DNA of 57,094 bases. It comes from Bacteroidota bacterium. Its GTDB lineage: Bacteria > Bacteroidota > Bacteroidia > Bacteroidales > ML635J-15. Location of the stretch: positions 1 to 57,094 of the forward strand of contig JAYEFQ010000026.1 in NCBI GenBank assembly GCA_034658655.1, written 5' to 3'. How positions within the stretch are numbered: the first letter of the stretch is position 1; each line of letters opens with the position of its first letter. This document shows positions 1-57,094 of this stretch, piece by piece. Below the pieces are notes generated by a model. The model was given only the letters and a program-made list of their open reading frames with translations. It searched no databases and was not told the DNA's origin. A program made the translations under genes and the position numbers.

Positions 1-127
1 GAATGGAAAACTTGCCGGTGGCGGAGATGCTGCGCCTGGTGTCTATTATTACATTATCAAAGCCATTGGTATGGATGCTGTTGAATACGATTTAACTGGT
101 CCGTTCCATCTAGTAAGAGAGAAATAA
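1..127 (+). CDS. 3' end of a protein with a gliding-motility-associated (type B T9SS) C-terminal domain, partial
   Basis: Frame from nt 2 reads NGKLAGGGDAAPGVYYYIIKAIGMDAVEYDLTGPFHLVREK*, matching the 'G..PGVYYY.I...G.F.L.R' pattern of CHU_C/TIGR04131-type tails. Confidence 0.75.
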   Translation, partial: NGKLAGGGDAAPGVYYYIIKAIGMDAVEYDLTGPFHLVREK

Positions 128-147
128 CAAAAAAACAATCATAATTT

Positions 148-184
148 AAAAAAGCCATTCGCCTTCCGGTGAGTGGCTTTTTTA
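148..184 (+). terminator. Intrinsic terminator
   Basis: aaagccattc-N10-gagtggcttt stem (one G-U pair) followed by a T-run, just after the partial CDS. Confidence 0.75.
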
Positions 185-253
185 ATATAAAAACATTTCA
201 ATATGTAAATGATAATTTGTTACCTTTACATTTCAAAATAACAAAGAGTAGTT

Positions 254-3200
254 ATGCGTTTTTATTATTTACTAATTTACCTTGCAATTACAGTCTCTAC
301 TGCATTTGTAAGTGTAGCCCAATCACATTTTAAACCTGCCCCAAATACCATTACTAATGAAACCAATCGTCAACCTGATCGCGCAAGCCGATACGTTTGG
401 GGATTTGACAACTCACAAAACACCCAAACAATACAGGGAAATACCGAACATAAATTTTCCTGTTTTGGAATTGGTATAGCAACATCTGAACTCATAAATT
501 ATTCGAAAATTCTTATTGAATATCGAGTAAATAACGGACAATGGATTAAAACCAAGCCCGATTTTTCTCCAGAGACAATTGCTCGCGATAATTTATATTG
601 GACTGATTTACTTTTTACTCCTGGGCAGGAAACAACAAATTCAATCGAAATTCGAGCAGAATTACCACAAGGGATTAGCTTGGATAGTCTGAAACTACAT
701 GTTATTGATATCGATTTCAATCCAAAATCCAAACCTAAAAATCTAAAAAATTACACAAAATCCGGCACCTGTCCTGCGTACCCCTTAGTGATTCCACGAT
801 CTACCTGGCTTGACCCCTACTATACACAACCTGCTTATACACCGACAATCATAAATCCACATCATGTCGTAATACATCACGGAGCAAGTCCCGACACATA
901 CACTGATGGAGCAGCTATTGTCAGAGCATACTGGAATTATCATGTGAATTCAAATGGCTGGTCTGATATTGCATACAATTATTTATCAGATAAAGACGGA
1001 AATTTATATATCGGAAGAATGAATTCCGACCCTGAAAATCAAGATGTCAGAGGAGCACATGCAGGCGCATCAAACAGTGAATCTATCGGCGTAAATTTCC
1101 TTGGAAACTCAGATGTTACTAATCCTACAACAACCCAATTAGAGGCTGTTTATCAATTACTCGGGTGGTGGTTTAATGCACGTGGATTTGACCCCCTATC
1201 ATCTGCAAATATCACCCTGCAAAGTGGCGGAACAGCTTCTGTTCCTAGAATCTTAGGACACAAGGATGTTAATATTGGCGGAACATCTTGTCCCGGAGAT
1301 GCACTATATGCTTTACTCGACGATATCAGAAACGGGACTCAAGCTGCCATTGATGCATGTAATTCTCTTTATGTTTATGGAACAAGCTATGGTGATTTCA
1401 TTGATGGAGTTCAATTAGATGGAAATAGCACAAACGATATTTCCAACCTAAATACTGGGGCAACTAACGGACCATCTTACACAGATTATTCACCAACACA
1501 TAGTGCAGAATTAACACAAGCACAAACCTATACTTTAAGTATCACAAATGGAGATTATAGTGACGAAACCTTAGCCGCTTGGATTGATTACGATCATGAT
1601 GGACAATTTCAATCCGATGAAAAGTTGGAGGAAATCACTGCCGTAGATGCTAATGTAACAGCAGGAATTACATTCACAGTTCCAGAAACCGCCTTAAGTG
1701 GAGACACAAAAATGCGGATTCGAGCAGTTTGGTCAGACATTAATATCGATGCATCATCAGAGTATTCTTTCGGTGAAGCTGAAGATTATGGCATTACAAT
1801 AATTCCTGCATGTGAAACACCGGGAATACCAACAAATTTAAGCACAACAAATGTTGACAGTGAAAGTGCAGATTTCTCATGGAGTGCCGGCACGCCTTCG
1901 GGCTCAGCAACAGTTTCTTATTATTGGGCAGTTGGATATGCAGGAGATAATGTGAGTTATGATGCCAATTATCTCGAACGTGGACAAACAAGCACCACCA
2001 ATGCAATAACTACAGTAGGTTTAAACTCCGATACAGATTATAAATGGACAGTAATGGCATCAACTTCCTGTGATAACTCGCAATCAGATTATGCAACAGC
2101 TGAGCTTTTCACAACAGGATGTATCACACCCGGTTCACCGCAAAACCTTACAGAAAATAATATTGCAAACACTACGGTGAATTTAGCATGGTTAGCTAAT
2201 ACAATTTTAGGATCGCCTAACATCACATATTATTGGGCAATAAACACAAACTCAACTGTTGATTATGAAAATAATTACTTTCAACGTGGAAGTACAGAAA
2301 ACTTGAACGTCAATTTATATGGCTTAACGCCAGGCACAATTTATTATTGGACAGTACGCACTGAAACATCTTGTGGTGTCGGTAGCACTTCTGGCTACAC
2401 AACCGCTGTAAACTTCACCACAACCGCTGTACCGCAAGATATCATTTGGACAGGAGCCGAAAGCAATGAATGGAACGAAACAAGCAATTGGTCTCCCAAC
2501 CAAATCCCGACAATAAATGACGATGTCATCATTCCTGATGTAAGTTCAGCATCAAACCGGTATCCGATAACTCAATATGATTTAGGCATCAATAATTCAG
2601 GCGCTACAAGAAAATGCAAATCCTTAAATATCGAAGCAAATGCTTCTGTAACACTTACTGGTGGCTCATCCACTGTATATGTGAATGGAAATCTTGATGT
2701 TTTTGGCACACTAAATCATGAATGCGGATCAAACTCAAATAAATTTGAAATAAATAGCGGTGGAAAAGTTGAAGTACATGAAAACGGCATACTAAACATA
2801 GGTAGCAGCTTGTTTACAACAGTTCCAGCAGAAACAATTAATCAATATAATGACATTTCCATTGACAGAGGAACATTAAAAATCAATCCGAATGCCAAGG
2901 TTTTTGTTATGGATAACTTAGTTGTAAAGGACGGCAGCTTACTGATGGAAGGCGGCGAACTGTGGATAAAATACTATGGCGACGGTTCAGCAAACACCTT
3001 AGGATTTGATGTATATGCTGCAGCTACAATAGATATCTCCGGTGGTTCGGTTTACCTCTGTGGACAAGACGATGGAGCCACTGCTCAAATGCTTGATTGG
3101 AATGCATCTGCTAGTGTAACAATTGAAAATGCCGATTTTGTGATTTTGGATGAACAATCTTCTGGTACAAATAACTATACAGGCTTGCTTGATTTCGGCG

Positions 3201-6200
3201 GACATGCAATTTATAATCTTACGATTAACAGACCGTCTGCAAGTACAGCTTTAGCCACCACCAATTGCCAGATTAACAACAAATTAACTCTGGAATCCGG
3301 AACATTTGATCCTGCAGGTTACAATTTATCACTTTATGGAGACCTCCTAAACAATGGAGGAACATTTACCCCACAAGGATCTAGTGTTATCAATTTCTAT
3401 GGCTCCGATAATATTATTGGAGGAACAACAAGCTCTCAAATGGATTTATGCGATGTAGAGTTTCAAGCTGAATCCTCTTACTTGTTTAACCCACAAAATG
3501 TTACAAATTTCAACTTCATGGGATCCTTCCATTTGCTTAGTAACTCTAGCTTAGAAATTGCCTCAGGAAAATATCTTGATATTTATGCTAGTGATAGCGA
3601 AACGGAGTCAGTTTATTTTTATGGAAATTTAACATCCACATCAAATTATGATAATGTAAAAGAAATTGATTTGAATAATGCCTGTAACTTCAGCGGAACA
3701 AATGTTTATGCAGACATAAGAATATATAACGATGTTGTCACATTGGAAACGAATATGACCATTTATGGTGATCTTGAAATTTACAATGGAGGGACAGCAA
3801 GTACACAAGGTGCCCTAACAATAAATTCGAATGAAACACTAACAATTTACGGTGATTTCACAAACAATTATCAGTTTACAGCTGCATCAGGTGCTTTACA
3901 AATGGCAGGAAATGGAAAAATTTATACCGGCAGCAGCGATAACTCTTTAAACGATTTCAACATTTTAAATGGAGCATCTGTTACGATAAATCCTACCAAC
4001 ACAAACGGAGATGTTGACATTAACGGATCATTTGAAGTTCAGTCTGATGCAAGTTTACACATCAGCACAGGAAAGTACTTGGATATTTATAGTGCAGCTG
4101 CCGAAAATGAAAGCATCATTATCAATGGAAACATAAGCTCAGATGACACATTTAACGGAATACAGGAAATTGACATAAATAACACAGTGAATTTATCCGG
4201 AAACGGAAACCTAACTGCAGATTTGCGAATTTTTAATAATGAAACCAGCCTAACATCCGACTTTATTGTGGACGGTGATTTAATCACATTCAAAGGTACA
4301 AGCAGTATGGGGACATTCAATATTGGAGCAAACACACTTACTGTGAATGGTGATTTCGTAAACAATTACCGATTTGATAAAGGAAGCGGAACGGTAATTT
4401 TTGCAGGAAATTCAAATCAAACCATTAACTCTGGATGTAGCAACTCGGATTGCAATGCAGATTCTGAAGATATCAATTACAGACGTTTCAACCATGTTAT
4501 TGTAGAATGTGCTACTGCCGCTGAAGTAAAAGTTGTAGATACCCACATGCGTGCAGATGGCGACTTTAAACTTAAAAGTGGGACATTCTCTACAGGCGAT
4601 GCAACTTACGGAAAAAAAATAAATATTTATGGAAGCACCACAATCGAAGAAGGAGCAATTTTCAATGTTGGAAACTCAGTATCCACCAGTGGCGACGTTG
4701 CTGATTTTCACAGCGATTTAATTGTCAGAGGCCAAATCACAACGGACAGAGCAATTATTGACGGATTTTCAGAAGTTCGTTCTTACGCTTCCAGACTTTA
4801 TGCCCAAGGCGATGTAGATGAAATTAATTGTGATATGCAGGTTTATCTTTCAGCCGCAACAGAACAACTTAGCGATTTATACATTTCAGGAGACTTAATT
4901 GTACAATCATCAAATGAGTTTACATGCACAAATGCGAATTACACCCTCACAATCGGAGGTCATTTGTACATATATCATGATTTCACACACTATGGAACAG
5001 TAAATCTGTACGGAGATTTTCGTGAAAACACACCAATCGGTGAAGAAGCTGAAATTTGCGATATTGCTTCCTCCACATTTAATATGTACGGAAATCATAG
5101 AATTAATTTTAATCCATCTTCTGGTTTTGGCGATTTGAATATTATGTCAGGCACACGCTCTGTAAATGAAATCGGAGGACATACACCCTATTCTGCGCTG
5201 GACATTAAAGGAAATCTAACCATTGAAAATGGGGCTTCTTTTGATTTTGGAACAGAAGGAAAAAATATTGACATTGAAGGAAACTGGATAGTTGAAGGGA
5301 CAGGCGATTTTGTAACAGCAACACAGAAAGTAAGTTTCACTGGATCCATATCTGACCAATACATTTATATCGACCCAAGCTCTACATCAAGCTTTTATCA
5401 GTTGGATTTAAATAAAACGACAGGAAATCTTATTCTACAATCCGATTGTGAAGTTGACACAAGAATTGACCTTATTAATGGCGGTTTTGATTTGAGTCAA
5501 AACACGCTTTACCTCAGCGGAGGCACAAACTCCATTAATTCATTCATGGATGGAGATCCATATTACGGTTATCTTATCAGTGAAACAGATGATAATCAAA
5601 GTATCTTTAAGCGAAATTTCGGAACAGCAAACTCAAAATATTTCCCATTTGCCAACACATCCGGCGAAAGCCTTGCGATGATTATTACTAACAATAACAG
5701 CGGAGTTGACGACCTTGGTGACGTGCAAATTGCAACTTATCCAACCGGGTCAGACAACACACCTCTCCCATCCACGGTTAATTTTTTGACAGCACCGGAA
5801 ATTACTTCAGATGTGCATGGGCAACTTGTTAACCGTTATTGGCAAATTGATGCAAATGGCACAGTTAATAATGTAAATGTTCAATTTACTTATATTGACG
5901 ATGCTTGGGATAGTTATGCCATGACTGCTCAGCGGTGGAACGGGTCTGCATGGGACGAATCTCCGACAAACTCCAATCACAATAGTACAAATAACACAGT
6001 TACTGTCAGCAATATAGGTGGTTTTTCTCCGTGGGTATTGGTAAAAGATGACTGGGAACTACCTGTAGAACTGTTAAAATTCACAGCTGAGGCAAATGAA
6101 TCAATCGTTGATATCCTTTGGGTAACGTCCAATGAATTCAATAATGAATATTTTGAAATTGAACGCACACTTAACTTTGAAAACATTGAAACCATTCATA

Positions 6201-6649
6201 GAGAAGCCGGAGCCGGTTTTTCAAATCGTGAAATCACATATAAATATACCGATAAAAAACCCTATTCAGGTGTATCATATTACCGTTTAAAACAGGTCGA
6301 TTTTGATGGGGCGATAAGTTATTCTGATTGGCAAGCAATTAACATTCAGGAACACGACACACCACAATTTGATGAATACGGGAATAATTCACGAATGAAA
6401 GTTTTGGGAGTGTATCCAAATCCGACAAATGCACCTCTGCATATTTTAATTGAGTCAGATTCCGCGAAACCAATTCAATACCAAATTTTCCATCAAACCG
6501 GAACACTCATAAAAAATGGTGAACTCAATTTACAAAACGGGAAAACTGAACACACTGTTGATTTGTCTTCCTTAGCAGATGGCATGTATGTTTTAATTTT
6601 AACAGATAAAACAAACAAATCGCAACACAAAATAATTATTGCGAATTAA
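254..6649 (+). CDS. Large T9SS-secreted protein: N-acetylmuramoyl-L-alanine amidase (PGRP/Amidase_2), GEVED domain, two FN3 domains, long beta-helix-like stalk, type A CTD
   Basis: Signal peptide; VIHHG, GWSDIAYNYL, GAHAG..N..SIG and GHKDV..TSCPG amidase motifs; AWIDYDHDG...GEAEDY; LPVELLKF and VYPNP CTD motifs. Confidence 0.85.
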   Translation: MRFYYLLIYLAITVSTAFVSVAQSHFKPAPNTITNETNRQPDRASRYVWGFDNSQNTQTIQGNTEHKFSCFGIGIATSELINYSKILIEYRVNNGQWIKTKPDFSPETIARDNLYWTDLLFTPGQETTNSIEIRAELPQGISLDSLKLHVIDIDFNPKSKPKNLKNYTKSGTCPAYPLVIPRSTWLDPYYTQPAYTPTIINPHHVVIHHGASPDTYTDGAAIVRAYWNYHVNSNGWSDIAYNYLSDKDGNLYIGRMNSDPENQDVRGAHAGASNSESIGVNFLGNSDVTNPTTTQLEAVYQLLGWWFNARGFDPLSSANITLQSGGTASVPRILGHKDVNIGGTSCPGDALYALLDDIRNGTQAAIDACNSLYVYGTSYGDFIDGVQLDGNSTNDISNLNTGATNGPSYTDYSPTHSAELTQAQTYTLSITNGDYSDETLAAWIDYDHDGQFQSDEKLEEITAVDANVTAGITFTVPETALSGDTKMRIRAVWSDINIDASSEYSFGEAEDYGITIIPACETPGIPTNLSTTNVDSESADFSWSAGTPSGSATVSYYWAVGYAGDNVSYDANYLERGQTSTTNAITTVGLNSDTDYKWTVMASTSCDNSQSDYATAELFTTGCITPGSPQNLTENNIANTTVNLAWLANTILGSPNITYYWAINTNSTVDYENNYFQRGSTENLNVNLYGLTPGTIYYWTVRTETSCGVGSTSGYTTAVNFTTTAVPQDIIWTGAESNEWNETSNWSPNQIPTINDDVIIPDVSSASNRYPITQYDLGINNSGATRKCKSLNIEANASVTLTGGSSTVYVNGNLDVFGTLNHECGSNSNKFEINSGGKVEVHENGILNIGSSLFTTVPAETINQYNDISIDRGTLKINPNAKVFVMDNLVVKDGSLLMEGGELWIKYYGDGSANTLGFDVYAAATIDISGGSVYLCGQDDGATAQMLDWNASASVTIENADFVILDEQSSGTNNYTGLLDFGGHAIYNLTINRPSASTALATTNCQINNKLTLESGTFDPAGYNLSLYGDLLNNGGTFTPQGSSVINFYGSDNIIGGTTSSQMDLCDVEFQAESSYLFNPQNVTNFNFMGSFHLLSNSSLEIASGKYLDIYASDSETESVYFYGNLTSTSNYDNVKEIDLNNACNFSGTNVYADIRIYNDVVTLETNMTIYGDLEIYNGGTASTQGALTINSNETLTIYGDFTNNYQFTAASGALQMAGNGKIYTGSSDNSLNDFNILNGASVTINPTNTNGDVDINGSFEVQSDASLHISTGKYLDIYSAAAENESIIINGNISSDDTFNGIQEIDINNTVNLSGNGNLTADLRIFNNETSLTSDFIVDGDLITFKGTSSMGTFNIGANTLTVNGDFVNNYRFDKGSGTVIFAGNSNQTINSGCSNSDCNADSEDINYRRFNHVIVECATAAEVKVVDTHMRADGDFKLKSGTFSTGDATYGKKINIYGSTTIEEGAIFNVGNSVSTSGDVADFHSDLIVRGQITTDRAIIDGFSEVRSYASRLYAQGDVDEINCDMQVYLSAATEQLSDLYISGDLIVQSSNEFTCTNANYTLTIGGHLYIYHDFTHYGTVNLYGDFRENTPIGEEAEICDIASSTFNMYGNHRINFNPSSGFGDLNIMSGTRSVNEIGGHTPYSALDIKGNLTIENGASFDFGTEGKNIDIEGNWIVEGTGDFVTATQKVSFTGSISDQYIYIDPSSTSSFYQLDLNKTTGNLILQSDCEVDTRIDLINGGFDLSQNTLYLSGGTNSINSFMDGDPYYGYLISETDDNQSIFKRNFGTANSKYFPFANTSGESLAMIITNNNSGVDDLGDVQIATYPTGSDNTPLPSTVNFLTAPEITSDVHGQLVNRYWQIDANGTVNNVNVQFTYIDDAWDSYAMTAQRWNGSAWDESPTNSNHNSTNNTVTVSNIGGFSPWVLVKDDWELPVELLKFTAEANESIVDILWVTSNEFNNEYFEIERTLNFENIETIHREAGAGFSNREITYKYTDKKPYSGVSYYRLKQVDFDGAISYSDWQAINIQEHDTPQFDEYGNNSRMKVLGVYPNPTNAPLHILIESDSAKPIQYQIFHQTGTLIKNGELNLQNGKTEHTVDLSSLADGMYVLILTDKTNKSQHKIIIAN

Positions 6650-6661
6650 TACCTTTCATTT

Positions 6662-6694
6662 AGTGGTTGTTAAGAAATAAGCTTAACAACCACT
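6662..6694 (+). terminator. Stem-loop downstream of the amidase gene, probable terminator
   Basis: agtggttgttaag/cttaacaaccact 13-bp inverted repeat, 12 nt after the stop; weak U-tract. Confidence 0.5.
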
Positions 6695-6909
6695 TAGACA
6701 TTGTTACAAAATAATAAATTACAAATCACAGTAACCCAGTAAATTATAATAATAAACACTAATGTCCGCTAAAAACAAAATAACGAATTTCAAATTAATG
6801 AGATTCAACATATTAGGCTAATTTTTGTTTAGAATTAATAAAAACAAAGAGCAATAAATTTGGTGGCTAACTAAAAATTAACGTTCTTTGTCTTAAGTTT
6901 GGATATTTT

Positions 6910-8544
6910 ATGAAAAACAGACAAAATTTAAGTGCGATGCACTTTCCGGCACTGCTGGAAAACAATCGACAAAAATTTGGGGACCGTTCAGCCCTTGGTT
7001 TCGACCAAGAAACTTATTTGAGCTATGCAGAAGTGCACAAAGCTATACAGGCGAATCAGGTCAGATTGAAAAAACATGGCATCCAACCCGGAGACAAAGT
7101 AGCAGTTTTTGCTGCAAATAGTCCTCAATGGGGAATTGCTTATTTTGCAATTGTCAGTATGGGAGCAATTGTCGTTCCAATGATTGCTGAATTGGAACAA
7201 CATGAAATCGACACAATTTTAGAACACTCCGAGTCAAAAGCAATTTTTGCTTCGCAACGTTTGATGGAGAAAGTCCATAAAACAAATGCTAATTCGCTTA
7301 AAGAGCGCATTGTACTGGACAATATTTTATCAGATGTGCAGCATTCAGAAGAAGCTAAAGCCTATGATATGTCTATTGTCAACGAAGATGATTTAGCTGC
7401 TATTTTATACACATCTGGCGCAACCGGAACCCCAAAAGCTGTGATGCTTACTCATGGTAATTTAATTACAAATACCATTCAGGGAGATATTGTTCAGCCT
7501 GGAAATGAAAACGACCGCTTTTTATCTGTATTGCCTCTTGCACATACCTATGAAAACACCTTAGGGTTGCTGCTTCCAACACTGAACGGTTCATGTGTAA
7601 CCTATTTAAGGAAACTACCTACTGCAACGGTTTTACTTCCTGCAATGAAACGGGTAAAACCGACATTCATGTTAACTGTTCCATTGATTATTGAGAAAGT
7701 GACACGGAAAAAAGTGTTCGCAAAATTTGAAAAAGGCGGAATTATTACAGCCTTATATAAAATTAGACCAATTCAATTTCTTTTACACCGTATTGCGGGA
7801 AAGAAAATTTATGAAGCTTTTGGCGGACATTTGAAGTTTTTTGGTATTGGCGGTGCGAAAGTGGATAAAAAAGTGGAACAATTCCTACGGGATGCTAAAT
7901 TCCCCTATGCAATCGGTTATGGATTAACTGAGACAGCTCCACTATCTGCCGGAAGCAATCCAGAATTTACAAACCTGCAATCAACCGGTCCATCAGTTGA
8001 AGGTGTTGATATCAAAATTTCTAACGGAGAACATGGTGGCACTCCAGGAGAAATTCTCATTAAAGGACCAAACGTAATGAAAGGATATTATAAAAATCCT
8101 GAGTTAACAGCAGAAGTTTTCACAAGCGATGGTTATTTCCGTTCTGGAGATTTGGGCGAATTTGATAATGCCGGCAATTTATTTCTAAAAGGTCGATCAA
8201 AAAACATGATTCTCGGCTCAAACGGAGAAAATATTTATCCTGAAGACATTGAATCTTTGATTAACAACTTTTCTTTTGTTACCGAATCGATTGTGGTTGA
8301 GCGTAAAGGGAAACTTGTTGCATTAGTGCATTTTGACAAATCAGAAATCGAAGATAAATTCCAAAATTTTAAAGATGATATTCAGGCAATTGTTGAAAAA
8401 AAGCTAGATGAATTAAGTGAAGAATTACAGCAATTTGTTAATTCTAAAGTAAATAAACATTCTCGCTTACAAACAATTGTTGTGCATGCAACAGAATTTG
8501 AGAAAACTGCAACTCGTAAAATCAAACGATTTAAATACGCGTAA
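6910..8544 (+). CDS. Long-chain fatty-acid--CoA ligase (AMP-binding)
   Basis: YTSGATGTPKAV, GYGLTET and SGDLG motifs; GENIYPE. Confidence 0.9.
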   Translation: MKNRQNLSAMHFPALLENNRQKFGDRSALGFDQETYLSYAEVHKAIQANQVRLKKHGIQPGDKVAVFAANSPQWGIAYFAIVSMGAIVVPMIAELEQHEIDTILEHSESKAIFASQRLMEKVHKTNANSLKERIVLDNILSDVQHSEEAKAYDMSIVNEDDLAAILYTSGATGTPKAVMLTHGNLITNTIQGDIVQPGNENDRFLSVLPLAHTYENTLGLLLPTLNGSCVTYLRKLPTATVLLPAMKRVKPTFMLTVPLIIEKVTRKKVFAKFEKGGIITALYKIRPIQFLLHRIAGKKIYEAFGGHLKFFGIGGAKVDKKVEQFLRDAKFPYAIGYGLTETAPLSAGSNPEFTNLQSTGPSVEGVDIKISNGEHGGTPGEILIKGPNVMKGYYKNPELTAEVFTSDGYFRSGDLGEFDNAGNLFLKGRSKNMILGSNGENIYPEDIESLINNFSFVTESIVVERKGKLVALVHFDKSEIEDKFQNFKDDIQAIVEKKLDELSEELQQFVNSKVNKHSRLQTIVVHATEFEKTATRKIKRFKYA

Positions 8545-8565
8545 AACTTAAAAAAGATATTTACG

Positions 8566-8600
8566 AAAAGGGCTGTCTAAAATTTAGACAGCCCTTTTTT
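8566..8600. terminator. Bidirectional intrinsic terminator between convergent genes
   Basis: aaaagggctgtctaa-aat-ttagacagccctttttt. Confidence 0.9.
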
Positions 8601-8619
8601 ATTTCCTAGAATTTGTATA

Positions 8620-9996
8620 TTATGCTTTCTCTAATTCAACCGTAAAGTGTCGCATAATTGGTGCTTCCCAAGTTATATTATATCCACTTGTAATTTTATC
8701 ACGACGATCAAACACATTTTTTAGTGCCACAGCAATTACATCCATATGATTATTTGTATATGCACGACGTGGAATAGCCAATCGAAGCAATTCTAAATCG
8801 GGATAACGATTTTCACGAGTTTCCGGATCACGGTCGGCCAATAAAGTGCCAATTTCAACACCACGAATTCCGGCTTCAAGATACAATTCAACACCCAGTG
8901 TTTGTGCCCGATATTGTTCCTTCGGGACATTGCACAATACCTTAGCAGCATCAACAAAAACAGCATGTCCACCAATAGGATGCTGAACAGGCACTCCGTA
9001 TTCGATCAATTTATTTCCGAGATATTCAACTTGTTTAATGCGAGTTTCCAGATAATCAAACTCAGTACTTTCATCAAGTCCAACAGCAAGTGCACTCATA
9101 TCACGACCTGCCATTCCTCCATAAGTAATATATCCTTCAAACATAATATTAAAAGTACTGCATTGACGGTGTAATTCTTTATCATTCATGCCAATAAAAC
9201 CCCCGATATTAACGAGTCCATCTTTTTTGGAACTCATTGTCATCATATCGGCATATTGATACATGTCCTTAACAATAGCTTTAATCGACTTGTTTTCGTA
9301 CCCTTTTTCGCGCATCTTGATAAAATACGCATTTTCGGCAAAACGTGCAGAATCAAACATTGTGGGGACATCGTACTTTTTGCTCAATTCATAAACTGCT
9401 TTTAAATTCTCAATACTTACGGGCTGTCCACCACTTGAATTACAAGTTACGGTAACACAAATAAACGGGATTTTTTCTTTAGGATTTTCTTTCAGTACTT
9501 TTTCCAGTTTATTTAGATCGATATTTCCCTTAAAAGGATGTTCTACTTCAGTATCAAAAGCCTCATCAATAGTACAATCCACAGCTTTTGCTTTACGAAA
9601 CTCAATATGCCCTTTTGTGGTATCAAAATGTGAATTACCAGGAACAATATCTCCAGCTTTCACTAAAACAGAAAACAATACATTTTCAGCAGCTCTACCT
9701 TGATGAGTTGGTAGAAAATAGGGGAATCCGAATATTTTCTCAATGCTATCCTTTAACTCATAAAATGAACGGGCACCGGCATAGCTTTCGTCGCCCATCA
9801 TCATAGCAGACCACTGTCTATCACTCATTGCTCCGGTTCCGCTATCTGTCAACAAATCAATAAAAACTTGTTCGCTTCTAAGATTAAAAAGATTAAATTT
9901 CGCCTCTTTTATCCACTTTTCACGTTGTTCGCGTGTAGTTTTGCTCAAAGGCTCAACCATCTTAATTTTATAAGATTCTGAGAATGGAATTTCCAT
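8620..9996 (-). CDS. tnaA: Tryptophanase (PLP-dependent tryptophan indole-lyase)
   Basis: IDLLTDSGTGAM, THQGRAAE, SSKKDG (PLP lysine), ELLRLAIPRR and MRHF motifs; resembles Bacteroidota TnaA rather than tyrosine phenol-lyase. Confidence 0.88.
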   Translation of the reverse strand: MEIPFSESYKIKMVEPLSKTTREQREKWIKEAKFNLFNLRSEQVFIDLLTDSGTGAMSDRQWSAMMMGDESYAGARSFYELKDSIEKIFGFPYFLPTHQGRAAENVLFSVLVKAGDIVPGNSHFDTTKGHIEFRKAKAVDCTIDEAFDTEVEHPFKGNIDLNKLEKVLKENPKEKIPFICVTVTCNSSGGQPVSIENLKAVYELSKKYDVPTMFDSARFAENAYFIKMREKGYENKSIKAIVKDMYQYADMMTMSSKKDGLVNIGGFIGMNDKELHRQCSTFNIMFEGYITYGGMAGRDMSALAVGLDESTEFDYLETRIKQVEYLGNKLIEYGVPVQHPIGGHAVFVDAAKVLCNVPKEQYRAQTLGVELYLEAGIRGVEIGTLLADRDPETRENRYPDLELLRLAIPRRAYTNNHMDVIAVALKNVFDRRDKITSGYNITWEAPIMRHFTVELEKA

Positions 9997-10043
9997 AATA
10001 TTTTATTTTTAAAAAAAATTTAACAAATGATTATTTTTCACAC

Positions 10044-10130
10044 TTATTGGCGGGAATCGCAATAAAACTCATCACGATTTTTAATGTTGCGATACACATC
10101 TTTAGCTCTTATGCCGATTACTTTAAGCAT
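10044..10130 (-). CDS. Candidate 28-aa leader peptide upstream of tnaA (MLKVIGIRAKDVYRNIKNRDEFYCDSRQ)
   Basis: ATG in an A-rich context (aataaaaataaaaATG) just downstream of a TAnnTTTG box; ends 47 nt before tnaA; translation unproven. Confidence 0.3.
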   Translation of the reverse strand: MLKVIGIRAKDVYRNIKNRDEFYCDSRQ

Positions 10131-10151
10131 TTTTATTTTTATTCATATTAA

Positions 10152-10159
10152 CAAAAATA
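10152..10159 (-). promoter_or_regulatory. Bacteroidota -7 promoter box for tnaA
   Basis: TATTTTTG matches TAnnTTTG on the minus strand. Confidence 0.5.
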
Positions 10160-10221
10160 CAAAAGTGAAACGAAAAATCAAAGCTTTCTGTTATCACTTT
10201 GCAATATTTATACAATAAAAC

Positions 10222-10229
10222 TAAATTTG
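10222..10229 (+). promoter_or_regulatory. Bacteroidota -7 promoter box
   Basis: TAAATTTG 16 nt upstream of the ATG at 10246. Confidence 0.55.
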
Positions 10230-10245
10230 CACTCAACATAAAGCG

Positions 10246-11178
10246 ATGAATATGAAAGTGAATGTTTTAATTTTAATCAGTTTAACCATTGCAATTTCAA
10301 TGCCTTGTTTTGCTGCGTCTGATAGTCTCCCTGTTACAGATACTATCAATAAAGGAAAATGGACACATGGAGGCGAGGGGACACTTAACGTGAATCAGGG
10401 ATATTTATCAAACTGGGTTGAAGGAGGTGAAAGCTCAATTAGTGCAACTTGGATTTTAAATTTGAGTGCAAAATATAAAAGTGAAAACACCTCATGGGAT
10501 AATTATGCACGATGGAAATACGGTGTTTTAAAGTCAGGATATGAATCGCTCAGAAAAAATGAAGATAAATTTGAATTTGAATCTAAATTCGGATTAAATG
10601 CCTCTGAAAAATGGTATTACTCTGGATTGGTAAATGTGAAATCTCAATTATTTAACGGATATAGATATCCCAACGACTCAACGCCGGTTTCGACATTTTT
10701 ATCTCCAGGAAACATTGTCTCATCACTCGGTATGGATTACAAGCCGAACAAAAATCTCACACTCATGCTTTCTCCATTTTCCGTAAAAACAACTGTCGTT
10801 TGGGACACAGTAAATATTGACCAAACCCACTATGGACTAGAAGCAGACCAACGTTTCAAAGGAGAACTTGGGGGTTATATCACAGCAAAATGGAAAGCAA
10901 ATTTACATGAAAACATTGTGATGAATAATGAAATCGAACTGTTCTCTTCTTATTTAAATAATCCCAAAAATATTGATGTAGATTGGGAGTTCATACTGAT
11001 ATTAAAAGCAACTAAGTATTTATCAACCAGCATTTCAACCCACCTTATTTACGATCATGATATAGACATCCCTGTATATACTCTCGAAAATGGTGAACGA
11101 GTAAGAGATGGTGATAAAATAACAAAAGCCATACAATTTAAAGAAATGCTAAGCATCGGATTTTCATACAAATTTTAA
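10246..11178 (+). CDS. DUF3078-family outer-membrane beta-barrel protein
   Basis: Signal peptide; [20 protein letters not shown] and [15 protein letters not shown] (C-terminal Phe). Confidence 0.8.
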
Positions 11179-11233
11179 TTCTATAATTCGTAAAATTCTA
11201 TCTCATTTCAAAGGGATATTATTTGAAAAAATC

Positions 11234-11241
11234 TATCTTTG
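11234..11241 (+). promoter_or_regulatory. Bacteroidota -7 promoter box for guaA
   Basis: TATCTTTG upstream of the ATG at 11258. Confidence 0.65.
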
Positions 11242-11257
11242 CCAAAACATTTACAAC

Positions 11258-12790
11258 ATGCACGAAAAAATCATCATCCTCGACTTTGGCTCACAATACA
11301 CTCAATTGATAGCGAGAAAAGTACGCGAACTGAATGTATATTGCGAAATTCACCCTTTTGCTTACAAAATTCCGAAAAATGACGATAAAATCAAAGCGGT
11401 TATTTTAAGCGGCTCTCCATTTTCCGTATTAGATAAAGGGGCTCCGGTACCTCAACTTGAAGGAATAAAAGGAAAATATCCATTGCTGGGAGTTTGTTAT
11501 GGGGCGCAATATTTATCACATCATTATGGAGGAGATGTTCGATTTTCAAACTCTCGCGAGTATGGCAGAGCGCATCTTGTAAAAATGGACGAAACACATC
11601 CCTTGCTAAACGGTATGACACCAGGAAATCAAGTTTGGATGTCACATGGAGACACGATAAATAGCATTCCTGATAATTTTCAAATTATTGCCTCCACAGA
11701 AGACGTAAATGTTGCAGCTTTTCAAATTAAAGATGAAAAAACTTACGGCATTCAATTTCATCCTGAAGTATATCACTCTGAGGAAGGGAAACAACTTTTA
11801 GAAAATTTCATCATTCATATTGCTGAATGCACAAGAGACTGGACAGCAGAATCATATGTTGAGGAAACTATTGAGAAATTGAAAACCCAATTGGGAAACG
11901 ATAAAGTTGTACTTGGATTATCAGGTGGTGTAGACTCAAGCGTGGCTGCGATATTGCTACATAAAGCCATTGGGGAAAATCAAACCTGCATTTTTGTCGA
12001 TAATGGTTTGTTGCGAAAAAATGAATTTGAATCGGTGCTTGATTCGTACAAAGATCTCGGGTTAAATGTTATCGGTATCGATGCGCGAGAACGTTTTTAC
12101 GAAGCACTAAAAGGCGAAAAAGATCCTGAAAGAAAACGAAAAATTATTGGTGGCAAATTTATTGATATTTTTGATGAAGAAGCCAATAAAATTGAAGGCG
12201 TAAAATGGTTGGCACAAGGAACAATTTATCCTGATGTCATTGAGTCTGTTTCGGTTAATGGGCCTTCTGTCACAATAAAATCCCATCACAATGTGGGTGG
12301 CTTACCAGATAAAATGAATTTGAAAGTGGTTGAACCTTTACGCTCATTATTTAAAGACGAAGTACGACGTGTCGGAAAAACCATTGATGTTCCAGAAAAT
12401 ATTTTAAAACGTCATCCTTTCCCAGGTCCCGGACTCGGTATTCGGATTTTGGGAGATATTACACCAGACAAAGTACGCATTTTGCAAGAAGTTGATGACA
12501 TTTTCATTCAAGGTCTTAAAGATGACAGATTGTACGATGATGTTTGGCAAGCCGGAGCAATGTTGCTACCCATTCAATCAGTTGGTGTGATGGGCGATGA
12601 ACGCACCTATGAACAAGTTGTTGCTTTGCGAGCAGTGCAATCCACAGATGGCATGACAGCTGATTGGGTGCATTTGCCCTATGAGTTTTTGGCCAAAGTA
12701 TCAAACAAAATCATTAATCGAGTACGTGGCGTTAATCGCGTTGTTTATGATATCAGCTCAAAACCACCTGCAACAATTGAGTGGGAATAA
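11258..12790 (+). CDS. guaA: GMP synthase (glutamine-hydrolysing)
   Basis: [42 protein letters not shown] and KPPATIEWE motifs. Confidence 0.98.
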
Positions 12791-12811
12791 TGAAACGAGT
12801 ATAAAAAGTAG

Positions 12812-12866
12812 AAAGTTTGTAACGCTCATAAAGTTGAAAGTGAGTACTTTATGAACTTTACGAACT
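12812..12866. repeat. Hairpin built from inverted degenerate 9-mer repeats (AAAGTTCRT-like)
   Basis: aagtttgtaacgctcataaagt pairs with actttatgaactttacgaact. Confidence 0.5.
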
Positions 12867-12873
12867 GTATAGG

Positions 12874-13017
12874 CAGGGCTAAAGCCCATTTTGTCTCGCA
12901 TACTTTTTCACCCCGACGACGGGGTTCATCATATGCTTAATTCATCTAAAGTCAATTAACCCTGACATTTATGTCGGGGGTTATAGGATAAAAAAACACA
13001 ATTGGGCTTTAGCCCTG
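12874..13017. repeat. REP/REPIN-like composite palindromic element
   Basis: Terminal 15-bp inverted repeats cagggctaaagccca/tgggctttagccctg; internal hairpins ccccgacgacgggg and accctgacatttatgtcggggg. Confidence 0.65.
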
Positions 13018-13089
13018 ATATACATTTATGTATTATAAACGCAAATTGTTTTAATTCAAAAAATCCGCTATTTTTATCAAAAATCAAAT

Positions 13090-14904
13090 TTGGCTAAGAA
13101 AAAAGAAAATATCAAGCTCAAAACACTGGTGAGTACATTGCCTGAAAAGCCTGGAGTATATCGTTTTTATGACAAAAACGATAATTTGCTTTATGTCGGA
13201 AAAGCCAAAAATCTAAAAAAGCGGGTATCATCTTATTTCACCAAACATCACGACAGTGGGAAGACTCGTGTTCTAGTTAAAAAAATTGTTGATATTAAGC
13301 CAATTGTCGTGGAAAATGAATCAGATGCCCTCCTTTTGGAAAACAATCTGATTAAAACCCATAAGCCTCGTTACAATGTCATGTTGAAAGATGACAAAAC
13401 CTATCCCTGGATAGTCATCCGTAATGAGGAGTTTCCCCGAGTTCATCTCACACGCAATGTAATTAAAGACGGTTCAGAGTATTTCGGACCTTATACATCC
13501 GTAAAGGTAGTTCGCACTTTATTGGATATGATTCGGCAACTATATCCCATCCGTAATTGCAAATACAAACTCAGCGAAGACAATATTAATCGTGGAAAAT
13601 TCAAAGCCTGTTTGGAGTATCATTTGGGAAATTGCTTAGCTCCATGTGAAGGGAAACAAAGCGAATCTGATTATCTGAACAATATTGAGCAAATTCGCAA
13701 CATCGTTAAAGGAGACTTGAATAGCGTTCTTTCATATTTGAAAAATCTTATGCAGGAATTTGCTGAAAATTACAAATTTGAGGACGCCGAAAACATGCGA
13801 CAAAAAATAAGTTTGATTGAAAATTACAAGGCAAAATCCACCATTGTTAATCCGAAAATTCATAATATGGATGTATTCGGTATGGTAGAAGATAAGCAAA
13901 CCGCATATATCAATTATCTTAAAATTGCTAATGGAGCAATCATACAAGCACATAGTATAGAGATTAAGAAGCGTATAGAAGAAGACACGGCAGAATTGCT
14001 TTCGACAGGCATACACGAAATTCGCACGAAACTTAATTCAACATCAACAACATGTCTTGTTCCGATTAAGCCGGCATTCGGCATTAAAAGTTTAGATTTT
14101 CTTATTCCTCAACGAGGAGATAAAAAACATTTACTTGATTTATCCATGCGAAATGCAAAATATTTCATGCTGGATAAACACAAGCAGATTGAGCATACTA
14201 ATCCTGAGCGACATACCAAGCGTATTCTGGAAACATTAAAAACCGACCTTCATCTCACAGAAGAACCCGTGCATATCGAGTGTTTCGACAATTCGAACAT
14301 ACAGGGTCATTATCCAGTGGCTGCCTGTGTTGTATTTAAAAATGCCAAACCGAGCAAAAAAGATTATCGCCATTTCCATATAAAAACGGTTGAAGGTCCT
14401 GATGATTATGCGTCCATGAAAGAGATTATCATGCGTCGCTACACTCGGCTAACAGAAGAAAATCAAAGCTTACCTCAACTGATTATTATTGATGGAGGAA
14501 AAGGACAACTTAGAGCAGCAGTTGAAGGGTTAGAGGCAATCGGATTACGTGGTAAAATTGCCATAATTGGGATTGCCAAGCGTTTAGAGGAAATTTTCTT
14601 TCCGGATGATTCCGTTCCACTATATTTAGATAAAAATAGCGAATCACTAAAAGTCATACAGCATGCCCGCGATGAGGCGCATCGTTTTGGGATTACATTT
14701 CACCGTAATCAACGCAGTAAAGATTTCATAAAATCAGAGTTAGATAATATTACAGGAATTGGAGGAAAAACCACTGAAACATTACTTAAAGTATTTGGTT
14801 CATTAAAGAAAATAAAGGCAGCTAATGAAGCAGAAATTGCAAAACATATTGGGAAAGCAAAAGCTCAGTTGATTATGGAATATTTTAAAACAAACAACAC
14901 ATAA
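13090..14904 (+). CDS. uvrC: Excinuclease ABC subunit C
   Basis: GIY-YIG N-terminus (PGVY..YVGKAKNL), ECFDNSN, IDGGKGQL and RDEAHRF motifs; TTG start. Confidence 0.97.
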   Translation: MAKKKENIKLKTLVSTLPEKPGVYRFYDKNDNLLYVGKAKNLKKRVSSYFTKHHDSGKTRVLVKKIVDIKPIVVENESDALLLENNLIKTHKPRYNVMLKDDKTYPWIVIRNEEFPRVHLTRNVIKDGSEYFGPYTSVKVVRTLLDMIRQLYPIRNCKYKLSEDNINRGKFKACLEYHLGNCLAPCEGKQSESDYLNNIEQIRNIVKGDLNSVLSYLKNLMQEFAENYKFEDAENMRQKISLIENYKAKSTIVNPKIHNMDVFGMVEDKQTAYINYLKIANGAIIQAHSIEIKKRIEEDTAELLSTGIHEIRTKLNSTSTTCLVPIKPAFGIKSLDFLIPQRGDKKHLLDLSMRNAKYFMLDKHKQIEHTNPERHTKRILETLKTDLHLTEEPVHIECFDNSNIQGHYPVAACVVFKNAKPSKKDYRHFHIKTVEGPDDYASMKEIIMRRYTRLTEENQSLPQLIIIDGGKGQLRAAVEGLEAIGLRGKIAIIGIAKRLEEIFFPDDSVPLYLDKNSESLKVIQHARDEAHRFGITFHRNQRSKDFIKSELDNITGIGGKTTETLLKVFGSLKKIKAANEAEIAKHIGKAKAQLIMEYFKTNNT

Positions 14905-14994
14905 AAAAAACGCCAAATCTTCGAGAAATTTGACGTTTTCTGTATTTTGTTTAGTGCTAATTCTAAAATTGCTAAGCCCTAAGGATAACACTTA

Positions 14995-15099
14995 ATACCA
15001 TTTTAAAATCAAAATTGCAAGTATAATGCCGATGTAGATTCAACACCGATAGGCGAGACAAAGCGTAGCATATCTGTAGTTTTGAATCACAATCGGTAT
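14995..15099 (+). mobile_element. Dispersed ~105-bp MITE-like repeat, copy A
   Basis: ATACC...GGTAT ends; core gtataatgccgatgtagattcaacaccgataggcga recurs inverted at 28622-28725. Confidence 0.7.
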
Positions 15100-15110
15100 A
15101 ACTCCTGTCT

Positions 15111-16364
15111 TTAATCCAATTTATGAATCAATAAGCCAGATCGTAATTTTGGTTCAAACCACGTCGTTTTTGGTGGCATGATATTCCCTGTATCAGCAAT
15201 GTCAATCAATTGTTTCATGCTTACAGGATACAATGCAAATGCAACTTTCATTTCATCGCCGTCAACGCGTTTTTTCAATTCACCTAGGCCTCTAATTCCA
15301 CCAACAAAATCAATGCGTTTTGAGGTGCGCAAATCTTCTATGCCAAGCAAATTATCCAAAATAAGATTTGAAAGAATGGTAACATCTAAAACACCGATTG
15401 GGTCGTTATCGTCATAATTACCTGGGCGTGTAGTTAATTTGTACCATTTTCCTTCTAAGTACATGCTAAATTCATGAAGTTTTGCAGGCTTATAAATATC
15501 TTCGCCCATATCTTCCACTTCAAACACTTCATTCAGCTTGTTCAGAAAATCACTTGGATCAAGACCGTTTAAATCTTTTACAACACGGTTATAGTCAATG
15601 ATTTTTAATTGATTATCGGGAAAATGCACCGCCATGAAATAGTTATATTCTTCATCACCAGTATGATTTGGGTTTTTTGCAGCAAATTCGTCACCAATAC
15701 GTGCTGCAGCAGCCGTTCTATGATGTCCATCAGCAACATAAGTAGCAGGAACTTTGGTTGCAAAAAGCGCCTCAAGCTGTTTATTGCTTTCCGGATTGTT
15801 CACTGGCCAAAATGCATGTCCGAATCCGTCTTCTTTTGCAACAAATTCATACTCCGGATTTTCATTTTCGACAATATTTTCAACAATTGCATCAATCTCG
15901 GGAACGGCTTTATATGAGAAGAATACAGGCTCAATATTTGCACGTGTATAACGTGTTAATACCATGCGATCTTCTTCTTTTTCAGGACGTGTTAATTCGT
16001 GTTTTTTAATAACACCGTCTTTATAATCCTGACATGCAGCACTACCGACAAGTCCGTACTGAGTACGACCGTCCATGGTTTGAGCATAAATATAATACTT
16101 TGCTTCTGCATCTTGCTTTAGCCAGCCTTTTTCTTGAAACTTCTTGAAATTTTCAACTGCTTTTTCATAAACTGCTTCTGAATGAACATCTGTTCCTTCG
16201 GGCAAATCAATTTCCGCACGAGTAATATGCAAAAATGAATATTCTTTACCTTCAGCCATTTCAACAGCTTCTTTTGAGTTCATCACATCATAAGGGAGAC
16301 AAGAAACTTCCTCAGCCAAATTTTGTGGAGGACGTAGTCCTTTGAATGGTTTGATTATAGCCAT
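15111..16364 (-). CDS. DUF1015-family protein in the serC-serA operon
   Basis: PYDV, IKKHELTR, YVADGHHR and MPPKTTWFEPKLRSGL motifs. Confidence 0.9.
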   Translation of the reverse strand: MAIIKPFKGLRPPQNLAEEVSCLPYDVMNSKEAVEMAEGKEYSFLHITRAEIDLPEGTDVHSEAVYEKAVENFKKFQEKGWLKQDAEAKYYIYAQTMDGRTQYGLVGSAACQDYKDGVIKKHELTRPEKEEDRMVLTRYTRANIEPVFFSYKAVPEIDAIVENIVENENPEYEFVAKEDGFGHAFWPVNNPESNKQLEALFATKVPATYVADGHHRTAAAARIGDEFAAKNPNHTGDEEYNYFMAVHFPDNQLKIIDYNRVVKDLNGLDPSDFLNKLNEVFEVEDMGEDIYKPAKLHEFSMYLEGKWYKLTTRPGNYDDNDPIGVLDVTILSNLILDNLLGIEDLRTSKRIDFVGGIRGLGELKKRVDGDEMKVAFALYPVSMKQLIDIADTGNIMPPKTTWFEPKLRSGLLIHKLD

Positions 16365-16399
16365 AATTTTACTTTTTTAATCATAATTATTATTATATT

Positions 16400-16436
16400 T
16401 GCGTAGATGCGTAGATGCGAACCAGCGTGGATGCGA
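16400..16436. repeat. Octamer array (GCGTAGAT)n downstream of the four-helix-bundle gene
   Basis: gcgtagat gcgtagat gcgaacca gcgtggat gcg. Confidence 0.7.
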
Positions 16437-16447
16437 TTAATCAGTCT

Positions 16448-16822
16448 TCAAAAGCACCATTTATCTTTATCTTTAATCATAAGTACTAACATGCTTAATA
16501 TATAATCGTATTTATCCGAAAGCCTAGCATGCTCTTCTATTGAAATATAATTACAATCCAAAGACATATTTAACCACAAAAGTGTTTCGTCTGCTTCGGT
16601 TTCGGACTCTGTCAATTTGCTAACAAAGTTTTTAGGATACCTTCTTCTACGCCATGCTTCCACTATATTACTTACGACTGAACGTGACAATCTTCTAATC
16701 TGACTTGTTAAATCAAACTTTTCCACTTCAGGAAAGGTTTTTGTAAGCAAGAAAACTTCCATTGCAGCCTTATATGCTACTTTGTAAACTTTTAATTCTC
16801 GTGAAGAAGTAACTAAATCCAT
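16448..16822 (-). CDS. Four-helix-bundle protein (23S rRNA intervening-sequence protein family, TIGR02436-like)
   Basis: L.VY..A, FP.EKF.LTSQIRR.SRSV.SNI.EAW and E..ET..WL motifs. Confidence 0.9.
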   Translation of the reverse strand: MDLVTSSRELKVYKVAYKAAMEVFLLTKTFPEVEKFDLTSQIRRLSRSVVSNIVEAWRRRRYPKNFVSKLTESETEADETLLWLNMSLDCNYISIEEHARLSDKYDYILSMLVLMIKDKDKWCF

Positions 16823-16869
16823 TTGCTTTCTATCAATTTTATTATTGACTTCATCTTAAAATTACATTA

Positions 16870-16919
16870 ACGCCTCTACGCGTCCAGAAAACTTTCGGAA
16901 CGCAACAACGCATCTCACG
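16870..16919. repeat. Complementary octamer array (ACGCATCT)n upstream of the four-helix-bundle gene
   Basis: acgcctct acgcgtcc ... acgcaaca acgcatct, inverted relative to 16400-16436. Confidence 0.65.
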
Positions 16920-16923
16920 AGTT

Positions 16924-17847
16924 TTACTTATTCACTTGAAACGTTTTGTCTCCTTTTTCAAATAAGGCAACAATTTGCTCGATAGCTGCAATACCAGAAT
17001 TCACATTTGCTTCTTTTGTTTGAGCTCCCATTTTCTTTGGAGTAAAGAAATAACGACCTTCAAATTTTGCTGCAATCTCATCTGCACAATCAGGTGCAAT
17101 GTCTGAAAGATAAGTAAAGTCTTCACGCTCAGCCATAAACTCCATCAATTCTGATTCATTAATCACTTCTTTTCGCGCAGTATTTACGAGACAAGCATTT
17201 TTTGGCATAGAACCTAGAAGTGCTTTCCCGATTGAACCTTTTGTTTTTTCGTTTGCCGGGATATGTAGAGAGATATACTGACATGATTTATACAATTCCT
17301 CAACAGAATCCATTGCCTTAACACCGTCTGCTTCAATTGCAGATTTTTCAATGAACGGATCGAAAGCACAAACTTCCATTCCGAATCCTTTAGCAATGCG
17401 CGCAACATGTTGTCCGACATTTCCGTAAGCATGAATTCCGATTGTTTTTTCTTTCAACTCAGTACCGGGTTTGCCATTGAATCCACCACGAGCCATAAAT
17501 ACCATCATGCCGAGTGCTAGTTCCGCTACAGCATTGGAATTTTGACCGGGAGTATTCATAACCACAACATTATTCTTGCTTGCAGCATCCAAATCAACAT
17601 TATCATATCCTGCACCTGCACGAACGACAACCTCCAGATTTTTTGCAGCATCAATCACTTCAGCGGTTACTTTATCTGAACGGATAATGATTGCATTAAC
17701 ATTAGCAACTGCATTAACAAAATCTTGTTGCTCTGCATATTTTTCCAGCAAAATAAATTCATATCCCGCTTCTTTCACAATCGCTTCAATCCCTTTTACT
17801 GCCTCTGGAGCAAAAGGTTTTTGTGTTGCAACTAATATTTTTTTCAT
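16924..17847 (-). CDS. serA: D-3-phosphoglycerate dehydrogenase (short type without ACT domain)
   Basis: RAGAGYDNVD, NTPGQNSNAVAE and NTAR motifs; directly downstream of serC. Confidence 0.88.
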   Translation of the reverse strand: MKKILVATQKPFAPEAVKGIEAIVKEAGYEFILLEKYAEQQDFVNAVANVNAIIIRSDKVTAEVIDAAKNLEVVVRAGAGYDNVDLDAASKNNVVVMNTPGQNSNAVAELALGMMVFMARGGFNGKPGTELKEKTIGIHAYGNVGQHVARIAKGFGMEVCAFDPFIEKSAIEADGVKAMDSVEELYKSCQYISLHIPANEKTKGSIGKALLGSMPKNACLVNTARKEVINESELMEFMAEREDFTYLSDIAPDCADEIAAKFEGRYFFTPKKMGAQTKEANVNSGIAAIEQIVALFEKGDKTFQVNK

Positions 17848-17865
17848 GACATTAATATTTTAAAC

Positions 17866-17891
17866 AATGAGCTGTCAAAAGACAGCTCATT
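17866..17891 (-). terminator. Stem-loop between serC and serA (terminator or mRNA-stability hairpin)
   Basis: aatgagctgtc-aaaa-gacagctcatt perfect inverted repeat. Confidence 0.55.
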
Positions 17892-17913
17892 TAAATTTTA
17901 TAATATGTTATAA

Positions 17914-18984
17914 TTACGCATTTGCTTTCTCGAAATCTTTCATTGCTTGTACAAGTGCCTCAACATCTTCGATTGTAGAAGCATTATAAGTAGAAGCACG
18001 GAATCCACCAACTGAACGGTGACCTTTAATTCCAATACAGTTACGTTCCCCAGCAAATTTGATAAAATCAGCTTGTAATGCTTCATATTTATCTTCCATA
18101 ATGAAGCAAATATTCATTCGTGAACGGTCTTCTTTAGCAACGCTTCCTTTGAACATATTGCTTTCGTCAATTGCATTATAAAGCAAATCAGCGCGCTCTT
18201 GTGCAAGTTTATCCATTGCTTCAACTCCACCCTTAGCTTTAACCCATTTCAAGGTTTCACGAATAGCAAAAATATTGATACATGGAGGCGTATTAAACAT
18301 GGATCCCTTATCAACATGAATTGAATATTTCAACATAGTTGGAATCGGACGATCAACCACTTTATCTAGTATTGATTTACGGATAATGACAAACGTTGCT
18401 CCAGCAGGACCTACATTTTTCTGAGCACCACCATAAACCATTGCATATTTTGAGAAATCAACAGGACGGCTCATGAAATCGGATGACATATCAGCGATCA
18501 ATGGAACTGGACAATCAATATCATTCAATATTTCAGTCCCTTTAATCGTATTATTGGTTGTGATATGCGCATAGTCCATATCTGCAGGAATATCATAATC
18601 TTTAGGGATATAGGTAAATTCCTTATCTTTTGAAGACACTTCTAAAACATCGCCCCACATAGCAGCTTCTTTCACAGCCTTAGCAGACCATGTTCCAGTG
18701 TTTAAGTAGAAAGCTTTTTCACCGAGAAAATTATAAGGGATCATGGCAAACTGCATTGACGCACCACCACCAAGAAATAGAATTTCAAAATCATCAGGAA
18801 TATTCATCACCTCATGCATCAATTCGATTGTTTCATCCATAATTGCCATGAATTCTTTGCTTCGGTGAGAAACTTCTAAAATAGATTGCCCAGTATTATC
18901 AAGCTCTAAAATTGCTTTAGACGTATTCTCCAATAAGCTATCAGACAACTTACATGGACCTGCATTAAAAATATGTTTTCTCAT
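17914..18984 (-). CDS. serC: Phosphoserine aminotransferase
   Basis: FNAGP, SHRS, GGGASMQF, DMSSD, GAQKN, NTPP and GHRSVGGFRAS motifs. Confidence 0.97.
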   Translation of the reverse strand: MRKHIFNAGPCKLSDSLLENTSKAILELDNTGQSILEVSHRSKEFMAIMDETIELMHEVMNIPDDFEILFLGGGASMQFAMIPYNFLGEKAFYLNTGTWSAKAVKEAAMWGDVLEVSSKDKEFTYIPKDYDIPADMDYAHITTNNTIKGTEILNDIDCPVPLIADMSSDFMSRPVDFSKYAMVYGGAQKNVGPAGATFVIIRKSILDKVVDRPIPTMLKYSIHVDKGSMFNTPPCINIFAIRETLKWVKAKGGVEAMDKLAQERADLLYNAIDESNMFKGSVAKEDRSRMNICFIMEDKYEALQADFIKFAGERNCIGIKGHRSVGGFRASTYNASTIEDVEALVQAMKDFEKANA

Positions 18985-19027
18985 AATTTATTAATTTTTA
19001 AATATTTAAGTACATTTTTGATTTCAA

Positions 19028-19035
19028 CAAAAATA
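19028..19035 (-). promoter_or_regulatory. Bacteroidota -7 promoter box for the serC operon
   Basis: TATTTTTG on the minus strand, about 45 nt upstream of serC. Confidence 0.45.
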
Positions 19036-19095
19036 AACATATTTAGCAATCTTTCAAGCGTAAAAATAATGATGTAAAACATATCGAATTATAAT

Positions 19096-19103
19096 TACAT
19101 TTG
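19096..19103 (+). promoter_or_regulatory. Bacteroidota -7 promoter box
   Basis: TACATTTG upstream of the ATG at 19128. Confidence 0.6.
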
Positions 19104-19127
19104 CGGTAAATTTAAAAGAGAAACAAC

Positions 19128-19709
19128 ATGACATTAATTGCATTCGATTGGCAAACATGGGTACTTATCCCTTTGTTTATTTTTGTTGCCCGCATATTAG
19201 ATGTGAGTATAGGGACCATGCGCATCATCCTAGTTAACAGAGGTTATAAAACACTTGCCCCCTTACTCGGTTTTGTTGAGATTTTCATTTGGGTTATTGC
19301 CATCAGTAAAATTATGGGAAACCTCGACAACTGGATTAATTACATTTTTTATGCAGCAGGTTTTGCAACAGGAAATTATGTTGGAATGTATATTGAAGAA
19401 AAACTCGCTATTGGAAAAGTCGGAGTAAGAATTATCACCAAACATAATGCAAAAAACCTAATACATAATATTACCAATGAAGGATTTGGAATTACATTTG
19501 TTGATGCACAAGGAAAATACGGAGATGTTCACATTCTCTATGTCACCTGTAAACGCAAGCGATTGAATAAATTGCTACATCTTATTCACGAATATAATCC
19601 GAATGCATTCTACACTATCGAAGATATTCGATACGCAAGTCAGGAACACGAAATTCCAGCAGGACACATGGTACCGAAACGGCTTTTTAGTTTTCGAAAA
19701 GGAAAATAA
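19128..19709 (+). CDS. DUF2179/DUF5698 membrane protein (UPF0316-like)
   Basis: ARILDVSIGTMRI, GFVEIFIW, YAAGFATGNYVG..IEEKLAIG and PNAFYTIED motifs. Confidence 0.85.
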   Translation: MTLIAFDWQTWVLIPLFIFVARILDVSIGTMRIILVNRGYKTLAPLLGFVEIFIWVIAISKIMGNLDNWINYIFYAAGFATGNYVGMYIEEKLAIGKVGVRIITKHNAKNLIHNITNEGFGITFVDAQGKYGDVHILYVTCKRKRLNKLLHLIHEYNPNAFYTIEDIRYASQEHEIPAGHMVPKRLFSFRKGK

Positions 19710-19766
19710 TTTTGCCTGTTTATCTCATAAATTTTCATTAAGTTCGTTGTTTGAAAAACGAATGCT

Positions 19767-20687
19767 GTGAAAAACCTCAAAGACATACAACAATTTGAAG
19801 CATTTGACAATCTGGAATTCATTGCAAGACAAGTTGTAGAGGGATTTATTACCGGATTGCACAAAAGCCCGTATCATGGATTTTCTGTGGAATTTGCAGA
19901 ACATCGGCTTTATAATAAAGGCGAATCAACAAAACATATTGATTGGAAATTATATGCCCGCACCGAAAAACTTTTCGTAAAACGATACGAAGAAGAAACC
20001 AATCTCAGGGCACATATAATTATAGACACGTCGTCGTCAATGCTTTTTCCTGTAAAAGCAGAGCGTATGAATAAAATATCATATTCTGTTTATCTTGCAT
20101 CAGCACTTATTTATTTACTAAAACGACAACGAGACGCTGTAGGATTAAGTTTATTTGATGAAAGCATAAAATTACACACCGATGCTCGCCTGAATTCCGT
20201 ACACCTTTCTCATCTTTACAATGAGCTTCGTAATTTATTATCAGATAATTTTCAACCGGCAAAAGTAAAAACCAGTGCAGCTGAATCATTAAATATACTT
20301 GCCGAGCAGATTAATAAACGCTCGTTAGTTGTTATTTTTTCAGATATGTTTACCGAAGAAGACCCCGACGTGCTGTTTTCTGCCTTGCAACATTTGCGGT
20401 TTAAAAAGCATGAAGTCATTCTTTTCCATGTTACTGATCATGAATTGGAACATGAATTTAATTTCTCAAATCGCCCACATCGTTTTGTGGATTTAGAAAG
20501 CGGAAAAGAACTAAAACTCAATCCAAACGAAGTTCGCGAACATTATCAGAATGAAACAAAACGCATGTTTACCGAATTAAAAAATCGCTGCGGACAATTT
20601 AATATCGATTTTGTGGAAGCTGATATCCGTAAAGATTTTTCAGAAGTACTTCATGCCTACTTGTTAAAACGGGGCAAGTTATATTAA
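19767..20687 (+). CDS. DUF58-domain protein
   Basis: GLHKSPYHGFSVEFAEHRLY, IDWKLYAR and YEEETN motifs; GTG start. Confidence 0.92.
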   Translation: MKNLKDIQQFEAFDNLEFIARQVVEGFITGLHKSPYHGFSVEFAEHRLYNKGESTKHIDWKLYARTEKLFVKRYEEETNLRAHIIIDTSSSMLFPVKAERMNKISYSVYLASALIYLLKRQRDAVGLSLFDESIKLHTDARLNSVHLSHLYNELRNLLSDNFQPAKVKTSAAESLNILAEQINKRSLVVIFSDMFTEEDPDVLFSALQHLRFKKHEVILFHVTDHELEHEFNFSNRPHRFVDLESGKELKLNPNEVREHYQNETKRMFTELKNRCGQFNIDFVEADIRKDFSEVLHAYLLKRGKLY

Positions 20688-20730
20688 CCCATTAACAGGT
20701 CATACCATTTTAAAATCAAAAACATCACAC

Positions 20731-20865
20731 TTTCCCCAACCTGACAGGTCCGCAAAAATTAATTAACTGCTATTGGTCAAACCTCGCATTGTTAATTTCA
20801 GGCGACCTGTCAGGTTGGGGAAGATTAATTAACTGCTGTAGGCTAAACCTCGCATTGTTAATTTC
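20731..20865 (+). repeat. 135-bp structured repeat, left copy of a direct pair flanking the T9SS gene
   Basis: Perfect 19-bp IR ttccccaacctgacaggtc/gacctgtcaggttggggaa; two ~38-bp units aattaactgct...aaacctcgcattgttaattt; near-identical to 23579-23713. Confidence 0.85.
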
Positions 20866-20872
20866 TGATCAT

Positions 20873-20965
20873 GTTGTCCGGTAAAACTTTAGAGATTTCT
20901 CACCGCTGGCTAGCGGTGAGGAATCTCATTAATTTTAGTTCATCATTATATTTTTACCGGACAAC
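20873..20965. mobile_element. Small MITE-like element
   Basis: 14-bp terminal IR gttgtccggtaaaa/ttttaccggacaac; internal palindrome gagatttctcaccgctggctagcggtgaggaatctc. Confidence 0.55.
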
Positions 20966-21058
20966 AGTGATTTTTGATATTAATTTCAACAAACCACAAA
21001 CTAAAAGCAACGTTTTGAAAATTAATTACGTTTATACAATATGTAATAGACACTAAAT

Positions 21059-21208
21059 AGAGTCTGTCCATAAAGTCCGATTTCTGCGTTATGTTCGTAT
21101 TTAAAACAGTCATCCGCCGGCTGGCGGACTCCTTGATTTTAAATACTTCACAAGCTCCCGATTAAATGCGGGACAGGCTTTGAACTCGAACTTTGTGAAT
21201 CAGACTCC
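21059..21208. mobile_element. MITE-like element with nested short palindromes
   Basis: Imperfect terminal IR gagtctgtccataaagt/actttgtgaatcagactc; inserts tccgccggctggcgga and tcccgattaaatgcggga. Confidence 0.5.
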
Positions 21209-21267
21209 GACTAAATGGACGAACACTAAATAAATATACCATTATCAACTAATAAAAAGTACGTCTT

Positions 21268-23565
21268 ATGAAATTAAAACATCTGATAATTATCCTTAGC
21301 CTTACACCCCTATTTGTTTTTGCACAAAACACGAAGGCTTTACATGAATTTAATGACACGGTTTCCCTTCCTGATGGCGATGGAGTATCATACTATGCCC
21401 CAATAGAGGTAAGCGGCTATAATGATAACCAAACCGTTGATGCATTAACAGATATTGAAAGTTTATGCGCAAACTTAGAACACAGTTACCTTGGCGATTT
21501 AATCATTGAGCTACATTGCCCGAACGGACAATATACCACCTTACAAACACAAGGAGGAGGAGGTACGTATCTTGGCGAACCGGTTGATAATGGTCATGTA
21601 GATTCAAATTCTGTTGCCGGCGTGGGTTACGATTATTGCTGGAGTTATTATCCCTCACTACCTACATTTACAGAAGCTGCCTCTAGCGCTTCAACCTTGC
21701 CATCAGGCACATATGCACCTTCAGAGTCTTTTGCAAACCTCTTCGGCTGTCCATTAAACGGCACATGGGAACTCATGATTAGCGACAATTGGACATCGGA
21801 TGATGGCTATTTATTTTCATGGTCTATAGAGTTTTTTGATTATCCAGAAAATTACAGTCTGCTTGAAGGGAAAATTTTTGCTGACATGAATGAAAACACT
21901 GTATTTGATATCGATGAATTTCCAATGTCAAACATCTTAATTAGTGCGACACCAGGACCAATATACGGTTTTGCAAACGACACAGGCTATTACCGAATGT
22001 GGTTACCACCAGGAACCTTTGATATCCAACAAATTGGACTATATGAAAACTGGACACAATTACATCCAGACAACCCACCGACTTATCAAATTACAGCAGA
22101 AGGTGGTGATACGATTAGCAACATAAATTTTGCCAACATTTCAGATAATTATTGTCCAAACATGGAAGTTGATATTAATATGAGCAATCCGATAATTTGT
22201 CAAACAACATACATTCAAGTTCATTACGAAAACACCGGTAGCGTGCTAGCAGAGAATGCTGAAATAGCCGTTTTATTAGACGAGAATCTGACATATCTCA
22301 GCGGCGGAAATTTAATTGAACAAAACGGACAAATATTACACTTTGACATTGGAAATATTGACATCATGGAAAATGGTGGATTTGCTTTTCAGGCTGAGTA
22401 CTCCTGTGAACCAGATTTAATGGGAACAACAGCCTGCATTGAAGCACATATTTATCCTGACTCCAGTTGCAACGACCCTGATCCTGCATGGGATAGCTCA
22501 AGCATTGCAGTGGAAGGTGAATGTGTAGATGATACAGAAGTTTGCTTTTACATTACAAATACCGGAGACCTAGGAGATGGCAATATGAATGGCACATCTG
22601 AATATCGAATGTTTGAAGATGATGTTATGGTTGAAACCGGAAATTTTCAAATTAATGGCGGTGAAACGATGGAGCTATGCTACACTGCAACGGGAACGAC
22701 ACTACGCTTAGAAGCCGACCAACGACCCGGACACCCTGGAAACAGTCACCCTAATGCTGCGATTGAAGGATGTGGTTCTCCAAATAATTCCAGCGGATTT
22801 ATTTTAAACTATCCACAAGATGATTTAGATAATTTCGTGGAAATTGATTGCCAAGAAGTGTTTAACTCCTACGATCCTAATGACAAATCGGTTATCCCAC
22901 AAGGCATAGCAAGTGGGCATTTCATTGATTCTACGCAAGTTTTAGAATATAAAATTCGTTTCCAAAATACAGGAACAGCACTGGCTCAACGAGTTATTAT
23001 TATTGACGATATTTCTAATTATCTAAATATTGAAAGTTTTCAACCACTAAGTGCCAGTCATAACTACAGCATTGATTTTCCGAATGCAAGCTCAATTCGC
23101 TGGACTTTTAACGATATTAACCTGCCGGACAGCAATACAAATGAAGTAGAGAGTCATGGATATGTAAAATTCAAAATCCATCAAAATCAGGGAAATCAAA
23201 TTAATACAGAAATTACAAACCAGGCAAAAATATACTTTGACTATAATTTGCCGATAATCACCAATGAAGTATTTAATACCATTGGAGATATGTCTCATGT
23301 ATTTACTTCTGATGAAATTTTGGAAAGCGATCAGTTTTCAACATATCCAAATCCGGCAAGCAATTTTGTTCATTTCAGTTCAAATGAAAACATTCAACGC
23401 ATTGAGCTATACGATACAAACGGACGAATTATTCAAATTTTCACGAATGTAAATCAAACAAAGGTAAAACTGTCTGTTTCGAATTATGCAGCTGGTTTAT
23501 ATTACTATCGTGTAACAGATAAAACCAATGCAATATATGGTGGGAAAATTTTAATTCAACGATAA
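21268..23565 (+). CDS. T9SS type A sorting-domain protein (proprotein-convertase P-domain-like region, SdrD-B-like and conserved repeat domains)
   Basis: Signal peptide; EHSYLGDL..L.CPNG, SYDPNDK, YKIRFQNTGTA, IYFDYN and YPNPA CTD motifs. Confidence 0.82.
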   Translation: MKLKHLIIILSLTPLFVFAQNTKALHEFNDTVSLPDGDGVSYYAPIEVSGYNDNQTVDALTDIESLCANLEHSYLGDLIIELHCPNGQYTTLQTQGGGGTYLGEPVDNGHVDSNSVAGVGYDYCWSYYPSLPTFTEAASSASTLPSGTYAPSESFANLFGCPLNGTWELMISDNWTSDDGYLFSWSIEFFDYPENYSLLEGKIFADMNENTVFDIDEFPMSNILISATPGPIYGFANDTGYYRMWLPPGTFDIQQIGLYENWTQLHPDNPPTYQITAEGGDTISNINFANISDNYCPNMEVDINMSNPIICQTTYIQVHYENTGSVLAENAEIAVLLDENLTYLSGGNLIEQNGQILHFDIGNIDIMENGGFAFQAEYSCEPDLMGTTACIEAHIYPDSSCNDPDPAWDSSSIAVEGECVDDTEVCFYITNTGDLGDGNMNGTSEYRMFEDDVMVETGNFQINGGETMELCYTATGTTLRLEADQRPGHPGNSHPNAAIEGCGSPNNSSGFILNYPQDDLDNFVEIDCQEVFNSYDPNDKSVIPQGIASGHFIDSTQVLEYKIRFQNTGTALAQRVIIIDDISNYLNIESFQPLSASHNYSIDFPNASSIRWTFNDINLPDSNTNEVESHGYVKFKIHQNQGNQINTEITNQAKIYFDYNLPIITNEVFNTIGDMSHVFTSDEILESDQFSTYPNPASNFVHFSSNENIQRIELYDTNGRIIQIFTNVNQTKVKLSVSNYAAGLYYYRVTDKTNAIYGGKILIQR

Positions 23566-23578
23566 ATTATTCGTTTGT

Positions 23579-23739
23579 TTTCCCCAACTTGACAGGTCCG
23601 CAAGAATAAATTAACTGCTATTGGCGAAACCTCGCATTGTTAATTTTAGGCGACCTGTCAGGTTGGGGATGATTAATTAACTGCTGTAGGCGAAACCTCG
23701 CATTGTTAATTTCAGGCGACATGTCAGGTTGGGTGTGAT
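23579..23739 (+). repeat. 135-bp structured repeat, right copy, plus an extra partial unit
   Basis: Direct copy of 20731-20865 with few substitutions, followed by a second aggcgacatgtcaggttggg. Confidence 0.85.
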
Positions 23740-23772
23740 ATATCAATTTGTAAATTATGTAGGATGTTGCAA

Positions 23773-23941
23773 CAGGGCGGAAACCGGCAGCCTTGCTTTG
23801 CGGTTTTTTTCTTGTGAACGGCTGATGCATAGTGACCGAAGGAAACTCATGCGAGCAGCCAATGAACAAAAAAAACTGCATAGCAAGCTATAGGTTGCAG
23901 ACCGTTCGCTGGGAATGCTTGTGGGCAGGGGCGAGTTGCCC
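23773..23941. other. GC-rich long imperfect hairpin of unknown function
   Basis: cttgctttgcggttttttt pairs with aaaaaaactgcatagcaag; ggctgatgcat pairs with atgcgagcagcc around a ccgaagg loop; a second small hairpin gggca..tgccc follows. Confidence 0.45.
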
Positions 23942-23960
23942 AAAAAATCAATTACAAAAT

Positions 23961-24878
23961 CTAATGTCCGTCTAAATCGTTGAGCATCCACAAGGCATGT
24001 TTCAAGCTTTTTAAAATGTACCACATGTATTCACCGACAGCTTTTGGGCTCCCTGGAAGGCAATAAACCAGTGATTGCGCACGTACCCCAGCCAAAGAAC
24101 GACTTAATGTGGCGTTTGGATTGCTTTCGGAGGTTTTCACTCGAATAAACTCCATAATTCCGGGAATTTCCATATCTAACATGGGGCGAACGACATCAGG
24201 AGTAATATCGCGATTGGATATTCCTGTACCACCACTTGTAATAATTATATCAGAACCTGAATCAAATATCAGTTGTTTCAGTTGATCTGCATCGTCAGAG
24301 ATAATTCGCGAATCTGCAGAAAAACGGAGTTTCTTATTTTCAAAAAAGTTCTCTAATTGCTCCACAATGAGTGGTCCGCTTTGATCTTTGTATTCCCCTG
24401 CGCTAGCCCTGTCGCTAAGTGTAATAATTTTGGCGCGAAAAATTTTCGGCACCCATTCAATCGAATCGCCTGCACGCACCACTCCGGCTTTTAAAACTCG
24501 ACAAAATACAGCAAAATGTGGAGTCACATAATGTCCGACCAATGTCACCGTTTTATGCATGGGTTTTCCTATAGAAGTGACTTCCAACACCGCATCGCCA
24601 ATGCGAAATATATCAAGCGGCTGCACCTGCAAATCATCCAAATAAGAACAAAAAATATTTTCAGCAAATGCACCGTATTCAAAATCGGGAGCTCCCGTAA
24701 AGCTTTTAAGTTCTTCAATTCGATTTGCACCCAAAAGCGATACCTGACGATACTTAGAGCCGAAATGCACATCATCAATAACCCCGCCCGGTTGCAATTG
24801 AATTTCAGACTGTTCAAATTTTCTACCACGGATTTTTGCTGAGGAAACAGCCAATACATTTAATTCTTGATTTTGCAT
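23961..24878 (-). CDS. mog: MOSC domain fused to MogA/MoaB molybdopterin adenylyltransferase
   Basis: N-terminal MOSC-like region (RQVSLL, GAFAEN); C-terminal TLSDR...D.SG, TSGGTG..RD.TP and LPGSPKA motifs; likely start ATG 24878 right after the moaC stop. Confidence 0.82.
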   Translation of the reverse strand: MQNQELNVLAVSSAKIRGRKFEQSEIQLQPGGVIDDVHFGSKYRQVSLLGANRIEELKSFTGAPDFEYGAFAENIFCSYLDDLQVQPLDIFRIGDAVLEVTSIGKPMHKTVTLVGHYVTPHFAVFCRVLKAGVVRAGDSIEWVPKIFRAKIITLSDRASAGEYKDQSGPLIVEQLENFFENKKLRFSADSRIISDDADQLKQLIFDSGSDIIITSGGTGISNRDITPDVVRPMLDMEIPGIMEFIRVKTSESNPNATLSRSLAGVRAQSLVYCLPGSPKAVGEYMWYILKSLKHALWMLNDLDGH

Positions 24879-24879
24879 A

Positions 24880-25344
24880 TTATTTAGAGGCTTTCTTAGT
24901 TTTTTTAGTTTTTTCAATAAGATGAATAGCACCAATTTCCATTTGCTTATCAATGCTTTTACACATATCGTAAATATTCAGTAACGCGACAGAAACACCG
25001 GTAAGAGCTTCCATTTCCACACCGGTTTTACCATAACTTTGTGCAGTACACCGTACCCAAATTCCCTCCGATTCAGGAATTACTTCCATTTCCACGCCAT
25101 GTACGGGAATATTATGTGCCAAAATAATAAGTTCAGACGTTTTTTTTGCGCCGTTGATTCCTGAGATACGACTCAATGCATGCACATCGCCTTTTTTTAA
25201 TTTATTTTCCGATATGACACTGATACAATCAGTATTTAACCGGATAAAACCTTCTGCTACGGCTTTTCGCAAAACATCCGCTTTATCGGTAACAGAAACC
25301 ATGTGCACTTCGCCTTTAGGATTGGTATGTGAAAATTTTGTCAT
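24880..25344 (-). CDS. moaC: Cyclic pyranopterin monophosphate synthase
   Basis: FSH...MV.V..K, KKGDV and KTGVEMEALTGV...YDMCKS motifs. Confidence 0.95.
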   Translation of the reverse strand: MTKFSHTNPKGEVHMVSVTDKADVLRKAVAEGFIRLNTDCISVISENKLKKGDVHALSRISGINGAKKTSELIILAHNIPVHGVEMEVIPESEGIWVRCTAQSYGKTGVEMEALTGVSVALLNIYDMCKSIDKQMEIGAIHLIEKTKKTKKASK

Positions 25345-25345
25345 C

Positions 25346-26146
25346 TTATCCTCCAATTTGATTAAAATGTCCTTTTATGCTTTTACTGCCTGCCTTAGGT
25401 TTTTGTTTCAAACTCATTTCCAATGCCTTTTCTATTCCCATTTCTCGGACATCAAATGCTAAATCGCTGAACAAACAAGGTTTTAATAATCCGTTTGCCG
25501 TTAAACGCAATCGATTGCAAATTTTACAATTTCCACCATCGCCGCCTTCAACATAAGTGAAAGTCCCATTTTTAAGATTCATTTCCTGAATAAAACGCAA
25601 TTCGAGTCCATTTTTCTGACAAAATTCTCGCAATTTAAGTTCATCCTCAGGCAGCGTAAGCTGATTTCGCACCATATTGATTTTTATGGGATTAAGTCCT
25701 GCATTTTGCGCTGCTTTAATTCCTCGTAACACTTGATTTACATCGCCACCACGGGTAATTTTCCGATAACGATCAGGATTTAAACTGTCCAAACTCACAT
25801 TGACACGTTGTAAGCCTGCGGATTTGAGTTTATGAGCAAATTTTTCGAGCAAAATGCCGTTTGTTGTCATACTTAAATCGGTAATTTCGGGAATCGCAGA
25901 CAACATCTCAACTAATTTGTCAATATCTTGGCGAACCAAGGGCTCACCACCGGTTAAACGAACTTTATTAATGCCTTTTTCTACAAGATAAACGGTAATA
26001 TCATGCATTTCCTCGTAAGACAAAATGTCTTCGTGCTTAAATGTCTGAATTCCTTCTGGTGGCATGCAATAAACACATCGCAAATTACATCTGTCGGTAA
26101 CAGAAATTCGCAAATAATTAATATTTCGATTATATTGATCTTGCAT
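25346..26146 (-). CDS. moaA: GTP 3',8-cyclase (radical SAM), shortened
   Basis: YLRISVTDRCNLRCVYC, TGGEP, CKICNRLRLT..G.LKPCL and C-terminal GG. Confidence 0.93.
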   Translation of the reverse strand: MQDQYNRNINYLRISVTDRCNLRCVYCMPPEGIQTFKHEDILSYEEMHDITVYLVEKGINKVRLTGGEPLVRQDIDKLVEMLSAIPEITDLSMTTNGILLEKFAHKLKSAGLQRVNVSLDSLNPDRYRKITRGGDVNQVLRGIKAAQNAGLNPIKINMVRNQLTLPEDELKLREFCQKNGLELRFIQEMNLKNGTFTYVEGGDGGNCKICNRLRLTANGLLKPCLFSDLAFDVREMGIEKALEMSLKQKPKAGSKSIKGHFNQIGG

Positions 26147-27317
26147 GCAAAAATTCTCCTTTTTCTATATTAATTTTTTCTGCCGGAACACATGCAAATC
26201 CGTCGATATCCGTTAATGCTGCAAGATGGCCAGAGCCATTATATTTCACAGGAAATAATTCGTTTTTAATAATTTTTACGGGAATCCAACTATCACGATC
26301 TGACTTTTTTGAGACAATAAGTTCCCCTATCGGCAAGATTAAATCTATATTCGAAATTTTAGCACCGCAAGCCGCATAAATCATAGGTTTTCCAAGTAAA
26401 ATAAACTGAATAAAACCAGAAATTGGATTTCCTGGCAATCCTAAAATTACAGAGTTTCCTTTTTTGGCCAACAATGTCGGTTTTCCAGGTTTTACGGCTA
26501 TCTTATGAAAAATAATTTCATAACCGGCATCCTGAATTAATTTCGGTACAAAATCAAAATCTCCCATGGAAACACCTCCGGTAAAAATGGATAAATCATA
26601 CCGACTGCAAGATTCCATAATCGTATTTAAGCTCCTCTTATCGTCGGCGACAATTCCCGAGTAATCAGCCTGAATGCCAATTGCCTGTAACTGCGCCTTA
26701 AGCTGCCATGCATTGGAATTTCGAATTTGCGAAGCACCCGGCGTTTTGTCGGGCTCTACCAATTCAGAGCCAGTGGTTACAATTTGTACTCGTGGCAATT
26801 TTGACACCAGAATGTTCACATATCCCTCAGCAGCCATCAAACCAATGTGCTGTGCTTGTATAACAGTACCTGCAGAAATCAAAATATCTTCCATTTTATA
26901 ATCCTCAGCCTGCATTGCAATATTGGATTTCCTACCGGGATGATTAATCACAATTTCCTTATCAGAAATTTGCTCAATATCTTCTTTCATTACCATCCAA
27001 TCGGCATTTTCAGGAACGGGAGCTCCTGTCATTATCGAAACGGTCTCCCCTGCTTTCATATCGAAATGTTTATTGGCACCGGCAGCAATTTGCCCGATCA
27101 CAGTAAGTTTTTGTCCAGTCTGAGGCGCTATACAGGCATACCCATCAACCGCTGCTTTATTAAAAGGCGGCATATCTCGTTTTGCACGTATATCCTGAGC
27201 CAAAACCCGCCCGAGTGATGAATCAAAACGGATTTTTTCAGTATCCATAGACTTCATTGCCGCAAGACAATGCGTATATGCTGCTTGTAAACTTATCATT
27301 TGATTGTTTTTTTCCAT
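26130..27317 (-). CDS. moeA: Molybdopterin molybdenum/tungsten transferase
   Basis: PPF.KAAVDGYA, IMTGAP, TGSEL, TGGVSMGDFD, KPGKP and LPGNP motifs. Confidence 0.95.
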   Translation of the reverse strand: MEKNNQMISLQAAYTHCLAAMKSMDTEKIRFDSSLGRVLAQDIRAKRDMPPFNKAAVDGYACIAPQTGQKLTVIGQIAAGANKHFDMKAGETVSIMTGAPVPENADWMVMKEDIEQISDKEIVINHPGRKSNIAMQAEDYKMEDILISAGTVIQAQHIGLMAAEGYVNILVSKLPRVQIVTTGSELVEPDKTPGASQIRNSNAWQLKAQLQAIGIQADYSGIVADDKRSLNTIMESCSRYDLSIFTGGVSMGDFDFVPKLIQDAGYEIIFHKIAVKPGKPTLLAKKGNSVILGLPGNPISGFIQFILLGKPMIYAACGAKISNIDLILPIGELIVSKKSDRDSWIPVKIIKNELFPVKYNGSGHLAALTDIDGFACVPAEKINIEKGEFLHARSI

Positions 27318-27850
27318 TCATTATTCTTCCAGCTTAACATTTCTGGAAAGCCATTTCTTTCCTCGTCTGAGCGCAAAACCGTATCGGCTAAATGCATAAA
27401 TTGTTGAGCTGAATCCTTAATGGGCTTTTCAGAATTAACAATCATGACATAGTATTTCGGGTGGATGAATTTTCGCAAAATATTTGATTCCAAAATCACG
27501 GGTTGTCCAGTTTCGCAAATTGTTTGCAAGTGAGTTAGAAATTGTTTCTCACCGGTTGTATGTGCCGCAAGAAACCATCCCTGATTGGCACCGGAACTTA
27601 GAAAGCGACCAGAATCTTTATTCACTGCTTTTCGCTCACGGATTGCAAAGAAATCTTTGTCTTTATAATCGGGATAATGCCTTTGAAAATCGCCTTCATC
27701 ATCGTACAAGACCGCTTTTACTGCAATAATCGGCAAATCAGCAAAATGCTCAATGATTTTACGAATTAAAGTGGTTTTTCCGCTGTTTTTGGAACTTCCA
27801 CCTATCATCATCAGGTTAGGAAAATATGGAATTGTTTGTTTCATCTTCAT
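27296..27850 (-). CDS. MobB-like P-loop protein
   Basis: IGGSSKNSGKTT Walker A, KDS.RFL..GA and ILESN; located in the Moco operon. Confidence 0.6.
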   Translation of the reverse strand: MKMKQTIPYFPNLMMIGGSSKNSGKTTLIRKIIEHFADLPIIAVKAVLYDDEGDFQRHYPDYKDKDFFAIRERKAVNKDSGRFLSSGANQGWFLAAHTTGEKQFLTHLQTICETGQPVILESNILRKFIHPKYYVMIVNSEKPIKDSAQQFMHLADTVLRSDEERNGFPEMLSWKNNEWKKTIK

Positions 27851-27874
27851 GTTATTTTAAAACTATACAATATA

Positions 27875-27882
27875 CAAAGTTA
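27875..27882 (-). promoter_or_regulatory. Bacteroidota -7 promoter box for the Moco biosynthesis genes
   Basis: TAACTTTG on the minus strand, 25 nt upstream of the MobB-like start. Confidence 0.55.
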
Positions 27883-27920
27883 ATCAATTCCTGTTCATGA
27901 ATGAAATTTAGGAAATGGAT

Positions 27921-28032
27921 AATACCGATTTAAACATCAAAATGCCGATATAATTCATTTTATTTCTTGCATCTGCCATGTGATGGATTCTACATCGGCA
28001 TAATACCTGCAGTTTTAATTAATAAATGGCTA
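27921..28032 (-). mobile_element. Dispersed MITE-like repeat, divergent copy
   Basis: Reverse complement reads aactgcaggtattatgccgatgtagaatc...atatcggcattttga...aatcggtatt, matching both ends of copy A. Confidence 0.55.
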
Positions 28033-28174
28033 AGTACATGTTAGAATGTAACTTGGTAAAAATTTTGAACGAAGTAAAAAAATTAAGCAACTTGCTAGCA
28101 GTTCGGTATAAATCCTCTTTTCTAGTTAATATATATAATAAATATCGCATAAATTTAGAGTTTTAAATTACTGT

Positions 28175-28435
28175 TTTTTATTTCGTATAAACTCTATATA
28201 ACAGTTTAAATAAGATGATAGCCGTTACTAACGGTTAGTAACGAATAAATCAATTAATTTTAAGTTACTTTTAACTACATAATATCTAAATATCTGAATT
28301 AGAGTGATTTATACTTGATTAATATGCTATAATTATCATTTAATATAACTATCATTCAAATAACTTTTAATTTTCGTATAAATAACACACACACTACCAA
28401 CACAAGGGATAGCCGCTACTAACGGTTATAAACGA
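28175..28435. repeat. Bipartite motif repeated with 191-bp period in an AT-rich gap
   Basis: tttcgtataaa-N25-gatagccgYtactaacggtta at 28181 and 28372. Confidence 0.55.
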
Positions 28436-28621
28436 CTATGCGTACAAGTATCAACATCTATTCACATACTTTAAACAATTTTCTCACAATCTTAAAACGC
28501 AACTTGCTAAACCTTCATTTAAATCTAAAAGTGCATCGTAATTATTTTAAAAATATTTTTAATCCTTTGTTTCATACCAAGTTCAGAACAACTGAGCTTA
28601 AAAATGTAAAAGCTTGGTTTT

Positions 28622-28725
28622 TACCGATTGTCATTCAAAACTACCGATATGCTACACTTTGCTTCGCCTATCGGTGTTGAATCTACATTGGCATTATACC
28701 GGAATTTTTAATTTTTAAGTGGTAT
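28622..28725 (-). mobile_element. Dispersed ~105-bp MITE-like repeat, copy B
   Basis: Near-identical inverted copy of 14995-15099; overlaps the last codons and stop of the ABC ATPase gene. Confidence 0.7.
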
Positions 28726-29749
28726 CACATGCTGTCATGCTATAATCTGAAATTTGTATCTGCACGTTTTGTCCTACTGAGAAATTTAAAGCTGTTTTTT
28801 TCAAGGCATACAGGCGAATTGTTTTTAACTGGACAACCAGAATTTCTCCACTTTGATCATTAAAAAGATCAAACACAATTCCGTGAGGCTTCACTTCCGT
28901 TGCCGAAACATTAACGTTCTCTGGAGCAATGACAATCCGCAGTTTGTCTTTGTTTTGCAAGTCCTCAGGGACAGACAAGTAAATATCATCTGACAATTTA
29001 ACTTCCGCTTGATGTGCGGCATTTTTAATTTCAAAATAATTTTTCACTCCGGTAAATGCAGCAATAAACGCATTAGCAGGATGATTAAAAACGGCATGAG
29101 TTTCTCCTGATTGTATCAATTTTCCCTGATGCAAAACGCCGAGTTTATTAGCCAAAGCCAAAGCAAGCTGATAATCATGCGTGACATGGATAAAAGTCTG
29201 CCCTTCGCGATTAAGTTTTCTCAACAAACTTTGCAATTGAAATTTATAATGCTGATCAAGCGAACGCATAGGCTCGTCAAGCAGAATAATATCAGGTTTC
29301 ATGGCAAGGGTTCGAGCCAAAACCACACGCTGAATTTCTCCACCTGAAAGGCTGTCTGAATATCTCGACAGTAAATTATCAACACCACAGGTTTTTGCAA
29401 GCTTTTGAACTTCCTCTTGCCGTTCTGATTTGCTCAAATGATTTAATGGATATGCAATGTTTTCACTCACTGTTTTATGCGGAAAAATAGAATCTCCCTG
29501 AAACATAATTCCAAATTTTCGTTCAGACATGGATTGTTTTGTAATATCCTGGTCACGAAACACGATTATACCGGAATCTGCTTTTTTTATCCCTGCAATC
29601 ACATCAAGCAACATGGATTTTCCTGCACCAGACTGTCCCAAAACAACATAATAGTCCCCAAGGGATATATCTATAGAAATATCCGAAAGCGAAAAATCGC
29701 CAAGCGTTTTATTAATTTGCCGTATGCTTAACATGCTTTGGTTTTGCAA
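28715..29749 (-). CDS. wtpC: Tungstate/molybdate ABC transporter ATP-binding subunit
   Basis: GQSGAGKS, LSGGE, LLDEP and HVTHD motifs; operon context. Confidence 0.8.
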   Translation of the reverse strand: MQNQSMLSIRQINKTLGDFSLSDISIDISLGDYYVVLGQSGAGKSMLLDVIAGIKKADSGIIVFRDQDITKQSMSERKFGIMFQGDSIFPHKTVSENIAYPLNHLSKSERQEEVQKLAKTCGVDNLLSRYSDSLSGGEIQRVVLARTLAMKPDIILLDEPMRSLDQHYKFQLQSLLRKLNREGQTFIHVTHDYQLALALANKLGVLHQGKLIQSGETHAVFNHPANAFIAAFTGVKNYFEIKNAAHQAEVKLSDDIYLSVPEDLQNKDKLRIVIAPENVNVSATEVKPHGIVFDLFNDQSGEILVVQLKTIRLYALKKTALNFSVGQNVQIQISDYSMTACDTT

Positions 29750-30512
29750 AATATCGTAATAAATAAAAAATTACCAGTGCGACAATAATGAACAGAACAG
29801 CAACAGGGCGCGTATATTTTAAGCCGTAACTTGTAAAGCGTTCAAAAATCATAACGGGCGTTGTCATAGGGTGATAAGCAATGATTACCACTGCGCCAAA
29901 CTCACTCATTCCACGAGCAAACATCATAATTAAACCGGACAACACCCCACGCCATGCAAGCGGCAATGAGACAGTAAAAAAACAACGAAACGGCGATGCT
30001 CCAAGATTTCTTGCTGTCAACTCAAGACGTTTCGGAACGGCTGCAAATGCATCCCGTGAGGCATTAATCAAAAAGGGAATACTGACAAAAGCCATTGCAA
30101 GTCCTATTCCGAGCGGACTACCCACAAAACTTAAACCTACCGATTCAGCCATTTGTCCAAGGACAGTATCCCGTGAAACAAAACCTAACAAAGCAATTCC
30201 GGCAGCAGTATGAGGAATCACAATCGGCAAATCAATCAATACCTGCAAAAACGTTTTACCAACAAATTTTTTTCTTGCCAATAACCATGAAAAAGGAATG
30301 GCTGCCACCGCAAAAAACAAGGTGGAAAAACCAGCACTCAACAAAGTAACTTTAATACTTGCCTGCACCTCCGGTTCTCTGACAGTTTCCATCATTGCGG
30401 GAAACTCCGTGTGTAAAAACATAGAGACTAAAGGGGCAACAATGAATAATAAAACCAGCGCACCCAATAAAGCAAATATTGCATTAAAACCTATGTTGCT
30501 GTATCTCGGCAT
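29712..30512 (-). CDS. wtpB: Tungstate/molybdate ABC transporter permease
   Basis: IDLPIVIPHTAAGIALL, ARNLGAS and ARGMSEFGAV..AYHP motifs. Confidence 0.85.
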   Translation of the reverse strand: MPRYSNIGFNAIFALLGALVLLFIVAPLVSMFLHTEFPAMMETVREPEVQASIKVTLLSAGFSTLFFAVAAIPFSWLLARKKFVGKTFLQVLIDLPIVIPHTAAGIALLGFVSRDTVLGQMAESVGLSFVGSPLGIGLAMAFVSIPFLINASRDAFAAVPKRLELTARNLGASPFRCFFTVSLPLAWRGVLSGLIMMFARGMSEFGAVVIIAYHPMTTPVMIFERFTSYGLKYTRPVAVLFIIVALVIFYLLRYFAKPKHVKHTAN

Positions 30513-31567
30513 TATTTGTCAGTCAAATTTCTATATTCAATTTTAGACATTGATTTAACGGCTCTGTCTGAAAAAAAATCAGAAGGAACAAATAAGCGAA
30601 ATTTACCGCCGTTTACATCTCCCCTGTCGTTAATCATCACTTCAGACTGATCATTTCTGTTCATGATTTCAGAGAATGAGAAAACCACACGGTATCCGTC
30701 CACTGAAGCAATAATGAAAATTCCGTGCTTCAGCGCCTCTGCATTAAACGTATAATCTGTTGCAATAACATCTTTTAGCCATTTCCCTTCAAAATCAGTG
30801 ATCCCGTGAATTCCACGACCTCTACCGTAAAAGATATTCTTAACGCGCTGGGTTGTAATGTCTTCATCAAATGTTTTGATTTCACGGACAAATTCTCCTG
30901 CATTATACAATTCAAATGATTCTGCAAACAAGGGCTCTGTCTCGGGAATTTCAGGAAATTCACCGGTGCATGAATGAACGCTGAGTTTTATCGGATTTTC
31001 AATCATGCGATTAGTAAATAAATCCAAGGCAGGGATTAGCTGAGTTTTCTGAGGCAAAGACCATTGATCTTTTGTTTTCGATGGGACAATCGGATTTACT
31101 GCATTTGCAATGATAATCTGATGCTGATTGGCCGCATAATAGATTTCCCCCCATGAAAAGACAACAAATTCGCCTTTATCATTCTCAACAATCACATACA
31201 AATCAATTATCGGCGAATAATCCGCTTCATTGGCTTTCTCCACTTTAATTTCATTTAGAATGTCATACAATGACACTCCGTGAAATTCATAAGCGCCCAC
31301 AAATTCGCCTCCTTGCTCAGAAAGCCGAGTGTCTTTAAACAAGACCGAACGCTGCGGAAAATCTGACAAATCCAAATTCATTTCACTTGCGACTTCACCA
31401 CTGATTTGAATTGAAAAATCGCTTTCAAGCTGTTTTTGTGGAGTATCATCATAAAAATCATTGGTTTCAATGCTATCATTATTCACATTTACTATTTCCT
31501 CATTTCCCTGAGGTGATTGACACGCAAAAACTACAGCTACAAGCAGTACTAATGCAATTTTTTTCAT
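30512..31567 (-). CDS. Uncharacterised lipoprotein with two sulfite-oxidase/molybdopterin-binding-like domains
   Basis: Lipobox VFAC; two related halves (GVSLYDIL..VVFSWGEI and GKWLKDVI..DGYRVVFSFSEI..FRLFVPSD..RAVK). Confidence 0.55.
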   Translation of the reverse strand: MKKIALVLLVAVVFACQSPQGNEEIVNVNNDSIETNDFYDDTPQKQLESDFSIQISGEVASEMNLDLSDFPQRSVLFKDTRLSEQGGEFVGAYEFHGVSLYDILNEIKVEKANEADYSPIIDLYVIVENDKGEFVVFSWGEIYYAANQHQIIIANAVNPIVPSKTKDQWSLPQKTQLIPALDLFTNRMIENPIKLSVHSCTGEFPEIPETEPLFAESFELYNAGEFVREIKTFDEDITTQRVKNIFYGRGRGIHGITDFEGKWLKDVIATDYTFNAEALKHGIFIIASVDGYRVVFSFSEIMNRNDQSEVMINDRGDVNGGKFRLFVPSDFFSDRAVKSMSKIEYRNLTDK

Positions 31568-31575
31568 AATAGTAA

Positions 31576-32511
31576 CTATTTCAAATTCAGTTGTTTTAAG
31601 ATTTTCTCATCTTGATAAATTGGTTCCTGTCCGAGATTTTTCAAGATTTTCATTCCCTTTTCAGGATGCAGTAAAAATGCCAAAAAATCTTCAGCAAGCG
31701 AAAGATTTTCAGCATTATTTGGAATCGTCAGCGAATAAACCATTGCTTCAGCAATCATTTCCACAGAATCTCCGGGTTGATTTCCATGAATATAAGTGGT
31801 AGAATTTGCATACCACTCATTCAATTCTGGCTTTGCAAGATTTACGGAATCAGAAAGAGTTATAAAATTCAAATCGTGCTGAACAGCAACCGATTTATAA
31901 ATAAAAATGTAGTCTATTGCATGTGCTTCAAGCAATCCTAACAAATCGGTTTCTTTCGGACGCACGTATGCTTTATCTTTTTTGAGCAAATCAACAATCT
32001 GCGGGGTTCCACTACGAATTGCTTCCAATTGTAAAAGTAAAACTGTCCGATAACCACAAGGATCTGCATGCGGGTTTGATCGACCGTAAATAATATAATT
32101 TTCAAACAATATTTCCGTCCAATTATTTGCATTAATCTTATCGCTTTCGCGGGATTTATCAGTAAAGGCAATTACCATTTCATTTCTTGCAAAGGGCAAA
32201 TTCCATGCGGCATAATCGGGAATAAGAAACTTATCAATCACACGAATATCGGCAGAAGCCATGATATCGCAATTTCGATTTAATTCCGTAATTTTTCTAG
32301 CACAATCCACCGATCCGGAAGCCTCAGTTTTTATGCTAACCTCCGGGTTTTCCACAAGATAAGCTGCCGTAATTTCCTGAAAAGGAACAGATAAACTCCC
32401 TGCATGAAAAATTACAATCTGATTCTCCTCCTTGTTAGGATTGCATGAATTACATATTATCAAAAGAAAGACAACAAGTCCGAGACTTAAAAAAATAGAT
32501 TTTTTCTTCAT
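31576..32511 (-). CDS. wtpA: Tungstate/molybdate-binding lipoprotein, WtpA type
   Basis: HAGSL, SGS, ASAD, DPCGYR, RPKETDL and YKSVA.QH motifs typical of WtpA. Confidence 0.85.
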   Translation of the reverse strand: MKKKSIFLSLGLVVFLLIICNSCNPNKEENQIVIFHAGSLSVPFQEITAAYLVENPEVSIKTEASGSVDCARKITELNRNCDIMASADIRVIDKFLIPDYAAWNLPFARNEMVIAFTDKSRESDKINANNWTEILFENYIIYGRSNPHADPCGYRTVLLLQLEAIRSGTPQIVDLLKKDKAYVRPKETDLLGLLEAHAIDYIFIYKSVAVQHDLNFITLSDSVNLAKPELNEWYANSTTYIHGNQPGDSVEMIAEAMVYSLTIPNNAENLSLAEDFLAFLLHPEKGMKILKNLGQEPIYQDEKILKQLNLK

Positions 32512-35234
32512 TTTAACAATTCGATTTTTACTGCTGTTAATTTAAAAGGTGCGATTTTAGAATACGGATCTAAATCAGATCGTGTTAGTCGATTTACTCG
32601 TGCCTCTGCAAAATGCCATGGCATAAACAACTCTCCGACAGCCACTTCATCTGTCAACCTTGCAAAGGTTTCCAATTCTCCCCTACTGTTTGACAATCGT
32701 ACTTTATCGTGATTTTTGATTCCAAGCCGATCGGCTTCCACAAAATTGATAAGCACATAGGATTCATCTGCAAAGGCATTCAACGAATCGTTTTTTCGCG
32801 ACATAGTAGCAGAATGAAATTGATACAAAATACGCCCTGAGTTCAGAATAAAAGGATGTTTGTCATCGGGTTGTTCGCTGCTTTCGACATGCTCAACGGG
32901 AAAAAGTTTCGCCAACCCATTTGGCGTATTAAATTTATCGAGAAATAATGTGCTTGTTCCCTGGTGATTTTCATCTGGACAAGGCCATTGAATTCCCTGT
33001 CTTTCAATACGATCATAAGAAATTCCGCGCATGATGGGAGTTGCCAGAGCAATCTCTTCAAAAATTTCGTTTGCAGATTGATAGTTTCCAATCGGTTTCC
33101 CCATCGCCTTTGCGATGTCGAGAATTATTTCCCAATCGCTACGAGCTTCTCCGGGCGCATCAACTGCTTTACGCACCCTTAATACACGACGATCTGAATT
33201 CACAAAGGTTCCGTCTTTTTCAGCAAAGGAGGCAGCGGGCAAAATCACATCTGCAAATTCGGTTGTTTCGGTATGGAAAATATCCTGAACCACCATAAAG
33301 TCAAGTTTTTCAATGGCTTTTTGGGTGTGATTCAAATCAGGATCGGTAACCATAGGATTTTCGCCCATAATAAATAAGCCTTTAATATCACCATGATAAG
33401 CAGCATGCATAATTTCAACCGTTGACAGTCCCTTTTCACCCGAGAGCAACTCATAATCGGTATTCCATAATTTAGCAATGCGCTTTCGATTTTCATCATC
33501 AGCTATTGGAATGTATCCAGGATACACCAAGGGAGATACGCCCACATCAGTTGCTCCCTGCACATTATTTTGTCCGCGCGGCGGATCAATTCCACATCGC
33601 TCTCGCCCAATTTGTCCGGAAATAAGCATCATATTAATCAATGAAAAGACATTGTTTGTTCCAGAAGTTTGCTGGCTCATTCCCATTCCCGTAGCAATCA
33701 TTGCGGTATCTGCTCCGGCGTAAATTCGAGCAGCCTGAGTAATTTTATCCGCAGGTACATTAGTAATTTTTTCTGTGTATTCGGGCGTATATTTTTCGAC
33801 GAGTTGTTTGAGTTCCTCAAATGCATTCATTCCTCCATCAACACGATTCTCGATAAATTTTCTATCAATCATGTCATCCTTAATGATTTGCCGAATGATT
33901 CCATTCAAAAGTGCAACATCTGTACCGATACGTTGTTGCAGCCAAAGGGTAGCATATTTCACCAAGGGAGTCCATTTCGGATCGCAAACAATAATTTTCT
34001 GTCCTTTTCTTGCCCCAGACTTCACATATGTTGCTGTGATAGGATGCGTTTCAATAATATTATTTCCCGTAACAAACAGACAATCGGTTGTTTCAAAATC
34101 CTCAATGGAATTGCTTCCGGCACCGTCACCAATAGATTTCAGCATGGCTGTTACGGTTGATGCATGACACAATCGAGTACAATAATCTAAATTATTATTC
34201 CCGAATGCCATACGAACAAATTTCTGGAAAATATAATTATCCTCATTGGTGCATTTTGCAGATGCGTATCCTGCCAAAGCTTTATTTCCATGTTTTTCAA
34301 TTATCCCGTTAAATTTTTCGGCAATAAGTGAAATTGCTTCATCCCATGTGGCTTTTCTAAACTCTCCATTTTCCTTAATTAATGGATGAGTTAATCGCTT
34401 TTTACTGCTAACAAAATCGTAACCAAAACGTCCTTTGATACAAAGTCGCCCATCGTTAGGCAACACGCCTTCAACGCCATCCGAACGCAAAATTTTATTT
34501 CCCTTTACGGATAATTCAATTTGACAACCGACCCCGCAATAAGGACAAGTGGTTTTGACCTTTTTTTCGAGTGTATCTAATTTTATTTCATCACGATGCG
34601 GTTTTTCAATCAGCGCTCCGGTAGGACACATTTGCACACATTCTCCACAGCCATCGCATTCCGATTCGTTCCACACTCCGTTTCCGGCAACGATATAGGA
34701 TGTCAAACCTCTTTCGGCATAAGACAAAACATTTTTCCCCTGCACTTCATCACAGGCTTTTATGCAACGGAAACATTTTATACATTTTGATGCATCGTAA
34801 GTTAAAACGGGCGACGAATCGTCAATTTTAGTCGGAATCATAGAGTGAATATCCGGAATTGATCGTTTTGCTTCCGTTTCGATATTATATTGTGCTGCCA
34901 ATTCCATGACCTCATCCCGATAGGAACCGTCATTTTCAGGATTGTATTCAGACAATAAATACTCTAAGGTGTGTTTTCGTGCTGCCTCAGATTCTTCATC
35001 AAAGGCAGTTACTTTCATGCCATCGCTTACGGAAACGGTACATGACATAACGAGCCCTTTTTGTCCTTCTATTTTCACAACACAAAGGCGACATGCACCG
35101 GTTGGAGAAAGTTTTTTATGATAACATAAATGCGGGATTTTTATATTGTTATCAAGTGCAACCTGCAATAGATTTTCACCTTCCTCAGTTTGAATTGTTT
35201 TATTATCAATCTGTATTTGAATTTGCTTTGCCAT
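32508..35234 (-). CDS. fdhA: Formate dehydrogenase alpha subunit (Cys form, cytoplasmic, N-terminal Fe-S extension)
   Basis: 2Fe-2S motif (CYH..GACRLC..C), two 4Fe-4S motifs, CPYCGVGC..C, active-site CTRLCHA and RGQNNVQG; no Tat signal. Confidence 0.92.
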   Translation of the reverse strand: MAKQIQIQIDNKTIQTEEGENLLQVALDNNIKIPHLCYHKKLSPTGACRLCVVKIEGQKGLVMSCTVSVSDGMKVTAFDEESEAARKHTLEYLLSEYNPENDGSYRDEVMELAAQYNIETEAKRSIPDIHSMIPTKIDDSSPVLTYDASKCIKCFRCIKACDEVQGKNVLSYAERGLTSYIVAGNGVWNESECDGCGECVQMCPTGALIEKPHRDEIKLDTLEKKVKTTCPYCGVGCQIELSVKGNKILRSDGVEGVLPNDGRLCIKGRFGYDFVSSKKRLTHPLIKENGEFRKATWDEAISLIAEKFNGIIEKHGNKALAGYASAKCTNEDNYIFQKFVRMAFGNNNLDYCTRLCHASTVTAMLKSIGDGAGSNSIEDFETTDCLFVTGNNIIETHPITATYVKSGARKGQKIIVCDPKWTPLVKYATLWLQQRIGTDVALLNGIIRQIIKDDMIDRKFIENRVDGGMNAFEELKQLVEKYTPEYTEKITNVPADKITQAARIYAGADTAMIATGMGMSQQTSGTNNVFSLINMMLISGQIGRERCGIDPPRGQNNVQGATDVGVSPLVYPGYIPIADDENRKRIAKLWNTDYELLSGEKGLSTVEIMHAAYHGDIKGLFIMGENPMVTDPDLNHTQKAIEKLDFMVVQDIFHTETTEFADVILPAASFAEKDGTFVNSDRRVLRVRKAVDAPGEARSDWEIILDIAKAMGKPIGNYQSANEIFEEIALATPIMRGISYDRIERQGIQWPCPDENHQGTSTLFLDKFNTPNGLAKLFPVEHVESSEQPDDKHPFILNSGRILYQFHSATMSRKNDSLNAFADESYVLINFVEADRLGIKNHDKVRLSNSRGELETFARLTDEVAVGELFMPWHFAEARVNRLTRSDLDPYSKIAPFKLTAVKIELLK

Positions 35235-35240
35235 GATAAA

Positions 35241-36485
35241 TTAGATTTTGTCCCTAAGGTGTTGATTAAAACTGGAAATCGGAATAATCGGAGATGCCCC
35301 GAGCGGGCAAAGTGAGTTTGCCGCAATGTATTCTGCTTCGAATTGCATTTTATCTAAAATGATTTCTTGATTAACAGCTTGCGTTGTTTTCAACTCTTGT
35401 GCCATTAAAGCAAGTTGAGCGGTGCCCACCCGACACGGGATACATTTCCCGCAGGATTCATGTTTAAAAAACTCCATAATATCCGCCATGAATTCCAAAG
35501 GATCTCGAGTTTCATTGAGCACCATAATTGCGCCACTGCCAAACACACCTCCGATTTTTTTTATGCTGTCGTAACATAACGGAATATCAAGATGTTCGTC
35601 AGAGAGGAAAGATCCGGCTGCCCCCCCAACTAATATTGCTTTCACTGGTACATTATCTTTCATGCCACCGGCAATTTCAATTAATTCGCGCAAGCTGACA
35701 CCCATTTCGGTTTCATAATTTCCTGCGTTATTTACATCTCCACTTATGCTAAAAATCTTTGTTCCGGGAGAATCTTTTGTTCCATATTTTCGATATGCAT
35801 CCGCGCCATTTTCGACAATAAACGGCATATGTGAAAAGGTTTCCACATTATGAACAAGGGTTGGTTTTTGCCATAATCCATGCTGAGCTGGAAAGGGAGG
35901 TTTTATTCTTGGATATCCCCGTTTTCCTTCAAGGGATTCAATCAATGTCAACTCTTCACCGCAAAGGTAAGAACCGGCACCCAATCGGATTTCCAAATCG
36001 AGTTTAAACTCATCATCGGCATCAAACACTTTGCCTAGCCAACCTTCAGCATAATAATTATCCAAAGCACGCTGGATTTTTCGGATAGAGTCGGTATATT
36101 CACCACGAATATAAATAAAACCTTTTGTTGCACCAATTGCCCATGCAGCAACCAATATGCCCTCAATAAGTAGATGAGGATCGTTTTCCATAATCGCCCT
36201 ATCTTTAAAAGTTCCGGGTTCTCCTTCATCTGCATTGCAAATAATATATTTTTGTCCGCAATAGCGACACAAACTTTCATCTGTAAACTTGCCTTTTAAT
36301 CCTGCTGAAAAACCAGCACCTCCACGTCCACGCAATCCACTGTCATTAATCGCTTTTAATACATCAAGCGGTTCCATTTTCAGTGCTTTTTGAAACGCAT
36401 TTAATCCTCCGACACGTTTATATTCCGCAAAACTTTCAGGGGCAATTTTTCCTGCATTTTTTAATGCTATTTTTGTTTCAATCAT
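35241..36485 (-). CDS. NuoF-like FMN/NAD(H)-binding beta subunit of the FDH complex
   Basis: GLRGRGGAGF, NADEGEPGTFKDR, CGEE and ESCGKCIPCR..LC motifs. Confidence 0.9.
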   Translation of the reverse strand: MIETKIALKNAGKIAPESFAEYKRVGGLNAFQKALKMEPLDVLKAINDSGLRGRGGAGFSAGLKGKFTDESLCRYCGQKYIICNADEGEPGTFKDRAIMENDPHLLIEGILVAAWAIGATKGFIYIRGEYTDSIRKIQRALDNYYAEGWLGKVFDADDEFKLDLEIRLGAGSYLCGEELTLIESLEGKRGYPRIKPPFPAQHGLWQKPTLVHNVETFSHMPFIVENGADAYRKYGTKDSPGTKIFSISGDVNNAGNYETEMGVSLRELIEIAGGMKDNVPVKAILVGGAAGSFLSDEHLDIPLCYDSIKKIGGVFGSGAIMVLNETRDPLEFMADIMEFFKHESCGKCIPCRVGTAQLALMAQELKTTQAVNQEIILDKMQFEAEYIAANSLCPLGASPIIPISSFNQHLRDKI

Positions 36486-36951
36486 GATTTTTAGATTTTT
36501 TTTGCCGGTATTTATTAAGTATCGAATCTATTTTCTCGGGTGTAAGATTCGTATGCAATTCGTCGTTCACCATCATCACGGGAGCTTTATCACAGTGCCC
36601 AAGACATTCAGAGACTTCAAGCGTAAACAACTTTTCTTCATCGGTACCTCCGATCGGAATATTTAATGCAGATTGGATGGAATTAAGGATATCCTGCCCT
36701 CCCAACATGCGACAAATTGGTGATTTACAAACTCGAATGACATATTTCCCTCGGGGCTGCGAGCTGAACATAGAATAATACTCCACAAGACCGTAAACTG
36801 CGGCTTTGGTAGTGTTAATATATTTAGCAATTGCCGCAATATCAGATTCAGAAATATAAGATTGGGCTGAATGGTTTTGAGTGTCATGCAAAATGTTCAG
36901 CAGCTGATCGGGCGAGGCTTCATATTTTGCAAGAATGTCATGTATCTGCAT
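36478..36951 (-). CDS. NuoE-like 2Fe-2S gamma subunit of the FDH complex
   Basis: VCKSPIC and ECLGHC.KAP motifs; likely start ATG 36951. Confidence 0.88.
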   Translation of the reverse strand: MQIHDILAKYEASPDQLLNILHDTQNHSAQSYISESDIAAIAKYINTTKAAVYGLVEYYSMFSSQPRGKYVIRVCKSPICRMLGGQDILNSIQSALNIPIGGTDEEKLFTLEVSECLGHCDKAPVMMVNDELHTNLTPEKIDSILNKYRQKKSKNHD

Positions 36952-37107
36952 ATTTTTGTGTTTTTGATAAAAATACAAAAAATTTCATATATTCAGATTA
37001 AATATTTGATTGATGGATTAATGATAAATGTCTAATTTGTGTGCTCAATTTAACTTAAGACTTTACTTTCTACCGCACATGCCAACACTTTTAAAAAACC
37101 TGAATAA

Positions 37108-37356
37108 AAAAGGAGTTTGACACGCAGGGAAAAGTACCGCAGAGATTCGCAAAGGAGCAAAGGAGCGCAAAGATGAACTGAAAAGAGCTTGACAGGTAAG
37201 AAAAAGTAACGCAAAGGAGAAAAAAAAAGTTAGACGGGGAGGGAAACTAAAAGGAGTTTGACACGCAGGGAAAAGTAACGCAGAGATTCGCAAAGGAGCA
37301 AAGTAGCGCAAAGATGAACTGAAAAGAGCTTGACAGGTAAGAAAAAGTAATGCAAA
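37108..37356. repeat. Tandem ~108-bp direct repeat with 141-bp period and internal CGCAAAG-type sub-repeats
   Basis: 37108-37215 and 37249-37356 are nearly identical. Confidence 0.85.
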
Positions 37357-37435
37357 AGTTAGCTAAAGAAATATGCATTCTTACTCAGATCTTCGCTTTC
37401 CGGCACGAGCAAAAAAGGTCTGAGAATCATAAATT

Positions 37436-38131
37436 TCAAATTGGAAAATGATAATAATTCATGCTGTCTTTTCGTGCAAAACCGATGAGTCCGATGTTAT
37501 TCTGTTTGCAAATGTCAATTGCAGCATGGCTTACTGCTGATTTAGTAACAATCCACGGGACATTAATCATTGCAAGCGATTGCACAATTTGTTTGGTTAC
37601 CCGACACGTCAACAACACCATTTTATCATGTGCCGAAAATTCTTCTGTCAAAATCTTTCCGATTAATATTTCGAGCGCATTGTTTCTGGAAATATCTTCA
37701 GAAAACAAATGGATTTTCGAACTATCAGACAAGGCGACAGCGTGAATCGCCCCAGTTTTTTGAAATGCATCACTTTTTGTTTGAAATTTATGCATTAATT
37801 TAAGGCTTGTATTAGCAGAAAGTTCAAAATATTTTGTTCTGTTAAATCGGGACAGATTCAATCCTTCTGGTTTCGTTTCAACTTCAATTACATCACCATT
37901 TTGCCAAATTTTAGTGATTTGATTATGTTCAGCTATTATTTTATGAACAAACAAGTGTCCGATTACTAATGCTTTCACATCCTGACCAGAACAATACAGC
38001 GTATCAAAAAACTTACTATTTATATAGAGTTTAAGGACATACTCTTTTGCAACGACATCCTCAACTTTAATAGAATGATGATTTTCGAATCGAACTATTT
38101 TTCTTGTTTCTGTAATTTTCGAGGTCTTCAT
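37436..38131 (-). CDS. fdhD: Formate dehydrogenase accessory protein FdhD, divergent
   Basis: EDVVAKE, FQKTGAIHAVAL, EDISRNNA, KSAVS and LIGFAR motifs. Confidence 0.8.
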   Translation of the reverse strand: MKTSKITETRKIVRFENHHSIKVEDVVAKEYVLKLYINSKFFDTLYCSGQDVKALVIGHLFVHKIIAEHNQITKIWQNGDVIEVETKPEGLNLSRFNRTKYFELSANTSLKLMHKFQTKSDAFQKTGAIHAVALSDSSKIHLFSEDISRNNALEILIGKILTEEFSAHDKMVLLTCRVTKQIVQSLAMINVPWIVTKSAVSHAAIDICKQNNIGLIGFARKDSMNYYHFPI

Positions 38132-38675
38132 AATCGTTAATATTTAGGTAGGTATCAGGAGTTTTAGCTTTCAAGAGATTTCCGCTAGTATATTTGTCCG
38201 TCACACTTCGAATTGAATAGAAATCTGATTGGAATTTTGCTTCAATTTCAGGAATTAAATCGACATGATAAAATGCATGCAAGGTTTGAATATTTCCTAG
38301 GGCTTCAGGCATTACAACCGGCTTTTTAAGCTGCTTATGCAAGTAGCTAATTTCATCGGCAGCAATGTCGGGCAAGTCTCCAGCAACAACAAAAAGCCAT
38401 TCTGTTGAAACTGCTTTTAATGCTGCATGAATTCCTGCTAGCGGACCTTTTCTGGGGAAAATATCTGACACGGTTTTAATTCCATAAGTCTTAAAACTTT
38501 CTGATGAATTTGTCACAATCAAAATTTCATCCGTAAAAACCTTCAGCACATTGAGTTGCCTTTGAATAATCGTTTGTCCATCGATTTCAATAAATGATTT
38601 TATTTTTCCGCCAAAACGACGATTTTGCCCGCCGGCAAGTATTGCGATACTAAATTCTGGATAAAGCGATTTCAT
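38067..38675 (-). CDS. mobA: Molybdenum cofactor guanylyltransferase
   Basis: ILAGGQNRRFGG.IK, GPLAGI, AGDLP and NIN motifs. Confidence 0.88.
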   Translation of the reverse strand: MKSLYPEFSIAILAGGQNRRFGGKIKSFIEIDGQTIIQRQLNVLKVFTDEILIVTNSSESFKTYGIKTVSDIFPRKGPLAGIHAALKAVSTEWLFVVAGDLPDIAADEISYLHKQLKKPVVMPEALGNIQTLHAFYHVDLIPEIEAKFQSDFYSIRSVTDKYTSGNLLKAKTPDTYLNINDYEDLENYRNKKNSSIRKSSFY

Positions 38676-38760
38676 AATTGCAAGATATAAAAAAACAAAT
38701 ATGAATTATTAAGGTATTATCCTTATTTTAGTGGTTGGAAATGTAGTTGAATTGTAAGTT

Positions 38761-38855
38761 ATATCATTTTGAAATCGAAAATCCCGGTATAATGCCGATA
38801 GTGAATCAGCCATGTGGCTGATTCACTATCGGCATTATCATTAAATTCGTGGTAG
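38761..38855 (+). mobile_element. Variant of the dispersed MITE-like family with a perfect 24-bp hairpin
   Basis: Left end resembles copy A; ataatgccgatagtgaatcagcca-tg-tggctgattcactatcggcattat at 38789-38838. Confidence 0.55.
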
Positions 38856-38875
38856 AACCATTTTTTAAAAATAAA

Positions 38876-39682
38876 CTATTTTTCCAAAACAAAACTCCAA
38901 TACTGAAAAACACCGGTAGCAAAATTATTATATCTTGATGTGCCCAATGTTCCGGCAAATGTTTTAAACGAACTGCGTAAGAATTTAGGCGCTTTAGTGT
39001 CAATAAGATGTTCTCTTCGTGCAGAATCTTTTTCTAAAGCGCTAACAACATTAGCAGAAATGCTTGTTTCTTTAACTAGTTTAAATCCAGCATTATTGAA
39101 CATTTTTTTAAATTTTTCAATTTCTTTCGGATAAATCATGTCTGCTAAAAGAAGTTTTCCATCAGCTTTTAATACTCGATACACTTCGTTTAAAAATGCT
39201 TGTTGATTATTATAGCATCTTGCAGACTCAACATTTACAACAAAATCATACATATTGTCATTAAAAGGAAGTTTTTCAGCATTACCGTAAACAAAGTTGA
39301 GGTTTTCAACATTTTCATAATACTTATTACAGAATTCGATACTTTTTGGGCTTATATCCATCCCAGTATATGACTTTGGCTTAAAATATCTTGAGCTATA
39401 TGAAGCTCCACCTCCACGACCTGAACCAACTTCAAGCACAACTTTTCCTTTAATATCGGCTTTATTAACAACGTGGTCGTATAATTGGATGCAATATCTA
39501 TCTATCTCGTCATTTTATTGCAGTTCAAGTTTAGCGTCTCCATTAAGATTCTCATAACCATAATTCATAAAATTGGCTTGATTATCACTATCAATTTCAT
39601 TCATTTTATTATGCCAATATTTCCATAAAGGTTTTCTTAATGGTTTTGGGAGTTCTGCAAATTTTTCAACTATTTTAGACAT
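38876..39682 (-). pseudogene. Class I SAM methyltransferase with an in-frame TAA at codon 56
   Basis: Continuous frame MSKIVEKF..FMNYGY..LELQ*NDEIDRYCIQLY..VLEVGSGRGGG; stop at 39515-39517. Confidence 0.75.
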
Positions 39683-39829
39683 TTCAATCTTTTTTTAATG
39701 TTCAAATGCCCATCCTATGTGCGCTATAATGACATTCTAATTAGAAATTATATCAGCCGCAAATATAATATTATTTCATAATATGAAAAGAAACTTTGAA
39801 ACAAAAAAAAAAAGACTAAATTTGTTGAT

Positions 39830-40111
39830 ATGGTGAAAAAGGCAAAAGAAAATATCAATCCTGCAAAAGACAAACTATCTTCATCAGACAAAAAGCATAT
39901 CATAGTGCTGTTTAACGATGAGTTCAATAGCTTTGATTATGTCATTGAATGCCTAGTTGAAATTTGCAATCACGACATGACTCAAGCAGAACAATGCGCA
40001 TTTATCACACATTATAATGGCAAATGTGACATCAAAATTGGAAACATGTCTAAATTAAGGCCACTGAAAGACAGATTAATTGAAAAAGGACTAAACGTAA
40101 ATATTCAATAA
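39830..40111 (+). CDS. clpS: ATP-dependent Clp protease adaptor
   Basis: LFNDEFNSFDYVIECL..IC.H..QAEQCA..HY.GK motif. Confidence 0.9.
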   Translation: MVKKAKENINPAKDKLSSSDKKHIIVLFNDEFNSFDYVIECLVEICNHDMTQAEQCAFITHYNGKCDIKIGNMSKLRPLKDRLIEKGLNVNIQ

Positions 40112-40579
40112 ATGGGAATCGGAGCAATTATATTTCTAATTGTGTTGGGCTTATTGCTCATCTGGCTTGAAGTGCTGGTAATTCCGGGAACAACAATTTC
40201 CGGTATCGGCGGTATTATTCTCATAGGCGGAGGAATATATCTAGCATTTGATCAACATGGAACAAGTGTTGGTGTATGGGTTTTATTATCTTCATTGGCT
40301 TTACTGATTCTCTCAATCATCTTCTTTCTAAAATCAAACACATGGAAACGCTTATCACTGAATTCTAGCGTTAACTCAAAAGTAGAGTATTTTAAAGAAG
40401 ATAGTATTAAGCCCGGTGAGCATGCAAAAACCATCACACGACTTGGTCCAATGGGAAAAGTGCGTGTTGGGGAAGTTGATGTTGATGCCGAATCATTGAG
40501 CGGACTCATTGACCCTGGAACTGAAGTTGTTGTAACAGAAGTGTTAAAATATAAAATTTTTGTAAAACTTAAAAAATAA
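40112..40579 (+). CDS. NfeD-family membrane protein (short form)
   Basis: EVLVIPG..GIGG transmembrane region and LGPMGKV OB-fold; precedes floA. Confidence 0.85.
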
Positions 40580-40583
40580 ATTT

Positions 40584-41561
40584 ATGGGTACAATTGGTTA
40601 TGTTGTAATTATTGGTGGAGCCATTATTTTTCTATGGCTATTTCTTTATCTCATTCCACTGGGATTGTGGTTTCAAGCACTGGTGTCAGGGGTTAGAATT
40701 TCGCTGCTCCAGTTAATTTTCATGCGTTGGAGAAAAGTCCCGCCAGCAGCAATTGTCCGTGCGATGATTGAAGCAACCAAAGCAGGTTTATCAATTGAGC
40801 GAAATGATTTGGAAGCCCACTTCCTTGCTGGAGGTCATGTAGAAAAAGTAGTTCATGCACTGGTTTCTGCATCCAAAGCAAATATCAACTTATCTTTCAA
40901 AATGGCAACAGCAATTGATTTGGCTGGTAGAGATGTTTTCGAAGCAGTGCAAATGTCAGTAAATCCTAAAGTAATTAATACACCTCCAGTTGCAGCTGTA
41001 GCACTTGACGGAATTCAGGTAGTTGCAAAAGCCAGAGTAACAGTTCGTACAAACATCAAACAACTTGTAGGTGGTGCAGGAGAAGAAACTGTACTTGCTC
41101 GTGTTGGTGAAGGAATTGTTTCATCAATCGGTTCGTCAGCAACTCACAAAGTAGTACTCGAAAATCCTGATAATATCTCTCGCGTAGTGCTTTCTAAAGG
41201 ATTAGATGCTGGAACTGCATTTGAAATTCTTTCCATTGATATTGCCGATATTGATATCGGTAAAAATATCGGTGCAGGATTGCAAACTGACCAAGCTGAT
41301 GCTGACCTTAAAGTTGCTCAGGCCAAAGCAGAAGAGCGTCGTGCAATGGCTGTTGCCAATGAGCAGGAAATGAAAGCCCTGACACAAGAAAAGAGAGCTC
41401 GCGTAATTGAAGCTGAAGCCGAAGTTCCTAAAGCAATGGCAGAAGCATTCCGCAGCGGAAATCTTGGAATTATGGATTATTACAAAATGAAAAACATTCA
41501 AGCAGATACATCAATGAGGGATAGCATCTCAAGTGATGACAATAAGAAACGCGGAAAATAA
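40584..41561 (+). CDS. floA: Flotillin-like protein FloA (YqfA/UPF0365)
   Basis: [33 protein letters not shown] and ADTSMR motifs. Confidence 0.93.
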
Positions 41562-41869
41562 TACCTAATACCAAACCTAAAAAATGAAAATGGGGAGTTT
41601 CTGATGAAGCGCCCCATTTTTTTGATGATAAGTTAAAGTTGATACAAAGAATAAAATCAATTGTATCAGCAATTTTTATTCGCAATTGGTACTATCGAAC
41701 TAATGTAACGATACCATTAAGGGGTTGTCAACTATATACAAATACCTCAGTACACGGAAATAAATCTAAATTTCATATCTGTCAATACTAGCATCCGAAA
41801 GTTTTGTGTTTTGATTTGTTTTTACTAATACAGATATAAATCAAACCCAAACAAATAGTCCACCTGCCG

Positions 41870-41889
41870 CCTACCTACCGGCAGGTAGG
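41870..41889. repeat. REP-like palindrome nested in a larger hairpin
   Basis: cctacctaccggcaggtagg inside cctgcc...gggcagg. Confidence 0.55.
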
Positions 41890-41948
41890 TAGAAACGGGC
41901 AGGAAAAAACTAAAATTCCCAATATTTAAAATTCTATTTCAAAAACAC

Positions 41949-44900
41949 CTAATCAACAACAACAATCTTTTGCAAATAATTCACATTGTCATTTAACAGC
42001 CTAATGAAATACACTCCTTTTTTGTATATTTCAAAGTTAAATCTTTTATCCTGACTGTTGTCTGAAACAATAATATCCCTGTAAATCAATTTTCCCTGTG
42101 TATCAAAAACAAACACATTCAGATTTTCAGAAAGGTAATTTACATCAACATAAAATGTGGCTTTAGTAGGATTGGGATAGATATTGATATCAAGCTCATT
42201 CTTGCTGTCAGTAATGTTAGTGCATATTTCAAAAGTAATAAGCACCGTATCATAAGATTCACAAGCACCATTGGTTACCGTAACAGAATATTCAACATCA
42301 TTTAGACCCACACCGGTAGAATCGACCATTACAGTTTGGGTTACAGAACCATCTGACCACAAGTAAGCATCGAAACCTCCGCCGGCATCCAGGATAATTG
42401 ATTGGTCAGCACAAAGCACAGTATCGAGACCAAGATCAACACTAACAGGATAATCAACGTTCACAGTAACTGCTTCAAACACAGAACAACCTCCGGTAGT
42501 ACCCTGCACATTATACATTATCGTTGAATCGGGATGGGCAACAACAGAATCATTCAAAACAGTATCCTGCTCAGAAGTCCACACGAATGAATCAGCACCT
42601 GAAGCAACTAATATCACAGTATCTCCAACACAAATTGTGGTATCAGCAGTAACTGTAATATCCGGTCCACCTATTTCACTAACAGCAACGTTTCCAATGG
42701 CATCACATGCTCCATCATTAACAGTAACACTGTAAATACCAGAAGATAAGCCTGTGGCTGTTTGTGTTACCTGATCACCTGCATTTACATCCCACAAATA
42801 AGAATATACACCCGAGCCTCCTGTAGGATATACAGTTGCCTGTCCATCTGCAAAACCACAAGTGGCACTATCTGTATCAAATGATAAGCTTATTTCGGAG
42901 GGTTCATTAATTGTCCCTATAATGCTTGCCGTACATCCATTTATATCTGTCACAGTAACATCATAGGTATTTGCTGGCAAGGCTGTAATATCTCCGGTGG
43001 TTTGCCCGGTATTTGTCCAGCTATAACTGTAAGCACCTGTACCTCCTGCAGCTGTTGTAAAAATGTTACCATCGCTAAAACCATAACAACTCACATCATG
43101 AATTGAATCCACTGTGATGGTCAACAAGGACGGTTCATTAACCGTTGATGTTGTTGCGGCCGTACATCCATTCATATCTGTCACGGTAACATCATAAGTA
43201 TTTGCTGCCAGGGCTGTTATATCATCTGTTGTTTGTCCGGTATTAGTCCAGTTATAACTGTAAGCACCTGTACCACCTGCAGCTGTTGTAAAAACTTCAC
43301 CATCACTTAAGCCGTTACAACTCACATCATAAATTGAATCTACCGTGATAGTCAGCAAGGACGGTTCATTTACCGTTGATGTTGTGGCAGCCATACAGCC
43401 ATTCATATCTGTCACGGTAACATCATAAGTATTTGCTGCCAGAGCTGTTATATCATCTGTTGTTTGTCCGGTATTTGTCCAGTTATAACTGTAAGCACCT
43501 GTACCACCTGCAGCTGTTGTATAGACAGCCCCATCTGTTAAACCATTGCAACTTATATCATAGATAGAATCCACTAAGATGGTTAGCACACTAGGCTCAT
43601 AAATTTCCACACTGTCAATCGCCTGACACCCAAGGCTATTAATAACGGTAACCGTGTACCATCCACTAGACAATCCTGAAATATCTTCAGCAGTTTCAGT
43701 TGTTGACCAGTTATAAGAATAAGGTGGATTTCCTCCGTTTGCAGTAAGATCAATATCCCCATCAGCATCACCGTTACAGGTTACATCATTTGTCACAAAA
43801 CTAAGTGTTGGCAGAGGCATTACGGTATATATTACTTCTGCTACATTTGTACATGTTCCGTTGTCCACCTGATCGTAGAATATCTGTCCATCCGACACTG
43901 TGACATTGGTAGGATCAGGCACCAGTATGGTTAGAATGTCATCTTCATACCAGGTATGAATATATCCGTTCCCGCCATCAATAGTATTTTCCAGCAAAGT
44001 CAGATCAATACCTGCAACCGTGCCGGAACCAGTAAAATCTTCACATATTGCAGCGGGATACTGGTTATTTGCTTCAACACCTGAAAATGTCCATCCTGTA
44101 TTGTTACCAAGATCATTACTGTATTCCCCGGCATAAAATGTATTTCCGAAAGCAACCATATCCTGAATGTTCAAATAATCACCACAAAATTCACCCACGG
44201 TCTGATTGATTTCTGCCGTTTCACCAGATACCATTGTATACAAATCAATTAATTGACCTTCACTTCCGGTAGCTACAAAATTCGTTGTATATTGTATTTT
44301 CCCCGGCTCAAACATTATATCAGCACCCGGTTGAATGATAAGATTATTAAATGTATTGGAACTGTACATATAGATAGCCCCCCACGTATTGGGATAAATA
44401 ATAACATCATTGTAAGTGGCGCCTCCACCATCAAATTGCCACGGGTTATTGCTAATAATTATTTCAGATGTTCCGGTGTTTAACGAAAGATTTGCAGTAT
44501 CATTAATCATCCAGCTTGAAGCAGTTATGGTTGATGCTCCCATATTCAGTGTTCGTGTATTTGAAGAATTAGAAACAAAGCTTGAACTATTAATGGTAAT
44601 ATCCATGTCATTTGTATTTAATGTACCATTATCAAAAACAAAATTGCTTGATAAAGACACATTATCCTGCAAAGTATATTCTCCTGCTCCACTAAAAACA
44701 AGACTGTTTAGGGTATGTCCTGCAGAAGTTATTGTATTGCCGGAAATGGAAGAACATAGATTAAAGGTAACACCAAAGGAATTGATCATGGCAGGTACGA
44801 GAGTTAAAGAACCATTTACATTTATTTCTGACCAGCCACTAATATCAGGGGTATTTGTTACGCCTGTCCAATCCATATTTTTGCAATATGCATCCTGATC

Positions 44901-47900
44901 AACATTCACAATTTGACCGGAAGTTGAAAATGAATTAGCATCAAAGAAAACATTATCCTGATTATTAGGGATGCAACCATAAGAAGCTCCTCCAGATGTC
45001 AAAGACCAATGGTTTGGATCACTCCAATCACCACCATCACCAACCCAATATAGGGTAACAGGTGTAGGCGGCGTAATATTCCATCCTGAAACATTGCCAA
45101 TACCAAGACTATTATTTGCATTAAATGTTCCTCCGCCACCTGCTGTCAAATCTGTTATTCTAAGCCAGTTACCATTAAATATACCGGCAGGCATTGAAAG
45201 GTGAGCAACGGCTCCTGCATTCAATGTTCCAATGTCAAAATAATTATTGCAATCTGTGCCTGAAGGAATTATTAAGCTATTGAATGTTTGTGTCATACCC
45301 CCTTCAAATTTTATTTGAGATGCATTAGAGATATCCAAATCATTAAAGTCATTATTTCCATAAATTTTAACAACTACATTACTTGTTAAATTGACATCAT
45401 AATAAGCTTGGCTTCCTCCATAGAATCTTGCCCTTGAAGCATTAATTGTAGAAGTACCGGGAGCTATGGTTAAGTTAGTTCCATTATTAATATTCCATGA
45501 ATACACTGTTATGACAGAACTCCCTAAAGATAACTGTCTGTTTTCCCCAGAATAAGAATAGAAATAACTAGTAGTAACATCAAAATTATTTGTTATTAAA
45601 CTTCCTTTAATAAAAAATATATTTTCGTAATTTGCTGAATTGGTTAACAAATCATCTTGTAATGTCCAATCTCCATCACCATCAAAATAAACGTTGTGGT
45701 TAAAAGTTACTCCTCCAGTATTTATCATATTGCCTGTATTGTCTGATTTAAAATACAAAGGACCAACATACGAGTAGTTGGTAACTTCTGATATATCAAA
45801 AGAACCATATACAGAAAGGGTATTATTTCCTGCCATATTTGCATTTATCGGAGCAGCCGACCAGTCCATATCCGTACAACTTGCATTCACATCAACAGTC
45901 ATAGTTTCAAAGGCACCAGAAAAAGAATTGGCATCAAAATAAACATTATCCACCTGTGTGGGAACACACCCACCGGAGTTTGGAGCACCACCACTGGCAA
46001 GAGACCAGTGAGTGGGGTCACTCCAGTTTCCGGTGCCATTTATCCAATAATAATCTGTTGATGGTAAGAAGGTAAAACTCCAACCGGTTACATTTCCGTT
46101 ATCCATACTGTTATTGGCATTGAAGGTTGCACCACCGGTAGCAGTTATATCTTGAAGTGCAACATAATCCACAGTAACTGTTCCTGCTGATTTTGAAATA
46201 GTGGCAGAATCACCATCAGTGGGTGATCGAATGGTTTTGATGTTTGAACAATCTCCAGAAACAATAAGGTCATTAAGGGTTTGTGTTTTTCCGCTTTCGA
46301 GTTTTAAACCACCGTAACCGGCAACATTCAACACATTAAAGATATTAGAAGCGTATATCGTCGTATAATTAACATAGTTTACATTCACATCATTGTACGT
46401 AAAACCTGCCCCTCTAAAAACATTTCCGTTTATATCAATGGTTGACGTACCGGAGTTTAATGACATATTGGTACCGTCATATATTAACCAGCTTCCCGTA
46501 AAATTTAACATTGAACTTCCAAGGTCAAGTTGTCTGTTCATGGTTGTGCTTGAATAAAATGCCGAACCATTAACATTATAATTGTTTGTGATAAAGTGTC
46601 CCTGGTTAAGATAGATATAACTGCCATTCAAATTATCCTGTAATGTCCAATCTCCTGTTCCATAAAAATAAATGGCAGAATTTAATGAATGTCCTGCGGT
46701 TGTAATGGTATTACCTGGATCAGAAGATCTAAAATAAATGGACGAACTATAACTAACAGACATGGCCGGATCCAGAGTTAATGAACCATAAATATTTAAT
46801 TCAGATGGCCATACACTTGTCAGATCTGGATTATTGGCAACACCAGTCCAATCCATAGAATTACAAAATGCAATGTCATCAACTGTTACAACTTGTCCAG
46901 AAGCAGTAAATGAATTTACATCAAAAATAACATCATCAACATCCGTTGGGACACAGGTATTACCAGTAGGATATGACTGTCCGCTGCTAGCACCCCAGTG
47001 ATCGGGGTCACTCCAATTCCCAGTTCCCCCAACCCAGTAATAATCAGCAGGTGAAGCAGAATTTATCGTCCAGTTAGTAACATTTCCCATATCCACGCCA
47101 TTATCTGTAATAAAATTGGCACCACCAATTACCTCAATATCTTTGATATTCAAATAATCTTCCTGAACGGTTCCGGTAATTTTCTTTATGGTGGCAGTTT
47201 GTCCATCAGTCATTGATCTCACGGTTTTCCTGTTTGCACAGGTGGCACCAAATTTAATATCATAAATGGTATTTGTGTTTCCATCCTGGAACACTACACC
47301 AGTAACACTTGTATCATTTAAATAAAGTGTATTAAATGTATTGTTTCCATTGATCTGAACTTCCCCTATCCATTGCATGGGAAAACTCACATCATAATAT
47401 GTTAACCCCATTCCATCAAGCCAACTATTCGTAATGTTAATTCTTGAGGTCCCTGCATTAAAATCCAATGTTGAAAGATTCCACAAATTTAAATTCTGGC
47501 AAGTAATAGTAGAGCTATCTAAATTGATAATTCTGTTATCTGTTGACCAGGAATCAAACCATGACACACTGAGATCATAACCATTGGTATTAAATGTACC
47601 TTTTAGAACAGACAATCCTCCCCACACATGAGCAATGTCCATATCCGATAAAAATGTCCATTCCCCGGCTCCGTTGAACTGAATTGAGTTAAAAAACACA
47701 GAATCAGTTGCAAAATTCAGGGTATTCCCAGCATTATCAGACAAAAAATTCATTGTTCCTGAATAGCTTGCGGTCATGCCTGAGATAAACGTTAATGAAC
47801 CATAAATATTCATGTTATTAGAACCTATTATATCCGGTGTGTTGGTTGCACCTGTCCAGTCCATAGAATGGAAGGTTGCTTCCATATCAATGTTAACCGT

Positions 47901-48173
47901 AGCATTTGCAGAAGCAAACGAATTGGCATCAAAAAACACATCATCGACTTGCCCCGGGACAGAAGTATGCATCGTACTACCACCAGACGACGTAGCCCAA
48001 TGGGTTTCATAATCAGACCAGTCACCTGTACCATTAACCCAATAATAATCAGCAGCAAATAAATTTAGGCTAGTACATGTAAATAAAATAAACAATGGAA
48101 TAATCCAGTTTTTTTTGATAGTCCGGCTCAAAATGGTCAGCAATTTTTCAATAACAGTGGTTTTTGTTTTCAT
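41949..48173 (-). CDS. Large T9SS-secreted adhesin-like protein: four ~333-aa YW.GG.G.WSD..HW modules, SprB-like repeats, type A CTD
   Basis: Module starts near 48050, 47045, 46055 and 45055; GGTGAYSY.W..TYDVTVTD.NGC repeats; IYPNP CTD. Confidence 0.85.
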   Translation of the reverse strand: MKTKTTVIEKLLTILSRTIKKNWIIPLFILFTCTSLNLFAADYYWVNGTGDWSDYETHWATSSGGSTMHTSVPGQVDDVFFDANSFASANATVNIDMEATFHSMDWTGATNTPDIIGSNNMNIYGSLTFISGMTASYSGTMNFLSDNAGNTLNFATDSVFFNSIQFNGAGEWTFLSDMDIAHVWGGLSVLKGTFNTNGYDLSVSWFDSWSTDNRIINLDSSTITCQNLNLWNLSTLDFNAGTSRINITNSWLDGMGLTYYDVSFPMQWIGEVQINGNNTFNTLYLNDTSVTGVVFQDGNTNTIYDIKFGATCANRKTVRSMTDGQTATIKKITGTVQEDYLNIKDIEVIGGANFITDNGVDMGNVTNWTINSASPADYYWVGGTGNWSDPDHWGASSGQSYPTGNTCVPTDVDDVIFDVNSFTASGQVVTVDDIAFCNSMDWTGVANNPDLTSVWPSELNIYGSLTLDPAMSVSYSSSIYFRSSDPGNTITTAGHSLNSAIYFYGTGDWTLQDNLNGSYIYLNQGHFITNNYNVNGSAFYSSTTMNRQLDLGSSMLNFTGSWLIYDGTNMSLNSGTSTIDINGNVFRGAGFTYNDVNVNYVNYTTIYASNIFNVLNVAGYGGLKLESGKTQTLNDLIVSGDCSNIKTIRSPTDGDSATISKSAGTVTVDYVALQDITATGGATFNANNSMDNGNVTGWSFTFLPSTDYYWINGTGNWSDPTHWSLASGGAPNSGGCVPTQVDNVYFDANSFSGAFETMTVDVNASCTDMDWSAAPINANMAGNNTLSVYGSFDISEVTNYSYVGPLYFKSDNTGNMINTGGVTFNHNVYFDGDGDWTLQDDLLTNSANYENIFFIKGSLITNNFDVTTSYFYSYSGENRQLSLGSSVITVYSWNINNGTNLTIAPGTSTINASRARFYGGSQAYYDVNLTSNVVVKIYGNNDFNDLDISNASQIKFEGGMTQTFNSLIIPSGTDCNNYFDIGTLNAGAVAHLSMPAGIFNGNWLRITDLTAGGGGTFNANNSLGIGNVSGWNITPPTPVTLYWVGDGGDWSDPNHWSLTSGGASYGCIPNNQDNVFFDANSFSTSGQIVNVDQDAYCKNMDWTGVTNTPDISGWSEINVNGSLTLVPAMINSFGVTFNLCSSISGNTITSAGHTLNSLVFSGAGEYTLQDNVSLSSNFVFDNGTLNTNDMDITINSSSFVSNSSNTRTLNMGASTITASSWMINDTANLSLNTGTSEIIISNNPWQFDGGGATYNDVIIYPNTWGAIYMYSSNTFNNLIIQPGADIMFEPGKIQYTTNFVATGSEGQLIDLYTMVSGETAEINQTVGEFCGDYLNIQDMVAFGNTFYAGEYSNDLGNNTGWTFSGVEANNQYPAAICEDFTGSGTVAGIDLTLLENTIDGGNGYIHTWYEDDILTILVPDPTNVTVSDGQIFYDQVDNGTCTNVAEVIYTVMPLPTLSFVTNDVTCNGDADGDIDLTANGGNPPYSYNWSTTETAEDISGLSSGWYTVTVINSLGCQAIDSVEIYEPSVLTILVDSIYDISCNGLTDGAVYTTAAGGTGAYSYNWTNTGQTTDDITALAANTYDVTVTDMNGCMAATTSTVNEPSLLTITVDSIYDVSCNGLSDGEVFTTAAGGTGAYSYNWTNTGQTTDDITALAANTYDVTVTDMNGCTAATTSTVNEPSLLTITVDSIHDVSCYGFSDGNIFTTAAGGTGAYSYSWTNTGQTTGDITALPANTYDVTVTDINGCTASIIGTINEPSEISLSFDTDSATCGFADGQATVYPTGGSGVYSYLWDVNAGDQVTQTATGLSSGIYSVTVNDGACDAIGNVAVSEIGGPDITVTADTTICVGDTVILVASGADSFVWTSEQDTVLNDSVVAHPDSTIMYNVQGTTGGCSVFEAVTVNVDYPVSVDLGLDTVLCADQSIILDAGGGFDAYLWSDGSVTQTVMVDSTGVGLNDVEYSVTVTNGACESYDTVLITFEICTNITDSKNELDINIYPNPTKATFYVDVNYLSENLNVFVFDTQGKLIYRDIIVSDNSQDKRFNFEIYKKGVYFIRLLNDNVNYLQKIVVVD

Positions 48174-48220
48174 AACTTTGGTTTTTATTAAATTTATTAG
48201 ATTACGACTAGACTATAAAA

Positions 48221-48247
48221 AGACGAAACCAAAACTAATAAGGTTGC
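48221..48247 (-). promoter_or_regulatory. Candidate ECF-sigma promoter of the 2074-aa T9SS gene
   Basis: Minus strand GCAACC-N16-CGTCT, 48 nt upstream of the ATG. Confidence 0.5.
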
Positions 48248-48371
48248 TTAAAATCAAGATATTTAGGTATAATCAATAATTTTCTAATGGCTTTTATTAT
48301 TTTAATTCCACGCATTTGTAGCACGCATAACGGTAAAGCCACAAGACAAAACAATTCTGTAATTGCTAATT

Positions 48372-48578
48372 TTAGATGATGAACTTCAGTTGTATAGTGT
48401 GTCGCCTACATAATACAGTTGCTTTCCAGCTCTTTAAGTGTGTATCAAGTCCTATAAAGACATCTTGACCACTAAAATCTAATTGTGTACTTTTGCTCAT
48501 AATGTTTTATTTTTTAGTTTCGGAAGGCAATATTAACAAATTACTCCCGAAACTTTCACATTACAAACATAGGGGCTA
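48372..48578 (-). mobile_element. IS110-family remnant (truncated transposase N-terminus with upstream hairpin)
   Basis: 48500-48372 encodes MSKSTQLDFSGQDVFIGLDTHLKSWKATVL..*, with the G-L-D-x-H RuvC-like DEDD start; upstream IR agtttcggaag/ctcccgaaact. Confidence 0.65.
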
Positions 48579-48579
48579 T

Positions 48580-49287
48580 TTACCCAGCAGAAACAAAACC
48601 TAAGCTTGCAATACTAATTTTCACACCTTTAATTTTCAATAGTCGTTGCGCACAAGCTTCAATAGTAGCTCCGGTTGTAATCACATCATCAATGAGTAGT
48701 ATGTGTTTATTTCTAAACAAGGCTTCATCCTCAACTTGAAATACTTCTGCAACATTTTCCCAACGATCAAATCTCCCCTTTTTTGTTTGGGTCGTTGTTG
48801 CAACTGCACGATAAAAATTATCTGCATCCATCGGAATTTTCATTGCCTCACTCATTCCTTCACCAATTTTTTCAGACTGATTATACCCTCGGGTCTTATA
48901 TCTGCTAGGATGCAAAGGAACAGGAACAATATAATCCACATCATCAAACAATTTGGATGCATATAATTCTGAGCCTAATTCCTTCCCAAGGAACACTCCA
49001 ATATCAGGTCGTTTTTGATATTTTAATTTATGGATCAACTTTCTGTACTTGCTTCCTTTCACAAAATACATTAATGAAGTAATATGCTCAATCTCAATCC
49101 GCCCCCAAAACACTTGTGCAAGCTCATTTTCTTTGTCCTTATGAAAACCAGTTCTCGGAAGTTTTACCAAACAGGAGGTACATAAAATTGTCTCTTGCTG
49201 CCTCAAACTTTGTCCACAGGCATCACAAATTTGTGGATAAAAAAGAAACCAGAAATCCTGCCAAATATTTGATAACAAACGCCTCAT
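48580..49287 (-). CDS. comF: ComF-family amidophosphoribosyltransferase-like protein
   Basis: Two CxxC motifs, PVPLH..RGYNQS and LLIDDVITTGAT. Confidence 0.9.
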   Translation of the reverse strand: MRRLLSNIWQDFWFLFYPQICDACGQSLRQQETILCTSCLVKLPRTGFHKDKENELAQVFWGRIEIEHITSLMYFVKGSKYRKLIHKLKYQKRPDIGVFLGKELGSELYASKLFDDVDYIVPVPLHPSRYKTRGYNQSEKIGEGMSEAMKIPMDADNFYRAVATTTQTKKGRFDRWENVAEVFQVEDEALFRNKHILLIDDVITTGATIEACAQRLLKIKGVKISIASLGFVSAG

Positions 49288-49407
49288 AATTGGACGAATT
49301 TAGTGATTTTTTTCAAATGCTTGCGAATTATTTTTTAAAGAGTTATGGAATTTCATAAGCAAATGCATCTAAACTGCAAAATTTGTATAACCAAAATCTT
49401 TATCATC

Positions 49408-51282
49408 ATGAAACGTACAATCTCAATTTTATTTCTGAGCTTTTTGACAGTCGCTTTATATGCGACAAGTATTAACGGAACGGTAAAAAACAAAAATGGA
49501 GAATCTATTTCCGGCGCAGAAGTCAGTTTATTGCAATCCGGAAAACTTATTGCAAAAACAAATACCGACTCAAATGGCGTTTTTAGTTTTAAAAATCTCA
49601 ACTCGGGTCATTATCAAATGTATGCCGAAAAAAGCGGATACAAAAAAACCCTTCCACAAAGTCTAATCCTTACAAACAATGATAATAAAACCATCAATTT
49701 TGTATTAAAACCAATTGTAATCAAACCAGATAAAACAGAAATGGTTATTGAAGAATTAAGTATTGATGAAAATGATGCAGAAATGTCGATGAATTTTTCC
49801 ATATCACAACAACACAACAAATTAGGTAACGCAGGACGAAGCCAAAGCTTATACACTGCATATGAACAACCAGCTATTCAATATAATACTGAGGACTATA
49901 GTTTAATTGAAGAAAACCGCTTTCATTCTGCAAAAGACAATCCGTTATCTACTTTTTCTATTGATGTTGACAAAGCATCATATGCAAATGTGCGTCGCTT
50001 TATCAATCAAAACCAAATGCCACCAAAAGACGCAGTTAGGGTAGAGGAGTTAATCAATTACTTCGATTACGATTATGCTCAACCAACCGACGGACATCCC
50101 TTTGCATCACATCTTGAATATGGTGATTGCCCGTGGAATGAAAAACACAAACTATTAATGATTGGTTTAAAAGGAGAAGAAATTGAAAACGAGGATGTTC
50201 CGGCTTCAAACATAGTATTTCTGCTCGATGTATCCGGCTCAATGAATAGTCCGAACAAATTACCATTGCTTAAACGCTCTTTCGAAATTCTCATCGATAA
50301 ATTACGTCCTGAAGACAAAATTGCAATTGTGGTTTATGCAGGAAGTGCAGGAGCGGTTTTGCAATCAACCCCAGGAAACGAAAAAGCAAAAATTAAAGCA
50401 GCATTGAACAATCTAAGTGCCGGTGGTTCCACAGCAGGAGGCGCAGGAATTCAACTTGCATACAAAATTGCCAAAGAAAATTTCATTCAAGATGGAAACA
50501 ATCGAGTAATTCTTGCAACTGATGGTGATTTTAACATAGGTGCAAGCAGCGATGCAGAATTGGTGCGAATGATTGAAGAAAAACGTGATGATGGGGTTTA
50601 TCTCACAATTCTCGGCTTCGGAATGGGAAATTACAAGGACAATAAAATGGAGCAACTCTCAAACAAAGGAAATGGGAACTATGCCTATATTGATAATATT
50701 TTGGAGGCTAAGAAAATGTTTGCCGATGAGCTTTGGGGAACACTTTATACCATTGCAAAAGATGTGAAAATTCAAATCGAATTCAATCCAAATGTGGTGG
50801 AATCATACCGTTTAATCGGATATGAAAATCGTTTATTGAATGATGAAGATTTTAATGATGACAAAAAAGACGCAGGTGAAATTGGTGCAGGACATACTGT
50901 AACAGCCCTATATGAAATAATTCCTGCAGGAACCCGAGAAAAAAGCGGAAATGTTGATGAGTTAATCTATCAAAGCAGAAAACTTAAAAATTCCGCCGAT
51001 TTAATGACCTTAAAACTACGCTACAAAGCTCCAGATGAAAACACTAGCCAATTGATTACTAAAGCAGTGAAAGCAAACCCTGAATCTAAATTAAGTAACA
51101 ATTTCAAACTAGCATCTGCAGCAGCAATGTACGGTATGTTATTAAGAAACAGCGAACATAAAGCAAATGCAAGCTGGAAAAAAGCCATCGAATATGCAAA
51201 AGCCGCAAAAGCCGATGACAAATTTGGATATCGCACTGAATTTATAAGCCTCATACAAAAAGCAGAGTACTTGGCAAAGTAA
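49408..51282 (+). CDS. VWA-domain protein (YfbK-like) with an N-terminal carboxypeptidase-regulatory-like domain
   Basis: STFSIDVD.ASY, DVSGSM, LATDGDFN and YRLIGYENR motifs; signal peptide from ATG 49408. Confidence 0.88.
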   Translation: MKRTISILFLSFLTVALYATSINGTVKNKNGESISGAEVSLLQSGKLIAKTNTDSNGVFSFKNLNSGHYQMYAEKSGYKKTLPQSLILTNNDNKTINFVLKPIVIKPDKTEMVIEELSIDENDAEMSMNFSISQQHNKLGNAGRSQSLYTAYEQPAIQYNTEDYSLIEENRFHSAKDNPLSTFSIDVDKASYANVRRFINQNQMPPKDAVRVEELINYFDYDYAQPTDGHPFASHLEYGDCPWNEKHKLLMIGLKGEEIENEDVPASNIVFLLDVSGSMNSPNKLPLLKRSFEILIDKLRPEDKIAIVVYAGSAGAVLQSTPGNEKAKIKAALNNLSAGGSTAGGAGIQLAYKIAKENFIQDGNNRVILATDGDFNIGASSDAELVRMIEEKRDDGVYLTILGFGMGNYKDNKMEQLSNKGNGNYAYIDNILEAKKMFADELWGTLYTIAKDVKIQIEFNPNVVESYRLIGYENRLLNDEDFNDDKKDAGEIGAGHTVTALYEIIPAGTREKSGNVDELIYQSRKLKNSADLMTLKLRYKAPDENTSQLITKAVKANPESKLSNNFKLASAAAMYGMLLRNSEHKANASWKKAIEYAKAAKADDKFGYRTEFISLIQKAEYLAK

Positions 51283-51287
51283 AAATA

Positions 51288-51318
51288 AAGAATCCGGGTT
51301 TATCCCGGATTTTTTTTA
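51288..51318 (+). terminator. Intrinsic terminator
   Basis: aatccggg-ttta-tcccggatt followed by a T-run. Confidence 0.8.
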
Positions 51319-51399
51319 CAATTATTAAAAAAATAAATTAAACTTTACGGCATCAAATTTGTTTTGTATTTTTAGAGTCTAATTTTTAAAAGATAAAAT

Positions 51400-52062
51400 A
51401 TGTTACGTAATTTATTACTCTCGATGATTATTATTGTGTTTACAATACCTACAATGGCTCAAAAGTTTAAAGTAACAGAAACTAACAGCAAATTTGATAA
51501 AACTAGCCGACCTGCTCTTATGGTGGAAATCCCTTATGCCGACGAGAAAATGGTGGAAAAATCATGGAAAAAACTTGTGAAAAATTACAATCCCGAAAAA
51601 ATTAAAAGACATAAGGAAATATTTGCTGATAATGCTACCATCAATCGTCTTTCAGAAAACACAATAGATATTTATGCAAAAACCGATGAGAAAAAAAACA
51701 TTGTTACCCTTTTTGTTGCTGTTGACCTTGGAGGAACGTTTCTTAGTTCATCTGATGGAGATAAAATCCAGATAATGAAAGGAATTGTAAGAGACTTTGC
51801 AATCAACTTGGTTAAAGAAATTTACGATGAGAAAATCAAGGAACAAGAAAAGAATGTTAAGAATGTTGAAAAAGAGGTGAAAAGTGCCAAAGACAATAAA
51901 GCCCATCTTGAAAAGGAAATAAAATCCTATCAAGAGAAAATAGAAAACAATGAATTAGAAATTAAAAACCTAAGCAAAACAATTGAGGATCAAGGCGAAA
52001 AGCTAAAAGCTGAACAAAAAGTTTTAGATGAAATAAAAAAAGAAGCTAGAAAAATAAAGTAA
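51400..52062 (+). CDS. Hypothetical exported protein with a C-terminal coiled coil
   Basis: Signal peptide; K/E-rich heptad tail. Confidence 0.7.
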   Translation: MLRNLLLSMIIIVFTIPTMAQKFKVTETNSKFDKTSRPALMVEIPYADEKMVEKSWKKLVKNYNPEKIKRHKEIFADNATINRLSENTIDIYAKTDEKKNIVTLFVAVDLGGTFLSSSDGDKIQIMKGIVRDFAINLVKEIYDEKIKEQEKNVKNVEKEVKSAKDNKAHLEKEIKSYQEKIENNELEIKNLSKTIEDQGEKLKAEQKVLDEIKKEARKIK

Positions 52063-52067
52063 GTTTT

Positions 52068-52075
52068 TACCTTTG
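52068..52075 (+). promoter_or_regulatory. Bacteroidota -7 promoter box for purQ
   Basis: TACCTTTG upstream of the ATG at 52102. Confidence 0.55.
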
Positions 52076-52101
52076 TCATCAAAATCGCAACGCAAACAAA
52101 C

Positions 52102-52803
52102 ATGAAATTTGGTGTAATTATTTTTCCGGGATCAAATTGTGACCATGACATGGTCTATGTTTTACGAGACAAATTAAATCAGGAAGTGGTTGAGCTTTGG
52201 CACAAAGACACTAACTTACAATCTGTTGATGCAATCATGTTGCCCGGAGGATTTTCCTACGGTGATTATTTGCGTTCAGGAGCTATTGCACGCTACTCCC
52301 CGATTATGGAATCCGTTATTAAATTCGCCAATAATGGTGGCTTTGTTTTCGGAGTATGTAATGGTTTTCAAGTACTTTGTGAGGCCGGATTATTACCAGG
52401 AGCTTTACTTCATAACAACCACCAGAAATTTATTTGTAAAAACCAGCACATTGTTGCAGAGCAAAAACACAGCGCACTTACCGAATTTGTCCCGAACGAA
52501 AAAATTTTAACAATCCCTATTGCCCACGGTGAAGGACGATATTATGCTCCCAAAGAAATTCTTGCTGACATGATGCAAAATCATCAAATCATTTTCAGAT
52601 ACACGAATGAAGATGGAAAGCTCTCTGAAGAAGGAAATCCAAATGGTTCGAGCATGAATATAGCTGGAGTTTGTAATCAATCCGAAAATGTGTTCGGTAT
52701 GATGCCGCACCCAGAACGTGCTGCTGATGAAGACTTGGGAAATACTGACGGATTATTTATTCTTCATTCGATTATTCATCATCTTGAGTCGAAGAAGGCT
52801 TAG
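52102..52803 (+). CDS. purQ: Phosphoribosylformylglycinamidine synthase subunit I
   Basis: FPGSNCD, PGGFSYGDYLR, GVCNGFQ and MMPHPER motifs. Confidence 0.97.
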   Translation: MKFGVIIFPGSNCDHDMVYVLRDKLNQEVVELWHKDTNLQSVDAIMLPGGFSYGDYLRSGAIARYSPIMESVIKFANNGGFVFGVCNGFQVLCEAGLLPGALLHNNHQKFICKNQHIVAEQKHSALTEFVPNEKILTIPIAHGEGRYYAPKEILADMMQNHQIIFRYTNEDGKLSEEGNPNGSSMNIAGVCNQSENVFGMMPHPERAADEDLGNTDGLFILHSIIHHLESKKA

Positions 52804-53869
52804 TACGCATTATTTCTGATTGCACACGAATTGCCTCTTTATGGATAGACTGCAAAAGCTTTAACACATAAGACCTCGATAAGTTATTCGTCTCAGCATA
52901 ATCTAAACGTGTTTGTAAAATTGACTCCCAGCGCTGTAATTGCAATATATTTACATTCATTTCCGATTTGCATTTTGCAATCCCTTTAACAATATCCTGT
53001 CGCTGAGACAACAAATCAATTAACTGATAATCAATATTGTCAATTTCTTTTCTAAGTTGCTCAATACGTGCCGAATAAGCATGGTCATCAAATTGATTTT
53101 CCCGAATGAAAAGCTGTTTCAACAATGAGATAAGCCCTGAAGGAAGCATCTGCTGAGCCCTGTCTGTCAATGCTTGCCTCGGATTTTCATGCACCTCAAT
53201 CATTAAACCTGCCATGTTTAAATCCATTGCATGTTGAGAAATAGTTTCTATATGATTGGTTTTCCCAGCAATATGACTTGGATCGCAAATAATCGGTAAA
53301 TCTTTATGCCGCAATTGTAACTCAATAGGGATTTCCCACAAAGGCAAATTTCTAAAAGCTGTTTTCTCAAATGGATAAAATCCTCGGTGTACAGCAGCTA
53401 CATCATTAATTCCTGCATCATAAAAACGCTGAATTGCACCACACCACAAATCAATATCCGGATGCAACGGGTTTTTAATCATAATTTTCACATCATAACC
53501 TTTCACCGCCTCTGCAATTTCCTGAACATACAATGGACTACCTGTTGTTCTTGCTCCAATCCATAAAACATCAATACCTGCGTCAATTACTTTTTTTGCA
53601 TGATTTGCTGTCGCAACTTCTGTCGCAACAAGCAATCCAGTTTCCTGCTTTACTTTTTGCAACCATTTTAATCCTTTATCACCAGCACCTTCAAAATGTC
53701 CAGGCTTAGTTCTCGGCTTCCAAATACCTGCTCTAAAAATTTTCACAGCATCTAATTGTGCAAGTGCTTTCGCTGTATTTAATACCTGCATCTCTGATTC
53801 CGCACTACACGGGCCGGCAATTATAAGCGGTCGCTTCATCGTATGAAAATATCCCTGAACCAAATTCAT
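52772..53869 (-). CDS. Bifunctional DAHP synthase / chorismate mutase type II
   Basis: IAGPCSAE, WKPRT, IGART and DPSH motifs; C-terminal LRKEID..D chorismate mutase domain. Confidence 0.92.
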   Translation of the reverse strand: MNLVQGYFHTMKRPLIIAGPCSAESEMQVLNTAKALAQLDAVKIFRAGIWKPRTKPGHFEGAGDKGLKWLQKVKQETGLLVATEVATANHAKKVIDAGIDVLWIGARTTGSPLYVQEIAEAVKGYDVKIMIKNPLHPDIDLWCGAIQRFYDAGINDVAAVHRGFYPFEKTAFRNLPLWEIPIELQLRHKDLPIICDPSHIAGKTNHIETISQHAMDLNMAGLMIEVHENPRQALTDRAQQMLPSGLISLLKQLFIRENQFDDHAYSARIEQLRKEIDNIDYQLIDLLSQRQDIVKGIAKCKSEMNVNILQLQRWESILQTRLDYAETNNLSRSYVLKLLQSIHKEAIRVQSEIMRTKPSSTQDDE

Positions 53870-53996
53870 AAACTCATTTTTTCACAAATTACGTGAATTA
53901 TTACAAAACTCAACGCAGAAAATTAAAAAATTATCTTTTATATTGAATGAAAAACTGTAACTTTATGCCGAAATTGTAATCAAAACAATGTAAGTT

Positions 53997-55019
53997 ATGT
54001 CTTCACGTATCATCACATTAAATGAAGTTATTATTCAAAAACAATCCGCCTTTCCCTATGCTAAAGGAGAATTAAGTCGCTTATTAAGCCACCTTGGATT
54101 GGCAGCAAAAATTGTCGCGAAAAAAGTAAATAAAGCAGGATTAGTAAATATCCTCGGCGATGCAAAAAATGTAAATGTACAGGGTGAAAATCAACAAAAG
54201 CTGGATGTTTTTGCAAATGAGGTTTTTATTAACACCATGCGTGCGAGTGGAATTTGTGTCGGAATTACTTCAGAAGAAAATGATGAAATGATACTTTTCG
54301 ATGATGACCTTTCTCTTGACGGGAAGTACATAATCTCCATGGATCCACTTGATGGCTCATCAAATATTGATGTAAACGTATCAATCGGAACAATTTTCTC
54401 AATTTATCGTCGCGTTTCTCTAAGAGGAGAAAAAGCAACGCTTGAGGATTTCTTACAACCAGGAAATAAACAAGTCGCTGCTGGATATGTCCTTTACGGA
54501 TCATCAACAATGATGGTTTACTCTACTGGTCTTGGCACAACAGGCTTTACACTCGACAATACAATCGGAGAATTTTGTTTGTCTCACCCCTATATAGTCA
54601 CACCAAAACAAGGAAAAATATTTTCAGTAAACCAAGGAAATTTTATCAACTTTCCACAAGGAACTAAAGAATACATAAAATATTGTCAGGAAAAAGATAA
54701 TGCAACTAATCGACCCTATTCTGCAAGATATATTGGGTCGCTCGTGGCAGATTTTCATAGAAATTTAATGAAAGGCGGTGTATTTATGTATCCGAAAACT
54801 GCAAGTGCTCCAACAGGAAAACTTCGATTACTGTATGAATGTAATCCCATTGCATTTCTAGCCGAACAAGCAGGCGGACTAGCAACAGACGGTTTAGGAA
54901 ATCGGATATTGGACATTCAACCAACTGATATTCACCAACGTGTGCCATTTTATACAGGATCAAAAGATATGGTACAAAAAGCTGAAGAATTCATGGAAAA
55001 GCATAAAAATCAAGATTAA
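53997..55019 (+). CDS. fbp: Class 1 fructose-1,6-bisphosphatase
   Basis: [23 protein letters not shown] and [11 protein letters not shown] motifs. Confidence 0.97.
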
Positions 55020-55040
55020 TTATTAGAAATTACACATATT

Positions 55041-55076
55041 AATGTCCTCAAATTGCAATTACTTGGGGCATTTTTT
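55041..55076 (+). terminator. Intrinsic terminator after fbp
   Basis: aatgtcctcaa...ttggggcatt followed by a T-run. Confidence 0.6.
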
Positions 55077-55127
55077 ATTTCACAGAAAAGAATCAAATAA
55101 AAATTTTCATTTTACAAATCAAAAAAC

Positions 55128-55135
55128 TATCTTTG
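55128..55135 (+). promoter_or_regulatory. Bacteroidota -7 promoter box for rpsP-rimM
   Basis: TATCTTTG(C). Confidence 0.65.
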
Positions 55136-55179
55136 CAGCCCTGTTTAAAATTAAGTAATAATAACTAAAGTTAAAGTTT

Positions 55180-55827
55180 ATGTCAGTAAAGCTTAGATTA
55201 GCACGGCACGGTAGAAAAAGACTTCCTTTCTATCATATCGTTGTCGCAGATAGCAGGACACCACGAGATGGTAAGTATATTGAACGGATTGGTTCTTACA
55301 CTCCGGTTACTACACCTGCCACTATTGAGCTGGATTTCGAGAAAGCACTCGAGTGGCTTCAAAAAGGTGCCAAACCTTCAGATACTGTAAGGGCTATCTT
55401 ATCGCAGGAAGGCGTATTAATGAAAAAACACCTACTCGAAGGAGTAAGAAAAAATGCTTTCGATGAAGCTGAAGCAGATCGTCGTTATGAAATTTGGAGA
55501 AAAGACAAAGATCTCAAACTAAAAGCAGCACAAGATGAAATCTTGAACGCTAAAGAGTCAGAGAAGAAAGCCAAATTTGATGCCGAAGCAAAACTTCGTG
55601 AAGAACGCGAAAAAGTAATAGCTGAACGCCTCGCCAAAGAGCAAGCAGTTCGTAAAGAAGCTGAAGATGAAGCTAAGGCTAAGGCAGAAGCTGAAGCGAA
55701 CGCAAAAAAAGAAACTGAAGAAAAACCAGAAGAAAAAACGGAAAATAAAACTGAAGAAGCTCCGAAAGAAGAAGAAAAAGTAGAGGAGAAAAAAGAAGAA
55801 GCTTCTGATGAAAAAACCGAAAAATAG
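55180..55827 (+). CDS. rpsP: 30S ribosomal protein S16 with a charged C-terminal extension
   Basis: VKLRLAR.GRK..PFYHIVVADSR.PRDG motif. Confidence 0.97.
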   Translation: MSVKLRLARHGRKRLPFYHIVVADSRTPRDGKYIERIGSYTPVTTPATIELDFEKALEWLQKGAKPSDTVRAILSQEGVLMKKHLLEGVRKNAFDEAEADRRYEIWRKDKDLKLKAAQDEILNAKESEKKAKFDAEAKLREEREKVIAERLAKEQAVRKEAEDEAKAKAEAEANAKKETEEKPEEKTENKTEEAPKEEEKVEEKKEEASDEKTEK

Positions 55828-55845
55828 TTTGTATTTGTTTTACTA

Positions 55846-56382
55846 ATGATTCAGCGAGTTAATTTTGTAGAGATTGGATATTTGAAGAAGCTGATCGGAA
55901 CAGACGGAACGTTTCTTGTAAAACTTATAATAAAACAAACAAACGAATGGTTTTTAACTGAAAAGGAACCGATTTTCATTGAAATAGATGGAAATCTGGT
56001 TCCTTTTTTTATGGATAACATTAAACAACACGAAACGGAACCGCTCATCCATTTCGACTCCATTTTAAGCAGAGAAAAAGCAACCAATTTTTTGGAAATG
56101 CCCTGCTTCTACGATAAAAAACAACTTACAAACGCAGACAAAACCTCCAGCATTGAACATCTCAGTGGATACACCTTAATTGACAAATCTGCAGGAGTAA
56201 AATTTAAAATTACAAACGTAAATTTAATACCTGGAAATCCGATTTTGGAAATTGAGTTCAAAGACACGACGATTGATATCCCACTAATCAGCGAGGCAAT
56301 TCTTTCTTACGATACCGAAAAACAAATTATTTACACCGAATATCCTGAAGGATTACTGCAAAGTCTGATGGATATGGAGTAA
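55846..56382 (+). CDS. rimM: 16S rRNA processing protein RimM
   Basis: IG...K..G..G, LVPFF and PEGLL motifs; downstream of rpsP. Confidence 0.85.
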   Translation: MIQRVNFVEIGYLKKLIGTDGTFLVKLIIKQTNEWFLTEKEPIFIEIDGNLVPFFMDNIKQHETEPLIHFDSILSREKATNFLEMPCFYDKKQLTNADKTSSIEHLSGYTLIDKSAGVKFKITNVNLIPGNPILEIEFKDTTIDIPLISEAILSYDTEKQIIYTEYPEGLLQSLMDME

Positions 56383-56436
56383 TTCTTTCCAGAAAAAACG
56401 CAACTGAATTTTGCTGTAAAAAAAATAGAGCTTGGA

Positions 56437-57094
56437 TCACAAATCCCGTATCTTTTTCACTAAAAAATCTGCAAGTTTTATTTTAGACTCCACCGTCCAT
56501 CCAGCAATATGAGGTGAAAACAGTACATTATTTCGTTGCGCTAAATTTACGAAATCAATAATTTCAGTAAGCTGTTTTGTACGTTCAAATGAGGATTCTT
56601 CATACTCAAGTACATCTAAACCAGCAGCAAAGACCTTCCCTGTATCCAAGGCTTCAAGCAAAGCAGCAGTCTTAACCACAGGACCACGTGCTGTATTAAT
56701 TAAAACAATTGGTTTTTCAAAAGAAGCAAACCATTCCTCGTTGACTAGATAATAATTATCATCATCCAGTGGAATGTGCAAAGACACAACATCTGCTTGT
56801 GCAAAAATTTCCGCTTTGCTTACTTCCTCAACATATGAAGGAGTATAATTTGTTTTGTTTTTGTCATATGCAATCAGCTTACAATCGAAGCCTTGAAGTC
56901 GCTGTGCAAATGCAGAGCCCATATTTCCAAAACCAATAATCCCAATGGTTTTTCCTTTGATTTCCCAACCACGATTTGCTTCTCGCTCCCAAATTCCCTG
57001 ACGCACCTGACGGTCAGCTCTGTTCAGATTGTTCGATAAATTCAGTAGCATTCCCAAGGCATGCTCGGCAACGGCATCACGATTTCCCTCGGGT
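56437..57094 (-). CDS. D-isomer-specific 2-hydroxyacid dehydrogenase, partial (5' end outside the window)
   Basis: GIIGFGNMG, NTARG, LDVLEYE and SPHIAG motifs; frame stays open to the window edge (PEGNRDAVAEH). Confidence 0.88.
   Translation of the reverse strand, partial: PEGNRDAVAEHALGMLLNLSNNLNRADRQVRQGIWEREANRGWEIKGKTIGIIGFGNMGSAFAQRLQGFDCKLIAYDKNKTNYTPSYVEEVSKAEIFAQADVVSLHIPLDDDNYYLVNEEWFASFEKPIVLINTARGPVVKTAALLEALDTGKVFAAGLDVLEYEESSFERTKQLTEIIDFVNLAQRNNVLFSPHIAGWTVESKIKLADFLVKKIRDL

Follow-up and report, generated by a model that had tools for sequence, protein, structure and literature searches.

The window analysed here, the whole 57,094-nucleotide stretch of contig JAYEFQ010000026.1 from a member of the Bacteroidota, contains 14 co-directional open reading frames between positions 23961 and 38675, all on the minus strand and all with intact frames. 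Read along that strand, they are mobA, fdhD, nuoE- and nuoF-like genes, fdhA, wtpA, a lipoprotein gene, wtpB, wtpC, a P-loop gene, moeA, moaA, moaC and a MOSC-Mog fusion. Both the layout and the families named in the original prediction were confirmed by the ORF coordinates and by matches to Pfam and NCBIfam profiles; MobA, FdhD, MoeA, WtpB, WtpC and the NuoE- and NuoF-like subunits score below the curated NCBIfam cut-offs. Because gaps of 458 and 865 bp split the cluster into three blocks, it probably forms three transcription units. All 14 genes are under purifying selection, with dN/dS values of 0.03–0.22 against the genus relative G010 at dS 0.5–1.2, and the seven genes also compared with a second genus relative (G006) gave values in that range. 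Among public runs, DNA of this locus was found in only four DNA runs, which belong to one brine-metagenome study.

Formate dehydrogenase and oxyanion uptake genes

The catalytic subunit FdhA (32508–35234; 908 aa) is of the Cys type, has a NuoG-like Fe-S N-terminus, and scores 801 bits against TIGR01591 (cut-off 666). Its CTRLCHAS motif is conserved, with the Cys-His active-site pair and no in-frame stop, and its dN/dS is 0.045–0.051. Among solved structures, its best match is the tungsten formate dehydrogenase of Methylorubrum (7vw6/7e5z), to which residues 5–904 align (E 8e-201). Upstream of fdhA lie the genes for an FdsG-like, NuoE-like [2Fe-2S] subunit (36478–36978; PF01257 at 3.6e-45), which matches the NCBIfam NuoE and formate dehydrogenase gamma models, both below cut-off, and for a NuoF-like FMN/NADH subunit of 414 aa (35241–36485; PF01512, PF10589 and SLBB domains). 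The latter is a core only: its PDB matches span the core of NuoF, HydB, HoxF and FdsB, and it lacks the additional domains that the 584–630-aa bifurcating-type subunits have at both termini. The Cys-His pair, the NuoG-like N-terminus, the Methylorubrum match and the two upstream genes all agree with the earlier proposal that the module would serve NAD-linked formate/CO2 interconversion. The order nuoE-nuoF-fdhA recurs in most of the best 80 of 511 related loci, a missing partner often coinciding with a contig end; among the same best 80, mobA lies nearby in about 30 and wtpA follows fdhA in nine.

WtpA (31576–32511), a tungstate/molybdate binding lipoprotein, exceeds the cut-off of TIGR03730 (284 bits against 243) and falls below that of a second model, NF003196 (321 against 355); its best solved relatives are the archaeal ModA/WtpA proteins AF_0094, MJ1186 and PF0080 (E 1e-55 to 1e-61). 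The ABC permease (29712–30512; PF00528) and ATPase (28715–29749; PF00005) are most similar to WtpB (NF040839, 269 bits against 340) and WtpC (NF040840, 255 bits against 440), respectively. A further lipoprotein of 351 aa (30512–31567) belongs to an unannotated family: no Pfam or NCBIfam family matches it at E <= 0.001, PF00174 matching weakly at 0.0022, and the source names of its 2088 relatives, where given, are all 'hypothetical protein'. Its AF2 model (pLDDT 84.6) has a SUOX-like/PruR-like fold, with Foldseek matches to sulfite dehydrogenase, YedY and PruR, and homologs adjoin wtpB or wtpC in loci L024, L032 and L118.

These genes make tungsten use plausible. No Mo/W binding protein other than WtpA was found in the genome, and ModA was not detected; the genome also carries a GAPOR-like gene of the AOR family, and WtpA adjoins AOR genes in three relatives (G015, G018 and G020). 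The TIGR03730 score of WtpA, the tungsten enzyme as best solved match of FdhA and the likeness of the gene order to a cluster of M. extorquens (see below) lean in the same direction. However, WtpA-type proteins bind both tungstate and molybdate, and other near solved relatives of FdhA, namely R. capsulatus FdsA (6tg9, E 1e-174) and E. coli FdhH, are molybdenum enzymes. Furthermore, a related cofactor module adjoins and serves the operon of nitrate reductase, a molybdenum enzyme, in the genome G025, where no WtpA was found, and the module is thus not tungsten-specific. A molybdenum-dependent enzyme with WtpABC as a molybdate importer is therefore possible, though we favour tungsten over it. The claim of probable tungsten dependence holds as a reasonable lean and is softened here from probable to plausible.

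Repeats, distribution and origin

The cluster had been described as an acquired island bounded by repeat elements. Repeats do lie at both ends: palindromic REP-like repeats at the 3' end (23579–23779), with six to seven matches on this contig only, and a palindromic dispersed repeat upstream of mobA (38758–38838), with a 24-nt perfect inverted repeat and 29 matches on 22 contigs. Repeats of dispersed families also occur inside the cluster, at 37108–37356 and 27960–28714. The first site holds two 108-nt copies, 97% alike, between fdhD and nuoE (20 matches on nine contigs; no Rfam family above threshold), and the second lies in the AT-rich 865-bp spacer (27851–28714; GC 0.30), parts of which recur at as many as 58 and 92 further sites of the genome, distributed over a total of 67 contigs. 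Since the families are dispersed (each has between 5 and about 90 matches, spread over as many as 67 contigs) and present within the cluster, the edge repeats are not island borders.

In the genome collection, 511 relatives of FdhA were confirmed, and the best 80 of them (60–93% identity by best segment) are nearly all titled Bacteroidales or Bacteroidota. In the FdhA tree, the four genus sequences form one clade (support 100) within a 22-row, all-Bacteroidota clade (support 98), nested among Bacteroidales and Marinilabiliales sequences; a small number of rows from Victivallales and Desulfobacterales fall among those of Bacteroidales. The archaeal affinity of WtpA among solved structures would fit a foreign source, but WtpA occurs in 83 of the 251 genomes in our sample of the order (82 over cut-off). 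The moeA-moaA-moaC-MOSC/Mog block is likewise conserved at 38–58% identity in nine further loci, which represent six families of the order, and at 56–92% within the genus. The flanks point both ways: the left one is not common to G010, and about 3.1 Mb separates the two flanks in the complete genome G002, whereas the right one is common to G010 and partly to G001. Similarity to G010 ends at 38712 on the mobA side; the cluster halves lie on different contigs in that genome, and similarity stops in the 865-bp spacer. The GC content of the cluster (0.36–0.42) is inside the range of the window and resembles that of the flanks, the window yielded no tRNA, and the 16 flanking ORFs scanned gave no match to an integrase or transposase family. 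A recent genomic island acquired from outside the Bacteroidota is thus very unlikely, even with the repeats at the cluster edges and a patchy occurrence in the genus, where full-length FdhA is present in four of 13 genomes and as a fragment in one more (G008).

Pterin-cofactor enzymes, earlier taken to be uncommon, are not so in this order. Besides the WtpA count given above, MoaC occurs in 115 of the 251 genomes and this type of formate dehydrogenase in 36, with MoaC in 33 and WtpA in 27 of these; the orthologous lineage (at least 58% identity) is present in 18. Spread across the order, set beforehand as an outcome that would speak against acquisition, was largely found for the parts of the cluster, though their distribution is still patchy. 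Among 41 relatives, 13 genomes have MoaC, and every one of these also carries an AOR, a formate dehydrogenase or a nar operon.

Cofactor genes and the sulfur insertion step

The MobA-like molybdenum cofactor guanylyltransferase (38067–38675; 202 aa) matches PF12804 at 1.9e-31 and reaches 127 bits against the MobA model NF001457 (cut-off 164). The adjacent FdhD (37436–38131; PF02634, 147 bits) is short, at 231 aa, and lacks the inter-domain cysteine loop; its C-terminal domain alone aligns with the solved FdhD structures 2pw9 and 4pde, and all seven FdhD genes found beside this formate dehydrogenase type encode 228–248 aa without a conserved inter-domain Cys pair. The P-loop NTPase (27296–27850; 184 aa, AF2 pLDDT 91.9) matches MobB models over the Walker A stretch only (TIGR00176, 21 bits against 76; PF03205, E 0.013), and in fold comparison LpxK, HypB, Ffh, dethiobiotin synthetase and MobB were tied (Z 8.3–10.2); it is possibly a MobB analogue or a metallochaperone. 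It is followed by the metal insertase MoeA (26130–27317; PF03453, PF00994 and PF03454) and by a short MoaA of 266 aa (25346–26146), which lacks about 50 residues between the barrel and the C-terminal cluster in comparison with S. aureus MoaA, and matches TIGR02666 in two stretches with 281.5 bits, 2.5 bits short of the cut-off of 284.05. It keeps CxxCx13C and the terminal GG, and this 266–268-aa form is conserved across loci of the order. MoaC (24880–25356) passes TIGR00581 (169 bits against 141.5). The MOSC-Mog fusion (23961–24878; PF03473 and PF00994) lies in an ORF extending to 24953, and alignment of orthologs indicates that its true start is likely the ATG at 24878. It is the sole MOSC match in the genome; the domain is stand-alone in other lineages. 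A CHGxxC...C triad, present in seven of ten MOSC orthologs and in MOSC proteins of other classes, is lost in the three genus sequences. Non-canonical accessory proteins had been foreseen, and MoaA, FdhD and the MOSC domain bear this out.

Sulfur insertion between the MoaC and Mog steps is normally carried out by MoaD/MoaE with MoeB. Profile and phmmer searches found none of the three in the cluster or in the host genome, a 98.7% complete draft of 162 contigs in which a single gene could fall in an assembly gap. MoaE (PF02391) and ThiS/MoaD (PF02597) gave zero matches in this genome, phmmer --max with MoaE and MoaD seeds from the same order against 20,771 ORFs gave best E values of 1.7 and 0.15, and there is a single ThiF-family gene, which is TcdA-like and sits among tRNA-modification genes. 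The synthase step thus has no recognisable gene and, judged by the canonical scheme, the cluster falls short of being self-contained, contrary to the original prediction. This gap is common to most cofactor-making genomes of the order: MoaE is absent from 98 of the 115 MoaC genomes and from 35 of the 36 genomes with this formate dehydrogenase type, and the pattern repeats in single-contig and few-contig genomes (for example, G125, G095 and G079).

With the MOSC cysteines lost and FdhD without its Cys loop, two sulfur-handling features are missing in addition to the synthase, as might be expected of a decaying or inactive remnant. A remnant is, however, extremely unlikely: all 14 reading frames are intact, dN/dS is low as described above, three other species of the genus retain the same gene set, and even the Cys-less MOSC part is constrained (dN/dS 0.05 against G010 and 0.11 against G001).

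That constraint would also suit a MOSC domain that replaces molybdopterin synthase by performing or mediating sulfur insertion into cPMP, which would make the cluster self-contained by a non-canonical route. In the order sample, this MOSC domain is present in 94 of the 98 genomes with MoaC and without MoaE, against two of the 17 MoaE holders (one of the two being a weak match, 26% identity to a 235-aa protein), although the sampled genomes are kin, so that the table overstates independence, and it may reflect two alternative gene cassettes, not one-for-one replacement. MoaE and the MOSC domain are held together in G239. A MOSC gene from this subfamily also lies within the Moco cluster at each of the three MoaE-less loci examined in other classes. 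Here the domain is joined to Mog, which acts after the gap, and it matches the MOSC half of the MoaC/MOSC fusion model NF011069 (E 7.8e-20), MoaC being the step before it, so that its partners flank the missing step. However, the genus sequences lack the triad, including the canonical MOSC cysteine position, and a persulfide route through the triad cannot hold here. Replacement by MOSC has been proposed for Dehalobacter (PMC4751268), but our literature search found no biochemical test of it, and known MOSC proteins, as described in PMC6147048, bind the finished cofactor rather than make it. We regard the replacement as a tentative and somewhat doubtful proposal.

Proposed pathway and known systems

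Most likely, the cluster represents a gene set in three blocks, of a kind typical for environmental Bacteroidales, that combines an NAD(H)-linked formate dehydrogenase of the cytoplasm with oxyanion uptake and cofactor maturation. WtpABC would bring in tungstate or molybdate, with the SUOX-fold lipoprotein as an added envelope component. MoaA and MoaC would produce cyclic pyranopterin monophosphate and, after a sulfur insertion for which this scheme has no recognisable gene, the Mog domain and MoeA would insert the metal, possibly aided by the P-loop protein. MobA would then add GMP, and the short FdhD would pass the cofactor to FdhA, a putative Cys-ligated bis-pyranopterin-guanine-dinucleotide subunit with a NuoG-like Fe-S wire, which the NuoE- and NuoF-like subunits would connect to NAD+/NADH through FMN.

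The synthase gap itself is not new, having already been published for Geobacter, Dehalobacter and acetogens; in Geobacter, as described in PMC2700814, the synthase is incomplete and mosC lies next to moaA. The order wtpABC, P-loop gene, moeA in turn recalls the moeA1-mobB-tupBCA cluster that PMC13197769 describes in M. extorquens.

Gene set of the formate dehydrogenase cluster

The original prediction described 14 co-directional genes, and the present analysis bears this out: 14 open reading frames (ORFs) lie on the minus strand between positions 23961 and 38675, 12 of which could be named by Pfam and NCBIfam. In the order of transcription, they encode MobA, FdhD, a NuoE-like [2Fe-2S] protein, a NuoF-like FMN/NADH protein and the 908-aa FdhA; then WtpA, a 351-aa lipoprotein without a family, and WtpB-like and WtpC-like proteins; and finally a 184-aa P-loop protein, also without a family, MoeA, MoaA (266 aa), MoaC and a MOSC-Mog fusion. 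The genes form three blocks, split by gaps of 458 bp (36979–37435) and 865 bp (27851–28714). Rfam at its gathering thresholds found nothing in the whole window, so that no Moco riboswitch was detected, and the window has no tRNA. The public sequencing runs containing this DNA are four DNA runs of one brine-metagenome study, with no RNA run among them. All 14 genes have dN/dS ratios of 0.03–0.22 at dS values of 0.5–1.2 in comparison with the related genomes G010 and G006, and the gene functions are by this measure maintained. Judged from its sequence, the cluster is a real, functional and rather typical Bacteroidales set for formate dehydrogenase (FDH), uptake and cofactor synthesis.

FdhA matches the catalytic Fdh-alpha family model TIGR01591 with 801 bits (cut-off 666). 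Its residues 5–904 align to the tungsten FDH of Methylorubrum extorquens AM1 (7vw6/7e5z; E 8e-201), the best solved match, followed by FdsA of R. capsulatus (E 1e-174) and FdhH of E. coli. The Cys-His pair of 'CTRLCHAS' and the Arg motif 'RGQNNVQGA', which we take to hold the catalytic residues, align with 7vw6; since the Cys-His pair is kept and there is no in-frame stop, FdhA is a cysteine enzyme. Pfam places the 2Fe-2S and 4Fe-4S domains of NuoG at its N-terminus, and the NuoF-like and NuoE-like genes adjoin it, in an order kept in most of the best 80 related loci. The NuoF-like protein (414 aa) matches the core only of NuoF, HydB, HoxF and FdsB and lacks the extra domains of the 584–630-aa subunits of bifurcating enzymes, on which account the FDH is predicted to be a plain NAD(H)-linked enzyme. 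The FDH itself is ordinary and belongs to a lineage that many metagenome-assembled Bacteroidales genomes share.

Origin and distribution

A scan of one genome per species returned 511 FdhA relatives. The best 80 of these 511 show 60–93% identity by best segment, and nearly all are titled Bacteroidales, Bacteroidota or Marinilabiliales, apart from two Victivallales and about six Desulfobacterales or 'delta proteobacterium' entries. In a tree of 72 full-length rows, made with FastTree only, the window and three genus sequences form one clade (100) within a 22-row clade of Bacteroidota alone (98), and the non-Bacteroidota rows are nested among Bacteroidota. The nuoE-nuoF-fdhA core is present in most of the best 80 loci, with mobA nearby in about 30, fdhD in seven and wtpA in nine; among these 80, the full arrangement of the window is confined to the genus. 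We also examined an even sample of the order Bacteroidales, comprising 251 genomes of at least 90% completeness. This FDH type is present in 36 of them, from 30 of 176 genera, and its orthologous lineage (at least 58% identity) in 18, while MoaC occurs in 115 and WtpA in 83, 82 of the latter being over the cut-off.

The cluster had been predicted to be an acquired island bounded by repeat elements. Its G+C content (0.36–0.42) is within the range of the window and like that of the flanks, and the products of the 16 flanking ORFs are housekeeping or type IX secretion system (T9SS) proteins, with no integrase or transposase among them. Repeats do lie at the cluster ends; they are not specific to the borders, however, since they belong to dispersed families that also occur inside the cluster, each family having between 5 and about 90 matches on as many as 67 contigs. 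Within the genus, FdhA is patchy, being full-length in four of 13 genomes with a fragment in another (G008), whereas parts of the set are widespread in the order. Synteny is lost at the left border: of the two flanks, G010 has only the right one in common, and its two cluster halves are on separate contigs. The complete genome G002 has 3.1 Mb between the two flanks, which in four other genomes lie on different contigs; no clean empty insertion site was found in cluster-less genus genomes, the flanks being adjacent in none of the five genomes searched. Neither composition, tRNA, integrase nor border-specific repeats mark an acquired island, and FdhA nests in Bacteroidota. The FdhA clade, the order-wide counts and the absence of island hallmarks instead point to a set assembled from modules at home in the order, and in our reading of these sequences that is what the cluster is, rather than a foreign island.

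Two large T9SS cargo proteins flank the cluster (21268–23565 and 41949–48173), one with DUF7619 and Por_Secre_tail domains and the other a 2074-aa SprB-repeat protein. Short intergenic repeat families, some of them palindromic, were observed at 21051–21200, 27960–28040, 28600–28714, 37108–37356 and 38758–38838. Their matches within the genome number 20 to about 90, with short matches in other genus genomes too, and the repeats may be a cause of the fragmented assemblies in the genus.

The survey also revealed further FDH-related genes. Eight FdhA paralogs in the order sample (e.g. G198:C3:4930-7608 and G058:C7:75766-78468), with 39–45% identity, contain a single in-frame TGA and are likely to be selenocysteine versions of this NuoG-fused architecture. 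Two tandem FDH operons are found at several Marinilabiliaceae-type loci. On another contig of the window's own genome (G000:C23:100871-103519), an 888-aa open frame running into the contig end combines a 2Fe-2S N-terminus with part of a molybdopterin-oxidoreductase domain. Relatives of full length (about 1200 aa) exist in most genus genomes, with or without MoaC, so that this protein is probably cofactor-independent.

Molybdopterin synthase and the MOSC domain

The cluster had also been called self-contained, which is not so: MoaD, MoaE and MoeB were not found anywhere in its genome, which is 98.7% complete in 162 contigs. Neither MoaE (PF02391) nor ThiS/MoaD (PF02597) has a match there, and when MoaE and MoaD of two same-order genomes served as phmmer --max seeds against 20,771 ORFs, no hit was better than E 1.7 and 0.15, the best of the faint MoaD-like candidates being ORF C117:17287-17586 (E 0.15). 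The sole ThiF-family gene of the genome is TcdA-like and lies among tRNA-modification genes. An 82-aa ORF at 37063–37311 was considered as a hidden MoaD or MoaE and rejected, as it is a low-complexity frame in a tandem repeat. The other steps are represented. MoaA and MoaC, for the synthesis of cyclic pyranopterin monophosphate, score 281.5 (cut-off 284.05) and 169 (cut-off 141.5); Mog/MoaB matches TIGR00177 (97 against 85), MoeA has three Pfam domains and MobA matches PF12804, with equivalog models below their cut-offs.

Among 41 relatives, 13 have MoaC and two have MoaE. In the order sample, MoaE was found in 17 genomes, all of them MoaC holders, so 98 of the 115 MoaC genomes are without it, as are 35 of the 36 FDH genomes; these MoaE-less genomes include single-contig and few-contig assemblies. 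Because the pattern recurs across relatives, the order sample and few-contig assemblies, the gap is not an accident of one draft. All 13 MoaC genomes among the relatives hold a gene of the aldehyde:ferredoxin oxidoreductase (AOR) family, an FDH or, in G025, a nar operon adjoining the module; such genomes do need the cofactor. This situation is different from that of the other orders of the same class, which are canonical, with MoaE in 23 of 24 MoaC genomes. In other classes of the phylum, MoaE is present in 38 of 74 MoaC genomes, and one family, f155, makes up 30 of the 36 without it.

Family f155, of another class, has genomes of 1.8–3.1 Mb with a G+C content of about 0.55, and 33 of its 38 sampled genomes contain MoaC but only three MoaE. 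Its cofactor cluster at locus L116 (G363:C1:1454000-1471000) encodes a MoaC-MoaB fusion, MoeA, a MobB-MobA fusion, a full-length MoaA and a stand-alone MOSC protein.

Genome papers have noted since at least 2009 that organisms with working molybdo- or tungsto-enzymes can be without a complete molybdopterin synthase. In the sections of PMC5039349 available to us, MoaE is missing in all 14 acetogens studied, and those of PMC2700814 describe an incomplete synthase in Geobacter metallireducens, with mosC adjoining moaA. To this the present counts add scale, the gap being the rule in a whole order, and the contrast with the canonical sister orders. The order-wide counts are new: a literature search on molybdopterin synthase in Bacteroidales found no paper. 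Completeness rules that require MoaD and MoaE will wrongly score such genomes as unable to make the cofactor. The interest of the cluster is thus that a known gap is now quantified for the whole order, together with its variant accessory proteins.

The survey further suggests a candidate for the missing step, since a single domain, MOSC, is almost perfectly complementary to MoaE. The MOSC-Mog fusion matches PF03473 with 38.9 bits (cut-off 22.7), and its MOSC half (P0001), used as the query, has a match in 98 of the 251 order genomes. It was found in 94 of the 98 MoaC genomes without MoaE (in two of the other four, MoaC is just a fragment at the end of a contig) and in two of the 17 with MoaE, one of these being a 26%-identical 235-aa protein of another type. 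The sample is spread over more than 100 family codes, yet the Fisher p of 2e-13 for this association overstates the case, because related genomes are not independent. In each of the three MoaE-less loci examined from other classes, the cofactor cluster includes a MOSC gene belonging to the same subfamily, stand-alone in L116 and L119 (beside mobB-mobA/moaA or beside moeA) and fused to Mog in L118. In the NCBIfam MoaC/MOSC fusion model NF011069, the MOSC half likewise matches the domain (E 7.8e-20), so that MOSC is found fused to enzymes both before and after the missing step. For Dehalobacter genomes without MoaD and MoaE, the accessible text of PMC4751268 proposes that two MOSC proteins fill in; the literature searched contained no experimental test of MOSC in place of molybdopterin synthase. 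A 148-aa ORF between MOSC-Mog and moaC at locus L022 was rejected as a second MOSC, having no family and no alignment to MOSC.

Against a synthase role in the window itself stands the loss of cysteines in the genus. A CHGxxC...C triad, including the 'GKxCH' cysteine, is present in seven of ten MOSC orthologs and also in the stand-alone forms, but in the three genus sequences all three cysteines are replaced or deleted, together with a 4-residue deletion. The low dN/dS of this cysteine-less part (0.05 against G010 and 0.11 against G001) indicates that it is functional in some role. We put forward only tentatively, as a possibility with the odds against it, that a MOSC protein might replace molybdopterin synthase in most Bacteroidales, in at least three other families of the phylum (f155, f163 and f167), and in the published Firmicutes and Geobacter cases, and that the genus variant might work without cysteines, with sulfur delivered by another route. 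If so, and with the cysteine-less FdhD and an unannotated lipoprotein of sulfite oxidase (SUOX) fold in tungstate uptake also taken into account, the lineage would supply sulfur and metal to the pterin cofactor in a different way. The genus offers a natural cysteine-less MOSC variant for comparison.

Uptake, accessory proteins and relation to known systems

WtpA scores above the cut-off of TIGR03730 (284 against 243) and below that of NF003196 (321 against 355), and matches archaeal structures (Archaeoglobus AF_0094 and Pyrococcus PF0080; 2onk and 3cg1) with E-values of 1e-55 to 1e-61. It retains the aspartate of 'DPCGYR' and the glutamate that aligns with 'SME' of AF_0094, both of which we take to be metal ligands. 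WtpB (269 against 340) and WtpC (255 against 440) are best matches, both under their cut-offs. Tungsten is the probable metal of this FDH, to judge from several indications. No ModA was detected, WtpA being the sole binding protein found in the genome and having archaeal WtpA/ModA proteins as its best solved relatives; FdhA has a tungsten enzyme as its best structural match; the genome contains a 626-aa AOR-family protein (G000:C68:669-2549), whose best match is the archaeal glyceraldehyde-3-phosphate:ferredoxin oxidoreductase (GAPOR) model, with 348 bits, far under the cut-off of 1300; and in G015, G018 and G020 WtpA has AOR genes as neighbours. A firm call is opposed by genome G025, in which a related module serves a nitrate reductase operon and WtpA was not found, and we know of no sequence rule that decides the metal.

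GAPOR-like genes were also observed in G006, G010, G015, G016, G020 and G037. At one locus in G020 (L031; G020:C183:11200-31100, and G020:C183:26894-28216), genes for AOR, wtpA, wtpB, wtpC, moeA, short moaA, moaC, MOSC-Mog and an HD-domain protein stand in a row that looks like a compact tungsten-AOR module, again without MoaD and MoaE; L022, L023 and L032 also have a similar HD-domain gene after MOSC-Mog. In G025 (G025:C24:222500-242400), a nar operon for respiratory nitrate reductase, with NarH-like, NarI-like and two nitrate/nitrite MFS transporter genes, together with a TauE gene, immediately precedes mobA, the P-loop gene, moeA, short moaA, moaC and MOSC-Mog, and no MoaE was found in this 99%-complete genome.

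The accessory proteins are non-canonical, as predicted, in a short MoaA, an FdhD without the cysteine loop, a MOSC domain without the cysteine triad and an unclassified P-loop protein. About 50 residues are missing from MoaA between its barrel and its C-terminal cluster, but CxxCx13C and the terminal GG are kept. Most of the order's loci, and L118 as well, encode forms of 266–268 aa; since MoaA is full-length at the f155 and f167 loci, the short form is not tied to the gap. FdhD matches PF02634 (147 against 27) and falls below the cut-off of TIGR00129 (111 against 141). In E. coli FdhD, an inter-domain cysteine pair, presumably Cys121/Cys124, has a role. All seven FdhD proteins beside this FDH type (228–248 aa) have no conserved Cys pair between the domains in an alignment of Bacteroidales FdhD. 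The FdhD of the window has no cysteine in residues 48–175, and its alignment to solved FdhD structures (2pw9 and 4pde) covers the C-terminal domain only.

The model of the P-loop protein (pLDDT 91.9) has a SIMIBI-class NTPase fold of the SRP/MinD/BioD type. Its match to the MobB model TIGR00176 (21 bits against 76) covers the Walker A stretch only, and in fold comparison with VIA-align MobB (Z 8.3–8.7) is tied with or below LpxK, HypB and Ffh (Z 9–10), all of these and dethiobiotin synthetase being within Z 8.3–10.2. Foldseek gave no match at E ≤ 0.001, a homologous-protein search gave only three close relatives, and the Atlas has only 'hypothetical protein' clusters, one row at 13% MobB. The position of the gene, after the transporter and before moeA, recalls the MoeA1-MobB pair of M. 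extorquens, which is needed for tungsten insertion according to the available part of PMC13197769.

The 351-aa lipoprotein belongs to a family of 2088 proteins, in which every given source name is 'hypothetical protein'. Its model (pLDDT 84.6) matches YedY/MsrP, the sulfite dehydrogenase SorA and PruR (1xdy, 2ca3 and 7kom) by Foldseek with a probability of 1.00 and E-values of 6e-6 to 4e-4, and gives a target-normalised TM-score of 0.56–0.58 against the pterin-binding PruR. Unlike these SUOX-fold proteins, it appears from the model to have two such domains, shows no invariant cysteine in an alignment of 30 sequences, and carries a lipoprotein signal instead of a Tat signal. Its place in a transporter operon makes it more likely a binding protein than a molybdoenzyme. 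Homologs adjoin wtpB or wtpC in three further lineages, and a role as a replacement for WtpA was rejected, as WtpA is present elsewhere in G015, G016 and G018. Thus, a family of about 2000 unannotated lipoproteins gains its first functional context.

The closest known enzyme, MeFDH1 (FoDH1) of M. extorquens AM1, is likewise a Cys-type, NAD-linked FDH with NuoG-like Fe-S domains. The available part of PMC13197769 also describes MoeA paired with a small P-loop protein by the tungstate transporter, and the presence of MobA and FdhD, as here, while its Table 1 lists canonical MoaD, MoaE and MoeB, none of which was found in the present genome. The transporter in M. extorquens is Tup and not Wtp; the P-loop protein here is, in contrast, not a recognisable MobB, and the FdhD is a short form without the inter-domain cysteine loop. 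Furthermore, M. extorquens is an aerobe, whereas relatives of the present genome carry several [FeFe]-hydrogenase-like genes. The FdsABG enzymes of Rhodobacter capsulatus and Cupriavidus necator (6tg9/6tga and 6vw7) have the same three-subunit logic, with NuoG-like domains in alpha, a NuoF-like beta and a NuoE-like gamma subunit, and the NuoF-like subunit matches FdsB with E-values of 1e-90 to 1e-94; however, they contain Mo, and their beta subunit has 500–520 aa compared with 414 here. Compared with archaeal WtpABC and ModA-WtpA, the present WtpA is a bacterial lipoprotein form, common in the order (83 of 251 genomes), WtpB and WtpC are below curated cut-offs, and the operon contains an additional gene, for the SUOX-fold lipoprotein.

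The nearest parallels to the cofactor genes are the MoaE-less MOSC clusters of Geobacter metallireducens, Dehalobacter and acetogens. As far as the available parts of PMC2700814, PMC4751268 and PMC5039349 describe them, these organisms have cofactor-dependent enzymes without a complete molybdopterin synthase, and their cofactor clusters carry a MOSC gene whose function is unexplained, both as in the present case. In the window cluster, by comparison, the MOSC domain is fused to Mog and MoaA is short, and the MOSC cysteines are lost within the genus.
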